A DNA stretch of 64,000 nt from Candidatus Sericytochromatia bacterium (lineage in GTDB: Bacteria > Cyanobacteriota > Sericytochromatia > S15B-MN24 > JAQBPE01). Positions 1-64,000 of this stretch are shown here, piece after piece. Within the stretch, counting starts at the first letter, position 1. Each line of letters begins with the position of its first letter. Location: NCBI GenBank assembly GCA_040400605.1, contig JBBAPZ010000003.1:170577-234576 (forward strand). The letters are read 5' to 3'. The position numbers and the translations under genes were made by a program. Under the pieces are notes generated by a model, which ran no database searches, was not told where the DNA came from, and worked only from the letters and a program-made list of their open reading frames with translations.

Positions 1-1527
1 CCGGGTGCGGCGTTCGAACCAGTCCCGCAAGGCGTATGCCGATTCATGTCGCACGGAATAAACCAGCTCCGCCGGATAAACAGGAATGAAAGAACCACCA
101 AAGGGCTTGGCCCAGTCTGGATTTTCGTTGAGAATGTCACGTAATTGTGCAAAGTTGGTCCCATAACGATTGGCCAGAACGCGAACCGTTTCAAGGGGCA
201 GGGTCCGGGTCTCGCGCTCGCATTCCTGAACGAAGGCATCGAATGGGCGGCCGCCCAATTCGCTGCCTGAAATTGGCGCCGTTTCGATACGGGAAGGCGG
301 GGCTTTGCGATCGCCAAGAATCCGCTCAATGGCTTGACAGGCCATTGTCCGGTACCCTGTCAGCTTCCCGCCAGCAATCACAAAAAATCCACTCAGCGGC
401 TCAAACACAACGTGCTCCCGCGACACCTGTGACGCTCCCAAGCCTGCCTGTGACGGCGCGATGAGCGGTCGCCAACCAGCGAAACGACCAATCACATCCT
501 GAGAGGTCAGCTGGCTGTTCAGAACCTGGTTCGCCGCATCCAGCACATAGGCTTCTTCCGCCTCGCTCACGGTGACATCCTCATCAAGATAGTGAAAATC
601 CCCGCTGGGTCCATCGTAATCCGTATCCGTCGTGCCGATGATCGTGCGCCCGCCCCAAGGAATCACGAACATCACCCGGGGTTCACGCTCCGACGGCGAG
701 CACGAACGCATGACGATGGCCTGTTCGGTGAGTTGACGATTCACAACCACATGGACGCCCTTGGTTGGACGCAAATGCAAAGGCGCGTCTGGCAACACCA
801 GACGAGTAACGGCGTCCACCCAAGGACCAGCAGCGTTGATCACCTTGCGCGCACGCAACGTTTTTTCTGCACCTGCAAGATGATCCCAAACACGAACATG
901 CAACAAGCCGCTGGCCCCCGGCCGTGTCACCCCCAACACCTCCACATAGTTAAACGCGCTCGCATTGCAAGCCACCGCTGACTTCAAGGTCTCAATCACC
1001 AAGCGCGCATCATCCGTAATGCCATCACAATAGGCAAATACCCCTGATAACCGCTCCGCGCGCAATGCTGGCGCTGCCGTGATGGCTGCTTGCCGATTCA
1101 ACCAGCGATGAATTCCCGACCGGCCCCGCGAAGCGAAATTGGCCAGACAATCATACAAAGTGAGCCCCACATTGACGACCCAACCGCGATCATATCCGCC
1201 CCGCACAATCGGGAAAAAATAAGTCAGACGCCTGGCGACATGCGCCGCATCCTCAAACAGGCGATCGCGTTGGGCCAACGACTCAAACACCAGCCTGAAC
1301 TGCCCCTGCTCCAAGTAACGCACCCCACCGTGCAACAACTTCGAACTTTTCGAACTCGCGCCTGACGCAAAGTCATTCTTTTCAAGCAGCATCACACGCA
1401 ATCCGCGCATCGCGCCTTCCCACGCAATACCTGCTCCGACAATGCCGCCACCGATGATCACCAAATCGTAATCAATTCCACAAACACCATCATCCAACTG
1501 TTTTCGCTCGAACATCACATCAGCCAT
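1..1527 (-). CDS. glpD: FAD-dependent glycerol-3-phosphate dehydrogenase/oxidase (3' end runs off the window)
   Basis: Not in the ORF track. Manual translation from ATG 1527 gives MADVMFERKQL..YDLVIIGGGIVGAGIAWEGAMRGLRVMLLEKNDFASGASSKSSKLLHGGVRYLEQ, the typical GlpD N-terminus; later ..IIGTTD.. motif. Confidence 0.9.
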   Translation of the reverse strand, partial: MADVMFERKQLDDGVCGIDYDLVIIGGGIVGAGIAWEGAMRGLRVMLLEKNDFASGASSKSSKLLHGGVRYLEQGQFRLVFESLAQRDRLFEDAAHVARRLTYFFPIVRGGYDRGWVVNVGLTLYDCLANFASRGRSGIHRWLNRQAAITAAPALRAERLSGVFAYCDGITDDARLVIETLKSAVACNASAFNYVEVLGVTRPGASGLLHVRVWDHLAGAEKTLRARKVINAAGPWVDAVTRLVLPDAPLHLRPTKGVHVVVNRQLTEQAIVMRSCSPSEREPRVMFVIPWGGRTIIGTTDTDYDGPSGDFHYLDEDVTVSEAEEAYVLDAANQVLNSQLTSQDVIGRFAGWRPLIAPSQAGLGASQVSREHVVFEPLSGFFVIAGGKLTGYRTMACQAIERILGDRKAPPSRIETAPISGSELGGRPFDAFVQECERETRTLPLETVRVLANRYGTNFAQLRDILNENPDWAKPFGGSFIPVYPAELVYSVRHESAYALRDWFERRTR

Positions 1528-1852
1528 ATCCCTATGTTACCTGATGAAGGTCCCTTCGCACCCCTCTCGGTAAAGCAAAAACCAGGAATCAACAACCGTT
1601 CCCCAAACCGCTTGAGCGTTTCCAAAAGCACGGGATCGCTTAAGACAAGAAATCCGCTCAATCAAGTCACTGCCTTATCAATCGCAAGCAGTTGCGCCAG
1701 GAAACCATCAGTTTCGGTTGTCAGACGAAGTACACGCAAACACACATCAAATGCGCGTCTCAAACGCTTCCCGCCTTGATCGCACATCACACTGGCGTCT
1801 CAACGTGAGGCGCAACCATTCCGCTTAAAACAAGCCAGTCGTTCCACCCATG

Positions 1853-1889
1853 ATCGATCGAGATCATCTCAGCCATGATCTCGATCGAT
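1853..1889. repeat. Perfect 15-bp inverted repeat with 7-nt loop, GATC-rich
   Basis: ATCGATCGAGATCAT (1853-1867) / ATGATCTCGATCGAT (1875-1889). Confidence 0.85.
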
Positions 1890-2322
1890 GACACCAGATG
1901 ACTCGTTACATCGCTTAACATTTTGACACTGACTCGACTCAGGCGTTCCGTGATAGAGGTGCGTAAAATCACATCCTGGTGCGTATCAGCCTCAAATGCA
2001 CCGACGGGTCAACCACTCCCGTTTGATGTCAAGTCTTGACCGCGTGCGACATAACACGCTTGATCGGTCTTTCGACACAATGTTAACTTCAACAAGGCAA
2101 CGTTTGGATTGGGGTGGCCCACGCAGTCGGCGCCAGTCACATCAAGGATGATGGACACTCGCGATTGTTCGGACGCAAGTTCAAAACCGATCGCGACTAA
2201 AAAAAATCAATCCGGTTTACGGTGCTTGGCAAAACGTTTTGAAACAGGGCCACCCGCCTGGTGGGTCTGAATCAAGACACGGTTGGGACTCAGGAACCCA
2301 GGTCTTTAAAAAACGTATAGAC

Positions 2323-2353
2323 AAAAAAAAGCGGCCGCCAGGCTGACGGCCAC
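2323..2353 (-). terminator. Rho-independent terminator
   Basis: Minus strand GTGGCCGTCA-GCC-TGGCGGCCGC (10-bp stem with two G-U pairs) followed by T8. Confidence 0.8.
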
Positions 2354-2368
2354 CTCTCAATAGGTCAA
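2323..2368 (-). ncRNA. Putative small counter-transcribed (antisense) RNA, ~45 nt
   Basis: Lies between a minus-strand sigma70 promoter (2374-2402) and a hairpin plus U8 terminator; no ORF; antisense to the leader of the HTH gene. Confidence 0.55.
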
Positions 2369-2373
2369 TTTTG

Positions 2374-2402
2374 AGTGTAGCACGCCTGGCAACCGCTGAC
2401 AA
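2374..2402 (-). promoter_or_regulatory. sigma70-type promoter
   Basis: -35 TTGTCA (2402-2397), 17-nt spacer, extended TGc plus -10 TACACT (2379-2374). Confidence 0.7.
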
Positions 2403-2447
2403 GGGGTTGCGTTCATTTTTTGAAGCAGCCCGTAGAAAGTGCTGCTT

Positions 2448-3182
2448 ATGTTCTCACTGTTTGATGCGCTGTCTGAAGCGCGTAATTTGGGTTGGAATCT
2501 CTCGACGATGTTGGTTAAAGCATATGTAGATGAACGGGGTATGCATCCAGTGGGATTGATTGCGGATGCGTGCGCGTTGTCTGTTCGAACGGTTGAACGG
2601 GCATTGGCAGTGTTGAAACAGGCGTCGTTGTCAGAAAAATCGGTTTTGACAACTTTGTCGCATGAACATGACAAACATAACAAAATTAATAAAAGCACCA
2701 CGACAGAGATGGCGTGCGCGACACATCCTGACAAGGCAGGTTTGTCGGCTACTTGGGCAACGGACCCATTGGCTGAGCGCTTGCTTGCGTGTGAGGTGTT
2801 GCCGTGGTGTGTGGAAATCATTATGACGCGGGTGCAACGGGAGGTGATTGAGCGTCAGCTTGATGCGCACGCATGGCGTTTGAAAACCGGTTATCCTTTT
2901 AAGTCGCATCCGGCGCGTTTTTTATTTCGCGCGTGTTTGAACGATTATGCGTTGCCCGATGTTCGTACCGCGGTTGCCAGCGAGCCTCAAGCGCGCGCCT
3001 TACCTGAACCAGCGCCTGCGATTGGTGCGACGATGACGCGGGAGGGTGCCTTGAATGTCATTCGGATGGGGTTGCGTTCGCGCTTGCCCGTGATGCGTGA
3101 AGAAGCGTTGCGGCTTGCGCGGTCGTGGGACATTGATGTGTCACTGTTGCGCGGTGCGGCGTTGACGGGTGCGCTGGCTTAG
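2448..3182 (+). CDS. HTH protein resembling a plasmid/phage replication initiator
   Basis: HTH IADACALSVRTVERALAVLK, low-complexity linker HEHDKHNKINKSTTT, helical C-terminal domain ending HPARFLFRACLNDY. ORF track start is GTG 2439; ATG 2448 is preferred. Confidence 0.55.
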   Translation: MFSLFDALSEARNLGWNLSTMLVKAYVDERGMHPVGLIADACALSVRTVERALAVLKQASLSEKSVLTTLSHEHDKHNKINKSTTTEMACATHPDKAGLSATWATDPLAERLLACEVLPWCVEIIMTRVQREVIERQLDAHAWRLKTGYPFKSHPARFLFRACLNDYALPDVRTAVASEPQARALPEPAPAIGATMTREGALNVIRMGLRSRLPVMREEALRLARSWDIDVSLLRGAALTGALA

Positions 3183-3407
3183 ACTCATATCGCCGGGTGA
3201 TTTGGCCGTAACCACGGTGTTTGAACCGGCAGCGAGTGTCCGTCCCTGAACTGCTCGCAGTGCTTTGATAGCCTTGAGCATGCGGCAACGCGTGGTTTGG
3301 TGATTGGCTGTTGGGCTGGCGCCGGGTCTCGGCACGCGTTTTCCTGATGTTTTGCAGCCAATGCAAACCTTTTGAACGGAAACCGATGCGTCACCGGATA
3401 ACGCTTG

Positions 3408-4085
3408 TCACGTGGTAGGGCTGTTGGTCTGCTTGGATTGCGTGCACAGATGGGGGGATTGTCGTTGCAGGGCGGCTGGGGCGAGTTGGATTAGGCGATC
3501 GACGACATCGTCAAGCACGTGGTTGTGGTCGGTGATGTGATTGAGGCTTGTCATGACCGTGGCGTCTAGCCCACAGGGGTTAAGCATGCGAAAGGCTTGC
3601 AAGTCTGTTGAGACGTTGAGCGCGAGACCGTGATACGTGACCCAGTGGCTGACCGCGATGCCCACCGAAGCGATTTTGGATGAACCAACCCACACGCCGG
3701 TCAGTTGGGGGTGCCGGTGCGCGGTAATCGCATAGGTGTCAAGCAACGTGATGAGCCAGCCTTCCAGGCGTCGCAGATACGCATGCAGGTCCCGTTCGTG
3801 CGTTTGGAGGCGCAAGAGTGGGTAAGCCACAATTTGTCCGGGACCGTGGTAGGTTGCATCGCCGCCGCGTTCGATAGCCTGAACGGGTACGTTGCATGAC
3901 CCATGGACATTCGTATTGGCGTTTTTCTTACGGCCCAGGGTGATGATGGGATCGTGTTCAACGACCAGTAGGGTATCGGGGGCGAGGCCATCTCTGATGG
4001 CGATTAACAAATCGCGTTGGCGTTGCCAGGTGACGCCATGGGGTTCGCGGCCGAGCCATTGGATGTCAAGTGGTGCGGTAGGCAA
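3408..4085 (-). CDS. lipB: Lipoyl(octanoyl) transferase
   Basis: VEHDPIITLG, RGGDATYHGPGQIVAYP, KIASVGI, HGLALN, PCG motifs; TTG start at 4085 with GGAGG RBS. Confidence 0.93.
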   Translation of the reverse strand: MPTAPLDIQWLGREPHGVTWQRQRDLLIAIRDGLAPDTLLVVEHDPIITLGRKKNANTNVHGSCNVPVQAIERGGDATYHGPGQIVAYPLLRLQTHERDLHAYLRRLEGWLITLLDTYAITAHRHPQLTGVWVGSSKIASVGIAVSHWVTYHGLALNVSTDLQAFRMLNPCGLDATVMTSLNHITDHNHVLDDVVDRLIQLAPAALQRQSPHLCTQSKQTNSPTT

Positions 4086-4233
4086 ATGGGGCTTCCTCCG
4101 GGAAGTGTAACGGATAGCAGATTTTAGCATTCCTGGCTGACTGATTTGCCAATCCTGATGGAACGGGGGTACGATGAAAGCTGATTCCGTTGGGCTCATC
4201 GATAGATGAGTGTCGTAGGTGGGGAGCTGATTT

Positions 4234-7047
4234 GTGAACGCTGACACCAGTTCTTTGTATGCGGGCAACGCGGCCTTTGTTGAGGCCTTGTATGAGACGT
4301 ATTTGTTGGATCCCCAAGCCGTAGATGGCGTTTGGCGGCAATATTTCGATACCTTGCGTGCGGGTCAGTCTGGGCCGGAAGTGCCGCATGCGCCGATCCA
4401 GGCTGCATTCGTGGCCCAAGGCCGTGCGGTGGGTGTACGGCGGGACGGGGGGGGGGCACGTCCAAACTTTGGTTCGTTATTCGACGCTTACCGTAGCGAT
4501 GGTCATCAGGTGGCGCGAATCAGCCCGTTGTCGTTGCGGCAGGCGGTTGCGGTGCCGGAGTTGGAGTTGGGGCATCATGGCTTGAGTGAGCGTGACTTGG
4601 TGCAGGCCGTTGACGATTCGCGCAGTCGGGATTTGGGGACAACCGCGAAGGAGGCAGTGGCGAATGCGCGGCGCATTTATTGTGACAGTGTTGGTTACGA
4701 ATACATGCATTTGCCGCGCGTCGAGCGCGAGTGGTTGCGCGAGCGGATTGAGCGGTCGGGCGGGCGGGCGGTGTTGACGTCTGGACAGCAACGGCGGATT
4801 TATGAAAAGTTGGTGGCGGCGGAGGGGTTGGAGCGTTATCTGCATCAGCGTTATGTGGGGCAAAAGCGCTTTTCGCTGGAGGGTGGCGACACCTTGATTC
4901 CTGTTTTGGATCACCTGTTCGATCGTGCCGGGGTGCAGGGCGTTCAAGAGATTGTGATGGGGATGGCTCATCGGGGTCGCCTCAATGTGTTGATCAATGT
5001 CATGGGCAAGCCGAGCGGCGAATTGTTTGAGGAGTTTGAAGGCAGGAAGGTTTATCCGGAGGAGTTGGCCGGGGATGTCAAATACCACTTGGGCTTTTCA
5101 TCCGATGTTGAGACTGCCGGTGGGCCCGTTCATCTGTCGTTGGGTTTTAATCCGTCGCATTTGGAGCTGATCAATCCTGTCGTCGAGGGGTCTGTGCGCG
5201 CGCGTCAGGACAGGCGGGAGGATACGCAACGCGTGAAGGTGCTTCCTGTGCTGATTCATGGTGATGCGGCGGTAATTGGTCAAGGCGTCGTGACTGAGAC
5301 CTTGAATCTGTCGCAGTTGCGTGGCTATGCCACCGGCGGTTCGATTCATATCGTTATCAACAATCAGGTGGGTTTCAGTATCAGTGATCCGCAAGATGCC
5401 CGTTCGAGTCGGTATTGTACGGACGTGGCCAAGATGGTTGAAGCGCCTGTTTTTCATGTGAACGGGGATGATCCGGAGGCAGCCATTTTTGTGACTGAGT
5501 TGGCTTTGGCGTATCGCCAGACTTTTCACAAGGATGTATTCGTGGATCTGGTGTGTTTCAGACGCCATGGCCACAATGAGTCGGATGAACCGCGTGCCAC
5601 ACAGCCTGGCATGTATCGTCAAATTGATGCCCACCCGGGGGTTTGCGCGCGCTATGGTGGGCAACTGCAGGCACTCGGGGTGCTGACGCCTGCGGATGTT
5701 GCTGCGATTGCCAGCGCTTACCGTGATGCATTGGATGCGGGTAAGGTGGTTGCTGCTGCGAAAGAGACTGTGGGGCGAATGAACAGAGGGGTGGACTGGG
5801 AGCCGTTTTTGAGCCTTGATTGGCGTCCCCCGGCTCACAGTGCCGTATCTGTTGCACGTCTGCAGGATTTGGGCCGTGCGCTGACCAGCTTGCCCGATGA
5901 TTTGGTTCTGCATCCCCGTGTGGCGAGTGTCATCAAGGCACGGCGGGAGATGGTTGCGGGTGGTGCGTCTATTGATTGGGGTTTTGCTGAGAATTTGGCT
6001 TATGCTTCTTTGTTGACTACTGGTTTCCCGGTTCGTATCAGCGGGCAAGACAGTGGCCGGGGTACATTTTTTCATCGGCACGCGGTGTTGCATGACCAAC
6101 GGGAGAATGATTTGCCTGAGGGGCGTTGTTATGTACCATTGAGGCACTTGGCTGAAGGGCAGGCGCGTTTTGAGGTGATTGATTCGGCGTTGTCGGAAGA
6201 AGCGGTATTGGGTTTTGAGTATGGATATACCAGCAACGAACCGAATGCCTTGGTGATTTGGGAAGCGCAGTATGGGGACTTCGCCAATGGTGCGCAGGCG
6301 GTGATCGATCAATTCATCAGTGCGGGCGAATCGAAATGGCGTCGCTTGTCGGCGCTTGTCATGATGTTGCCTCACGGTTATGAGGGGCAGGGGCCCGAAC
6401 ACTCATCAGCGCGCCTTGAGCGTTTCTTGCAGTTGTGTGCGGAGCAGAACATGCAGGTGTGTGTTCCGAGCACACCGGCACAAATGTTTCATCTGTTGCG
6501 GCGTCAATTGTTGCGTCCGGCGCGGAAACCGTTGGTTGTCATGAGCCCGAAGAGCATGCTGCGGCATCGACTGTCGGTGTCGACGTTGGAGGAGTTGGCG
6601 TCAGGGGGATTTGATGAATTGATCCCCGAGTCTCGGGCAATCGAGGGTATGACGCGTGTCGTTTTGTGCAGTGGGAAACTTTATTACGACTTGTATGAAG
6701 CGCGCGACAAGCATGGTTTGGCCAATGTCGCATTGGTGAGATTGGAGCAGTTGTATCCTTTCCCGTCGGGCGCTTTGACCCGGGAGCTTGCGCGTTTTCC
6801 AAAGGCGGAGGTGGTTTGGGCGCAGGAAGAGCCCCATAATCAGGGGGCCTGGCTGTCAATCCAGGAGGATCTGCGGGCCTGCCTGGGTGCGGGACAAACC
6901 TTGTTGCCTGCGACGCGTCCACGTGCTGCGTCGCCCGCCGTTGGTTATGCCAGCAAGCATGCGGTGCAGCAGCAAGCGTTGATTCAGGGCGCGTTGGGAT
7001 TGGTGCCTGTTCTGGCTGCCACTGCAGTGTCTGCGGCGGCGACTTGA
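4234..7047 (+). CDS. sucA: 2-oxoglutarate dehydrogenase E1
   Basis: [61 protein letters not shown]. Confidence 0.97.
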
Positions 7048-7078
7048 ACCGGGTTTAGGATGCGGCATTTACGTAGGA

Positions 7079-8263
7079 GTGGCCATGATCGTTGAAGTCA
7101 AGGTTCCCGTTTTTTCGGAGTCAGTCAGTGAAGGCACCTTGCTTGCCTGGGCCAAGCCATTGGGTGCGCGTGTCGAACGGGGTGACAAGCTGATTGATAT
7201 TGAAACCGATAAGGTGGTGCTAGAAGTTTTTGCCCCGCAGTCCGGTGTTTTGACGGCGTTGATGAAACAGGAAGGGGATGTGGTCACGGCGGAAGAGGTT
7301 TTGGCCGCGATCGATACGGCGGCTGCGGCCGAACCGGTGGTTGCCGCGGCGGTTGGTCAAACCGAGGCATCGGCGACGGAGGCCTCAGCTGGTGTTTTGG
7401 AACGGTCGGGTCCGGCGGTGCGTAAGTTGCAGGCGCAGACGGGAGTCAATCTGGAGCAGGTGCCGGCGACCGGCAAGGATGGTCGGGCAACCAAAGGGGA
7501 TGTTTTGGCACATCTGAATACGCCGGCGCCGGTTGAAGCGGTGGCACCGGTTGTATCGGGTGTTCGCCCGTCCAAGCGCGTTCCGATGACCCGTATTCGT
7601 GCGCGGATTGCGGAGCGTTTGAAGGAAGCACAGAACACGGCGGCATTGTTGACGACCTACAATGAAGTTAACATGCGGTCAGTGATGGCGTTGCGCAAGC
7701 AGTATCAGGATGCGTTCACCAAAAAGCACGGCATCAAGCTCGGGTTTATGAGCTTTTTTGTCAAGGCTGCGGTCGAGGCGTTGAAGCAGTATCCCGTATT
7801 GAATGCGTCGGTGGATGGCAAAGACATCATTTACCACGGTTTTTATGATATCGGGATTGCAGTGGCGAGTGAGCGCGGGTTGGTGGTGCCGATTGTGCGG
7901 GATGCGGATCAGCTATCCCTTGCGCAAATCGAGAAGGCGATCGCCGGTTATGCTGCCAAGGCCCGGGACAACAAGCTGACCTTGGATGACATGGCGGGCG
8001 GAACTTTCTCCATCACCAATGGTGGAACATTCGGCTCGATGCTTTCCACCCCCATCTTGAACCAGCCGCAAAGCGCGATTCTTGGCATGCACAACATCGT
8101 GGAGCGCCCTATCGTTGAAAATGGTCAGATTGTGGCGGCACCTGTGATGTATTTGGCGCTTTCTTATGATCACCGCATCATTGATGGTCGAGAAGCGGTG
8201 CTGTTTTTGGTCAGCATTAAAAATGCTTTGGAGGATCCGGCGCGGATGCTTTTGGATATCTGA
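7079..8263 (+). CDS. sucB: Dihydrolipoyllysine succinyltransferase E2
   Basis: Lipoyl domain ETDKV, E3-binding [12 protein letters not shown], catalytic SYDHRIIDG. Confidence 0.97.
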
Positions 8264-8360
8264 CCCAGATTGGCTTTCGGGTAGCCGGCAACCGGCTGCC
8301 CATTCCGCTTGAACTTGATGAATGGGCCCGTGATGACATTCGCGAGTCTTGAATGAGGCA

Positions 8361-9776
8361 ATGAACGTGGCACAAACTTTTGACGTTGTGGTGATCGGTG
8401 GTGGACCGGGCGGCTATGTGGCGGCCATTCGGTGTGCACAGTTGGGTTTGAGTACTGCTTGTGTTGACGCTGGGCGCAGCCCGCAGGGGCAGGTGAGTCT
8501 GGGTGGAACGTGTCTGAATGTCGGGTGTATTCCGAGCAAGGCGTTGCTTGATTCGTCCGAGCAGTATGAAAAGCTGAAAGAACTGGGTCATCACGGCATT
8601 GAAGTGAGTGGCGTCGAGTTGAATCTATCGCGGATGTTGGCACGCAAGGATGCGGTCATTGCAAAAATGGCCGGTGGGATTCAGGGATTGTTCAAGAAAA
8701 ACAAGGTGACTTCCTACTGTGGGGTTGGTCGTTTGCAAGAGCGTGCAGGTGATCGGTGGCAGATTGCAGTGGGTGAGGAGACGTTGCACGCGACGCATGT
8801 GATCGTCGCCACGGGTTCTGTGCCGCGTCCGTTACCCTTGGCGCCTTTTGACGGAGAGCGCGTGGTGGATAATGCGGGGGCGTTGGCTTTTGAAACGGTG
8901 CCCAAGCGTTTGTGCGTGATTGGTGCCGGGGTGATCGGTGTCGAACTCGGCAGCGTTTGGCGGCGTTTGGGAGCAGATGTGACGATTTTGGAGGCAGCGC
9001 CGAGTTTTTTGGCGGCTGCTGATGAGGCGATCGCCAAAGAGGCGCTCAAATACCTGACGCAACAGGGATTGCAATTCAAGTTTGGTGTGGCAATTGAGGC
9101 TGTCAGTTCTGATGCCGATGGCGTGCGCGTGCGCTATGGCCATGAGGGCCAGCCTTGCGAGTTGGTTGCGGACAAGCTCATCGTTGCAATTGGGCGTCTT
9201 CCCAACACGGCCGGCTTGGGTGCCGACGCTGTGGGATTGGAATTGGATGATCGTGGTTTTGTTAAAGTGTCTCACTGGCGGACCAATTTACCGAACGTCT
9301 GGGCGGTCGGTGATGTCATTGGTGGGGCGATGCTCGCGCACAAGGCAGAAGAAGAGGGTGTGGCTGTCGCTGAACTGATTGCCGGCCAGGCGGGGCACGT
9401 TAATGAGGCGGTGATTCCGTGGGTAATTTATACCTCGCCTGAAATTGCGTGGGTCGGGCAGACGGAACAGGCGCTCAAGGCAGCTCAAGTACCCTATCGA
9501 ACCGGCAGGTTTCCGTTTGCGGCCAATGGACGCGCGCACGGTCATAACGACACGCGTGGTTTTATCAAGGTTTTGGCACATGAGTCATCGGATCGCATCC
9601 TGGGTGTGCATATGATCGGGCCGAACGTTTCGGAATTGATTGGAGAGGCCGTGACGATGATGGAGTTTGCGGCATCAAGTGAAGACCTTGCTCGCACGAT
9701 TCACGCGCATCCGACCTTGTCTGAAGTGCTAAAAGAAGCCGCTCTGGCGGTCGACAAGCGCGCAATTCACGCGTGA
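8361..9776 (+). CDS. lpdA: Dihydrolipoamide dehydrogenase E3
   Basis: [34 protein letters not shown]. Confidence 0.97.
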
Positions 9777-10312
9777 TAATTGCGCATCCGATTGCCTGTT
9801 CGTTCATCAAACGGTGCTTTCGCAGCAGTCGGTGGGAGCAAACAGGACTGCCTGGTTGTTGTTATAACGTCGCGCATCGGTTGCTGTTCAAAACTGTTTC
9901 GCAGTGTCAAAACATCAGGCATTCTCGCGCTATTAGGCAACATCACTCAACGTTTGATCACCAATCAACGCTTTTCGATATGACATTATCACCCGGCTTC
10001 AACAGTCAATCTGCGGGTTCTTGTGATTGCCCCAATGGAGTCGTTAATTTACACCGTTCGTCGGGTAAGCTAGGTCAAGCAGAGCAACCTTGCAAATTTT
10101 ACAACGCATCGGATTCAACGACGCTGAAGAGGAACGTGAATGATTTGCCCCTTGATGAGTTATGCTGCCAATTTGGTGGAGTGTCAGCGTGAAAAATGTG
10201 CCGTGTGGGATAAGCGCGAAGAGGCTTGTGGCTTGGTGTCGGTTGGCGCACGGGTGCAGGACGGTTTGAGCGATCTAGTGATGACCTTAAACGAGATCAA
10301 GGTCAAATTCTG

Positions 10313-10348
10313 AAAAAAAACAGACCCCTCTCCACAGTGGAAAGGGGC
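10313..10348 (-). terminator. Rho-independent terminator after the 10367-11179 small genes
   Basis: Minus strand GCCCCTTTCCAC-T-GTGGAGAGGGGT inverted repeat followed by CTG and T8. Confidence 0.8.
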
Positions 10349-10366
10349 GTTAAAACCGGTTGCGTC

Positions 10367-10855
10367 TTAAACGTCTATCTCTGCTCCAAACCGGTGGCGC
10401 ACAAGCACAATGAAAGGGTTGTCCGGTTCCGGTGTCGGTTGTGAACTCAGTAACAGCTGATCGTTGACATTCAGTGCAGTGCCGCGATCCGAATCGGCTT
10501 CGCCCGGGCGCCCATTAAGAACCCGTGTATCAGCATCCGAATAAGATGCTGCGCCACGGCTGCCATCTGAGAGCGTGACAGGCGGAATTAACTGACCTGC
10601 AGCCGAAGCGTCCAGTGGCAAGCGACCGTCAGTGCTGTTTCCGACATTCAACATTTGGCACTCAGTTTCAATCTAGCGACCGGGTTTGCCATTGGGAAAA
10701 TGCTTTTCGTGCATCTTGCGCGCTGTCTCGTGCAATAGCTCGAAGGTAGGATCCGCCATGATGCGTTTCGCCAAATTCTCAATGTGACGCTGGTTGCTTG
10801 CCGAATTCGACAACTTCTTGGTTCCAGGTCGCCCGTCAATTTTTGCTTTTTCCAC
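10367..10855 (-). pseudogene. Hypothetical gene split by one in-frame TAG (10673-10675), or two tiny genes
   Basis: ORFs 10673..10855 and 10367..10654 share a frame (TAG-IETECQ-M); AGGAG RBS before GTG 10855; terminator just downstream. Confidence 0.45.
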
Positions 10856-10870
10856 GGATGCTCCTAACCC

Positions 10871-11179
10871 TCACACGTTGGTTACAGTGGTTGCAAGTTC
10901 CTCGAGACTGAGAGCAGCCAGTGTCCTAGCGAACTCTATCGGGTCTTCGCGATAAGCATTTGCCAAACGAAACTCGGCCGCCCGAATTGTCGCAACGCTT
11001 GGTGGCTCTGGCTGCCGCGCTTGTCGAACCATCGTGTCGGTCGGAATGGTAGTTGCCGATAATGTGCTTGCTTGCTCAGGCGTTGCTGCTGGTGTCAACT
11101 GCGGTGTCCGTCGTGCGATCGCACCCTGACCACCAATGGGTATCGAACCTGATGAAGTCAGTCTGTCCATATGTTTCAC
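10871..11179 (-). CDS. Hypothetical protein
   Basis: 102-aa ORF co-oriented with the downstream ORF; no recognised motif. Confidence 0.5.
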   Translation of the reverse strand: MKHMDRLTSSGSIPIGGQGAIARRTPQLTPAATPEQASTLSATTIPTDTMVRQARQPEPPSVATIRAAEFRLANAYREDPIEFARTLAALSLEELATTVTNV

Positions 11180-11686
11180 CCTCTGTTAATGACTTGCGGT
11201 GTAATACCGCCAGTAACCCAGTATAGGCCTTTCCGCGCCTGAATCAAGCGTTGCTCGCGACCTGTTAAGTGTATAGACTCCCTTTTGATGAAACTTGCGA
11301 GGTTAACAGCAGTTTATACAAGAAATTTTTGAGAATTTAACATGAACCAAATAAATTAAGCGGACAAAGCAATAGGCCATGCGCCTCAAAGTTAACGGTG
11401 ATCACATATTGGCACAACCCACCGATTGATTTCCGTGATCGAAAAAGGCGTGACCTGCAGGCGTTTCCAGCGTCATTGAGTTAAAGAAAAAGTTAAACAA
11501 CGTTTGTTTTTTAGGACGCAACGGTGGTCGCAATGGTGCAGTGGGACCAATAGGGGCACTCCCCCCCTAACATTCTGCGCCGGATTCGTGCTGTTTGCCG
11601 TGCGAATGCGTTGCGTAGCGCCGTTTGCACACGACACGCATGCTGTTGAAACTGCCAGAAGTGCCTGATTACCGCTTTAGGCCGTT

Positions 11687-12646
11687 TTACTTTAGCAGCC
11701 CGATGGCACGCAAGCGCTCGTTTAAAAAGTCTCCAGCGCTCACGGGGCCATAGCGACAGGGGTTTTCTGGCGTGATTGTCTCAGCGATGGGTGTCAGATC
11801 GAATTCGGAATACGGGTGAACGAAAAAGGGCATTGAGTAGCGCGCCACGTTGGCACCCGCAGGGTTGACCACGCGGTGGGTGGTCGATGGGATCACGTGA
11901 TTGGTCAGGCGTTGCAGCATGTCCCCTGCGTCAACGACGAGCTGCCCTTCCGGTGCCTCGACAGGTAACCACGTGCCGTCGCGGGTAAGAATCTCGAGCC
12001 CGGAGGTGGTGGCTTCGCAAAGAATGGTGATCAAGTTGATGTCTTCGTGTGCGGCTGCTCGAACGGCGTGGGGATCCATGTGGGGTAACAATGGCGGATA
12101 ATGGATCGCACGCAGGATCGAGTTCCCTCCTTCGATCGATTTTGCGAAGTAGGCGCGATCCGACAGCTTGAAGTAATCTCCAAGCGCAAGAAGCATCAGG
12201 CGCGCAGCGTCCTCGAGCTGTGCGAAGAGCGTCAGGGTCAGTTCCCTCAATTCCGGTACTTCGCTCGGCCAAACATTGCTGGGGTACTCGTCAAAATAGC
12301 GATCGTGAGACGCCAATTCACGGCCCACGTGCCAGAATTCCTTGAGGTCGCCAACTGTTGAGTCTTTGGCATGCTCCTTGCCAAAACTGGTATACCCGCG
12401 TTGCCCGCCAGCCACCCGCTCGTATTGCTTTTTTTGCTCCAATGGCAATGCAAAAAGTTCTTGAAACAAGCGATAAGTCTTTTTAATCACTGCCGTTTCA
12501 ATGGTGTGGCCCTCGATTGCCACAAACCCAAAATCACGCAGGCCTTCACCCCACGTTTGAACAAATCTGCCTTTCTGTTCCGCTGTTCCGTGCGTGTAGT
12601 CACGCAAATCGATCACGGGAATTTGCTGGGTGGCAGACGTTGGCAT
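11687..12646 (-). CDS. 2OG-Fe(II) dioxygenase, isopenicillin N synthase family
   Basis: IPVIDL..GFVAIEGH, AAHEDINLIT (HxD), STTHRV, RYSMPFF (RxS). Confidence 0.92.
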   Translation of the reverse strand: MPTSATQQIPVIDLRDYTHGTAEQKGRFVQTWGEGLRDFGFVAIEGHTIETAVIKKTYRLFQELFALPLEQKKQYERVAGGQRGYTSFGKEHAKDSTVGDLKEFWHVGRELASHDRYFDEYPSNVWPSEVPELRELTLTLFAQLEDAARLMLLALGDYFKLSDRAYFAKSIEGGNSILRAIHYPPLLPHMDPHAVRAAAHEDINLITILCEATTSGLEILTRDGTWLPVEAPEGQLVVDAGDMLQRLTNHVIPSTTHRVVNPAGANVARYSMPFFVHPYSEFDLTPIAETITPENPCRYGPVSAGDFLNERLRAIGLLK

Positions 12647-13278
12647 AAACGCCCTCCTGAGGCAGAAAGGGGGAAGATTCGCGGGATTACACCGCGCAGT
12701 CGGGGTAAGGTCAGACGACGCTCGTCACGACACTCATACCCATTTGGGATAGTAAATCTCAGGTGTCGTCGTAGTAAAATTATCCGGTTTAATATCGGGC
12801 TTCGTCCGTAGCCATACCGTGACACGCAGGTTTGTATCAAAAACCATCTGACGGTAAGCGAATGGAACCAAGCGACCGTACCGCATTTCAACGGCAAGAA
12901 ACAAGGATTTAAGGCAGCCTGTTGCGTGTTTTTACACCCGCGTGGTGCTTGCTGCGCCATGCTTACATCTGGGAATGCAAGAACCTTAGGCAGGCACACA
13001 CGGTTGCTTCATTAGTAACCAAAGTTTGGTCAGAGAACAAACCGTTTCTGTATGGGGGTTATCGTGATGATTGGCATCAGCGACCACGTTTTGGGATCCA
13101 TCAGGTTTTCAGTTGTGCATCAACGCCCGATAAAAGGTAAATTGCGGGCTAAACCCCAGTTAATTTAAATCTAAAATCGACAAGATTTCGTACTGAGCAG
13201 GGGATAATCTGGGTGTCTGCGTTTGTTTGGAATGGTTTGATGGTTCGAGAGTCACGCAACACCGATCGAAAAGTTAGA

Positions 13279-13914
13279 ATGGGTATTGTGTCGCAACGCG
13301 CTTCGGGCGTTTCGCGCATTAATGCGACGATTGACAGAGGGGATCCTGGTAACCCCTGTGCGGATCGCTTCACCGATGTGTTGGGTCTTCAGGGCTTGTT
13401 GCAGGATGGCACAAAGCTCGTTGCCTTACAGTCGTCTGCCTCTAGTGTGGCAGGGACTGTTGCCCGGAACCTCAACGCTGTGGTGATGGGTCATCGCCTG
13501 GCGATGGGACCTGCGTTGCGGTTGAGTGAGCGGCGTTTGGCGCATGCGGCGCCTGTCACCCAAAGGGTGTTTAAACCTTTACTGAACGCTGGGCAAGCCA
13601 CAGCACGTTTCGGTGCCGCCTTCGGTAGATATGGGCCTGTCATCAGTTTGCCGTTTGCCGTTTATGATGTTTACAAGGCAATCTTGGAGACCGAGCCGCA
13701 AAAAAAGCGGGCAGCTTCCTTCAATGCATCGATGACCGTGCTGGGTACCGGGTTTGGGACGGTTGGGGTGATGGTGGCCTCCGTACCCATTGCGGTGTTT
13801 TGTTTGGCGTTGTCTGCTGGAATCGGCGCCTTTCAATTGTCAGATGCATATCTCAATAAGGGGCGTGTGAATCAGCAACTTGGCGATCGCTTTTTTTATT
13901 GGATGCGGGGCTAG
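13279..13914 (+). CDS. Hypothetical protein with C-terminal hydrophobic helices
   Basis: Open frame 13213..13914, ATG at 13279; Gly/Ala-rich hydrophobic segments in the last third. Confidence 0.55.
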   Translation: MGIVSQRASGVSRINATIDRGDPGNPCADRFTDVLGLQGLLQDGTKLVALQSSASSVAGTVARNLNAVVMGHRLAMGPALRLSERRLAHAAPVTQRVFKPLLNAGQATARFGAAFGRYGPVISLPFAVYDVYKAILETEPQKKRAASFNASMTVLGTGFGTVGVMVASVPIAVFCLALSAGIGAFQLSDAYLNKGRVNQQLGDRFFYWMRG

Positions 13915-13985
13915 CTGATCGCACGTGCTTGAAGTAACATCATAGCCGTTCACACAGAGGATGTGGGCGCTCGTGGAGGGGCCAC

Positions 13986-15422
13986 ATGCGGGCACGACGC
14001 TTGGCTGTCATTCTGGTGTTGCTGACTTGGGCGTGTACGCAGCCGCGCGGTGGCGTGCCAACCACCGTACAAAGCGCTGGCTCCGCGGGGGCAACGCCGC
14101 TTCTTGACTCGCCTGCCCCGACTGCGTCAGGGAGCCAGACCGTATCGCCGAATCCGGTGCCGCCTGTGTTAAAACTGGTTGCTCCCACTGTCCGGGACGA
14201 TTTTACGCGGTTGCTCCTGACCGTGACTTTTTCGGTGAGTACGGAGGCGAACCAGCCGATCAAGGGTGCCGAGATTTACTACGACGGGGTATTGGTCAAG
14301 TCTTTCGAAGGTCCAGGGCCCGTTTACAGTTGGGATGAGTGGAATCCGAACCAGATTAACGCGTCAGGCAAGCCAGCGGATGCCCAGAGCGTGGGGCCCG
14401 GCACGCATACCTTGCGGCTGGTTGCGCTGAGCGTCAGTGGTTTGCAAGGGAGTTTGGAGTGGACGTTCAACAAACCGTTGAGGCTGGGCGCGTGGGAGCC
14501 GATGGCTGCTGCACCGGTCGTGCTCAGTCATACGCATGTTTACCCGGACAGCGCATCGCCACCGACCATTTTTTCGCTTTGGGGCAGTGTGGATGGCATC
14601 GACACGACGGTACAACCACGGCGTCAAAATTATGCTTTCAACCCCGCGGGTCAAGGGGCTTGGACTGAGGCCCGCTTCACTGGCACATCCGTCCCGCGCG
14701 CGCTTTATACATCGTGTGCGCATCCGAGTGGTCAATTGGTGTACGTCATTGGGGGGCGTACCGGGGCGACGGATTTAAGAACTGTGGACGTGGTGGCGCC
14801 CTTGCGTCGGGTCGCTGAGGCGTCGCTGGTGCCTTTGTTGGTGGCACGGCGCGAGGCGTCTGTGGTTTACATGCAGAATGCGTTGTATATCATGGGCGGG
14901 GTATCAGGCAGTTTGGGGCTATATGATGTCGAGCGAATCAGTTTGGGGCGCGACGGTTATCCGATCGGTGATGCGAAACGCATGGCAAGTCTCGTCAATG
15001 CGCGCTATGGTGCCAATGCGCACGTGTTCGGTGGGCGCATTTATGTGTTTGGTGGCGGATACCGGCCGATTGAGGTCTATGATCCTGCCACTGATGCCTG
15101 GCGATTTTTGACACAGACTGATGGAACGACGGTGGCCACACCGGAGGCATGGCGTAACAGCCTGATGATTCCAGTGGGCGATCGCCTCTATTTCTTCGGC
15201 GGCGAGAAAGAAGACGGACAGCCTGTGGATCGCATTTTTGAATTCAACCCCGGTACGAATATTTGGCGCGACTGGGGGCCCCTACCCCGTGCCCAGGATC
15301 AACCAAGCGGTCAAACGCGTTTGGCCGGCTGCTTTTTGGGCGACACCTTCTACCTTATTGGCGGGCAAAGACTTCCGGAACGTCGCTTGAGCGCGCAGGT
15401 GTTCAAATCAACCGTCTTTTGA
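13986..15422 (+). CDS. Kelch-repeat lipoprotein with an Ig-like N-terminal domain
   Basis: Signal peptide with LTWAC lipobox-like site; repeated VYVIGG, LYIMGG, IYVFGG, LYFFGG, FYLIGG kelch motifs. Confidence 0.85.
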   Translation: MRARRLAVILVLLTWACTQPRGGVPTTVQSAGSAGATPLLDSPAPTASGSQTVSPNPVPPVLKLVAPTVRDDFTRLLLTVTFSVSTEANQPIKGAEIYYDGVLVKSFEGPGPVYSWDEWNPNQINASGKPADAQSVGPGTHTLRLVALSVSGLQGSLEWTFNKPLRLGAWEPMAAAPVVLSHTHVYPDSASPPTIFSLWGSVDGIDTTVQPRRQNYAFNPAGQGAWTEARFTGTSVPRALYTSCAHPSGQLVYVIGGRTGATDLRTVDVVAPLRRVAEASLVPLLVARREASVVYMQNALYIMGGVSGSLGLYDVERISLGRDGYPIGDAKRMASLVNARYGANAHVFGGRIYVFGGGYRPIEVYDPATDAWRFLTQTDGTTVATPEAWRNSLMIPVGDRLYFFGGEKEDGQPVDRIFEFNPGTNIWRDWGPLPRAQDQPSGQTRLAGCFLGDTFYLIGGQRLPERRLSAQVFKSTVF

Positions 15423-16742
15423 GGAGCTGGGCGGAAAGTCTCACCCGCCAAACCCACTGGTGGAGGCGCGCGTTGGTATGCGTGGCGGAAAACGAAAGCG
15501 GACAAACTTCGCCGCGCTTGCGACACGTCGCCGCCAGAAATCCTGGAAATCAGGCGATCGCCTAACCAATTAAAAAATTCGACCCACAAAACAACCCGGA
15601 TCTGTTTGCGTGTGAAGTGCTCTTAAACATTCATTCACACGGTGCTTCAAGCACTGTTCAGTTTGAGGAAGTGGCGAACAGGCGTTGAGGCAACAGTTCG
15701 GTCACAGGGGGGGGTGCCCTGCCCGGGGGGGCATCAACTGCGCGATACACGACGCACAGGGTTCCATTCAAAAACAGTGTCGCATAAGTCAAAAAAAGGG
15801 CAGCACCTGCCATTACGTCACGCCAATTAACAAGCCGAGCACCAGTTAATGTATTTCCGTCTATTGCGAAACCTTGCAACCAATCGTCTGGACAACGCAT
15901 ACAAAAACGCTTGCAGCCGAAGCCCCGCAACGTTTTCTATCGATTTATGCAACCTCGGGAAAACTGTCAGATCGACTGAATCAGACGATAATCACAACAA
16001 AAATACGCCAAGGTATCCAGCCTGATACCGCGTTTCACAACCTGCATCGTCACAGCGAACAATCAACGTTCCTGATGAATGGCCTTGGTATGGGGTTCAT
16101 TCGCGACAGTATTCAGTGGCCATCGAAGTCAAACTGGCCTTAAAGGCGGTTTTCGTAGGCCTTTGTGGTTATTTTTTCCTGACTGCCACAGTTTGGGACT
16201 AAACAAGCGGGTGTGTTGAAATCCGTGAAAAAGCCAAGTTTTTATTGACGGAGCCATCGACCAGTCGTTACGATGATTGCTTACAGCCTGTACCGTTTTA
16301 GTCGGCTTGCCTACCCTGCCCGTATTTTTGCGGACTCCGACATCGTCGTAGAAAGACGAAACACTTGAAATCAGACGAGGTTCTGACGTCGACGCCAATG
16401 CTCAACACGGCTGTAGGCGTCTTTGTGTGCCAACGCATGCTTGGTGTTAACAAAGCGGGCAGGCCCGGCCGTGGCCGTGTGCCTGGTTTTGCGGTCAAGT
16501 CACTCGGCGGGTGGCACCTTGATGTCTGGAGGTTGGTTGGGGAGATTATAACTGGTCCGCGCGGTGTCAAATCCGTTGCCGACTTACACGTGAGACGGCC
16601 AAAAGCGCCCCAGTTCGAGTCTCCCGTGGCTAACCCGGTTGTTTATACTTCTCAAAATTGGAAGGGTTGGCCTTGTAAACTGATTGTTTGCCGGCTTTAT
16701 CTAAACTATTTGAAGTGACGTTCCGGGAGGTGGAGGTATTGG

Positions 16743-17780
16743 ATGACGCCCTTGTTTGAGCGATGTATGGATGTGAGCGCCGAGGAGTTGCGGCTGATGC
16801 GCTGGAACGCCCCAGGGGGCAAGGCTTGTGAATATGGGTTGATCTATCTGGATTCGGTGGTTCAGTTTCAAAGCCGCGTGTTGATGCGCTACACGGATAT
16901 GCGTGATCTTCGGACAAAAATGATGACACTGATACCTGAAATGCCCAAAGGTGGCGAGTCCGTGCAACTGGCTGGTCACGACGGTGTGATGGTGGGGCCT
17001 TGCGGAAGTGCCGTATTGGATGCACCGTGGTGGTCCGTGCCGAAAGCGCGTTTGGGGATTGATGGTGAGTTGGCCCTTTTGGCGTGTCACGCATCAAGTG
17101 GAATTTTGGCCGGTGTTTATCAACAGGCCAGGCTGTGCTGGCAACTGGGAGAGGACGATGGTGTGTTGCTGGCTTTGCAGCGCGCGTCTCGACTGTTGGG
17201 TAATTGCGGTGAGCGCGCGGCACTGCATGTGGTTGTGAGGTTTAAGCTGGCGATTGCCGCTCACCTGCAAGCGGATCAACAGCTCATGCTGGCTGCCAAT
17301 TTCTATCGTTCAGCCTTGGTGATATTTCCAAGTGAACAGCTTCCACTCACCTGTGTCATTCAATCAACGTATGAATTGGCGGCATGCGGCGCGTGGGTCG
17401 ACGCCGTCGGGGTGTTTAAAACATTGCTGACGCGTCTTGAGACAGAGACCGATTTGCCTTGTACGATGCTCGATACCAAGTCGGTTCGCTACTGGCGCGC
17501 ACGGATACCCATTCACATGGCCACAGTTTTCCAACGATCGGGCGATTACGAAGCCGCCATCGCAGCACTGCTTGAATCACTTGATGTCGCCTATGAAGAC
17601 TCGCATCACATTGATTGTGAACACGTCCGTCTTGCAACCGAACAGCTCGCAAGGGTGTGTGACAAGGCAAGATATTGGCCCGAAGCCCTGCGTTGGTATG
17701 AGCGATTGAACCTGCTCTGCCCCACTGCCAGGATTCAACGACGAATCAGCGCCCTGCGCCAGCGGGTGCATCAAGCCTAA
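16743..17780 (+). CDS. Hypothetical alpha-helical (TPR-like) protein
   Basis: 345-aa ORF with GGAGG RBS; TPR-like segments GDYEAAIAALLESL and WPEALRWYERL. Confidence 0.6.
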   Translation: MTPLFERCMDVSAEELRLMRWNAPGGKACEYGLIYLDSVVQFQSRVLMRYTDMRDLRTKMMTLIPEMPKGGESVQLAGHDGVMVGPCGSAVLDAPWWSVPKARLGIDGELALLACHASSGILAGVYQQARLCWQLGEDDGVLLALQRASRLLGNCGERAALHVVVRFKLAIAAHLQADQQLMLAANFYRSALVIFPSEQLPLTCVIQSTYELAACGAWVDAVGVFKTLLTRLETETDLPCTMLDTKSVRYWRARIPIHMATVFQRSGDYEAAIAALLESLDVAYEDSHHIDCEHVRLATEQLARVCDKARYWPEALRWYERLNLLCPTARIQRRISALRQRVHQA

Positions 17781-17972
17781 ACACTGACGCAGAGGTTGCT
17801 GTCTCAAAACCGATGCGAGACTGTATAGCGACAACAATACACCGGCGCTTCGAACGACAACCTCTCGTCCCAAGCATCCGATGCGCAACACTTCTTGTTT
17901 TGAAAGCATTTGGTCTCCCACCGTGTCTGAGGGTTTAACGACAAAGTGGGAGAGCAGGGGCGGCAGGATTGA

Positions 17973-19739
17973 TTAAAACACCACGTGACGGCCCTTTTGA
18001 CGGCGACTGTAGATGGCAACGGTTGTTTCCGCATCGCCAACACCCATGTTACCTGAGTCTCCGATACCCGATGCGCCAAACTCTTCCCAATCCATCGCCG
18101 AATCAGTGCCATCGTTTTCTTTGAGCATGCCACCGAGGATACGACGACCCCGTTGTATTTTTTGGTCGTCGCGGGTCCAGATCGAGATCGCCAGATCGTG
18201 TGGATTGGTGAGCAGGGCAAAGCGCAAGAATGCATCGAAACCATCAAGTGGCATGGCACACAAGATGGGCATGAAAAACTCCGTGGTGGTCAGGTTGAGG
18301 CGTTGCACGCCCTTGCCATCCCAGTTTGCTTCAATCCAGGACTCCGGGCGCAGATCACCAATGATGACCGGATCGATCACCTCCGCATGATCGCTATAAG
18401 CATCCCCAGAACGTTTACCACCCGCACGCACGATGGTATAGCCGGCTTGCCGCGCCCCCTCCTGAATATTGGTGACAGTCTGGGCCTCATGCACCATGTT
18501 GGGTCCAATCACCTTGATTTCTTCCGTATCCCGGGGATTGCTCACCCGCCACAAATCCATTTCCTGGTTGATCAGCGACAGCAGTTTGTCCAACACCGCC
18601 TTGGACCCCGCCACACCGTGCAAGGTCGTGCACTTGTGGCTTGAAAAACCCAGCTTGGAATAAGCCAAGCGTACCGCGATACGCTTCAGTTCATCATCGC
18701 TGAAACCATCGTCAACCCACGCCCAGTTGCAACCACCACCTTCGAACTTGAGCGTGCGCACCCCGCGCCCCGCGGCGATCGCACGCGCCGTTGCCTCAGA
18801 ACCAGTCAATGAGACCACCGCTACCCGCTCGTGGCTCGCCAACGACCCAACACCCTTGCCAAACCCTTCCAATTTGTACACTGCCGCCGGATTGGCACCC
18901 GCAGCCAGCAGCATGCGCATCATCACGGTGTTACAGATACCACCAAACGGATGCCCCTTGAAAATCATCGGGCTACCTGACATATAGCAACCGATGATCT
19001 GAATCACCGGTATTCCGTAAATGAAATTCATGGGCGTGATCACAGCCGAAATGCCGGCTGGCAGATAGCCGTTCTTCCAATAGGAATGCCCTTCCACCAT
19101 CGGTGGAATCAGTTCGCCTCTGAGGGCTTTCTCGGCGTTCCCACCAATGTGGTCAGCCGCGCGCTTGGCTTCCCAAAAGTCTTTTTCCGCCTCCAGCCGG
19201 GTTTTGGGTATCACATGCCGGATCTCACGCAATACCTCCTCCGAAAAATACTCCAGAAACCGTGAAAAGTTGTTAACGACCCATTTGCGATAAGCCACGG
19301 TCTCTTCCGACCAACTGAGGCCGCTCCAATATTCCCACGCGGCACCCACCGCCAATTCGACATCCTCGGCCTGGGAGTCTGGCACTTGGGTCAGCGATAC
19401 CCGCCGATCCCACAAGGCCTGCAGGGTCACCATGTTGCCTGCCAGCGGCTTGTACCACGATCCTGCGATCAGGTTATACACAGGAACGGGCGGATCCTGC
19501 GGGGTGCTTGGTAACTGCGTGTACGGAAAAATGTAGCCCCGCAAAGCCTCCATTTCCTCATCGCGCAAGCCTCCCTGAAACAGGCTGAAACGCGCACGAC
19601 GCACACCGTATTGTTCTGCGATCGGGTCCACCCCCAATTGCCCCGCAGCAACGAACCCCCGCACGCGCGCGACGGTCGCCTCGGGGTCAAATCGTCCCTG
19701 CGCATTCAACAAGTCGCCCCCGGACAGCGTCTGAATCAT
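17973..19739 (-). CDS. Divergent aldehyde dehydrogenase family protein
   Basis: TPMNF, LTGSEATA, FEGGG, HKCTT (catalytic Cys), TEFFMP, FGASG..SG motifs; GAGGAGG RBS before ATG 19739. Confidence 0.8.
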   Translation of the reverse strand: MIQTLSGGDLLNAQGRFDPEATVARVRGFVAAGQLGVDPIAEQYGVRRARFSLFQGGLRDEEMEALRGYIFPYTQLPSTPQDPPVPVYNLIAGSWYKPLAGNMVTLQALWDRRVSLTQVPDSQAEDVELAVGAAWEYWSGLSWSEETVAYRKWVVNNFSRFLEYFSEEVLREIRHVIPKTRLEAEKDFWEAKRAADHIGGNAEKALRGELIPPMVEGHSYWKNGYLPAGISAVITPMNFIYGIPVIQIIGCYMSGSPMIFKGHPFGGICNTVMMRMLLAAGANPAAVYKLEGFGKGVGSLASHERVAVVSLTGSEATARAIAAGRGVRTLKFEGGGCNWAWVDDGFSDDELKRIAVRLAYSKLGFSSHKCTTLHGVAGSKAVLDKLLSLINQEMDLWRVSNPRDTEEIKVIGPNMVHEAQTVTNIQEGARQAGYTIVRAGGKRSGDAYSDHAEVIDPVIIGDLRPESWIEANWDGKGVQRLNLTTTEFFMPILCAMPLDGFDAFLRFALLTNPHDLAISIWTRDDQKIQRGRRILGGMLKENDGTDSAMDWEEFGASGIGDSGNMGVGDAETTVAIYSRRQKGRHVVF

Positions 19740-20367
19740 CGTCGATCCTCCTCGTTTGCTCCACGAAACACGCAATTCATCACACGTTAGTGTACCAGTT
19801 TCCGCTATCGACAGGCCGTTGATCCATGCTTGCGTCAGCCGGGAAAGTGGTCATAACCAACCCACGTCTGAAATGATTGTACGACCGTTTCTTGTGCCAA
19901 CCCTTTCCCCGACGTTATATGGAAACGCGTTGATTGGTGATCAAATTTTGGTTGTTGTTCAAAAACAGCCGAAATTTCGTCCCAGGCAAATGAAAGGCGC
20001 ATGGCTGGTTCATTAGGCGAAATAAGGCTTTGAGACGAATAATCTTTTCTTAACCTGGCGCAGTTTGAAAGCCTGGCAGTGAGCAACGGCTTGGGATGGC
20101 TGCAGCTGTTCGACCTGATGGCTTCCGACGACCCGTGATGTCTTCTCGTCACGCGGGTCGTGCAAACTCGTCGCTTACGGGGACTCAAACGGTGCCAGGC
20201 GCTGATCGCGTGCCTTCGCACCTGTGTCCCCGTCGTAATGCCAAATGCTCTCACTGCTTGCACCCATTCCCTGCCATTAAATCGGTCAGATGCTTCAAGA
20301 ACAGCTTATTTTCAAAAAAATGCATAAAGAATGACGAAGGTGGGATCAATGTGAATCGAACAATAGC

Positions 20368-21315
20368 CGGTTAGGTTCCGATGTGGAAACACCGAATTGC
20401 ATCGCATTTCGATGCCGATCGTTCTGACGCCTGGTTCGTGTCGGGAAGCTGCGTGACGCTGCACTCGACCTTTGCGCAAGGCCGTTGAGGAGCAGTGCGG
20501 CTACATCGACCAGCCGACCACTCGTCGCGAGTGGCAATCCGGCAGCGCCGCCAGATGCAGCCAACCTTCCGTTATCGGCACATAGGTGATATCCGCTACC
20601 CCTGCCTGGTCTGGGGCTGTGCGAACGAAATCGCGCGCCATAATATTCTCGGCAATCGTGACCCAGTGTTTTGCGTCGGTTGTCTGCGGTTTGAATGGCC
20701 GCCTTCGCCGCGATGCAATGCCTGCATCACTGACCAGACGTGCCATCCGTTTCCTGCTGATTGGTACGTTACGCTCTTGCAGTTCTACGTGAACCTGCGG
20801 ACTGCCATAGGTCTTGTGACTCTCAGCGTGAATCCTGATAATCGCTGATTGCAATTAGCAATCACGACATTTATGTCCACTCTCTGGCCGTCTGCACCAG
20901 GCACAGAAGCCCGATCGTGAAACATTCAGCGTGTTTCAGGGCAAATGGACGGGTTCTCCGCTGCGATGAACGCGTATCTCACGCATTCTCCCTTGCAAGG
21001 AAGGCTGCCGCTTTTTTTAAAATTTCGCGCTCTATCCGCAGGCGTTTGAGTTTTTCACGCTCCGCCCCCGTCAGGCCGCCAGAATCGGCGAGTGGATTCC
21101 CCTTCGATTTGTTGAACCAATCGCTGAACTACCGAGGCGCAGATTCCGGGATCTTGCGCCAATTGCCGCGCGATCCGATCACCCGCGAGGCACAAAGCAA
21201 CCATCTCGGCTTTAAATTCTGGCGTAAACTGAAGACGATTTTTTGACATTGTGAACATCCTTTTACCCGCCTTAATTGTAACGGCATTTGTGTCCACAAA
21301 ACCGGAACAATTCCA
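20368..21315 (-). mobile_element. Decayed IS3-family insertion sequence
   Basis: Left IR TGGAATTGTTCCGGTTTTGTGGACAC starting at 21315; orfA MSKNRLQFTPEFK..REILKKAAAF (frameshifted, 21249-20979) with an A7G slippery site; orfB fragments TYGSPQVHVEL..ADITYVPITEGWLHLA..SRRVVGWSM*. Right end is degenerate and approximate. Confidence 0.85.
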
Positions 21316-21770
21316 CTACAAAGAGCACGTGCTCGAACGCCCAAGGATCTGACGGATTGAAAAAAATCCGAGTGTTGAATGCGAGGTCCGCAGCCTGGGT
21401 TGCGTCTTCATATAACCCTGGTTTCCCGGTTCAGATTTACCGACCGGCCTCTGCTGACCATACTCAAATCAAGTGGGGCACTCAGTCTGGTCAGGCATCC
21501 AGTGAGTGGTTCGAGGCCAACCTTCTTGTCGGCTTTTCCGCCGTTGGGACCATTGAGGCTTGGGATTACAATCATCCCTCTGACGCTTATGGCAAGTGGG
21601 CGGGTGCGTACACCAAGTTCAAGAATCGCCGCATCTACGGATACAGCGTTATGGGTACGGCGTACCTTCTGGATGCTCAGGACATTGTCAGGCAGGCGGT
21701 TCAGAACCCTGCATTTAACGCTACCCAAACTGGCTGGGTTAACGGGCAATACGTTAACCTCTATAATTAG
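21316..21770 (+). pseudogene. 3' remnant of a gene truncated by IS3, possibly a subtilase C-terminal region
   Basis: The annotated start (21288) lies inside the IS inverted repeat; IRVLNARSAA resembles the G-x-(L/I)-N-A-x-x-A end of S8 domains. Confidence 0.45.
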
Positions 21771-21839
21771 CGTTTCGCTCCTGCCGATACACCAGCCGTT
21801 TATATGCGGGCGCATTGAATCTTCCCAAGCGAGGTAGAT

Positions 21840-22466
21840 GTGAAACGAGTACGCTACGCAATCGCTGTGACCACTTTGCTATCTGCTGATTTCCTTTTAT
21901 CTTGCGCTGTTCAAGGCGAGCAAATGCCGGCTCCAACTAACTCTTATCCGTCCGTTCCGGCTATCAAATCGCCACCTACGCCGATTCTCGCCGTGGCTGA
22001 CCCAGTTGCATCTAGTCCGAGCCCAGATCCGTTTTCTAGTCGTCAGTCGGATGAAGATCTAAAATTGATAACAGGTGATGGTCGCGTGCATCCCATAAGA
22101 ATCCTGTTCTGGGATAGCTTTAAAATTAGGGTTGCCAATGACGCTGAGTTGGTACGTGCTGACAATAAACTTGGTTTCGTTCAACTGATTCAGGAAAAAT
22201 CAGTACTGCATGATCTGGCTTCTGTAATCTCTCAATACACCCTTGCTTACATCATCAATCCGGCAGCAGATTCGCTTTCTGAGGAGGAATTGAACCGGAA
22301 GGAGGTTGAAGAGGAGGGAATGACCGGGGCAGATGTTCCCAATGATGGTTCGTGGGCTGAAATCGGTATTGAGGGCTATACCGATGTGAAGATAATCGGG
22401 TTATACAAGCAACTCCAGTCAAAGTACTACATAAGGGGAATACAGGTGGTCGGTACTCCTCCGTAG
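21840..22466 (+). CDS. Hypothetical lipoprotein-like protein
   Basis: GAGG RBS, signal ending LLSC, Pro-rich linker; lower GC than flanks. Confidence 0.65.
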   Translation: MKRVRYAIAVTTLLSADFLLSCAVQGEQMPAPTNSYPSVPAIKSPPTPILAVADPVASSPSPDPFSSRQSDEDLKLITGDGRVHPIRILFWDSFKIRVANDAELVRADNKLGFVQLIQEKSVLHDLASVISQYTLAYIINPAADSLSEEELNRKEVEEEGMTGADVPNDGSWAEIGIEGYTDVKIIGLYKQLQSKYYIRGIQVVGTPP

Positions 22467-22522
22467 TGTGGGCGGTTTACAGTTTGTCAGGCCCTTTTGG
22501 GGGTTTTCTCGTTGCCGCCTCC

Positions 22523-22642
22523 ATGCTGATCGCAGAGGATGACCCTGCCATTCGTCGTCTCGTGTCCTGCCTGCTTGAGACCAAGGGCTTCGATATCGCT
22601 GCACGCAAGACCCTCACTGAACGAGTTTTCGACACAAAATAG
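22523..22642 (+). pseudogene. N-terminal fragment of a response-regulator receiver domain
   Basis: MLIAEDDPAIRRLVSCLLETKGFDI then diverges and stops after 39 aa. Confidence 0.6.
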
Positions 22643-22866
22643 GTCATGAGTGTTGATGGTGCTGTAAACCCGCACGTTTTGACAGTGCAAAAGCATGACA
22701 CGCCTGATTGTTACAAGCAACAGCGTAGGATTGGCTTGAGTTCACCATTGGGGTAATTTGAACCCTTGCAAGATTACAGCCGTGGGGATAGCGCCCCCAG
22801 GCTGCCGCGTCGCCGCAGTCACGACGATAGAATCAGCGTCCCTGATTACAGGCGGCTTGTCCGGTC

Positions 22867-23360
22867 TTGAACGGCAATTGCTCGCAGCAATTCATTTACC
22901 GGCAGTTCAGTTGTGCCTCTTGTCGCGCCATTGTGCGCATCTGCCGCGCTTGTGACCGTGGCAATCGCGAACGCAGGAAACTGGCCAGAAAGGAAACCTG
23001 GCGCCTGGCTGGTAAACGCTACCAGCGAACGCCGCGCGGTGCTCGTGCCCATTTCTTGCGCCAGGATGCCTATCGTATGTGGCTCGCCAAGAAAGTGACG
23101 CATCAGGGTTCAATTCAGCTTGTTCGGTCTGGCATTGTGGAGTCGGCGATGACTATGGCTGGCCCCATTCAGTCATCACCGATAACCCAACGCAACCTTA
23201 GCCAGGCATTTTGCGATTTCTGTGGAAGCGCTTGGTCGCCTTTTGCTCGGCTAATGTATCTGCAAGGCGGTGTGCCGGGTTGGCAAAAGCCTGCAGTGTC
23301 GACGAGAAACCAGACCGCATGATTACCAAAGTGACTGAGACCAAGCGATACAGGCCGGCA
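22867..23360 (+). mobile_element. Remnant of an IS21-type element: Cys-rich accessory ORF plus the first codons of a possible transposase
   Basis: ORF 22867..23322 with CASC..ICRACDRGN..AGKRYQRT.RG..H..RQ..YR..KVTHQGS..CDFCG, a pattern I recall upstream of IS21 istA genes; overlapping ATG at 23319 (MITKVTET..) is cut short. Confidence 0.55.
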
Positions 23361-23363
23361 TTG

Positions 23364-23765
23364 TCAACTTTGCTGCCAAACCATCAGCAAACGCCGCGTG
23401 TACGAGTTAAGATCCAACGAGAAGGCGTCTTTCGGCTGGATCCACCGGTAGGACTGGGCTTCATCATTCAAGCGCACGTCGGCACCATCCGTCCAGGCGA
23501 CGTAATTAATCAATAAAAAATGAGCCGGCTTGTAAAATTCCGGCGAATCGATACAATCCTGAACCAGGATCAGTCGTTCATCGCGGATGGCAAGGCCCGT
23601 TTCTTCCAACAGCTCACGCCGGAGCGCTTCCAACATGGTCTCCCCCGCTTGTATCTTGCCGCCAGGGATGCCATACCGGTCACGCCATTTGTGGGTCTTA
23701 ATCAACAAACAATCACCCGATTGATTGATGACCAATGCCCCGACCGTTGCGATGGGCCCACTCAT
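23364..23765 (-). CDS. NUDIX hydrolase
   Basis: Nudix box GGKIQAGETMLEALRRELLEETGL. Confidence 0.92.
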   Translation of the reverse strand: MSGPIATVGALVINQSGDCLLIKTHKWRDRYGIPGGKIQAGETMLEALRRELLEETGLAIRDERLILVQDCIDSPEFYKPAHFLLINYVAWTDGADVRLNDEAQSYRWIQPKDAFSLDLNSYTRRLLMVWQQS

Positions 23766-23820
23766 TGACTGACTCCTTTTCAACATGCTCTCGGCTCGAT
23801 TGTAACAAGGGTTGATCACC

Positions 23821-24789
23821 ATGCCCAACGCTCACCACTGCTTGACGCCTGACCATATCGATTACGATGTGATCATTGTCGGCGCCGGTATGGCTGGTAT
23901 CAGCGCCGCTTTATGGTGCAAACGCCTTCAACTATCCTTTTGCTGGTTCGATGACAAACACCAAAGCGGCGGCCAACTGCGACGACTTCATAATGGCATC
24001 CCCGATTATCCCGGCCGCATTTACCGCAACGGTATCGAACTCGCGGATGCGCTGGATGAACAGCTTGTGACCCTGAATTTGAAGCCACGCCTGCAAGAAG
24101 CGGTAACCCACTTTGATCTCACCAACCGCTGTGTTGCAACGCACCAAGGGCGCTACCGCGCGCGTGCCATCGTTTTGGGCACCGGCGTTTCGAATCGGAG
24201 GCTTGGACTGTCTGACGAAGATCGGCTTTGGGGCCGGGGTGTCAGTGATTCTGCGTCGCGTGATCGCAAACACTTTGTGGACCAAGTCGTCGCTGTCGTT
24301 GGAGGCGGTGATGCCGCGTGCGAAAACGCCCTGATGCTCGCTCAACAATGCCCAAAAGTCTACCTGCTTGCGCGCGGCACCCTCCGGGCTCGGCCAGACT
24401 TTCAGGCAGCCGTGACCGAAGATCCCCGAATCACCGTGTTGCGCCACCACCAAGTCACAGCCCTCCACGGTGAGCAAAAACTGGAACGACTCACGGTACA
24501 GGGTCCAGAAGGTCCCAAAATCCTTACCGTGACCGGTCTGTTCATTCGAATCGGCGTTAACCCCAATTCAACCCCCTTCGCATCCCAGGTACTGAGTGAC
24601 GCGCAAGGCTACGTCTCTGTCGACGCGAACCAGCAAAGCAGCCTGCCAAATGTCTACGCGATTGGTGACGTGGCAAGTGCCACCCACAGCAGCCTGGCCC
24701 ACGCTGCCGGCTCCGGTATGGTAGCCATCAAATCCATCCAACGGACCTTGGACCGCTCAAGGCACGAAACCATGGACAGCCAGTCCTAA
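23821..24789 (+). CDS. Thioredoxin-reductase-like NAD(P)/FAD oxidoreductase lacking CxxC
   Basis: GAGMAG, VVGGGDAA, VYAIGD; GVSDSASRD where TrxB has GVSxCAxCD. Confidence 0.85.
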   Translation: MPNAHHCLTPDHIDYDVIIVGAGMAGISAALWCKRLQLSFCWFDDKHQSGGQLRRLHNGIPDYPGRIYRNGIELADALDEQLVTLNLKPRLQEAVTHFDLTNRCVATHQGRYRARAIVLGTGVSNRRLGLSDEDRLWGRGVSDSASRDRKHFVDQVVAVVGGGDAACENALMLAQQCPKVYLLARGTLRARPDFQAAVTEDPRITVLRHHQVTALHGEQKLERLTVQGPEGPKILTVTGLFIRIGVNPNSTPFASQVLSDAQGYVSVDANQQSSLPNVYAIGDVASATHSSLAHAAGSGMVAIKSIQRTLDRSRHETMDSQS

Positions 24790-24893
24790 CGTCGCAACCA
24801 GACCGATCAGACTCACAAACCAGTTTTTTCGACTCGCAGGCGAAACACATCCAAACAAAGGTCTCAAAAGTGTTTCAGACTCGTGTCGATGCC

Positions 24894-24936
24894 GTGGCAC
24901 GGCCAATGAATGGTCACCATCCGTTGGCCGTGCCAC
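24894..24936. repeat. Strong hairpin between convergent genes
   Basis: GTGGCACGGCCAA / TTGGCCGTGCCAC perfect 13-bp arms. Confidence 0.75.
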
Positions 24937-25157
24937 AATGAAAGCCGTGCTTCAAATAACTTAAGCGATACAGAAACGCCTTGATTGCTGATCAAATTTT
25001 GACTAGTATTCAATAACAACGAGTCAGTGCCTGTTGTTTTGACTTTGCCACCTACGTTTTGAACAAAAACCGATGCGTCGCTGTATCGCACGTCTGTCAG
25101 CAGCACGAATGTTTTGGGCCGGACTCCCTCAGGCATCAAGCCTGAGGAGGCAAGCCA

Positions 25158-26240
25158 TCAAATGGCTTCGTTTCGCTCGCCGTCTGTATCCACTTCGGTC
25201 AGTTGACCGGACTGTTCCTGCTGAATCAACGATAACTTCGAACGGACAAGACCCTCGATTTCTTGTGCCACCGCCGTGTTCTGCTCCAGAAAAGCCACCG
25301 TGTTATCCCGGCCTTGACCAATTTTTTGCTCATTGAAAGCAAACCAGGCACCGCTCTTTTGTACGATGCCCTGGTCAACGGCGACATCGAGCGTGCACCC
25401 CAAACGGTTAATGCCACGACCAAACAAGATATCAAATTCAGCGACGCGAAATGGCGGCGAAACTTTGTTTTTCACCACTTTGACCTTTACGCGGTTGCCA
25501 AACTCTGAACCATCTTTCTTCAGGGTTTCGATACGTCGCACCTCCAAACGCACCGAGGCGTAAAAACGCAGGGCTCGCCCGCCTGTTGTTGTTTCCGGAT
25601 TGCCAAACATCACGCCGATCTTCTCACGAATCTGGTTGATAAAAATCACCGTGCAGTGACTGCGTCCAATCGCAGCCGTCAATTTACGCAACGCCTGGCT
25701 CATTAAACGGGCTTGCAAGCCGACGTGAGAATCACCCATCTCACCCTCGATTTCTGCCTTGGGAACCAGCGCCGCGACCGAGTCGACAACAACGAGGTCC
25801 ACTGCACCCGAACGCACCAGTGCCTCGGTGATCTCCAGAGCCTGTTCGCCGGTGTCTGGCTGAGAAACCAGCAAGTTGTCAATATCGACGCCCAAATTGC
25901 GCGCATACACAGGATCCAGTGCGTGCTCCGCATCCACGAAAGCCGCCACACCCCCCGCACGTTGGGTCTCGGCGACAGAATGCAGCGCCACGGTCGTCTT
26001 GCCACCGGACTCAGGTCCATAAATTTCGATGATGCGACCTTTCGGCAAACCACCAACACCCAACGCAAGATCCAAGGTCAAGGCGCCAGTCGGCGTCGCC
26101 TCAATTCGCATCCTGGCGTTATCACCCAATTTCATGATGGCGCCTTTGCCAAACTGTTTTTCAATCTGAGCCAGAACATTTTTTAATGCCCCGTCACGAC
26201 CACTCTCCATACGACCGCTCAAGGCATCCTGTTTGGACAT
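25158..26240 (-). CDS. recA: Recombinase A
   Basis: [56 protein letters not shown]. Confidence 0.99.
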
Positions 26241-26300
26241 TGCAACACTCCTTCAACCGAGATGTGACGGGCCACAGAAAAACGCTTGCCCCAAGAATAT

Positions 26301-26314
26301 CAAACATTTGTTCC
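26301..26314 (-). promoter_or_regulatory. Putative LexA (SOS) box, GAAC-N4-GTTY type
   Basis: GGAACAAATGTTTG on the minus strand about 60 nt upstream of the recA start. Confidence 0.7.
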
Positions 26315-26365
26315 AAACGACAAGCGTGGTGTCGAATAAATGAGCATACAGCCCTTGAAATCGGG

Positions 26366-26902
26366 TCAGCGTCTCAGATGTGCCAGCGAATAACTGAGGC
26401 CTGCGCTGATTTGGGTCGCTTTGCTGAATGTGCCGTTGCGGAAAACGTTCCACCCTGCTGAGTGACCTGACCGCGACGAGCTTTCCGCAAAATAGCGAAA
26501 ACTGGGACCTGACGGTTGGCCAAGGCTTTCAGCGTCGTCGTGGCGTCTGTTTTTATTGCTATCGGCATAGACCCGGAGGCTGCAAACCACGGAACGGGTT
26601 TCATCCGGTTGTTCCATCAAATTGATGGGCGGGCTTGCAGGAAAAGCGAGGCTGTATTGGCCATCCGTGATCGAAACTGAGTTAAGCTCCACTTGCGGAC
26701 CGCCAGCCTGTGGTGCACCAAACAGCCCGACCCGGCTGTCTTCGGCCGCATCCTGGACACTGCCACTGACCGTTGTGGTTCCCGTTATTGCGCCAATCAG
26801 CGGCGCCGCGGGCACAGCGCAACTGACACTGCAGATGGATGCCAAAACCACGCCCAACACCATGACCCGCTTTGGATAACGGTGAATACCCATGTGCTTC
26901 AC
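26366..26902 (-). CDS. Hypothetical secreted/lipoprotein
   Basis: Signal peptide with Cys; beta-rich body; overlaps the patatin stop by 4 nt. Confidence 0.7.
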   Translation of the reverse strand: MKHMGIHRYPKRVMVLGVVLASICSVSCAVPAAPLIGAITGTTTVSGSVQDAAEDSRVGLFGAPQAGGPQVELNSVSITDGQYSLAFPASPPINLMEQPDETRSVVCSLRVYADSNKNRRHDDAESLGQPSGPSFRYFAESSSRSGHSAGWNVFRNGTFSKATQISAGLSYSLAHLRR

Positions 26903-28134
26903 TCCTCGCTCTCGTTTGTGTGAACAGTTGATCCACAGGCGAAACGTTTTGCCAGGACATTGTGACCGTCTTGATAACCCGTCTCGATGTAACGCCCGAT
27001 TAAGGCCGTATCGTGAAAGCCAGCGAACAAATCCCCAACCAGCGGCGTGGATGGGATCACCGGAATGATTCGAACCACGCGGCGGCGTCTGAAATCCTCA
27101 ACGTTGCGAAACCCCGCCGCTTCGCACAGTGTGTGATTGAACTCTGAATCTTTGATCCGGCCATCTGCGTCTTGTTCGAGCACGCGTTGCAGGGCCGTGA
27201 TACGGCGGTTGACCTTGAGTACCTTGTGGTAATTGTTGATCAAAAATTTGCCGGCCAGCATTTCGCACATGCGACTGAAAATCGTCATGATGGTTCGTGG
27301 TTCTTTGTCTAGCGGGGGAACAATGGTGGTTGCCATGACGACAAATAACGTGTCGATGTCCCCGTCCATGGCGATCGCCTTGCCAATCGGCGAATTGTCG
27401 GTCATGCCACCGTCGATGTAAAGTCCTGCCTTCCCCGCTCCAGCCGGGGTCATGCGCAGGGGGGGAAACATGAGCGGGAAGGCACCGCTTCCCGTAATGA
27501 CATCCAACAACCGGTTGAACTGCACAAAGTTCTCGGCGTGCGGCATCTCGGGATACCAATGAAAGTCTTCGTAATGCGCCCAACTGTTTTCGATGCGCTC
27601 TTCTTCGTCTACAAGGGATGTCCCGCCCAACAGGTTGCACATGACCGCGCTAAAACGAACGGGGCGCTTGATGGCTGCCGGGAGAACGAGCTCCTGAGTC
27701 AGTTGACGAAAGTACGCACCAGAAAAAATGGAAGAAAAATGACCTTTGAGCATCTTCTCCAATGTATCCAATGCTTGCGTATCAAACCGCGTGGGCAAGT
27801 AAACCTTGCTGAAGGGGTCAATGCCAAAACGTGAGAACAACTGACTCAACGCACGGCCGCTGCCGTCCAGTGAATGCTCCTCGGTGCCAGCTTTGTAAAA
27901 ATGTTGCAGGCTCACCTGCTTGCGCCAGACGTCGTAAAGTTTTTTCTCGATATTGGCGCCGCTAAACTGCTCCTGCATCAACAAGCCGGCGACGACGGTA
28001 CCATTCATCGCGCCAGCGGAAATACCCACAATCACATCGGGTTGCACCCCACGTTCCGCGAAAGCCTTCAGTACGCCGGCCTCATACGCGCCTTTTGCAA
28101 CGCCACCAGATAACACCAGGCCAACTTTAGCCAT
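26899..28134 (-). CDS. Patatin-like phospholipase
   Basis: LSGGVAKGAY glycine loop, GISAG nucleophile elbow, YIDGG catalytic Asp. Confidence 0.93.
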   Translation of the reverse strand: MAKVGLVLSGGVAKGAYEAGVLKAFAERGVQPDVIVGISAGAMNGTVVAGLLMQEQFSGANIEKKLYDVWRKQVSLQHFYKAGTEEHSLDGSGRALSQLFSRFGIDPFSKVYLPTRFDTQALDTLEKMLKGHFSSIFSGAYFRQLTQELVLPAAIKRPVRFSAVMCNLLGGTSLVDEEERIENSWAHYEDFHWYPEMPHAENFVQFNRLLDVITGSGAFPLMFPPLRMTPAGAGKAGLYIDGGMTDNSPIGKAIAMDGDIDTLFVVMATTIVPPLDKEPRTIMTIFSRMCEMLAGKFLINNYHKVLKVNRRITALQRVLEQDADGRIKDSEFNHTLCEAAGFRNVEDFRRRRVVRIIPVIPSTPLVGDLFAGFHDTALIGRYIETGYQDGHNVLAKRFACGSTVHTNESEE

Positions 28135-28391
28135 TCAGACAAACACTCCACGATTAATGACCCGTATGTGGCCCGAGACCCAGCCATGCTATTCCCCAAT
28201 CCAGCAAAAACCACACGCCGCAAAGGACCCGCGGAACCATCAATTTCGCTGTTCAGACGGCCACCGCGCGTTGCTTGTGTGATCGCGCACACCAACCAAA
28301 ATTGACATAACACGGTATGATGAAGCTTGTGCGAGGCAGGCGTGTGAGCCTCGCCGTCGTGCCAAGGCACGATGTGAGTCCTACAGGCGGG

Positions 28392-29780
28392 ATGACGTTC
28401 ATGGCCCTTGAACTGAGTAACTTGAGTCCAGAACAGCGGGCGTGGGGTATCGTGAATCCAGGGTTGGATGACGATGCAGACGGCGCAGAGCCTGCCGTAC
28501 CATTCCGCCGTCGTGCCGTGGAGCATTTTCTGGCGCCAGGCTGGCGTTCGGACGCTGTATCGGCGCTGCAGGTACACCAGGGCTTTCACGGGCTTTTTCC
28601 GCTGTTTCTAGCGTTAACGCGTGGCGCGAATGAAGCGACCTTTGTGATTCGCATTGCCTTCATTCGTGAGCTGTTTGCCAGTTGTCGAGAGCGTTTTTGG
28701 GACAAAGACGCGATGCATCGCGTGTTGCCGTGGCTGAGTGCCGATGCCTTGGATCACCTTGTCAACACGTTTAGGACTTATGGTTGGCTGACCTTTGATC
28801 GGCAGCGCGGTTATTGTTGGACTGAAATGGGTGTGAACGCCGCAGCGATGCTGGGGATGTTGGCTCAGGTGTCACCGCAGCGCCAGGAACTTGGGATCGC
28901 TCTGTATGGTGTCGAGTTTTGTCTGCAGATGGGTTATGACCCGCTGGATGTTTTGTATAACTTGCGGGCACGCTTTGATGGACTGGCTGCGTGTTTGGTT
29001 GAGGCGTTGGACTCTCATTCGGAGGTCAAGCTGCTTGAGGCCCAGGATCAGTTGGAGCAGTGCATTTCGCTGTCCCAAGAGACCAGACGGGTGTTGGATG
29101 GTCTTGATCTCGACCGTCGGGAATTGCGTCAGGAGTATCAGGCGATTCACCAGCATTTGAGTCAACTTCATGCGTATCGCTCGGAGTTGCTGCGGGTTTT
29201 GACGGGAATGGGTGAGCAATTCATCACCCTTGACGGCGGCATCAATCAGGTTGATATTACGCGGACGCTTATCGAGGCAGATGTTGACGAGTTGGCTGCG
29301 ATCGCCGCATCCGCGTTCCGTTGTCCGGCTTTTTTGCCACCGTTGTTTGATGCCAGTTTGTTGGTGGCGGCCGCGGATTATCATTTGCATCGAGAACTGA
29401 TCGAATTGGAGGAGGAGTTCTGGAATGAACCGGTACCGGCCGAAACGATGGCTGCGCAAAGTACGAGTCGCGAAACCATTGCCGAAGCCGTACAGGATCT
29501 GGAACAACTGGCCAGGCGGCCTGACCCGACGCCCGTGCACGAGTTTGCGTCGACGGAGAGCGCGGCGTTGGCCTTGTATCGCATCTCATTGCTGCCGTTG
29601 TTGGGCACGCCCATCGCTCCGGGTGAACGCATTGACAGTCCTGTGCAGCGATTGAAAATGGTGCCTGTTGCGATACAGCATCCCGCCACGCCGGGTGTGC
29701 TGGAAGCGCCCACCCCGATCATCAAGGCGATTACGGATGCGAACCTGGTTCCGTTAAGGAAGGTGAACGATGGAAGATAG
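28392..29780 (+). CDS. Putative kleisin subunit (JetA/MksF-like)
   Basis: ~460 aa, first gene of the SMC operon; winged-helix-like LDHLVNTFRTYGWLTFD..GYCWTEMG followed by a long helical bundle; call relies on position and size. Confidence 0.6.
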   Translation: MTFMALELSNLSPEQRAWGIVNPGLDDDADGAEPAVPFRRRAVEHFLAPGWRSDAVSALQVHQGFHGLFPLFLALTRGANEATFVIRIAFIRELFASCRERFWDKDAMHRVLPWLSADALDHLVNTFRTYGWLTFDRQRGYCWTEMGVNAAAMLGMLAQVSPQRQELGIALYGVEFCLQMGYDPLDVLYNLRARFDGLAACLVEALDSHSEVKLLEAQDQLEQCISLSQETRRVLDGLDLDRRELRQEYQAIHQHLSQLHAYRSELLRVLTGMGEQFITLDGGINQVDITRTLIEADVDELAAIAASAFRCPAFLPPLFDASLLVAAADYHLHRELIELEEEFWNEPVPAETMAAQSTSRETIAEAVQDLEQLARRPDPTPVHEFASTESAALALYRISLLPLLGTPIAPGERIDSPVQRLKMVPVAIQHPATPGVLEAPTPIIKAITDANLVPLRKVNDGR

Positions 29781-30555
29781 TCTTCAAGGTGCTGTCAACC
29801 GTATCGTCGGTGCGTCCCGAATCCCGCAGGACGAGCGGTTGCACGATGTGGTGGATCGTGAGCGCGTGACTGATTTCAATGTTGGGGTAACAGGTTTTCA
29901 ATCAGTTGCGGATGTGGCGCAAGAATCGCTGGAACCCGACGCACAGGCCATCGCGCCGGATGATGAGATTGCCTTGTTGCTGGCGCGTTTTTTCCACAAG
30001 GGTTACTTGCCCCGTGCTGAGGCGCGGCCGTTGATGGATCCGCAGGTGCGCGCCGTTGCAGAGCAGCGTCTGAATGCCGTGGGGCTTGCATTGGCCTGGA
30101 GCCCGTATTCGCGTTACTACGGGTTAACCTTGGCCGATGGGCCGGCTGAGCGTTCGGAGCGCATTACCAATTTGGCGGAGCTGGACCGCAATGCATTGGC
30201 GTTGCTTGTGATACTCTGGGCCCGCCTGGTGCTTCCGCAGCGCCTTGCTGAGGAAGGGCGTGAGGGGGGCGTCAGTGAGCCGGTGGTGGCGTTTGAGACG
30301 CTCAATGCCGAGTTTGGCAAGAAACTGGGCGGACGTCGATTTGAGATGTATGTGAGCCAGTTGCGACGTTTGGGGTTTTTGGAGTATAGCCGCAAGGATG
30401 AGATCAAGGCAGGTCCGTTTTTGGATTTGCTGGGTGATGCCAACCAGTTGGCATCGTACTTGAGACAAAGCACGATTGCCCGCGTGGTGGGTGAAGGTCA
30501 GGTGGTTGAAGAGGCCGAAGTGGATGAATCCATTGCGGCTGAATCGGTCGAGTAA
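29770..30555 (+). CDS. Putative kite subunit (JetB/MksE-like, tandem winged helix)
   Basis: 261 aa, overlaps the upstream gene; LALLVILWARL helix and QLRRLGFLEY..IKAGPFL wing; acidic tail. Confidence 0.6.
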   Translation: MEDSLQGAVNRIVGASRIPQDERLHDVVDRERVTDFNVGVTGFQSVADVAQESLEPDAQAIAPDDEIALLLARFFHKGYLPRAEARPLMDPQVRAVAEQRLNAVGLALAWSPYSRYYGLTLADGPAERSERITNLAELDRNALALLVILWARLVLPQRLAEEGREGGVSEPVVAFETLNAEFGKKLGGRRFEMYVSQLRRLGFLEYSRKDEIKAGPFLDLLGDANQLASYLRQSTIARVVGEGQVVEEAEVDESIAAESVE

Positions 30556-30600
30556 TGGTCGTGTGGTTTCGAAAGTCTTGTAGAGACAGGTGACGTTGAC

Positions 30601-33393
30601 GTGTTCAAAATTTTGAGACTTTCTTTCTCCAATTGGGATTGCTGGCGTCCGGTCTCCGTGCCGCTGGATGAACCGATTGTGATGTTGGCTGGTCCGAACG
30701 GGTCTGGCAAGACCACGTTTTTGGATGGCATTCGAATCATTCTGAATGCCCCCCGACTGTCCACGAAACGGCGGCGGAACAAGTATATGCGTGATCGCCG
30801 TCAAATGACCGTGGTGACGGCCCTGGTGAGCAATTATCTGCACGAAGGCAACCGTCCCTTTCGGTGCATCAATGTGAACGATGATGTCGTGACCCTCGCG
30901 TGTGTGCTGGTTCCCGGGACCAATGGGGTTGAGAGTCGTTATATGATTCTGCCTGGCGATGTCAGTTTTGCTGATGTGCAGGCGGCGTACGCCAACCAGC
31001 AAATTTATGGTCCCGGGGAGTATTCGGATATTTTGTTCAAGGCTGGTGTTTCACGGTCTTTGTTGTCAATCCTCGCGATTGAGCAGGGCGAAACCAACAA
31101 GCTTTGTGAGCGCAGTCCTCAGGAGTTGTTCACGTATGTGATGCAAATCAAGGGCCAGCGTCAGGTGTTTGATCGCTATCAGGAGGCCAAGGATGGTTAT
31201 CATCGTTCGCTTTCGGAACTGGAGGAACAAAATCGGCGTTTGCAGGTTGAACAGGCGGCGTTGGAGCGTTTGGCCCGTGAAAAGCGGGAGTTCGAACTGT
31301 TTAGGGAGCGTCAGCGGCAGTTGGGGCATTATCGGTCGGTATTGTTGCCGTTGGCTGAGTATAAAGAGGTGCTCGCCGAACTGAAGCGTCTGGGGCCGGA
31401 TCGTGACAGTACGCAGTCACGCCTGAATGCGCTGTTGGCGGATCAGCAGCAGTTACGGAGCTTGCATTCCAGAGAGCTTGAAACGAAGGCGTCGCTGACG
31501 GTGACATTTGCCGAGGCCCGTCAACGGGAACGTGAGCTCGATTCGATGCGTCAAGCGTTGGCCAGTGAGGGGCGTGGCCTGGATCAGGCCATTGGTCGGT
31601 TTGATGCGATCAGGCTTGGAGCGGAACGTGTGCGTCCTGAGGATATGACATCTTTGGAGGATGATCTGGCGGTGGCTGAGGAGGCCTTGGGGCAGGCCCG
31701 GGCTGATCTCGGACGTTTGGAGGATCAAAAGCGAGAACTGATTGGTGTCTTGAATGCGCTGCAAAAAGGTCAGGTTGTCTACCCGCCCTTCGTTAACGAC
31801 ATGCGACACACCCTGCGGGCTGCTGACATCCCGGCGACACTGGTGGCGGAGGCGTTGGAGGTGGTCGATTCGCGTTGGCAAGTCGCCATCGAATCAATTG
31901 TCGGTGGCGATCGCTTCAACTGGATTGTGGCGCCTGAGCACCATTTGGCCTCGTTGGAACTGGCGCGCCGCTCACGCTACCGTCATTACATGTGCGAGCC
32001 CAGTCGCGATCAGGTTCCCAAAGCCAGACCCGGTTCCGCACTCAGCGCGGTAAAGGTGCTCGATGCGCGCGTCCCGCGCTGGATTTTGGATCGACTCAAT
32101 GAAACGGCACTCGTGGATGATGTCGGTGCCGCCAAAGGTGCCTTGGGTAATTTTCAGGCGGCCATCACGCCCGATGGTTATCGTGTGGATCGCCGCGGCG
32201 GCATTTTTATTGGTGTCAGGCCGGGCGAATGCTTTTTGGGCCAGATGGGTGTCACCAGTCGTGCAAAGGAAGGTCTCGAACGTTTGGATGAGATTGAAAG
32301 CGACATTCGTGACGCCAAACAGCAGGTGCAGATTTTTTCCCGTGAATTGGCTGAACGACGCCATGCGATTCAGGAACAAACCAAACGTGTGGAGTGGGAG
32401 TCGCGAAAACCTGAGTATGAGGCGATCGCAGGCAAACGCGAAGATTGGCAGAACGCCATGGAGGCACTCGAAAAAGAGCTGAATCAACTCCGAGACGACA
32501 TGATGATGCAAGGCCAGCGTTTGTCAGCGGCTGATCGCGATGCCGCGCAAGCGGAAAATGACCTTGCGAGAATTCAGCGTGACATTGATCAACTCAAAGC
32601 GCTCCTCGCCAACCGAGAACCACAACTGCGCCAGGCGGAGGCCAATCGCCTCCGGTTGGAATCGCTGATCCCTGAAGAATCACGACAACCTGAGGCTTTG
32701 CAAAACGTGCCCTTGCCCGACATCGTGCGCCTGCGCATCAACGAGATGGAAATCGAACTGGCTCACTATGCGGGCTGCACCGACGAGAGCATCATGATCC
32801 GCCACACGAAACAATCAGAAAACGTGCTAGCCCAGGAAAGCTTTGTCAATCGCCGCCTCCACGACGTCAAAACCGGTGAAGACGAACTGAAAGCCTGTCG
32901 TGCCAGTTACATCAAGCTGGTACAGAAAGTTCTGGAGGAGTATCGCGATCACGCGATGTCCCTCGCCAAACGTGCCAACATTCACCTCGATATGGAATTA
33001 CCCAATCTGTCCACCATGGACGACGGCATCGAAAAAGCGGGCCTCTTCGTCCGCGTTGCCTACGACGGTAAAGAATTGAGAACGCTTTCCGACCCCGACC
33101 TCTCCGGCGGACAAAAGGTGATCGTTAGCCTGCTGCTATTGATGGCCCTCACTGACGGCGAGGGAGCCAATGGACCAGGGTTTTTCATCCTGGATGAACC
33201 GTTTGCACACTTGTCCGTTGAACGGATTGATGAGGTCGGTGAATTTTTACGCAACTCCCGGGCACAGTTCATTCTCACGACGCCCACCACACACAATCAC
33301 AATGTCTTTAACCCTGCCCGGCTCACCATCACCTTGTTCAAAAAACCACACAATGAACAGTTGGCGCCCCCGCCTGTCATCTGTCGGGTTTAA
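30601..33393 (+). CDS. SMC-family ATPase (JetC/MksB/Smc5-6-like)
   Basis: Walker A GPNGSGKTT, Q-loop IEQGE, two coiled coils around a hinge (EVVDSRWQVAIESIVGGDRF), signature LSGGQ, Walker B ILDEPFAHLS, FILTTP. Confidence 0.92.
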   Translation: MFKILRLSFSNWDCWRPVSVPLDEPIVMLAGPNGSGKTTFLDGIRIILNAPRLSTKRRRNKYMRDRRQMTVVTALVSNYLHEGNRPFRCINVNDDVVTLACVLVPGTNGVESRYMILPGDVSFADVQAAYANQQIYGPGEYSDILFKAGVSRSLLSILAIEQGETNKLCERSPQELFTYVMQIKGQRQVFDRYQEAKDGYHRSLSELEEQNRRLQVEQAALERLAREKREFELFRERQRQLGHYRSVLLPLAEYKEVLAELKRLGPDRDSTQSRLNALLADQQQLRSLHSRELETKASLTVTFAEARQRERELDSMRQALASEGRGLDQAIGRFDAIRLGAERVRPEDMTSLEDDLAVAEEALGQARADLGRLEDQKRELIGVLNALQKGQVVYPPFVNDMRHTLRAADIPATLVAEALEVVDSRWQVAIESIVGGDRFNWIVAPEHHLASLELARRSRYRHYMCEPSRDQVPKARPGSALSAVKVLDARVPRWILDRLNETALVDDVGAAKGALGNFQAAITPDGYRVDRRGGIFIGVRPGECFLGQMGVTSRAKEGLERLDEIESDIRDAKQQVQIFSRELAERRHAIQEQTKRVEWESRKPEYEAIAGKREDWQNAMEALEKELNQLRDDMMMQGQRLSAADRDAAQAENDLARIQRDIDQLKALLANREPQLRQAEANRLRLESLIPEESRQPEALQNVPLPDIVRLRINEMEIELAHYAGCTDESIMIRHTKQSENVLAQESFVNRRLHDVKTGEDELKACRASYIKLVQKVLEEYRDHAMSLAKRANIHLDMELPNLSTMDDGIEKAGLFVRVAYDGKELRTLSDPDLSGGQKVIVSLLLLMALTDGEGANGPGFFILDEPFAHLSVERIDEVGEFLRNSRAQFILTTPTTHNHNVFNPARLTITLFKKPHNEQLAPPPVICRV

Positions 33394-33781
33394 CCCCTCC
33401 CAACCCTTTCCATTAACCGAACAGGTCCGGCTACGTTGGGGCTCTCACGAACCGGGGCCTTGATCAACTTCGGCCCAGACAGACACTTGTCGCTCGACCG
33501 CAGGTCTGCCGGATCACGAAGCGGACAATCGCTTGAAACGCCGATTTGACGCTGGATGGAGCCGAGTTCGGCTGCAAACCGAATCCCAGGGGTTAACCAT
33601 TTGCCACTGACAAGGCGTTCAACGGATTTTCAGTGTTTTCTGCCATGAAATGTCAAACCGTGTTTCACCGTCTTTGCTATCCGCAGAAAGGATCCCCGTT
33701 TCGCTTGTGCAAGCGGCCGGTATCTCGTTCATCGAGGCTTCTACGATGACTTTTTTTCTGCCATACCGCTGACCAACAACC

Positions 33782-34861
33782 TTAATGCCGGCGCAAGGCT
33801 AAATGGGCTTCGTGTTGTTCCCGAAGATGCCAAGGCTGCTCGGCGTACACATCGTTAAACAGCGTGTCGACAGTGGGTAACCGCTCCGCTTGCGCTTCTT
33901 TGGCCGCTTCGAGCAATTCCTGATTGAGGGCTTCACGCAGTGCTTCGCCTTCCTCCGGTGTCCAAAGACCACGCTCACGCAAGACACTTTCAAACTGTGC
34001 GATGGGGTCTCGCTCACGCCACGGGGCGACCTCCGCATCATCGCGATAGGCTGATGGGTCATCGGAGGTTGAATGGGGACCTACCCTGTAGGTGAGCGCT
34101 TCAATCAATGTCGCGCCACCACCCGCACGGGCTTTTTCAACAGCCGCACTTGTGGCGGCGTAAGTGGCCAAAAAGTCGTTGCCATCCACTTTTACCCCTT
34201 GTATTCCATAAGCCACGGCACGTCCCGCAATATCTTGGGAGGCCGATTGCTTGCTTGTTGGAACTGAAATGGCCCAGCCGTTGTTCTGGCAGAAAAATAC
34301 GATCGGCGCCTTGTAGACGCCAGCGAAGTTCAACGCGGTGTGAACGTCGGAGGTGGAGGCGGTGCCATCACCGAAATAGGTCATGACCACCACCGGATCG
34401 CCTTTCAGTCTGGCGGCCATCGCCGCGCCAACCGCCTGAGGTACCTGTGTACCGACAGGGGCGCTGATGCTGACAAAATTGACCTCCCGAAACGAATATT
34501 CCGGAGGCAGATTTCGTCCCATCACGTTGTCAGCAGCGTTCCCGAACAGGTGGTCCAACAGCTTGCGCATCGGAATCCCGCGGACGAGTGCCACCGCATG
34601 CTCTCGATAAGACGGAAACACCCAGTCTTGAGGCGCCAATGCCATGCCGCTTGCCACAATTGCGGCCTCCTGACCGAGACAGCCCAACCAGGAATGGATG
34701 CGTCCTGTTCGTTGCAGATTCGTGGCACGGTCGTGAAGGAGGCGCATCATCACCATTGATCGATAGCCTGACAACAAGGCGTTGTCATCCAAGGACACGG
34801 CTGAGGCATTTTCCCCAGCTGTCGCGTTGGCCTGCGTCACCATTGTTTGCTCTGCACCCAT
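33782..34861 (-). CDS. pdhA: Pyruvate/branched-chain 2-oxoacid dehydrogenase E1 alpha
   Basis: GQEA, PSYREH, YFGDGTAS..QNN TPP motif, YRVGPHSTSDDP. Substrate specificity not determined. Confidence 0.88.
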   Translation of the reverse strand: MGAEQTMVTQANATAGENASAVSLDDNALLSGYRSMVMMRLLHDRATNLQRTGRIHSWLGCLGQEAAIVASGMALAPQDWVFPSYREHAVALVRGIPMRKLLDHLFGNAADNVMGRNLPPEYSFREVNFVSISAPVGTQVPQAVGAAMAARLKGDPVVVMTYFGDGTASTSDVHTALNFAGVYKAPIVFFCQNNGWAISVPTSKQSASQDIAGRAVAYGIQGVKVDGNDFLATYAATSAAVEKARAGGGATLIEALTYRVGPHSTSDDPSAYRDDAEVAPWRERDPIAQFESVLRERGLWTPEEGEALREALNQELLEAAKEAQAERLPTVDTLFNDVYAEQPWHLREQHEAHLALRRH

Positions 34862-35013
34862 GCCAATCCCCCTTGATCGCTCGGTCGCTGAACCCAGCCA
34901 CGAATCGTGAACAGCCGGACAACGATCAGTGTATCACGGCAATTTGCACCAAGCGGAGGGCGTCACGGGCAACACTGAAGGCAAGAACCCCCGGACGAGG
35001 CAGGGTGAGCGAA

Positions 35014-35151
35014 TCAGTCTTGCAGGTAAAAGTCTTCAGGACCTGCGCCGCAGTCTGGAAACGGACAGAGATCAGGCGGGTGGTCCCCCTCTTCAATATA
35101 ACCACAACGTGAGCAGACCCACACTTTTTTCTGTTGCGCAACCTCTGCCAT
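35014..35151 (-). CDS. Rubredoxin-like protein (45 aa)
   Basis: Not in the ORF track. MAEVAQQKKVWVCSRCGYIEEGDHPPDLCPFPDCGAGPEDFYLQD with AAGGAG RBS. Confidence 0.85.
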   Translation of the reverse strand: MAEVAQQKKVWVCSRCGYIEEGDHPPDLCPFPDCGAGPEDFYLQD

Positions 35152-35726
35152 GGTCATCTCCTTCAAACGATGCGATCAAGGTGGCACCGTGTCGGTTTTA
35201 TTCCCAAAAACACACATTACGGAACGTTCAGTTTGAAACAGGACGCAGGAATCATCAACGTCACTGATCAGACGACAACGAACAGACCAAGACAGGCAAG
35301 TAAGAAGACTGATACTGGTTGCTACAGGCGGCAGTGTAACAACGTACCTTTAAGCAACAACCAGTCAGTTTGATGGATAGCAGGACGCGTCGGATTGATC
35401 GTTCAGATAGATTCATCGCTTCGGCGTCACATTGGTCGTTTGTCGGCGCGTTGTTGCCTGGATGTACCTTGCGGTGCCAGCCATTTTTACCAAAAAAACT
35501 GTTCAGGCTGATGGTTGGGGCTCCGAGAAGGTTTCGTCTGGTTGCGGTTATCAGCACCTGTTGATACAATTCCACTGGTGACGTGTGCGTTTCAGTATGC
35601 AGTCGCCGAACAGTTTCCCTGGTCGCTCGATGCCAACTGTTGCAGTGAGGTGTGCGCGACCCAACGTGTAAGCCCGACCGCATGGTTGGCTGGCAAGATC
35701 ATGAAACGGTAAGGAAGTAGGAAAAC

Positions 35727-36842
35727 GTGTTGACGCCGAATGTTGAGCAAACCATGGAAGAGTTCATCGATTACGATTCGACCTTCCGGAATTTTCAGCA
35801 GGGTGACATCGTGACAGGCTATGTCATTCGTGTGTCGCCAGATGAGGTTTTGGTTGATGTTGGCGGCAAGTCGGAGGGTGTGATTCCGATCCGTGAATTG
35901 AGCAGCACCCACGTGGGTGATCCCCGCGAGTTCGTTTCGGAAGGCGACGAACTGGAATTGTACATCCTGCGGGAAGAGAACGAAGATGGGCAATTGACGC
36001 TCTCAAAAAAACGGGTTGACCAGGCCCGTGGTTGGATCCAGGCGCTCAAGGATTATGAAGAGGAAAAAACGATCAGTGCCCCGGTCAAGGACGTGGTCAA
36101 GGGCGGTGTGATCGTTGACACGTACAAATTGCGTGGTTTTGTGCCTGCGTCCCAGTTGCGGACGAAGGGGCCTCACGAAGAATTGATTGGGCAGGAGCTG
36201 CCGCTTAAGATCATCGAAGTGGATCAACGGCGCAACAAGCTTATTTTGTCGCATCGGCAGGCGATCGCGGCAGAGAAGGGTAAGCAGCGGTCTGAAACCT
36301 TGGCCTCTTTGGAGATTAACCAAATTGTCGAGGGTAAGGTGGTTCGCATTGCTGACTTTGGTGCATTCATTGATTTGGGTGGTATTGATGGGTTGTTGCC
36401 CATTTCAGAGATTTCGTGGCAACGCATCCAGCATCCGTCTGATCTGCTCAAAATCGGCGACGATTTGACTTTGAAAGTGTTGAAAGTGGATCGGGAAAGC
36501 CACAAGATTTCCTTGTCCCTGAAGCAGTTGCAGACAGATCCTTGGTCGACGTTGGCGGAGCGGTATCGTGAAGGCGAAGTGATCGAGGGGCGTGTGACCA
36601 AGCTTGCAACCTTTGGTGCTTTTGTTGAGATCGAACCGGGTGTTGAAGCGTTGTTGCCGACCGCGGAGATGTCGGAGCGTCAGGTGAAGCCTGAGGAGAT
36701 CGTCGAAGTGGGTCAGGAGATTCGGGCGCAAATCAAGCGTTTCCGTCCAGAGGACAAGCGTATTTCGCTGAGCTTGCGTGATGTGGCGCAAGACATTACC
36801 CGTGAAGACGCTGAGGGTGAAGATGGGGCGGCGGACGCGTAA
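35727..36842 (+). CDS. rpsA: 30S ribosomal protein S1 (short, four S1 domains)
   Basis: VDVGGKSEGVIP, RGFVPASQL, DFGAFIDLGGIDGLLPISEISW, FGAFVEIEPGVEAL. Confidence 0.95.
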   Translation: MLTPNVEQTMEEFIDYDSTFRNFQQGDIVTGYVIRVSPDEVLVDVGGKSEGVIPIRELSSTHVGDPREFVSEGDELELYILREENEDGQLTLSKKRVDQARGWIQALKDYEEEKTISAPVKDVVKGGVIVDTYKLRGFVPASQLRTKGPHEELIGQELPLKIIEVDQRRNKLILSHRQAIAAEKGKQRSETLASLEINQIVEGKVVRIADFGAFIDLGGIDGLLPISEISWQRIQHPSDLLKIGDDLTLKVLKVDRESHKISLSLKQLQTDPWSTLAERYREGEVIEGRVTKLATFGAFVEIEPGVEALLPTAEMSERQVKPEEIVEVGQEIRAQIKRFRPEDKRISLSLRDVAQDITREDAEGEDGAADA

Positions 36843-38229
36843 GAAGCCCTCTGGGGGTGTGATTGCTTCAGTGGAGTCGGGCAGCATTGCTGCCCGACTT
36901 GATCTGCGTGTCGGCGATCGCTTGTTGCGCATTAACGGCAAGGTGTTGCGTGACATCATTGATTACCGGTATGAATGCGCCGAAGAGGCGTTGCGTTTAC
37001 AGGTTCAGCGTGGCGACTCGCGATTCTCCGTGCTTGTGAACAAAGAGATCGATGATGATCTTGGCATCTCGTTTGAGTTGGCTGTCTTCGATAACATCAT
37101 TGAGTGTCACAATCGTTGTTCATTCTGTTTCATTCATCAGATGGCAAGGGGTTTAAGGCATTCGCTGTATATCATGGACGATGATTATCGACTGAGCTTT
37201 CTGCAGGGCAATTTTGTTACCTTGACGAACATGACCCCTGCTGATTGGAAGCGGGTTAAACAGGATCACTTGAGTCCGCTGAATGTGTCGGTGCATGCGA
37301 CCAACCCGGAATTGCGGGCAGAAATGATCAAGCACCCGGATGGTGGGCGCATCATGGCGCATTTGCGGCGTTTAAGGCGTCATGGAATCGATTTTAATGC
37401 GCAGATTGTTTTTTGTCCGGGGTTGAATGATGGTGCTGAATTGGATCGAACCATTGGTGACTTGGCTCGATTGGTACCATCGTTGTTATCGATCGCGATT
37501 GTTCCGATTGGCCTGACGCAGTTTCGCAAGTATTTGCCCCAGATGACGCCTGTATCCAAGGAGCTGGCGCGGGCGACCATTCAGCAGGTTCGTCAGTGGC
37601 AAACGCGATTTCAGGCGGAGTTCGGTGATCCCATCGTGCGTTTGGGTGATGAGTTTTATTTGATCGCCGAACTTCCCTTGCCCGGTCATCGGCATTATGG
37701 TGATTACGACCAGTTGGGGGATGGTGTTGGCGGTGCGGCACTGATTGCCCACGAGTTCAAACGATTGTCACGCAAATTGCCCAGTGCGTTGACATCCTCG
37801 CGTCGGGTCACCGTGATTACTGGTGAAGCCGGGGAACGTGTTTTGCAACCATTCGTGACGCGGTTGAATCAGATTGAAGCGCTCACGGTTCGCTTGAGGG
37901 TGGTTCCCAGCCTGTTCTGGGGTGGCATCATCACTGTGACCGGGTTGGTGACGGGGGAGGATCTGTTGCGGGAGTTGCGCGATGAGGATCTTGGCGATGC
38001 GGTGATCGTGTCGCGTGTCATGTTGAAAGATGGCACGGATCTCACGCTGGATGGCAAACGCATTTCGGAGTTAGCCGAGGCGTTGGGTGTTCCGATTCAT
38101 GCAGTCGAAAATTCAGCGACCGGCTTGATTGCAGGCGTTTTGGGAGAACCTGAAAGCCATTGGGCCCTCTCGGAACGCCTGTACGGCAATGCGTACGAGC
38201 CAAACCTGCCCTTGGCTGCCCTCAACTAA
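36823..38229 (+). CDS. PDZ plus radical-SAM protein (DUF512/TIGR03279-like)
   Basis: N-terminal PDZ-like SIAARLDLRVGDRLLRING, CHNRCSFC, DDDYRLSFLQGNFVTLTN, TVTGLVTG. Confidence 0.88.
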   Translation: MGRRTRKKPSGGVIASVESGSIAARLDLRVGDRLLRINGKVLRDIIDYRYECAEEALRLQVQRGDSRFSVLVNKEIDDDLGISFELAVFDNIIECHNRCSFCFIHQMARGLRHSLYIMDDDYRLSFLQGNFVTLTNMTPADWKRVKQDHLSPLNVSVHATNPELRAEMIKHPDGGRIMAHLRRLRRHGIDFNAQIVFCPGLNDGAELDRTIGDLARLVPSLLSIAIVPIGLTQFRKYLPQMTPVSKELARATIQQVRQWQTRFQAEFGDPIVRLGDEFYLIAELPLPGHRHYGDYDQLGDGVGGAALIAHEFKRLSRKLPSALTSSRRVTVITGEAGERVLQPFVTRLNQIEALTVRLRVVPSLFWGGIITVTGLVTGEDLLRELRDEDLGDAVIVSRVMLKDGTDLTLDGKRISELAEALGVPIHAVENSATGLIAGVLGEPESHWALSERLYGNAYEPNLPLAALN

Positions 38230-38368
38230 GTGACGGGTCACGTTGAGACAGGGTCGCCACGAACAGTGAATGGCCCTTGGGCGTGCGGAGGTGTGTTGCA
38301 CTCGCTTTGTGGATTGCTGCGTCTCAGACTGGGTATAATAAATACGTTATTTGTCAGGAGATGGTTCC

Positions 38369-39325
38369 GTGTTGGAAAAATATCTCAAAACCTTGTTAAA
38401 CGGGGGCGTCGAGGAGCGAAACCTTGGTGACCTGGCGGAAGGAATGGCGCGTTTTCACTCAGGTGATTTCGCTGAAGCATTGCCTTTACTTTTGCGGGCT
38501 ATCGAACAACACGCTGACGACTTCCAGGCGCTTTTTGCGATTGCCAAGATTTATTTTGTACACGGTCAACATGAAGATGCTTTGCCTTATTTGAAACGCG
38601 CACTTGCTCTGGATGGCAAACACGGTGAGCTTCATTTTACCTTGGCTGAGATTTATGCTGCACAGCCTGACTTGGATTCGGCCAATTATCATTACCAGAA
38701 AGCCGTGTATTGTGACCCTGAGTTTACGGACGCCTTCATTCGTTTGGGTTGTCTTCAGGTACGGCAGAATCAGTGTGAGGAGGCGATCAAGAGTTTTGAA
38801 CGGGCTATCTTCCTCGACCGTACGGCGGTCGTGGCGCGTTATGAGTTGGCACGCACGTGTTATCGGCTCGGCGATTCACGTCGTGCATTGACCCAACTGC
38901 ATCTTGTTCGGGAGTTGCAGGACAGTTATGCCCCCGTTTACGCCCTTCAAGGGGAAATTTTTAGCCAGTTGGGCGATTGGCGTCAAGCGATACTGGAACT
39001 TGAGCGTGCACACAGTCTCGGGCCGGCAACAATTAACAGTTCTTACCATTTGGGCATGGCTTGTCAAGCGCTGGGTGAATTCGACAAAGCGGTGCGTGCG
39101 TACGGACGCTTGCTTGAATTGGATCCGGGGCACCATTTGGCGCATCATCGCTTGGCTCAACTGCACGAACGGTCCAACCGGGTTGATTTGGCCCGAACAC
39201 ATTACCAAGTGGTGCTTCAGGTGCCCGAGTTTCAGGAAGATGCCATGCAGGCATTGGTGCGCCTGGATGCTTTCGAGGCTGCTGTGAGTCGTACGATGTC
39301 CGGGTCAGAAGATTCGTCATCGTGA
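38369..39325 (+). CDS. Tetratricopeptide-repeat protein
   Basis: Many TPR units (e.g. AFIRLG..EEAIKSFERAI); AGGAG RBS before GTG 38369. Confidence 0.9.
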   Translation: MLEKYLKTLLNGGVEERNLGDLAEGMARFHSGDFAEALPLLLRAIEQHADDFQALFAIAKIYFVHGQHEDALPYLKRALALDGKHGELHFTLAEIYAAQPDLDSANYHYQKAVYCDPEFTDAFIRLGCLQVRQNQCEEAIKSFERAIFLDRTAVVARYELARTCYRLGDSRRALTQLHLVRELQDSYAPVYALQGEIFSQLGDWRQAILELERAHSLGPATINSSYHLGMACQALGEFDKAVRAYGRLLELDPGHHLAHHRLAQLHERSNRVDLARTHYQVVLQVPEFQEDAMQALVRLDAFEAAVSRTMSGSEDSSS

Positions 39326-39534
39326 TGCTGGCCTGCCACAAGACGATTTGAGCCAGGTTGCAGGCAAAGTGCACTCAGACAGGCATCTTCAAGCGCTGAC
39401 TAGTTTGATGAGGTGTCGAAAAGGCGTTAAGTGGACTTCGCATACAGCGGGGAAATCGGTCGGTTTGAGGATTGAATTTTTTACAGACTGCGCCGTGTTT
39501 TGATAATCTCGTGCCATCAACGGTCGTGTGACTG

Positions 39535-40668
39535 TTAAAATGAGGTCCCGGCGGCGATAACTGGAAAGATCCCTTCGCTGCTGCCATTTAATTCCAGTCT
39601 GCCGAGCGGCACCCCACCCACGAGCAAGATGAGTGACGCACCGCCGCCGATGCGGATGTCCTCGCCCATCGCTGGTCCGAGGCGCGGTTCCCAGACTCGT
39701 CCGCCATCGAGGTAGGCAGCGCCTGCGAGATTGAAGGCAAGCCCCTCTGGCCCCAAAAGGCCGAGTGGGTTGGCGCGCCAGCTGCCCAGATTGCGGCGGT
39801 ATTCCAATGAGGCGACCGCCAGGCGATCGCCGGTGAAGCGATTCCATTGATAACCGCGCAAAAAATTGCCTCCACCAGCCGCATATTTATTAATCCACGC
39901 CAAGCGCGGAAGCCCTGCACCCGCGGTGATGCGAAACAGTAAAATATGCCCCACCCAGTTCCATGTCTGTAACCACTCCGATTGCATTTGCCAAAACATG
40001 AAGCGGGAGTTTCCCGCATGCAGGCCCTGTGTCGCCCATGTTCGTGCCCGCATCCCATTCGTTGGCCATCGTGGATCATTCAACGTATTGAACTCAATAA
40101 AAGGCCCCAGGCTACCACTCAGTCCTTGTGTCAACATCGCATCATAGTTCCCGGTATCCGGGACGCCCCCCGTCACGATGCTTGATATGACGCCAAAAGC
40201 CAATCTGGGTTGGACCCAAATCCAGTAACGACCGTTGAGTTGCCAGATATTGTTCCAGAAAAGCTCGGCAGGCAGGCCAGATGGTGGTTCCGGGCTCAAT
40301 TTGGCTGGGTCATAAAAAAAATTGCGACGCCAGATGTAGCCACCTTGAAGATGAGCCTCGTGTGTCTGGCCCGCGACGACAAAATTGGTCATCTCCATGT
40401 TCATCAGGCACGCCATCATCGGAACGGGAATGGCACCCCAGCGAAACTGGGGGGTCGCGATGGCGCCAACAATCGGCTCTTGGGGATTTGCCTCGGCTGG
40501 CGCTGTCAGGAATACCCCAAGTGTCAATACACCCCGTTTAATGATTTGAACGATGGGGTTTGTGACCTGCGGAAATCGTACGCAGCCTTTGACGCAATTG
40601 ATGCCACTGTGTTTGAAGTGCTTGCTGGGAGGGGCTTTCTTCTGGCTTGGCAAACCGGGTAAATTCAT
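39535..40668 (-). CDS. Omp85/BamA-TamA family beta-barrel (barrel only; true start probably near 40530)
   Basis: GGGNFLRGY..RFTGDR..SLEYR lid motif, YLDGGRVW, C-terminal Phe. Confidence 0.75.
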   Translation of the reverse strand: MNLPGLPSQKKAPPSKHFKHSGINCVKGCVRFPQVTNPIVQIIKRGVLTLGVFLTAPAEANPQEPIVGAIATPQFRWGAIPVPMMACLMNMEMTNFVVAGQTHEAHLQGGYIWRRNFFYDPAKLSPEPPSGLPAELFWNNIWQLNGRYWIWVQPRLAFGVISSIVTGGVPDTGNYDAMLTQGLSGSLGPFIEFNTLNDPRWPTNGMRARTWATQGLHAGNSRFMFWQMQSEWLQTWNWVGHILLFRITAGAGLPRLAWINKYAAGGGNFLRGYQWNRFTGDRLAVASLEYRRNLGSWRANPLGLLGPEGLAFNLAGAAYLDGGRVWEPRLGPAMGEDIRIGGGASLILLVGGVPLGRLELNGSSEGIFPVIAAGTSF

Positions 40669-42625
40669 ATTGTTCCAAAAATTGTTGTATGTGGGTTATA
40701 CAGGGGGCCAAGTCAGGGTAACGGGTCAATTGTTCCAAAATGTCCTGACTTGTTGCATTCGGTGCCAAGGTCACGCCGTGACGCTTTAACTCCTTTTTCA
40801 ACGCTCGAAAGGGTTTTGATGCGGGGTGTGGGGATGGCTGAGCTTTGCGGCGCTTTGCCCGGATGAGCAGGTAGCTTGCCAAGGGGAGCAAGAATATAAG
40901 TGTCAAAAAGGTTGTACCCAGTGTCTCCCGTATCCAGACAAACAGTTCGCCCAAGCGACGCAGAGGTGGAGAAATTGTGTCGGAGTCTACCGGCGCAGGC
41001 ATGCTCCATCCTGGTGTTGCTTCAAACGGAATCCAGCCGACGCTCGGGAGATACGCCTCGACCCAGGCGTGGGCGTCCCTTCCCGTTACCTCATGGAGTC
41101 CTGTGAGGGGGTGACGGCGTCCCGGTGCATAGCCCGTGACCAGGCGGGTGGGAATGCCCGCAACCCGTGCGGTCATTGCCAGTGTTGTTGCAAAATGCTC
41201 ACAAAAACCGCTGCGTTGGACGAATAGAAAGTGATCCGTCGCTTCTTTACCTGGGCCGAGCTTTGGAACGTCAAGACGATAGGTGCAACGCGTTGCCAAC
41301 ATTTCGCTCAAACGCCCCATCGTTTGGAAGGGTGTTTCGCCCTGGATGGGGCGCACCAGGGCTTTCACCCGTGGTGTCAAGGCGCTTGTGTCGAGATAGG
41401 GCGCAAGCGCCTGTGTTCGCGGTGCCAAGGGCAAGCGGGCCAATTCGGCTCGCGTGAGCGCGAGATTCACGGCTCGAACCGAGTAATACATTCCTGCTTG
41501 CAGCAAGAAAGGTGAACGCAAGGCAGCGTAGTCATCCAGCCAGATCAGGCCACTTGGAAAATAGATTAGCTGCGGCTGCAGCGCACTAAAAATCAAATTG
41601 GCTGAATCCTGCTCCACATAGTAGGTCTGTAATTCCGGTTCACCCCGCCAGGCCGGCTGTATCGGCGGATTGAACGCATCATTGTCTGGTGAAAGCGCCT
41701 TAACGGCGTCAGGGTCTCGCATGCGCCATTTCCGGCCGTCGTAATGGTCAAAGGCCATCGCCCGCCAATAATGCGGATGAGGACTGTTGACGCGCATGAT
41801 GACCCGGTCATGCAAGACAGGCTGCCCGCCCACTTCAAGCTGCGTGTCGAACCGGTGATCCGCGTTGCCGTCGCGTTGGGTCTGGCGACCCCCGGTCCTG
41901 GATGGCCCCACGCTTTGACGAATGCGAGCATCCAGGGTTGCAGGGAGGCCCAGCGACAAGGACATCAAGGGTCGATGCTGTGTTCCTGAGCGCGTTCCAC
42001 GCGGCGCAACGACAAACACTGGCAAGGCGACGGGTAGCATCAGGACGAGCGTTAACAGCAAAACGCCGACCGTTCTGAGTCCTGACACAGTTTGCACGCG
42101 AAGTTCATCACGCCACGCTTCATGGTGCCCCCAAAAGAGGCTGAGGACAAAAGCCAAGACAAACCAAAGGAAACCGGCTTCACGGTGCAAAGAGCCTGTA
42201 ACGACCATCAAGACGCCTGCAACCATGGTGGCAACCCGCAAGTTGGTCAATCGGGGTAAATCCCAACTGTTCATGACCTGCAGCCAGACCAGTAACTGCC
42301 CAAGTGCGAGGGGCAGTTCCATGGCGCCAAATACCATGTTGCGCAGGGATTGATACAAAGCCACCAGCATGGCGATCGCCAACAACCACTTTAACGCAAG
42401 GTTTCGACGGAATCGCATCGCATAGCTGAAGATGGATCCACACAACAGCGCGACAAGCAAGACCAGTGTCGGCAATTGCGGGTCGACCGTACCGTAGGCC
42501 ACGATCGCAGTGACTGAATTGATGGCGATCGCAAGGCGTAAACGCCAGGCGCCAATAACCGGCACCGGCGCGAAACTGCTGCGAAGCTGGTCCGACAGGT
42601 TGTGCCAGCCCACTGATTCACGCAT
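40538..42625 (-). CDS. Membrane transglutaminase-like protein (DUF3488/TgpA type)
   Basis: N-terminal TM helices, YWRAMAFDHYDG, GFCEHFAT, DAHAWVE. Confidence 0.9.
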   Translation of the reverse strand: MRESVGWHNLSDQLRSSFAPVPVIGAWRLRLAIAINSVTAIVAYGTVDPQLPTLVLLVALLCGSIFSYAMRFRRNLALKWLLAIAMLVALYQSLRNMVFGAMELPLALGQLLVWLQVMNSWDLPRLTNLRVATMVAGVLMVVTGSLHREAGFLWFVLAFVLSLFWGHHEAWRDELRVQTVSGLRTVGVLLLTLVLMLPVALPVFVVAPRGTRSGTQHRPLMSLSLGLPATLDARIRQSVGPSRTGGRQTQRDGNADHRFDTQLEVGGQPVLHDRVIMRVNSPHPHYWRAMAFDHYDGRKWRMRDPDAVKALSPDNDAFNPPIQPAWRGEPELQTYYVEQDSANLIFSALQPQLIYFPSGLIWLDDYAALRSPFLLQAGMYYSVRAVNLALTRAELARLPLAPRTQALAPYLDTSALTPRVKALVRPIQGETPFQTMGRLSEMLATRCTYRLDVPKLGPGKEATDHFLFVQRSGFCEHFATTLAMTARVAGIPTRLVTGYAPGRRHPLTGLHEVTGRDAHAWVEAYLPSVGWIPFEATPGWSMPAPVDSDTISPPLRRLGELFVWIRETLGTTFLTLIFLLPLASYLLIRAKRRKAQPSPHPASKPFRALKKELKRHGVTLAPNATSQDILEQLTRYPDLAPCITHIQQFLEQYEFTRFAKPEESPSQQALQTQWHQLRQRLRTISAGHKPHRSNH

Positions 42626-43772
42626 CGCTGGCTCCTTCCAGGCTCACGCCTGGCGATGCACCGACGGGACAAACGATGGCAGCACCTGCGATGCCACGAC
42701 CATCGCCCGGACAATGAATAAAATGCCCGGCATCGACGGCTGTCACGCAAGCGGCATCCGCTGATAAAAGATAGGCACTGCGCTCACAATCCGGGGCCTG
42801 TGCGTCGTCAGTGGGATGCACCAGTGCCAAAAAGGCATGATCCGCCAAGTTGCCATAAGACGCGAGATCCGGTATGGCAGACGCTTGCGTGACCAAGATG
42901 ACCGGATGGCCCATTTGCCGCCACGCGGCGTACAATGTCGCAGCAACCCGCACGAGGTGCTCGTGAACGGATTGTTCCAGTCCCAAGCGACGCATGTCCA
43001 GATAAAGCGTCACGCAGGCGCTGGCCGCATCGTCAGCCTCTTTGGTGTGTAAACGGCCCAAGCGCGCACTAACGCGCCAGTGGATATCGCGTAACGCATC
43101 GCCGCTGCCGTATGGACGAACGCCACGTGGTATCTGATGACCACTCAACGCGTTCGATGGCTCGGCGCCCGCTTGTCCACCCATGCGATTGAACCAGGGC
43201 AAGGTGCTTACAGGATCCGGTGCGGGGACCACCAAGATTGGCTCAGTTGGCGTCACCAGGCGGGTCAGGCTTACCAGACCGAGTGGATACGCACTTTGCA
43301 GACGCACCGAAGGAACGCGTTGAAGGCCACGTTCAACAAACGTCACAGAAGCGATGCGTTCAGCCCCCGAGCCTTCTGCCAAGCACCAACCGTAAGGGAG
43401 CAGCCGAGCACGCCACCAACCAATCCAGGGAAGATGCCGGCGTTCGGCAACCAGCACTTGACACAGATCCAGATGCTGGGCGTCAGCTGCAGTCAAACCA
43501 AAACGTAACGTGACCCAATCACCCGTGCTTACCCATCCCGGCGCATCAAGTACCAGACGGATTCCCCTCAAAGACCACCAGGCCAAAAAAGCGGCAGTTG
43601 GCGGGAGTGCCCACGCCAACGCCCCAATCACATACAGCCAGGCCGCTTGGGTTTGATAAGCCTCGGCCAGACTCGCCAATCCAAATACCAAAACAGCATA
43701 AGCCTGAGGCGTCAAGCGTGATTCCTCAATCAGGCAGGGCGTGTTGCGCCAATACGGATGCAATGAGGGCAC
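42618..43772 (-). CDS. DUF58 domain protein
   Basis: AYPLGL, VRPYGSGDALRDIHWRVSARLG; lies between MoxR and the transglutaminase. Start uncertain. Confidence 0.88.
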   Translation of the reverse strand: MPSLHPYWRNTPCLIEESRLTPQAYAVLVFGLASLAEAYQTQAAWLYVIGALAWALPPTAAFLAWWSLRGIRLVLDAPGWVSTGDWVTLRFGLTAADAQHLDLCQVLVAERRHLPWIGWWRARLLPYGWCLAEGSGAERIASVTFVERGLQRVPSVRLQSAYPLGLVSLTRLVTPTEPILVVPAPDPVSTLPWFNRMGGQAGAEPSNALSGHQIPRGVRPYGSGDALRDIHWRVSARLGRLHTKEADDAASACVTLYLDMRRLGLEQSVHEHLVRVAATLYAAWRQMGHPVILVTQASAIPDLASYGNLADHAFLALVHPTDDAQAPDCERSAYLLSADAACVTAVDAGHFIHCPGDGRGIAGAAIVCPVGASPGVSLEGASDA

Positions 43773-44682
43773 ACACTTCCTGACGCCGGCTTGCCCCTTT
43801 TTTGAGCTTTACCCGATGCGCCAAAGTCGCCACCGCCGACGCCTGCACATCGCGGGGTGTCACAAATGTACGCCCCGACACAAAAGCCAAAGCCTGCGAC
43901 ACCTTCATCCACCACAAACTTCCGCGCGGACTCACTCCCAGTGCCAATTCCGGATGCGCGCGGGTATCACGCACCACCGCCACCATGTATTGCAACAAGC
44001 TGTCATCCACAAACACGGCACGAATTTTTTCACGCAAGGTTCGCCAGGTCCGCAAAGACTCAGAGGCCTGTTCATTTTTCCCGTCATCGGTATCTGACAC
44101 CTCACGCATGGCCGCTGTCAGCAGAGCGTGTTCCGTGTCAGCATCAGGGTAGCCCAAGGTGACCGCCACGGCGAAACGATCCAGTTGGGCTTCCGGCAAC
44201 GGGAAAGTACCCTGCTGCTCCGCCGGATTTTGGGTGGCAATGACCACGAACGGCTCAGGCAACGCATAACGCTTCCCATCCACCGTGACAGCGTGCTCTT
44301 CCATCGCTTCCAACAGTGCGGCTTGTGTTCTGGGTGAGGCACGGTTCATCTCGTCCGCCAGCATCACATGGCTAAAGACGGGACCGGGCACAAACTGAAA
44401 ACGTTGTTCCCCGGGATGATAAATGTTCACCCCGGTCAAGTCACTGGGCATCAAGTCAACGCAACATTGAACGCGCCTGAATTCACCGCCCAGCGCGCCG
44501 GCCAAAGCCAGCGCCAAACGGGTTTTTCCGACACCCGGTACATCTTCGATCAACACATGGCCACCAGCCAGGACCGTTGCTAGAATGAGGCGGTTCACCT
44601 CAGACTTGCCTTGCACCACCCGGTTGATGCGCTCATATAAAATCTGGGCCGCTTCCGTCATTTGCTGCGCCATGATGGCCAT
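43726..44682 (-). CDS. moxR: MoxR-family AAA+ ATPase
   Basis: GHVLIEDVPGVGKT, DLMPSD, ADEMNRASPRTQAALLEAM, ATQNP..GTFPLPEAQLDRF. Confidence 0.95.
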   Translation of the reverse strand: MAIMAQQMTEAAQILYERINRVVQGKSEVNRLILATVLAGGHVLIEDVPGVGKTRLALALAGALGGEFRRVQCCVDLMPSDLTGVNIYHPGEQRFQFVPGPVFSHVMLADEMNRASPRTQAALLEAMEEHAVTVDGKRYALPEPFVVIATQNPAEQQGTFPLPEAQLDRFAVAVTLGYPDADTEHALLTAAMREVSDTDDGKNEQASESLRTWRTLREKIRAVFVDDSLLQYMVAVVRDTRAHPELALGVSPRGSLWWMKVSQALAFVSGRTFVTPRDVQASAVATLAHRVKLKKGASRRQEVCALIASVLAQHALPD

Positions 44683-45009
44683 GCCCCATTCTTTGATCCA
44701 ACGCCCGAACGAGTCATTAAACCACACCATGACCCCGGATGCGCCAGAGCACCCGTCATTTATTGACGTCACGCCCGAAGCCCATCAGTGAGCGCGCGCC
44801 AAGCTTACTGCCATGAAGCGGGCAGAAGCGCTTTTAGGTTGTCATTTGCCCTCAACAACCAAACTTGCATGCAATGCGACTATTCAGATCTGTGGTCGTA
44901 CCGTGTGACAAACAATGAAGACGACTGTCGCTGGGCGCTCGGCAGTTGATGGTTTGCTCTTGCTGACTGGTTCCCGTACCGTGGTGATGAAAAATCCACG
45001 AACAGATGG

Positions 45010-46200
45010 CTAAAGTGTGAAGACTCGCCAACGCCCCGGTGCCACGCGCATCAGATGCCACATGCGCGAGGCTTCCTGATGCCGCGTGAGCCATTCTTGA
45101 AGCAATTCCAGGGTTCGTTGTGCCTGGATACGGGATGCTGCATTCCAGCAAGCCCACGGCGATAGGGGTTCAAGCCACGCACCGATGCGCCATAACCGTG
45201 TGAACAGCCCTTGCCACACCTGCGGTGCCTGTCCTTCGCCGATGAGGAGCCACCCAACACCAGGCAAAGCCAATGCCTCAGCGGTCAAAGGCCGAAAGCC
45301 CCACAACGCCCGCTGTTTATCCACCACAATGAGTCGCGGCAATCGATCGTGGGTCGCTTTGTCGGCTTGATGGGTTCGAATGGCAACACCAGCCTGGCGC
45401 AGGCGTTCCAACGACAGGCGATCGCCCGCGCCAAGGTGGGATTCTCCATCCGACCAAACCACGCAGCGCACCGCAACGCCCCGACTGACCGCGTCAAGCA
45501 GCGCGTTGGCCAAGCCCGCATCCGCCCAATGGTCCAAGCTGATATCGAGACGATGCTGCGCCTGTGTCACCAGTGCCAATAGATCAACATAGGACGTTGA
45601 GGCGCCCGCCTCCCCGATTCGGATCGATACCGCATTCATTCCGGGCGCCAGTGATGAGCCGGGAGAACTCACCGGATGCCCCCCCGCCTGTTCCCAAACC
45701 TCATTGAACAAGCCACCCATCGCTGTCGCTGCCGCACCAAAAATCCGGGCCAAATAGGGATAGTCAACATCGAACGCCCCATCATGCCACGCCAGGTAAG
45801 CCCCGCGATCATCCACCACCATCGGCCCAGCAAACCCACACACGACACGGGATGAATACCGGATCACCAAACCGGACGAGCGCAGCAACGCCAAACGCTG
45901 CGCCTTCCCTTCCGTCGCCAACACCTGAACACGAACCCCCCGGTTCGCCGCAGCCTGCAACACTTCCATCAAATGTGTCCCACGTACCCCGCTTAACCAG
46001 CTCGCATCCAACTTGATGCTGGTGCAGGCCTCTGCGACAGCCAAACACATCTCGCCCCAAGCAACCCGCCGATCCAACCAATGCGTCCAATCCGCACACG
46101 ATTCAGACGGCGCCGTCATCCGAGAATCACGAGTCACCAAGGCATTCAGCCCCGGACAGGCGACTGGGGCAGGGTATTGGTTTAATTCTTTTTTAACCAT
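45010..46200 (-). CDS. Phospholipase D/cardiolipin-synthase-like protein with degenerate HKD motifs
   Basis: Two PLD halves (LQAAANRGVRVQVL; LLDAVSRGVAVRCVV); HKD positions read GPMVVDD and PRLIVVD. Confidence 0.7.
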   Translation of the reverse strand: MVKKELNQYPAPVACPGLNALVTRDSRMTAPSESCADWTHWLDRRVAWGEMCLAVAEACTSIKLDASWLSGVRGTHLMEVLQAAANRGVRVQVLATEGKAQRLALLRSSGLVIRYSSRVVCGFAGPMVVDDRGAYLAWHDGAFDVDYPYLARIFGAAATAMGGLFNEVWEQAGGHPVSSPGSSLAPGMNAVSIRIGEAGASTSYVDLLALVTQAQHRLDISLDHWADAGLANALLDAVSRGVAVRCVVWSDGESHLGAGDRLSLERLRQAGVAIRTHQADKATHDRLPRLIVVDKQRALWGFRPLTAEALALPGVGWLLIGEGQAPQVWQGLFTRLWRIGAWLEPLSPWACWNAASRIQAQRTLELLQEWLTRHQEASRMWHLMRVAPGRWRVFTL

Positions 46201-46702
46201 AGCTTAATTATAGTCTATCAAAGAGATAAACTTGCTTTATTTTGCTTGAGCGAAAAAAAATGTATCGGATTGCTGACCCGACCTCCGCAAGGTAGCCCCT
46301 GAAATCAGGTAAATACCACAAAGTGCCTTATCGGCGAGGCCCTACATTTGCCATTTTTGGCGTTTTTGCCTGATATCAGCGATCACCTCGACGCTGCCAG
46401 ATGCCCACGGCGGATGGCTGCTTCGCCCTTTGTGTGGTAGGGACGGTTTGGGGCAGGTCGCGTTGTTCCTTGCGGTGCACGCGCACAAGCCCGAGCGTCG
46501 GGGTGCAGTGGCTGTTGTTGAGCCTGGTTCCACGCGTCGATAAAGCCAGGCATTGATGGGTGACCGGATTTTGGGCTGGCACGGTCTTTCAGCAGGTGCA
46601 TGTCTGATGTTTTTTGTTTGCAACGCAGGTTTTGAGCAGCAAGCGATGCGTCATAGTAACATCTGTGGCCTGATTCAGGCGGCTGAGATGACGGTGGGTT
46701 GT

Positions 46703-47371
46703 TTAGCGTGTGTCTTCAACGACTGGATTGCGCAGGGTTCCGATACCGGTGATGCTTATTTCGACGCAGTCTCCCGGTTGTAATGGCCCGACGCCGGCAG
46801 GGGTACCGGTTGTGATGACATCACCGGGCCAGAGTGTTGCGAAGCGTGATATGTGGGCAATCAGGAAGGGTATGTTGAAGATCATGTCGCGCGTATTGCC
46901 GTGTTGCCGCACGGTACCATTTACCGTGGTGACCAGATCCAACTCGCGCCAGTCGAGTTCCCTCACCAGATGCGGACCGCAGGGCGCGAATGTGTCAAAT
47001 CCTTTGGCACGGCTCCATTGTCCGTCTGCGCGTTGCAGATCCCGTGCAGTCACATCATTCATGATGGTATAGCCGGCAATGATGGATTCCGCCTCATCAA
47101 GCGTCAGACTTCGCGCTTTTTGACCAATCACCACCGCGAGCTCACCCTCATAATCAACACGGCCGGCCCATAGCGGCAGGCGAATTGGCGCTTCTGCCGA
47201 TATCAAGGCGCTCACGGGTTTCAAAAAAACCAGGGGGTCTGAGGGCACCGCTTGCTGAAATTCAGCCGCGTGATCCGCATAGTTGCGTCCAATGGCGTAG
47301 ATATGCCGTGTGAGTGCCAAGCCCTCGGAAAACTCGGGAAAGGTCGCGAAGCGCTGAGTCATGTTACGCAC
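46703..47371 (-). CDS. Fumarylacetoacetate hydrolase family protein
   Basis: IGRNYADH, DYEGEL, NDVTARD, AKGFDTF, GDVITTGTPAGVG. Confidence 0.95.
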   Translation of the reverse strand: MRNMTQRFATFPEFSEGLALTRHIYAIGRNYADHAAEFQQAVPSDPLVFLKPVSALISAEAPIRLPLWAGRVDYEGELAVVIGQKARSLTLDEAESIIAGYTIMNDVTARDLQRADGQWSRAKGFDTFAPCGPHLVRELDWRELDLVTTVNGTVRQHGNTRDMIFNIPFLIAHISRFATLWPGDVITTGTPAGVGPLQPGDCVEISITGIGTLRNPVVEDTR

Positions 47372-47383
47372 CCCAAGTTTCCA

Positions 47384-48424
47384 TCACGCGCGTTTGCCTT
47401 CGCGCGGTGTCACGACCAGATAGCTTTTTACAGTTCGACCGTCCGTGCGGGTCTCAAGCAGGCCGGGTATCACAACGTGGGTCGAGCCGCCGCCATCCAG
47501 GGTATACGCCTCAACTGCGCCGAGGCGCCGCATCAACAAGGCCGCTTCCGCGTAACCGGCGCCTTGGCCGCGTGACCGCCCTTCGCCAATGGCCACCAAC
47601 AAGAGCTGTCCTTCCGCCGTGCGGCCCACCAGGGTCCGGGGCAACGCACTGGTGAGATCGGTATTCGGAAAGCTTTGATTCTGCACCATGCTCCTTAAAC
47701 GACGATCGAACGTGCCCGAGCGAACATCCTGTTGTAGTTCGGCACCCTCTGCTTCACTGAACAAACGACCCATGCCACCGACGAAACCGCTAACGGTGCC
47801 TGACGTTTCGCGTTCCGACAGGCCACCTTGGCCAAAGCTTACCTTGCCATCCGGTGCGAACGCCACGTGATAACGTTTATCCGAGATGGCATCGTAGTTT
47901 GTCGCAAACAGTTCATCCCGATAGGTTCGGCCAATGCCTCGCAAATCACCGAAGGTTCCGTTTTTCTCGCCAAACCCGAAAAAAGCTGCGTTGGCGCCTG
48001 CCATCAAACCTGGCATCTGACGCACCTCACTCGGCGTCACGGTTTGCACACCGTCTTTAAAGAATGACTCCAGTCGAACTTTGCCGGGTTGGATCCGCAG
48101 TACGGTTACAGGCGTACCATCCGCCGTTTGGATCGATGGCACCAAATCAACCCCGGCGCTTGCCATCTGCTTGCGAAATTGCGCCTCATCACGCCGTCGC
48201 CACAATCCTGCGACCATACCCAGAAACGCACGTAGGCCGTCGCGCCATGCCCCTTTGGGCTTTGCGGGAAGTGGATCCTCACAGGGTTTTTCCGTACCGC
48301 GGTACTCGTCTTGCGCCACACAAGCCGGATGCGGCGCCGGTTGCGAACCCAAGGCATCCAACCGGGAAAAAACCGTCCCTCGCAACCAACCACGCCCACC
48401 ACGAACCGCACTCAAGTCATTCAT
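47384..48424 (-). CDS. Phosphodiester glycosidase family (NAGPA/DUF2233) protein
   Basis: NAAFF, PRTLVG, AYTLDGGGST. Confidence 0.85.
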   Translation of the reverse strand: MNDLSAVRGGRGWLRGTVFSRLDALGSQPAPHPACVAQDEYRGTEKPCEDPLPAKPKGAWRDGLRAFLGMVAGLWRRRDEAQFRKQMASAGVDLVPSIQTADGTPVTVLRIQPGKVRLESFFKDGVQTVTPSEVRQMPGLMAGANAAFFGFGEKNGTFGDLRGIGRTYRDELFATNYDAISDKRYHVAFAPDGKVSFGQGGLSERETSGTVSGFVGGMGRLFSEAEGAELQQDVRSGTFDRRLRSMVQNQSFPNTDLTSALPRTLVGRTAEGQLLLVAIGEGRSRGQGAGYAEAALLMRRLGAVEAYTLDGGGSTHVVIPGLLETRTDGRTVKSYLVVTPREGKRA

Positions 48425-48452
48425 ATCAACTCCCTGGCCGCTTTATCGACCT

Positions 48453-50147
48453 TTACCAGTCGCGCAGACTTGCTTCCCTTTCGGAGCGGCGATCACGGGC
48501 ATACGAACTGCCCGGAATTCCTTTGGCATATTTCTTGACCTCGGCAGCAAGGCTCGACATTTCCAGAAAGTCTACAAACTGACCCCGTTGGTTATCCACC
48601 CAAGCGATCGAAATGCTGCACAGCGGGAAGGTCTGCAACTGGCCCTGACGATCCAGTGCCATAATATACCCGCGTTCCCGGTCTTCGGCCGGGTACAAAT
48701 CGATGACCCGTCGATCAAACTCGGCGCACAGCAACTGACAGGTCTCTTCAGCGTTGTCCGGCCGCGTGATGACGATGAAGTCATCGCCACCAATATGGCC
48801 GACAAATTTGACGTTAGCAGGGCCGTTTTCGCCACAGACACTGCGCAGGATGTCAGCGGTCAGTGTGATGACACGGTCGCCGGCTTCAAAGCCAAACTTG
48901 TCATTGAAAGCCTTGAAATGATCGAGATCGATGTACAGGACTGCCACCTGCTCGCCAAGTCCCAAACGACGGTTGCACTCCGCTTCGATCATCAAATTGC
49001 CCGGTAGCTTCGTCAGTGGATTGGCATTTTGATCACGGTACTGCATTTCCTGCAATGCCTCACCCATCCGGTTAAACGCCTCAGCCAGCTTACCAAGCTC
49101 GCCACCACCACGAACCTGAACCCGTTTGTCGAGTTGCCCCTGCGAGATGCACGCAGCCTGCGATGCGAGTGCCCGGATCGGTTCCGTGATCGTGAGGGCC
49201 AACCATTTGATCGCCAGTGCGCCCAGCAGCATCAAGACCAACGCCACCACCGCAATCGCTGTCACCATGTCCCGCGCCGCAGCGTGCAATGGCGTCACAT
49301 CTTCCGCGATCACCAAAGCGCCAACGAACTCCCCATACGCACCATAAAGTGGCGCCACAGCAGCCAGATAAGACACCTTGTCAATCGTCACCGGACGACG
49401 AATCGCAATCCCCAACTCGCGCGTTTTCGAAATAAGCTCGATCGGTACCTCGGTGCGGATCCGCTTGCCTTCCGCATCCCGCAAAGTCTGCGCAAGCCAG
49501 TGGGCACTGATCTTGTTTTCAGCCACAGTGCCAAGGTCAAAACTCTCGGCAATGCCCACCTCCAAACCGGTGATCCCCTTCAACTGATCGACAAACGCAT
49601 CATCCAGCTTCGTGCCAATCCGCACCGCGCCCAAAATCTCACGCCCACTGACAATCGGAACCGTTGCCTCAACAGCCAAGGCATTGCCTGGCAATACGGC
49701 TACACCTTTGGAGGATTCACCCGCCAAAGCCAAATTCAAACTCGCCGGGTGACGACGCGGACTTTTCAGGGTTGCCACATCACCTCCGTCATATACGACA
49801 CCGCCCTGACTGTTATAGACACTGACGATAGTCTCGCGACAAACACTGTGAAAATGGGCACAACGCGCAGCTAACGTGCGGGTGTCACCTTTGCGCATTT
49901 TTGCAATGAGATCAGGATTCTGCGCCAACATGTTCGCCGTCTTCAATGCATCATCCGAAAAATAATTGAATGTATGCATCGTGACATCCAAGTCGTTGTT
50001 CAAACGCTTGTAAGCCTCGATCTGCAATTTGTCCACGACCATAAAGGACACAACAACCGCCACCAACGCGACGATCGCAAGGGTCATGCCCCCGAACGCC
50101 ATCCGCAATTTTCTGTCGATTGTCATATCGATTGCCATCGAACTCAC
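48453..50147 (-). CDS. Membrane sensor diguanylate cyclase (Cache-HAMP-GGDEF)
   Basis: Two TM helices around a periplasmic domain, HAMP ELGKLAEAFNRM, NPLTKLPGN, DLDHFKAFND, GHIGGDDF. Confidence 0.92.
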   Translation of the reverse strand: MSSMAIDMTIDRKLRMAFGGMTLAIVALVAVVVSFMVVDKLQIEAYKRLNNDLDVTMHTFNYFSDDALKTANMLAQNPDLIAKMRKGDTRTLAARCAHFHSVCRETIVSVYNSQGGVVYDGGDVATLKSPRRHPASLNLALAGESSKGVAVLPGNALAVEATVPIVSGREILGAVRIGTKLDDAFVDQLKGITGLEVGIAESFDLGTVAENKISAHWLAQTLRDAEGKRIRTEVPIELISKTRELGIAIRRPVTIDKVSYLAAVAPLYGAYGEFVGALVIAEDVTPLHAAARDMVTAIAVVALVLMLLGALAIKWLALTITEPIRALASQAACISQGQLDKRVQVRGGGELGKLAEAFNRMGEALQEMQYRDQNANPLTKLPGNLMIEAECNRRLGLGEQVAVLYIDLDHFKAFNDKFGFEAGDRVITLTADILRSVCGENGPANVKFVGHIGGDDFIVITRPDNAEETCQLLCAEFDRRVIDLYPAEDRERGYIMALDRQGQLQTFPLCSISIAWVDNQRGQFVDFLEMSSLAAEVKKYAKGIPGSSYARDRRSEREASLRDW

Positions 50148-50336
50148 TCCAACCCTGATAATCCAACAACTATTGCCAACAATTGATATCCCCCCTTGCC
50201 TGGAAAAACTGTCGCGGTTTAATATAGGCTTAACCGTGAATTGGTGATTAACTCTGGTCTGTTCCGACCTACACCCATTCTTAAACCAAAATTAGCTCAA
50301 GTTGCGTGGGTGCGCTCCCGATAAGTCGAGTGAAGA

Positions 50337-51698
50337 GTGGCCTGGCGTATTCCCGTGAGGAAGACAGTACCCATGGTGGTTCCACGTTTTTTTTCTCCGT
50401 GCGCTCCGGTGCATTTTTGGTGCACGTTATCGTTGTTTGCGTTGGCACCGGCGGGTTGTGGTTATGCGGGCGATGGCGCGTTTCCCAAAGCGCGCACACG
50501 GGTTGTCGCTGACAGTGTTCCACGCTATGCCAACCGGGTGGTGGTCAAGTATCGCACAGGCACTTCCGGGCGGCAGATACAGTCATTTGCGCAGCGTTTC
50601 GCTTTGCGTTCATTGCGCGACGTGTCATCAATTGGGGTGAGCGTACTCGGATTGTCGGGGACGCAAACGGTGGACAAATCGCTTGCGCAGATTCAAGGGG
50701 CGCCGGAGGTGCAGTATGCGGAGCCTGCTTTTTTGTTCAAGTTGGCGCCGGTGGCCCGATCGCGCAAGCCGAGTGGTGTGAGGCGGTTGGCTTTCAGTGT
50801 TGACGATGGTTCGGTGAATCGTTTGCCGGATGAGGTGCCGTGGGGTTTTAACCGGATTGGTTTGAATCAGGTGCGTGCCGTCAACGCAGGCTCTTCTCAA
50901 GTGGTGGTGGCGGTGGTTGATACGGGCATTGACTTAAGTCATCCTGATTTGACGCAACAGTTGGTGCCAGGCATCAATACCTTGCCCAATGCCTCGGGGC
51001 CTGATGATGACCACGGGCATGGCACGCACGTGGCAGGCGTGATTGCCGCGCGCCCCTATCAGGGGCGGGGGCTGGTCGGGATTGCGCCCCGGTGTCGATT
51101 GATGCCGATCAAAGTGTTGGATCGCGAAGGCAAGGGTGCTACCGATGACATCGTCGCGGGTATTGTCTGGGCAGTTAACAACGGCGCTCGCGTGATTAAC
51201 CTGAGCCTGGGTGGCACGGGCGGCTCGCGTGCCCTGCGTGAGGCTGTGGACTATGCGGTCGCCAAAGATGTCCTCCTCGTGGCGGCAATGGGCAATCAAG
51301 GTGAAAACCTCCAGGAGTATCCGGCCGGTTATCCTGGCGTCATTGCGGTGGGTGCTTCCGATGAGTCGGATCAAAAAGCCGGTTTTTCCAACACCGGCTC
51401 CTGGATTTCAGTCTGCGCCCCGGGTGAAAACATTTTATCGACGCTCCCGACTCGTCCGGTTTACGTGGTCAAAAATGAAGGAAAACAGATGTACTACGAT
51501 TGGATGGACGGCACGAGCATGGCCGCTCCGTTCGTGGCAGGGGTGGCTGCTCTCTTGCGTGCTCAATACCCCAATTCGAGCGCTCAGGCGATTAAGCAGC
51601 GGTTGGAGAAAACAGCCGACGATTTGGGTTCGGCAGGCTACGACGAAGAATTTGGATTTGGTTGTATCAATGCTGCGCGTGCCCTTCGTGGCAGTTAA
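50337..51698 (+). CDS. S8 subtilisin-like serine peptidase with prodomain
   Basis: VAVVDTG, HGHGTHVAG, DGTSMAAP triad; signal with AGC. Start uncertain (50337-50373). Confidence 0.95.
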   Translation: MAWRIPVRKTVPMVVPRFFSPCAPVHFWCTLSLFALAPAGCGYAGDGAFPKARTRVVADSVPRYANRVVVKYRTGTSGRQIQSFAQRFALRSLRDVSSIGVSVLGLSGTQTVDKSLAQIQGAPEVQYAEPAFLFKLAPVARSRKPSGVRRLAFSVDDGSVNRLPDEVPWGFNRIGLNQVRAVNAGSSQVVVAVVDTGIDLSHPDLTQQLVPGINTLPNASGPDDDHGHGTHVAGVIAARPYQGRGLVGIAPRCRLMPIKVLDREGKGATDDIVAGIVWAVNNGARVINLSLGGTGGSRALREAVDYAVAKDVLLVAAMGNQGENLQEYPAGYPGVIAVGASDESDQKAGFSNTGSWISVCAPGENILSTLPTRPVYVVKNEGKQMYYDWMDGTSMAAPFVAGVAALLRAQYPNSSAQAIKQRLEKTADDLGSAGYDEEFGFGCINAARALRGS

Positions 51699-51926
51699 AC
51701 AGCGAGGCTGCTTCACAAGACACGTTCTTGCCGATTCGGTGTGAAGGATATCCAAACAGCATCACAACGCCGGGCCAAGCATGGCGGGAACGCTTGAAGT
51801 CTCGGACGCGCGTTGCGCCGCCCCCCAACAAAAACGGTCACCATGGTAAAATCCCACTGCGTAGTCAAAATTTGATTCTAGCCGCCTCGCTCAACGGGAT
51901 TCGGGTGGAATGTCTGTCGGGTTTGC

Positions 51927-52985
51927 ATGAGTCATCGTTTTGTCCGTCGTTTTGCCCCTTTGCTGCTGATTTGTTGGCCATTGGTCAGCACGGCGCAAGA
52001 GAGTGGGCTGGCAATATCGGGAGGCGCTCCCCGAAAAACGGGTGATGAACAGTATGAAATCTGGGCCAATTCTCCCCAAACGCGATTGACTGTGGGACAT
52101 AACGGTCGCCCCGGTGTGATGGGCTTGACTGTTACTTGGCAAAATCTCATTGCGGGAACGATCCTGTCGACACCCGAGGGTGTTGTTCCCGGCTCCAGTC
52201 GCGATGGTTCCGATATCGTCAGTCAATTGAGCGTGGGGCCGGGAGAGCGTCAGAGTTGGGGTCTTGCATCCAATGTGACGGGGCATTATCGGTTTGGTGT
52301 GATTGGCAACACGCGTAACAGGGAACGTGCGCAAGCCACCTATGGCGCGTTAAGTCGTGATATGGGGCAGCGCCGTGTGCAGTTTGCCCTTCACCTGGGC
52401 AACGCTGTCGATAAGGGTAGCCCGCGGCAGATGGATCTTTTCAGGGAACAACTCCGTTCCTTTGGCTTTCCAAGTTATGTGCTTCCAGGCGTCCATGATT
52501 TGACCCAACAGGGGCAACGTGCATGGCAGCAACGTTTTGGTGGATTGCCGCTTAAATTTCGCATTGATCGCGATGTGTTTGTTTTGTTGGACAACTCGAC
52601 GGGGTACCTCGGCGCGCCCCAACGTCGTTGGCTCGAGCAGACGCTAAAAACCGCCCGTCAAGGCGGTGTGAGGCACTTGTTTGTTTTCATGAATCGCCCG
52701 TTGGTGGATCCCAGACCCGGTATCAACGCGGGAATGTGCGATCGCCAGGAAGTCCGTCGCCTGCTGCGACTGTTTAATGACGTCGGGGTACGTGCCGTCT
52801 TTGCCGGCCACCTGCCGATGTATGCACGGGATGTCCGTCAAGGCGTTACCTGTATCACCACGGGTGGTGGCGGTGATGCCTTGACGCAAAAGCCAAGCAA
52901 AGGTGGTTTCCACCATTACGTCCTGGTTGAGGTCGCTGGACCGTTGGTCAGCATGAACCCGATTCCATTAGCTGGTGGAACATAG
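51927..52985 (+). CDS. Secreted calcineurin-like metallophosphoesterase fold with metal ligands substituted
   Basis: Motif positions read IGNTR, HLGNAV, PGVHD, FMNRP, AGHLP; C-terminal TGGGG..GGFHHY. Confidence 0.8.
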   Translation: MSHRFVRRFAPLLLICWPLVSTAQESGLAISGGAPRKTGDEQYEIWANSPQTRLTVGHNGRPGVMGLTVTWQNLIAGTILSTPEGVVPGSSRDGSDIVSQLSVGPGERQSWGLASNVTGHYRFGVIGNTRNRERAQATYGALSRDMGQRRVQFALHLGNAVDKGSPRQMDLFREQLRSFGFPSYVLPGVHDLTQQGQRAWQQRFGGLPLKFRIDRDVFVLLDNSTGYLGAPQRRWLEQTLKTARQGGVRHLFVFMNRPLVDPRPGINAGMCDRQEVRRLLRLFNDVGVRAVFAGHLPMYARDVRQGVTCITTGGGGDALTQKPSKGGFHHYVLVEVAGPLVSMNPIPLAGGT

Positions 52986-53166
52986 ACGCCTCAAGTCGGT
53001 GCTGTTGGCTGCTGAAAAACGATGCAACCCGCTTGGTTCTATTCGCTGATACAAAGCGTACGAATGGCTTTAGCCCAGCATCAAGCTTGGATACATCAGT
53101 CTTTGATCCAAGCAAGACAACAGCCTTGAAGATTGGATCCTCAAGGCTGTTGAAGCGCAACGGGAA

Positions 53167-55011
53167 TCAGGCAGGAACCTGTTCGGGTTCAGATGTCGGA
53201 TTCCCACCTTCAAAGAGCTGGTTAAACTCTTCCGCATCAATGGTTTCCCGCGCAATCAGGGCAATCGAAATCCGATCCAACTGCTCGCGATGTTGCGTGA
53301 TGAGCTGATGGGCGTGATCATAACAACCTTGGATGATGCGCTTCACTTCTGCGTCGATCAACGCAGCTACCTCATCCGAATAATTACGATCCTCGCCAAA
53401 ATCCCGGCCCATAAACACGTGCTCGCTGCGCTTTGAAAAACTGATTGGACCCAGCTTTTCACTCATGCCAAACTCGGTGACCATCCGTCGTGCCACCGCT
53501 GTCGCACGCTCCAGATCGTTGGATGCGCCAGTCGTGATTTCATCAAACGCGATCGCTTCCGCAACACGTCCCCCCAACATCATGGTGATGCGGTCAACCA
53601 TCTGTGAACGACTCGTCAACACCCGATCCTCGGTGGGCAGCGTCATCGTGAGGCCAAGTGCCATACCACGCGATACAATCGTCACCTTGTGTAACGGGTC
53701 ACAATTCGGCAAAAGCTTTGCAATCATCGCGTGCCCCACTTCGTGAAACGCAATCACGCGCTTTTCATGCTCACCAATCAGACGGCTCTTCCGCTCAGGT
53801 CCCGCAATCACGCGATCGATTGCCGCTTCACAGTCTTCCATCAAAATTTCTTTCCGATCGTGACGCGCTGCAATCAATGCCGCTTCATTGGACAGGTTCA
53901 TGAGATCCGCACCCGTGAAACCTGGCGTGCGCCGCGCCAAAACCTTGAGGTCAACCTCGGCGCCCAGCGGCTTGTTTTCCGTATGCACCCTCAAAATCTG
54001 CTCTCGACCCACCACATCCGGCGCATCCACCACCACCTGGCGATCAAAACGACCCGGCCGCAACAACGCCGAATCCAAAATGTCGGGGCGGTTGGTCGCC
54101 GCAATCACAACCACACTCACATTGGCCTCAAAACCATCCATCTCAACCAACAGTTGATTCAAGGTCTGCTCCCGTTCATCGTGGCCACCACCCAAGCCTG
54201 CTCCACGTTGACGGCCCACGGCATCAATCTCATCCACGAACACGATGCACGGGGAGTGTTTCTTCGCCTGCTCAAACAGGTCACGCACACGGCTGGCGCC
54301 AACACCCACAAACATTTCGACAAAATCCGAACCTGAAATATTGAAGAAAGGTACGCCGGCCTCCCCCGCGATCGCACGGGCCAACAAGGTCTTGCCGGTA
54401 CCCGGCGGCCCAATCAGCAAAACACCCTTCGGAATGTGCGCACCCAGTGCCTGGTATTTCTCCGGCGCCTTCAGAAAGTCAACGATCTCCGCCAACTCCA
54501 CCTTCGCCTCATCAACACCCGCCACGTCTGCGAAAGTCACCTTCGACTTGTTCTCAAGCATCATCTTGGCGCGACTCTTGCCAAAGGACAACGCCTGTGA
54601 ACTGCCTGACTGCGCTTGACGCAAAACGAAAAACCACAACGCCAAAATGATCACCAACGGGAAGAAAATGTTGGTCAAAACTGAAGCCCACCAACCGGAT
54701 TGATCCGGCGGTCGCACCGTCATCGGAACCTTGTTTTCTTTCAGCGTCGCAATCAACTGGGGATCATTCGGGAAATACACCGCCTGCTCAGTGTCCTCTC
54801 GCCCTGAACTATCCGCCTTTTTCAACCGGTAACGCAACAAATTGGTGCCACTCACCATCTCCACGGATACCACGCGACCTTGCTCGACAAGCTCCAAAAA
54901 CTGACTGTAGCCTGGCCGTGACTCACCCTCTGGACGTTGAAAAAATGTAAATAAAATGAACAGGACGCCAAACAAAACGACCAAAAAATACATGCCGGCG
55001 TTCTTAAACAT
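53167..55011 (-). CDS. ftsH: ATP-dependent zinc metalloprotease FtsH
   Basis: Two TM helices, [25 protein letters not shown] zinc motif. Confidence 0.98.
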
Positions 55012-55080
55012 ACGCTCCCACTCTCCGCCTTCTTGCACGTTCGCCATGACGCACGACTGTCGCTGCCCCAAGACGACGCT

Positions 55081-56487
55081 TCAGAATAGTACGGGAGGAT
55101 GCTTTGTTTTGTCAAATCTCAAAAAGGCGGACGCCCACATTTCATAAGGGTTTTCGGGCGTTTGCGCTGGCTGTTCGATGAGTGCTTCGGCTGAACGTCC
55201 GACCCCTACCACCCAATAAATATCGCTTTGATGTGCCAAGACGAGCAGTCCTGTTTGTCTTGGCTGAGGAATGCCTGCCTGCTTGAGCCACCCCCGCAGA
55301 CTGCGTACCCGTTGGTGCCCGTACGGTTTGATGCGGTCAGACTCAGGCCTTGCCGAGCGCCATACCAGTTCTTTGGGGAGTCTGCTGCCATCAAAACGCA
55401 CCCGACAGGCGTGTAGTGGCTTGTCTGACAGGGCTGAAGCGACAAAAACCGACCACCCCCACGACTGTGTTGGTTGCCAACCAGTGCGGGTGAAGGCACG
55501 GGGAATCTGCTCGGGCAACGCGACCGTGAGATACAGGTCTGCGTTTGCCCGGCAGAGGCGTGCCCCTCTTGGCCATTCGCAGCACCAATGCTTCAGGGGT
55601 GTCGCGAGTGCTTTTAAACTCCGTGAGATGGTCGCACCATCGACGCTTCCGTAACCCAATTCACGGGCAAACGCGCGCAACAACCGCTGTTGGCTGGCCG
55701 TCGGCTCCTGAAAAAATGCCAAGCCGTCAATGTCGAGGCATCCCGGTGCCACCTGTTCGGTCCAGGTGCGACACCATTTTTCTTCGAGCGATCGCCAGAG
55801 CAAAACTTCATCTTGGACCATATCCGCAAATCTTGCCAGATTTTGGGACGCGTTTGGCGCGATGTGTGCCAGTTCCGGCATAACCTTGTGTCGGATGCGG
55901 TTGCGCCGATAAGCCAAATCAACGTTGCTGGGGTCGTCAAGGTGCGCAAGCGCCAACTCCTGTGCGACGGCTTCCAGTTCGCCACGCGTAGACGTCAGAA
56001 GTGGTCGTATGATGGTCGCATCCTTGAGCCATTCTGTCTGCGGCCAGATCCCGCACGCGCCATCGAGGCCCGCACCCCGCGCCAGCCGAAACAGAACGGT
56101 TTCGGCCTGATCGTTCAGGTGATGACCGGTGGCAACACGCCTCAAACCAAGCCCGGCAGCACACGCCTGTAAAAAACGGTAACGCTCGGCACGGGCTGCC
56201 GCCTCACTCCCGCGTGTTTCAGGCGTTGCGACACCAATGGATAACGAGATGCCGGCTTGCTGACACCACCTGGCAAGCCATTCGGCTTCCGATGCTGATT
56301 CAGTTCGCCAACGGTGATCAAAATGCGCCGCGTGAACCGGATGACCCAAGTGGGACAAGACCTGCAACAACACCATCGAATCAAGGCCACCAGACAGGGC
56401 GATCAACACCGGCTCAGCCGGCATCAGCATACGCTCACCAAGCATGAAATGTGCCACTTGTGCGCACAAGTCGCTAAAACGCGTCAC
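55081..56487 (-). CDS. tilS: tRNA(Ile)-lysidine synthase
   Basis: PP-loop SGGLDS, HHLNDQAET, IRPLL, RNRIRH; directly upstream of ftsH. Confidence 0.95.
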   Translation of the reverse strand: MTRFSDLCAQVAHFMLGERMLMPAEPVLIALSGGLDSMVLLQVLSHLGHPVHAAHFDHRWRTESASEAEWLARWCQQAGISLSIGVATPETRGSEAAARAERYRFLQACAAGLGLRRVATGHHLNDQAETVLFRLARGAGLDGACGIWPQTEWLKDATIIRPLLTSTRGELEAVAQELALAHLDDPSNVDLAYRRNRIRHKVMPELAHIAPNASQNLARFADMVQDEVLLWRSLEEKWCRTWTEQVAPGCLDIDGLAFFQEPTASQQRLLRAFARELGYGSVDGATISRSLKALATPLKHWCCEWPRGARLCRANADLYLTVALPEQIPRAFTRTGWQPTQSWGWSVFVASALSDKPLHACRVRFDGSRLPKELVWRSARPESDRIKPYGHQRVRSLRGWLKQAGIPQPRQTGLLVLAHQSDIYWVVGVGRSAEALIEQPAQTPENPYEMWASAFLRFDKTKHPPVLF

Positions 56488-56615
56488 GCCATCGCTCCAG
56501 TTTTCATTATCGTTAATCGCGATTTAATCTGAACCCCAGGATCCTGGACGCAAGGTTAACACCACTCGCGCTATAACCACGATATCATCTCTCATTAACA
56601 CGCTGCTAAAATACT

Positions 56616-58397
56616 TTGCTTGTAAGGAGCTTTGGCATGGGCAAGAGTCGGGGTTTTTCAGGTTCAAAGAACCCCTTGCGAGGCGTACGCCGCTCGATGG
56701 GTGGCTTGGCGCTTGGTTTTACGCTTTTGCTGGATGTCGGTTGTGGGACGGTTGGGTGGCTAGGCGGTCAGTCGCGCGCAACGGGTGGCTTGGAAACTTC
56801 TGCGATCAAGCGAGGCATTCCGGTCACGCCGGGTGTGCCGAAGCTTGGGCAACAGCCGGGTTTGCCGCGTGATCCCGGTATGGATGGCGACGTATCGTTT
56901 CATTTGCTTTATACAAATGATATTCATTCGCGTGTGGACCCTTTTCCGGCTGGTTACTACCATAACTTTTACGCAGGCAAGGGCGGTTTTGCGCGATTGA
57001 CGACAGCGATCGCAGATTTTAAGCGGGCCAATCCGAACACGTTGGCCGTGGACTCCGGTGATTATTTGCAAGGCACGCCGTATTTCAACTTTTTTCGGGG
57101 TGAGACCGAGTTAAAGTTGATGCAGGCGTCGGGTTTTGATGCCATTACCATTGGTAATCATGAGTTTGACAATGGCGTGGCTGATCTCGCCCGTGTGTTG
57201 CCCTATTACCGTGGCAGTCTTGTGACCACCAATATGACTTTTGAGCCAGAGGTTGCGGCGCGGTATTGCGTGAAGCGGGTTGGCAATGTCAGGGTGGGTA
57301 TTTTTGCGCTCATTACCGATGTGAATGGGTTGGTTGCGGCGCCTAATTTCAAGGGCGCACGTTATTACGACCCGGTGCTGGTCGCCAAGGCAGCCGTTGC
57401 CAAATTGCGCAAAGAGGCTGACGCGGTGGTTCTGTTGTCGCATATGGGCATCACGCCGCCGTGGGCCGAAGCAGAGCCGGATGATGACCACGAAGTCGCG
57501 GATGATCAACTCACGGATGAAAAACTCGCCGCACGGGTTCCCGGCATCGATGTCATCGTTTCCGGTCACACGCACGTGATGATCAAGCGGCCGATTGTCG
57601 TGAAGAATACCACTGGTCGCACCTACATCGTTTCGTCAGGAATGGGCGGGGGCTACCTCGGGCAGGCCACTGTTCGGATGCGTAAAGGCCAGGTCAGTTT
57701 TGTGCAGAACGACATGATCCCGATGACCGCATCCGTGACGGCTGCACCGGCGATCGAGTCGATGATCGCGCCTTATCGGGATGTTTTGTCACGCACCATT
57801 AAGCCGGTGATTGGTGAAGCCACGGCGACTTTCAAGCGTTATGGCAAAGCGGATCGCGAATCTGCCCTCAATAATTTGATCGCCGATTCCACCTTGGCGG
57901 CTGCGCGCAGCGTCAAACCGGAAACCGCCTTTGCGGTGATGAGCAGTGGTACCCCGCGAAACCCCATTCCCCAAGGTCCCATTCGCATTGAAGATGTGTA
58001 CTATGCCTTGCCGTTCGACAATAAAGTGGTTCTGATGGAGGTAACTGGCAAACAAGCGGTCGAGATGTTGGGCATCCAACGGCGAAGCTCGGACCAGAAG
58101 CGCCACGCAATCAGCAATTGTTCGTACACACTGCTGCGTAACGCCGGGCCGATCAAAGACGTGCTGATCAGCGGCCAGCCAGTCAACCCGGATGCCAGGT
58201 ACTGGGTTGCCGTCAACGACTACATGGCTGACGGGGCATCCGGCTTCACCATGCTGCCCGGTTCACCACGCATCGACACCAAGATTTTGCAGCGTGATGC
58301 GTTGATTGAATTGATCAAGTCGCGCAAGACAATCACTCCCCAAGTCGGGCGCATCCGAATTGAAAGTCAAGCACCAGTCCTTGCGACGGCCAGTTAA
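56616..58397 (+). CDS. Bifunctional metallophosphatase/5'-nucleotidase
   Basis: TNDIHS, DSGDYLQG, GNHEFD, SHMG, GHTH and C-terminal LPFDN..VNDYMADG. Start uncertain. Confidence 0.93.
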   Translation: MLVRSFGMGKSRGFSGSKNPLRGVRRSMGGLALGFTLLLDVGCGTVGWLGGQSRATGGLETSAIKRGIPVTPGVPKLGQQPGLPRDPGMDGDVSFHLLYTNDIHSRVDPFPAGYYHNFYAGKGGFARLTTAIADFKRANPNTLAVDSGDYLQGTPYFNFFRGETELKLMQASGFDAITIGNHEFDNGVADLARVLPYYRGSLVTTNMTFEPEVAARYCVKRVGNVRVGIFALITDVNGLVAAPNFKGARYYDPVLVAKAAVAKLRKEADAVVLLSHMGITPPWAEAEPDDDHEVADDQLTDEKLAARVPGIDVIVSGHTHVMIKRPIVVKNTTGRTYIVSSGMGGGYLGQATVRMRKGQVSFVQNDMIPMTASVTAAPAIESMIAPYRDVLSRTIKPVIGEATATFKRYGKADRESALNNLIADSTLAAARSVKPETAFAVMSSGTPRNPIPQGPIRIEDVYYALPFDNKVVLMEVTGKQAVEMLGIQRRSSDQKRHAISNCSYTLLRNAGPIKDVLISGQPVNPDARYWVAVNDYMADGASGFTMLPGSPRIDTKILQRDALIELIKSRKTITPQVGRIRIESQAPVLATAS

Positions 58398-58443
58398 ACG
58401 GTGAGCGCAAGGTAGATTGATACTGGCACGCACGCCTTGGCAG

Positions 58444-59955
58444 TCAGACGGAGAGTTTGTCCAGTTGGTGTAGCGCGTGACGCGCGATGTCGCGATCATC
58501 GAAGTGCACGGTGCGATCCGCAAACGTCTGGGTCGTCTCGTGGCCTTTACCCGCAATCACGATCAAATCACCGGATTGCGCCAGTTCAATCGCTTTTTTA
58601 ATCGCTTCCGCCCGATCGACCACGACGAGTTGCTGCCCACGCATCCCCAAGCCGATTTCATTGATGATGGCCATTGGGTCCTCAGAACGCGGATTGTCTG
58701 ACGTCACGATTGCAACATCCGACCAGTGTTCAACCACCTCACCCATCAACGGACGCTTGGTACGGTCGCGATCACCCCCACATCCAAACACCGTGACGAG
58801 CCGCCGTGGACCCAATTCGCGTGCTGCAGACAAAACGTTGTGCAAACCATCGGGCGTGTGAGCATAATCGACCCACACCGTGAAAGGATGGTGCGCGCTA
58901 CTAACGACTTCAACACGCCCCGGCACACCAGCCGACTTTGCCACCATGTCACAGACCGTTGAAAACTCATAGCCCATGGCCAGCGCAGCACCCACCGCTG
59001 CAAGTGCATTGTACACATTGAAACGCCCAGGTAACGGCAAGTGCACCTTCCCGGATTGCCCCCTAAAATGTGCGACAAAAACAGAGCCGGACGCAGATGA
59101 TTCAAGCACTTCTGCCCGCAGGTCAGCCTCGGAGCCAGTCGCCAGGCCGTAGGTCAACAAACCCGATGTGACCAAATTGGCACACGCTTGCCCCAAGGCG
59201 TCATCCACGTTGATGACACTGGCACGCGGTCGATGGCCGGTCGCCTCCTGGCTGAATAACCGACGTTTCACCGCCCCGTAGGCCGCCATCGACCCATGAT
59301 AATCCAGATGGTCCCGACTCAAATTGGTGAAGATGGCCACGTCAAACTCGCAATCATACACACGCGCTTGATCAATGGCATGCGATGATACCTCCATCAC
59401 CACCGCTTGTGCCCCTTCATTCACCAACTGCCGCAGCACTTTTTGCAATTCCGGCGATTGAGGAGTCGTGAACCCCGTGACGATTTGATGCCCCTCAAAT
59501 TCAGCACCCAACGTTCCAACCAGACCCGCACGAACGCCCAAATTCACCAACAGTGTCCGCAACAGTGATGTCGTTGTCGTTTTACCATTGGTGCCGGTAA
59601 CGCCAACCAGTTTCAAGGTTTCAGACGGACGGTCAAACAAAGCCCCTGCCACCAGAGCCATTGCCACTCGCGTATCCGCCACAGGCAGACACGGCAAAGG
59701 CGCCGTTTGACCGAATTGCTGTGCCCATGTACGGCTCACCAACGCTGCCGTGGCACCACCCAGTGCTGCCTGGCCCAAAAACTGATGACCATCCACACGA
59801 GAACCCGGCAGGGCAACGAACAGATCACCACGCCTGGCCTGCCTGGCATCACAAACTACCCGCTGAATCACTTCACCAAGAATATCAGTGGCACGCTCCG
59901 CTTTGCCAATTGGCTGATCACCATCCAGCAAGCTCAGCACGTCTGACAAGCGCAT
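58444..59955 (-). CDS. murE: UDP-MurNAc-tripeptide (meso-DAP) ligase
   Basis: GVTGTNGKTT, MEVSSH, NLSRDHLDYH, DYAHTPD, DNPR (DAP type), AGKGHE. Confidence 0.97.
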   Translation of the reverse strand: MRLSDVLSLLDGDQPIGKAERATDILGEVIQRVVCDARQARRGDLFVALPGSRVDGHQFLGQAALGGATAALVSRTWAQQFGQTAPLPCLPVADTRVAMALVAGALFDRPSETLKLVGVTGTNGKTTTTSLLRTLLVNLGVRAGLVGTLGAEFEGHQIVTGFTTPQSPELQKVLRQLVNEGAQAVVMEVSSHAIDQARVYDCEFDVAIFTNLSRDHLDYHGSMAAYGAVKRRLFSQEATGHRPRASVINVDDALGQACANLVTSGLLTYGLATGSEADLRAEVLESSASGSVFVAHFRGQSGKVHLPLPGRFNVYNALAAVGAALAMGYEFSTVCDMVAKSAGVPGRVEVVSSAHHPFTVWVDYAHTPDGLHNVLSAARELGPRRLVTVFGCGGDRDRTKRPLMGEVVEHWSDVAIVTSDNPRSEDPMAIINEIGLGMRGQQLVVVDRAEAIKKAIELAQSGDLIVIAGKGHETTQTFADRTVHFDDRDIARHALHQLDKLSV

Positions 59956-60130
59956 CGCATTCCTCCACAGGTCCGGGACTCACCCCTCACGCCTGGATTT
60001 GAGAGGGTCACCCGACAAGGGTTCGGAACACAGTCAAAATCCGGAATCAGCCATTCAGCCTTGAACCGCGCCACAGCCGATTATATTGAATCAATGCCCA
60101 GCAACCGATGTCCGGTAACCCACTCAATAG

Positions 60131-60204
60131 TGGCACTGACTGGACTCGAACCAGTGACACCCCGGGTATGAACCGAGTGCTCTAACCAACTGAGCTACAG
60201 TGCC
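60131..60204 (-). tRNA. tRNA-Met (CAT), elongator type; CCA not encoded
   Basis: GGCACTGTAGCTCAGTTGGTTAGAGCACTCGGTTCATACCCGGGGTGTCACTGGTTCGAGTCCAGTCAGTGCCA folds into a cloverleaf; G1-C72 paired. Confidence 0.95.
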
Positions 60205-60348
60205 GAAAAGATGCTAGCCATTATAAGCGCGCGTGCGTTCGCCGTCAAACCCCAAGGCATCAGTCAGGCGTTATCCGTTTTCCTGAACCGTGTCTGGCAA
60301 GCAGATGAGACATTTCTTGATCGGCAAACACGGTTCATGCGTGACTTT

Positions 60349-60810
60349 CTAGCGCACGTGTCTATCATCCGAAACGTCGACGATTTGCCCGGTTGTTTGT
60401 AATCCCGCTCGTTCGTCGATCCTGTCGTCGTTTAATCTCTCGATTTCGCTTTCACCCTGTCGCTTAGCCGTCAACTCCTGCAAATCGTCCAACTCACGGG
60501 TATCTGCTTCTTGGGCGGCTTTGGTCTGCTCACGGCGCTGGCTCATCACGGCGTCTAAAGCCATGTTCTGACCCCGCAACCATTCAAGCGCATCCGCAAC
60601 CGCGTCTTTCAGTTCCTGCGCCAGGCCCGGAAATAAGGGCTCCTTTGCCGTTTTGATCGGTTCTGATTGACGTGCCATTGGTGACAACGACAATGAGTCA
60701 TTATCGAGGCGTACTTGGGGAGACCCGGAATCAACCTTGACTCGCACAGGATTCAAACCCGGCCCACGATACAGTTGCGCCGTCTGGATACTGTTCTCTG
60801 CGCCCGACAT
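60349..60810 (-). CDS. Hypothetical protein
   Basis: Open frame with GAGGA RBS; charged helical C-terminus. Confidence 0.65.
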   Translation of the reverse strand: MSGAENSIQTAQLYRGPGLNPVRVKVDSGSPQVRLDNDSLSLSPMARQSEPIKTAKEPLFPGLAQELKDAVADALEWLRGQNMALDAVMSQRREQTKAAQEADTRELDDLQELTAKRQGESEIERLNDDRIDERAGLQTTGQIVDVSDDRHVR

Positions 60811-61265
60811 TGTTTCATTCCTCATCGCTAGTGATTCACAACATACTTATCGTATGTTCAGCAAAAATCTGAACCGGGAACGCACGTCTTACCGGAATAG
60901 GTGTCAGGATTGGTGCGTCACGGGTTACGGACAAAGTAAGTGGGCGAGAAGCCTGATTGCATTGATTCGTTGGTTGATCACGCCGTGGAAGTCGCGAACT
61001 GATTATCATCCAAAAAATAAGGGTTGAACGTCGAATGTTGACTGGTCACGCTTGATCACTTAAGTGACCGTCTCTGCGTTTTTCAAGCGAAGCAATCCTT
61101 CGCTGATCCCGGCGCCCCCTAGAGATCGATGTTAGCGAGCAAGTCTTTGGGCTATCGATTGCTTGAGTTGACACACACGGTTGACTGGTATTGGCTGTCA
61201 GCAGGAGCCGTCTTGAGGTTCGTGCATTCGCAGCATCAGTTTTGGCCAAGCTTGTGCGTTACTTT

Positions 61266-61799
61266 TTATTCCGTCAGAAAGTCGGTACCCCCGGTCATAC
61301 CGGACTTGCCAGTAATATGTTTCAGTACGCTGAACAAGTTCCCAACAATGGTTTGCACCTGGTCGATTCGGGCGTCTAATGTCTCCCGTTCGGGATGTTC
61401 TGAGGGGAGTCTGTCGCGTTTTTTTTTCAGGCGACTCAACAGGTGTGCCTGGTATACGCGTTCGTCTGACACAACTTTGTACATGAACATCGGATCCATC
61501 ATGTCAGGAATCTTGTAATCGCCATTCATGAAGTCCGTGATCATCGCCAGGCGACGTGGTGACAGTTCTTTTTCCAACGCCAGATCCAGTTTCGGTCCAT
61601 CGAGGGATACCGGACCGGTTCCAGTCCCGTTTTTTGGTTCTTGGCCATGGTTGAAGCGGGTACGATCCTCATAAAGGGCCAGTTCCGGCGATGTCGGTGA
61701 CCGTTTTTTTACGACGGATGACTGGTCGTGCGATCGCCCCTGGCCCAAGGCTTCGCGCAACTTTTCCAGCAGACCTTTCTTCGCGCCTGAATCAGCCAC
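61266..61799 (-). CDS. Hypothetical protein
   Basis: 177-aa ORF with GGAGG RBS before GTG; helical C-terminal half. Confidence 0.7.
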   Translation of the reverse strand: MADSGAKKGLLEKLREALGQGRSHDQSSVVKKRSPTSPELALYEDRTRFNHGQEPKNGTGTGPVSLDGPKLDLALEKELSPRRLAMITDFMNGDYKIPDMMDPMFMYKVVSDERVYQAHLLSRLKKKRDRLPSEHPERETLDARIDQVQTIVGNLFSVLKHITGKSGMTGGTDFLTE

Positions 61800-62314
61800 C
61801 GCTTAAAACCTCCGGCCTACCAACACGTTTTATATACCCGCTTCGCGTGTGTAATCCGTTAACGACCAAAAGAAAATGGCAGCTTCATTCGATGAAGCTG
61901 CCGATAGGGCTTAACGTGTGCTAACTACTTAATCTGAAGTTTTTAAACAAAAAATCAAAATTCTTGTGAACACGCTTGAGTTTTGGGCTAGGGCGACGAT
62001 TTTACTTTTTTGTCAGATAGCCTCCACGAACCAAACACGTCGTAGTCTAAGTCTCGTCAGAAAAGCTGTCGAGCGAAAACGTCGCAGTCCCTCTTGGTCT
62101 CTGACGTGTATTCCGATTGAGCGGTGCCAATGCATTCATCACCGCCTTGAACGCGTGAACGGAAAACCCTTATGAGTTCTTGCGCGTCGTTTTCTTGCTG
62201 CGTGCCGACTTGATTTTGGTTGCCGGTAAGACGGATTCGTGACTAAGCTGAAGCAACACGTCTTAGACACAAACGCCGATCTGTCACAATCTCTTATGTC
62301 TGCCGTTTTCCATA

Positions 62315-62358
62315 AAGCCAGGACATACGCGGACATAGTCTGCGATATGGCCTGGCTT
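62315..62358. terminator. Long imperfect hairpin downstream of the LysM gene
   Basis: AAGCCAGG..CATA-CGCGGAC/GTCTGCG-A-TATG..CCTGGCTT. Confidence 0.5.
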
Positions 62359-62397
62359 CAAATTCGATAGTTCAGACTGAGGACACAATGAGCGCCC

Positions 62398-63288
62398 CTA
62401 TTGTAACTGCTGCGTCAACATGTTGAGCGCCTCAATTTTGCTGACAGCAGCGGCAATATCGACAGGCGAGGCATTTTCCCCGGTGCCGGGTTTATTCAAA
62501 ATCGCCCTCATCTGATTCACTCTTGCCTGGCCACGATCAAGTTTTTCGAGGACCTTATCAGCCAATACCGTCGCTTGAGACGGAATTGATAACGCTATTC
62601 CTGCAGTCAATAAGTCCGGGTTTGTTCCGATTGTTTTCTTGTTGTACTTATAAATAGATTGCCATTCAATTCCGTGTTCGCGTGCGATGACACTAAGATT
62701 ATCGCCTTTTTTCACGGTGTAAACTTTCCGTTGATCGTTCTTGACGGTTGGAGGCGTAGTCGGTTCAGAAATGATGTGACCTTTAGGGCCTCGTCTGGGC
62801 TCTGGGTTCGGCTTGGGTGCGGGGTCGGTGATATAGCGATGACCCTTTGGGCCTGTTGCAATGACTTTCCCCGGTGGAGCGACCAAAGGCTCTTGATGTG
62901 TCGAATGAGGTGACCCTTTGTCGTTCTTGACGGTTGGAGGCGTAGTCGGTTCAGAAATGATGTGACCTTTAGGGCCTCGTCTGGGCTCTGGGTTCGGCTT
63001 GGGTGCGGGGTCGGTGATATAGCGATGACCCTTTGGGCCTGTTGCAATGACTTTCCCCGGTGGAGCGACTAAAGGCACTCCCAGCGTTTGTTTCGATGGC
63101 TGCCTTCCTCCCGAATTAAGTTCAACTCTGTCACCACCGCGAGAGGATTTGTTACGTACAACCTTGGTGGGTGTTCCCTTCGCGGAAGGCACAGTCGCGG
63201 TCTCCAGTGGGCCTGCAGGTTGAGACTCACGCACAACCTTGGTAGGTGTTCCCTTTGCGGAAGGTACAGTCACTGTCTCAAAGCCCAT
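62398..63288 (-). CDS. LysM-domain protein with Pro/Lys-rich internal repeats
   Basis: YTVKKGDNLSVIAREHG..WQSIYKYN..NPDLL.AG.ALSIP; AGGAG RBS before ATG 63288. Confidence 0.88.
   Translation of the reverse strand: MGFETVTVPSAKGTPTKVVRESQPAGPLETATVPSAKGTPTKVVRNKSSRGGDRVELNSGGRQPSKQTLGVPLVAPPGKVIATGPKGHRYITDPAPKPNPEPRRGPKGHIISEPTTPPTVKNDKGSPHSTHQEPLVAPPGKVIATGPKGHRYITDPAPKPNPEPRRGPKGHIISEPTTPPTVKNDQRKVYTVKKGDNLSVIAREHGIEWQSIYKYNKKTIGTNPDLLTAGIALSIPSQATVLADKVLEKLDRGQARVNQMRAILNKPGTGENASPVDIAAAVSKIEALNMLTQQLQ
62735..63076. repeat. Two 156-bp direct repeats (186-bp period) inside the LysM gene
   Basis: 62735-62890 and 62921-63076, near-identical (one mismatch seen). Confidence 0.95.
63154..63279. 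repeat. Two 51-bp diverged direct repeats (75-bp period) inside the LysM gene
   Basis: 63154-63204 and 63229-63279 encode ET(A/V)TVPSAKGTPTKVVR. Confidence 0.9.
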
Positions 63289-63806
63289 CGTATGCACTCC
63301 TATAATTGTTGTGTGTGGGTTGTAGGACTCACCCAGTAATTCTCTTATACCCTCAACTGGCAGATAACTTACGGAAAACATCAGGTTTTTTGATATTCAG
63401 TTTCGGTAATGTGCGCCAAGTGTTAATTAATTGGCAAGTTTGCATGGCGGCGTTTTCAAGCAAAACGTCGAATTGTACGCGGTTGTGTGTGAAAAAGTCT
63501 TGGAATCGGCCGGTTTCTCGATTGGACGAGAGATCTTGTGTCTGACTGCGTTGGCTACCTCTTTCAGGATCTCGCAGGATTACCCATTTTGGCCTACTCA
63601 TGCTTGATCAAACTCGGAATTGTGTTTCGTTATCACAGTATTTGAACCGGCTGAGACGGGCCGCCGATATGCTGAACAGCGTTTTGCGATAGCGTTGTCT
63701 GTCGCATATACAGCGTCGCGATCGTCGGACTAGTGTTCGCCAGCTTTAGTCATCGGTGAATACAATGCGCAGACTCCGATTTTGAACCTGCCAACGATAG
63801 GTGCAG

Positions 63807-63836
63807 AAAAAAGGGCTCAGGAATCCCCCTGAGCCC
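63807..63836 (-). terminator. Rho-independent terminator of tuf
   Basis: GGGCTCAGG/CCTGAGCCC stem followed by T6 on the minus strand. Confidence 0.85.
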
Positions 63837-63866
63837 CCCAGCAAGACATAAATATGGTCGGTTGTT

Positions 63867-64000
63867 TTACGCCTGAATGGCAGCTACGACGCCTGCGCCC
63901 ACGGTACGACCACCTTCGCGGATCGCAAAGCGCATACCCGGCTCGATCGCCACTGGCGTGATCAACTCAACTTCCATCTGGATGTTGTCGCCAGGCATCA
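63867..64000 (-). CDS. tuf: Elongation factor Tu, 3' end (partial)
   Basis: [43 protein letters not shown]. Confidence 0.97.

What the first reader, a model, noticed from the sequence alone, without database searches (positions are those of the whole stretch)
1..64000. Saw-tooth G/C strand skew that flips every ~4-12 kb, independent of coding strand and even inside genes
Seen by eye: the + strand switches fairly abruptly from C/A-rich to G/T-rich near about 2.3, 13, 16.3, 28.3, 35.4, 46.3, 50.3 and 56.6 kb, all intergenic, then drifts back to C/A-rich. Hand counts in selected 60-mers: 3481-3540 G23:C10 although lipB is on the minus strand; 24421-24480 G12:C23 although that gene is on the plus strand; 31261-31320 G24:C11 versus 33301-33360 G7:C20 within the same SMC gene; 46021-46080 G12:C26 versus 46801-46860 G23:C11 across two co-oriented minus-strand genes. 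Established: bacterial skew normally changes sign only at origin and terminus or follows gene strand. Inference: a strand-asymmetric process starts at many dispersed sites (multiple or stochastic replication starts, R-loop priming, or promoter-centred mutagenesis/repair). The 60-mers were hand-picked, so this needs a proper computation.
Basis: partly seen in the sequence, partly recalled or inferred. Interest (0 to 1): 0.75.

Follow-up and report, generated by a model that had tools for sequence, protein, structure and literature searches.

The report
Transcription- and HIP1-linked strand skew
In this uncultured, non-photosynthetic relative of cyanobacteria, the lopsided G/T-versus-C/A make-up of the two DNA strands mostly follows the direction of transcription and runs on for kilobases past strong genes, and it also flips at the long-unexplained palindrome HIP1, which gives a testable handle on what HIP1 does.

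Summary
The saw-tooth is real and genome-wide: 1-kb keto-skew SD is 0.112 against at most 0.038 in shuffles, all six hand counts are exact, and up-steps are sharper than down-steps. It is not independent of coding strand. Gene strand explains 37-52% of the variance, and 119 of 179 large up-jumps sit between divergent genes.

Two further layers remain at silent sites. (1) A G/T excess starts at highly expressed genes and tRNAs and runs downstream only, about 6 kb, also through oppositely oriented genes; upstream it is zero. This argues against bidirectional origins and fits transcription-coupled mutation or repair in a Rho-less genome. Transcript-primed one-way replication is the main rival. 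(2) Skew flips G/T to C/A at HIP1 (GCGATCGC; 1,554 sites; -0.12±0.005, fading over ~1 kb) and weakly at other GATC sites. Half-sites act on one side only. The genome has Dam and MutL, but no MutH or C5 methylase was found.

The HIP1 flip recurs in 8 of 9 HIP1-rich cyanobacteria, not at E. coli GATC. This scan noted it before in other cyanobacterial DNA; I found it in no paper. About half of the raw variance stays unexplained.

The parts
1528..2447 (.). Divergent intergenic region; strongest up-step (0.36 at ~2375)
2448..9776 (+). Long + strand G/T field: ORF 2448-3182, lipB (minus strand, 3408-4085, coding-strand residual -0.46) and sucA-sucB-lpd (+0.33, +0.22, +0.20)
12647..13278 (.). Divergent intergenic region; weak up-step (0.11)
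15423..16766 (.). Gap between two + genes; skew flips inside the non-coding DNA near 16075 (0.12); HIP1 sites at 15178 and 15554 precede it
23842..24789 (+). Thioredoxin-reductase-like gene with counter-strand skew (residual -0.35, 3' half -0.49), convergent with and downstream of recA (25158-26240, minus)
28135..28391 (.). Divergent intergenic region; up-step 0.22
30658..33393 (+). SMC-like gene; synonymous field falls from +0.35 to -0.49 across two HIP1 sites and toward a convergent end
31907..31914 (.). HIP1 (GCGATCGC) at the start of the in-gene flip
32422..32429 (.). HIP1 at the main in-gene flip
34862..35726 (.). Divergent intergenic region before rpsA; up-step 0.20
35727..42625 (+). + strand field from rpsA (+0.23) continuing into the minus-strand genes 39535-40527 and 40538-42625 (coding residual -0.18, -0.17); HIP1 pair at 42372 and 42525 near its end
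46120..46702 (.). Gap between two minus-strand genes with an AT-rich core; up-step 0.22 at ~46175; the gene on the right has 3'-half residual -0.49
50139..50432 (.). Divergent intergenic region; up-step 0.29
56446..56696 (.). Divergent intergenic region; up-step 0.16
307..61737 (.). 25 HIP1 sites starting at 307, 1261, 7937, 9027, 11115, 13883, 15178, 15554, 18775, 27371, 29298, 31907, 32422, 36261, 36914, 39823, 42372, 42525, 45418, 52738, 53549, 54368, 55788, 57006, 61730; 18 of 25 are more G/T-rich on the left than on the right

Best explanation
The saw-tooth is the sum of two strand-asymmetric mutation or repair processes on a weak, patchy regional skew. (1) Kilobase scale: the strand identical to the RNA gains G and T and loses C and A, in proportion to transcription. 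Divergent promoters give the abrupt up-steps. Read-through from strong genes, and antisense transcription out of AT-rich gaps, oppose the bias at 3' ends and in convergent neighbours, which gives the slow decline and the 'wrong-way' genes. The genome has no Rho. Shown: polarity, one-way downstream spread, operon coupling. Inferred: that the moving machine is RNA polymerase, and the chemistry (non-template deamination or template-favouring repair). (2) 0.1-1 kb scale: a process anchored at Dam-type GATC sites, strongest at (G)CGATCNC and hence on both strands at HIP1, makes the DNA 3' of the site C/A-rich on that strand. Most likely the new, not yet methylated strand is nicked there and excised and resynthesised 5' to 3', removing G/T-type misinsertions or exposing the template. 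Shown: motif, one-sidedness, decay, additivity. Inferred: methylation, nick and repair.
For: 31 highly expressed loci (named from recalled motifs and N-termini): 25 of 28 scorable are positive inside; upstream field -0.001 to +0.012; downstream +0.174, +0.120, +0.109, +0.099 out to 6 kb, also in antisense genes; it persists to 6 kb after removing strand, GATC, promoter and contig terms. tRNA clusters: first kb downstream +0.155±0.047 in sense genes (n=18) and +0.208±0.048 in antisense genes (8 of 9 positive), background +0.03/+0.05, upstream -0.02. Coupling slopes: operon +0.70, tandem gap of 150 bp or more +0.23, convergent -0.44, divergent -0.04. The 3'-end drop grows with gap AT content and -10-like words (rho -0.14, -0.17). 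In ribosomal-protein genes T-ending codons rise for 7 of 8 pyrimidine pairs, against the usual translational preference (recalled). Rho not found in 8 of 8 family genomes. HIP1: -0.121±0.005 at 15-60 bp, n=1554, 13 control palindromes near zero; robust to promoter and contig terms and additive; present in all three frames; one-sided at half-sites; the most negative of 1,994 6-mers nearly all contain GATC or overlap HIP1. Dam and MutL present.
Against: Predicted intrinsic terminators do not cut the downstream field (slope -0.37±0.13 with, -0.42±0.05 without), and after the ribosomal-protein cluster it passes two terminator-like hairpins. Rho-less family members lack the kilobase pattern, so Rho loss is not sufficient, and no repair-gene loss unique to this genome was found. 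Convergent coupling is uneven: 0.00±0.14 on the first 200 kb of C1+C2, -0.69±0.09 on C3-C5. Protein conservation, a second expression proxy, correlates only weakly with the field (rho -0.06 to +0.37). The full model explains 52% of raw and 29% of synonymous signal, and HIP1/GATC adds almost nothing at 1 kb (variance 0.0003 of 0.0147). No MutH was found, so the nicking enzyme is hypothetical. No RNA or methylation data were available.
Confidence: 0.55

Rival explanations
1. Dispersed replication primed by, or co-directional with, transcription: one-way forks start at strongly transcribed loci, and the skew is ordinary leading-strand G/T excess weighted by fork direction.
For: Polarity matches the leading-strand keto rule (established knowledge). 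The field reaches 6 kb and ignores predicted terminators. The 40-kb regional field is unimodal around zero (-0.18 to +0.18, n=62), whereas family members G005 and G007 show a uniform replichore field (+0.11 to +0.15 over 188 kb). Gene order is scrambled in 10-30 kb blocks of both orientations. Multi-origin, DnaA-independent replication is known in the phylum (PMC7198777, passages).
Against: RNase HI is present. dnaA occurs in 5 of 7 family relatives, and its absence here is an assembly gap because dnaN, recF, lepA and yidC are missing too. Coupling stays high inside operons but drops across gaps of 200 bp or more (+0.68 to +0.23), which suits transcription units better than forks. Whole contigs keep a consistent field (C7 -0.13, C5 +0.10, C17 -0.18).
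Confidence: 0.25
2. The HIP1 footprint comes from recombination rather than mismatch repair: cutting or strand ends at HIP1 leave 3'-ended single strands (resection, or uptake of DNA) that mutate toward G/T.
For: Same geometry as observed. HIP1 raises transformation efficiency and was likened to a Chi-like hotspot (bioRxiv 2024.09.10.611283, passages).
Against: Ordinary GATC sites carry a weaker copy of the step in this genome (-0.03), which suits Dam-directed repair; in that preprint Dam methylation alone gave little benefit. Both C/T and A/G pairs shift equally (T 0.60 vs 0.48, G 0.60 vs 0.47), more than cytosine deamination alone would give (inference).
Confidence: 0.3
3. Selection on codons or mRNA composition, with no special mutational process.
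For: Gene strand is the largest single term, and the mean coding-strand fourfold skew (GC +0.09, TA +0.23) is close to E. coli's in a 200-kb sample (+0.13, +0.28).
Against: The field crosses into antisense genes and non-coding DNA, is not shared by orthologues in relatives (rho -0.29 to +0.01), and flips at a motif in all three reading frames.
Confidence: 0.1
4. Memory of an old replichore skew shuffled by inversions, or assembly joins.
For: The genome is heavily rearranged and rich in intergenic repeats.
Against: Rearranged blocks carry no memory of the relatives' replichore (0.000±0.014); steps are asymmetric and occur inside genes; contigs of an about 93%-identical relative in other runs are colinear across 1503-4956, 4942-12666 and 16505-19827.
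Confidence: 0.04

Closest known systems
Transcription-associated strand asymmetry of mammalian genes (PMC2927911, passages) and of E. coli (Francino and Ochman; Beletskii and Bhagwat; seen only as references)
   Same: Keto-direction excess on the non-template strand, extending past 3' ends, with an opposite bias upstream of some promoters.
   Different: Here it is in a compact bacterial genome, read at synonymous sites, and strong enough to dominate local composition (20-kb pieces: median SD 0.098 against at most 0.073 in 55 loci of other bacteria). Substitution rates were not measured.
HIP1 and Elhai's G-meC-directed mismatch-repair model (PMC4390886, passages)
   Same: HIP1 is the commonest octamer; Dam and MutL are present; a repair tract of up to about 1 kb from the site fits the decay.
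   Different: No C5 methylase found here or in G003, G007, G011, G013; the bare CGATCG core has the weakest step, and GTGATCGC, which has no CGATCG, gives a full one-sided effect. The passages read describe no flanking skew.
Dam/MutH methyl-directed mismatch repair of E. coli
   Same: GATC-anchored; Dam, MutS motif and MutL present.
   Different: No MutH. E. coli GATC sites show no step (-0.006±0.005, n=865). Here the effect is polar and depends on the flanks.
Irregular GC skew of multi-origin, DnaA-independent cyanobacteria (PMC7198777, passages) and saw-tooth N-domains of mammalian genomes (recalled)
   Same: No clean two-arm skew; abrupt rises in leading-strand polarity and slow declines.
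   Different: Sources here act downstream only and coincide with transcription; the scale is kilobases; replication was not measured.

Membership tests
Single-origin replichore skew | Uniform sign and size along each chromosome arm | tested here: not met
   40-kb field unimodal around zero; met in relatives G005 and G007
Single-origin replichore skew | dnaA-oriC locus | tested here: inconclusive
   dnaA, dnaN, recF, lepA and yidC all missing from the 94.6% complete assembly
Multiple bidirectional origins | Abrupt up-step in leading-strand polarity with gradual decline | tested here: met
Multiple bidirectional origins | Both flanks respond to the strength of the source | tested here: not met
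   upstream field about zero; divergent coupling -0.04±0.05
Multiple bidirectional origins | Initiation shown by marker frequency or nascent strands | not testable with these tools
   only assembled contigs were available
Transcription-associated strand asymmetry | Bias follows the non-template strand | tested here: met
Transcription-associated strand asymmetry | Scales with expression | tested here: inconclusive
   housekeeping loci and tRNAs as proxies agree; the conservation proxy is weak; no RNA data
Transcription-associated strand asymmetry | Extends past 3' ends in the direction of transcription | tested here: met
Transcription-associated strand asymmetry | Stops at terminators | tested here: not met
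   no effect of predicted hairpins, n=64 with; crude predictor
Transcription-associated strand asymmetry | Polarised substitution-rate asymmetry | not tested
   one search gave only unpolarised totals
Dam/MutH mismatch repair | Dam, MutS, MutL | tested here: met
   MutS by a recalled motif only
Dam/MutH mismatch repair | MutH | tested here: not met
   0 of 5 genomes; control rings in E. coli
HIP1 / G-meC model | HIP1 over-represented | tested here: met
   1,554 sites, 6.6-fold over a second-order model, against 35 and 58 in two cyanobacteria
HIP1 / G-meC model | CGATCG-specific C5 methylase | tested here: not met
   no PF00145 match; two uncharacterised N4/N6 methylases remain on main contigs and the assembly is incomplete
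HIP1 / G-meC model | Methylation state of the sites | not testable with these tools
   needs long-read methylome

The most novel reading that the evidence does not exclude
This lineage has given up a dominant single origin and launches one-way replication forks from strongly transcribed loci, while a Dam-dependent, MutH-independent nicking system that reads (G)CGATCNC and repairs 5' to 3' predates oxygenic cyanobacteria and is the origin and function of HIP1.
Probability: 0.2. Interest if true: 0.9.

Novelty: new variant of a known kind. Interest (0 to 1): 0.68.

Why it matters
HIP1's function has been open for three decades. A polar footprint with a definable half-site, in a non-photosynthetic class that has Dam but no detected C5 methylase or MutH, turns that question into direct assays (mismatch 5' or 3' of HIP1, with and without Dam, MutSL). 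It also suggests HIP1 enrichment is older than oxygenic cyanobacteria or arose twice. Separately, a bacterium whose strand composition follows transcription, including read-through, would let expression and antisense transcription be read from sequence alone. If the rival holds, it would be a bacterium replicating from transcript-primed starts.

Tried and rejected
dnaA loss as the cause: rejected as uninformative; the whole dnaA-dnaN region is unassembled.

Repair-gene loss: mfd, RNase HI, MutL, endonuclease V, HhH-GPD glycosylases and NusG are present. Only a weak uracil-glycosylase match was found (4e-8), but G005 has none and lacks the pattern.

Intergenic repeats as sources: gaps with and without repeats differ little (-0.118±0.021 vs -0.087±0.007 tandem; -0.084 vs -0.111 convergent).

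HIP1 as a barrier rather than a source: rejected; the step is 0.17-0.22 in all five far-field classes. HIP1 as the main cause of the kilobase saw-tooth: rejected.

RNA test: no RNA holder listed; this says nothing on expression. could not polarise substitutions. 5S rRNA is unassembled, so rRNA read-through was not tested. The metagenome scan returned only 100%-identical loci. The RecA scans did not name the organism; the loci were reused as controls. The additive regression returned NaN and was replaced. Orthology of the cyanobacterial C5 methylases was left open.
Full report
Setting. The window is the last 64 kb of contig C3 of G000, a 3.71-Mb assembly in 174 contigs, 94.6% complete, 4.9% contaminated. 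It lies in the cyanobacterial phylum but has no photosystem I (23 of 61 phylum genomes have PsaA/B, none in its class). The class name Sericytochromatia comes from earlier notes and agrees with an Atlas hit. Genes were called with my own self-trained model (3,070 genes); 36 window ORFs were checked against NCBIfam. 'Keto skew' is (G+T-C-A)/n. 'Residual' is keto at synonymous positions minus the mean for that amino acid on the coding strand, so gene strand and protein composition are removed.

Observation. All six counts are exact, and the eight named switches are steps of 0.11-0.36. Window SD is 0.112 against at most 0.038 in 200 shuffles. Genome-wide, GC and TA skew move together (r 0.65 at 1 kb). 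Up-steps are sharper than down-steps. The genome is unusual: five 200-kb samples give SD 0.105-0.118, against 0.044-0.067 in samples of 117-200 kb from eight class relatives; none of 55 loci of other bacteria (those of 15 kb or more among 80) reaches its median. It is not unique in the phylum: two of ten photosynthetic genomes sampled reach 0.088 and 0.116, but with little strand dependence.

Gene strand. Strand explains 37-52% of raw variance. Of 179 up-steps above 0.2, 119 are at divergent pairs, 42 at tandem gaps and 18 inside genes; of 130 down-steps, 61 are inside genes. Beyond strand, per-gene fourfold keto has SD 0.184 against 0.072 expected, and 22% of 2,081 genes run against the mean. 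Long genes decline from +0.056 to -0.086 along their length; relatives show no such gradient (-0.028 to +0.021).

Layer 1, direction of transcription. The residual is continuous across gene borders. A gene's level predicts its operon neighbour (+0.70), a convergent neighbour (-0.44±0.05, fading inward) and not a divergent one (-0.04±0.05). Around 31 highly expressed loci, named from recalled motifs and N-termini, the field is zero upstream and +0.17 to +0.10 for 6 kb downstream, also in antisense genes. Beyond 6 kb the excess vanishes once contig means are removed. The 36 tRNA/tmRNA clusters behave alike over 1 kb. After the ribosomal-protein cluster the residual rises from about +0.25 to +0.68 and stays positive through several antisense genes. 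Ends of transcription units drop by 0.10-0.12 and in-operon ends by 0.025, more so before AT-rich gaps. From low to high field, fourfold C falls from 0.42 to 0.22, and T and G at twofold sites both rise from 0.40 to 0.66. Rho was not found in any of 8 family genomes; loss of Rho causes read-through and cryptic transcription in other bacteria (PMC5540618, passages). Against this reading: predicted terminators have no effect, coupling is uneven between contigs and weakly present in relatives, and Rho-less relatives lack the amplitude.

Replication. Relatives G005 and G007 have a uniform replichore field; G000's gene order is broken into 10-30 kb blocks with no memory of it. Its 40-kb field is unimodal, though some contigs keep one sign. 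dnaA cannot be judged. RNase HI is present. Bidirectional origins are disfavoured; one-way transcript-primed forks remain possible (0.25).

Layer 2, HIP1 and GATC. HIP1 is the commonest octamer, 6.6-fold enriched. The residual is positive on its left and negative on its right: half-difference -0.121±0.005 at 15-60 bp, decaying from -0.155 to -0.012 by 1.7 kb. 73% of 1,537 scorable sites lean this way over all bases, against 49% of random points. The step is additive, holds in all three frames and in non-coding flanks. 46% of large down-steps have a HIP1 within 300 bp, against 24% of random points and 17% of up-steps; two sites mark the flip in the SMC-like gene. Half-sites are one-sided: G[AGT]GATCGC gives +0.111 on its 5' side and +0.002 on its 3' side; GCGATCG[AGT] gives +0.071 and +0.003; changing the central A or T abolishes the step; bare CGATCG gives 0.012. 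Non-palindromic words carry a compositional baseline of about 0.01-0.03. Read on the other strand, (G)CGATCNC makes its own 3' side C/A-rich. Other GATC sites give -0.03. HIP1 plus GATC add about 12 points to the explained synonymous signal but little at 1 kb.

Spread of layer 2. In 100-200 kb samples, 8 of 9 HIP1-rich photosynthetic genomes show the step at 12-100 bp (-0.060 to -0.108); in G056 and G076 it is confined to the first 100-200 bp, in G035 and G050 it extends past 2 kb, and G066 has none. Non-HIP1 GATC shows no first-bin step in them. GC-rich class relatives show -0.016 to -0.047. E. coli GATC shows none. No C5 methylase was found in G000, G003, G007, G011 or G013, nor at E 1e-40 in G062, which has the step, or G066, which lacks it. 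So C5 methylation of CGATCG does not look necessary; an m4C enzyme is not excluded.

Mechanism of layer 2 (inference). A nick in the strand bearing the half-site, followed by 5'-to-3' excision and resynthesis, gives this geometry. In repair-deficient E. coli both transition types are strand-biased in the keto direction (bioRxiv 346874, passages), so one-way repair would leave such a footprint. Resection or DNA uptake ending at HIP1 gives the same geometry and is the rival.

Prior work. I read passages, not whole texts or supplements, of PMC7198777, PMC3269016, PMC5861425, PMC13756078, PMC4390886, PMC2927911, PMC2031905, PMC5540618, bioRxiv 2024.09.10.611283 and 346874. 'Asymmetr' does not occur in the main text of PMC5861425 or PMC4390886, and 'skew' in PMC13756078 refers to sampling. 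'Sericytochromatia' with 'GC skew' returned 0 papers. The listings (20 of 105, 20 of 75, 15 of 102) showed no paper on skew around HIP1 or HIP1 in non-photosynthetic classes. Unread supplements and subscription journals may hold either. This scan had noted the HIP1 flip in five other cyanobacterial windows; I saw those notes. New here are the non-photosynthetic host, the GATC component, the half-site polarity and the transcription layer.

Verdict. The feature is real. What is there is a strong transcription-directed skew plus a HIP1/GATC-anchored polar footprint, with about half of the raw variance still unexplained. Novelty: new variant of a known kind. Interest 0.68.

Noticed in passing
G000 contig C20 (61,705 bp): No GATC at all and no HIP1; C24, C27 and C36 also lack HIP1, and C27 reads as phage-like. 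Probably phage or contaminant contigs; C20, C24 and C27 were left out of most models.
   Followed up: no
G003, G007, G011, G013 samples: HIP1 is enriched 5-7-fold in G007, G011 and G013 (1.7 in G003) with no C5 methylase found, so HIP1 enrichment reaches outside oxygenic cyanobacteria.
   Followed up: partly
class-wide search: Rho is found in 0 of 8 genomes of the own family and 1 of 8 of family f4, but in 7 of 10 of f3 and all 5 others, suggesting losses within the class.
   Followed up: no
G000 C3:65428-66207; G005: Only a weak uracil-glycosylase superfamily match in G000 and none in G005; both are about 56% GC while the other family samples are 64-74%.
   Followed up: partly
window 28392-33393: Three-gene + strand cluster whose first protein resembles MukF/MksB-type clusters and whose last is SMC-like; possibly a condensin-like or Wadjet-like operon (label inferred).
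   Followed up: no
G035 and G050 samples: Photosynthetic genomes with large strand-independent local skew and a HIP1 field extending past 2 kb; G035 has a reversed in-gene gradient.
   Followed up: partly
G066 sample: Very HIP1-rich (266 sites in 100 kb) yet no flanking step and no C5 methylase candidate; a natural negative control.
   Followed up: partly
G000 against G003, G005, G007: G003 and G007 share long gene order that G000 has scattered over many contigs in both orientations.
   Followed up: partly
G030 sample: A class relative with only 27% GC among genomes of 55-74%.
   Followed up: no
family relatives: Several carry two full-length RecA homologues, e.g. G001, G003, G005, G007.
   Followed up: no
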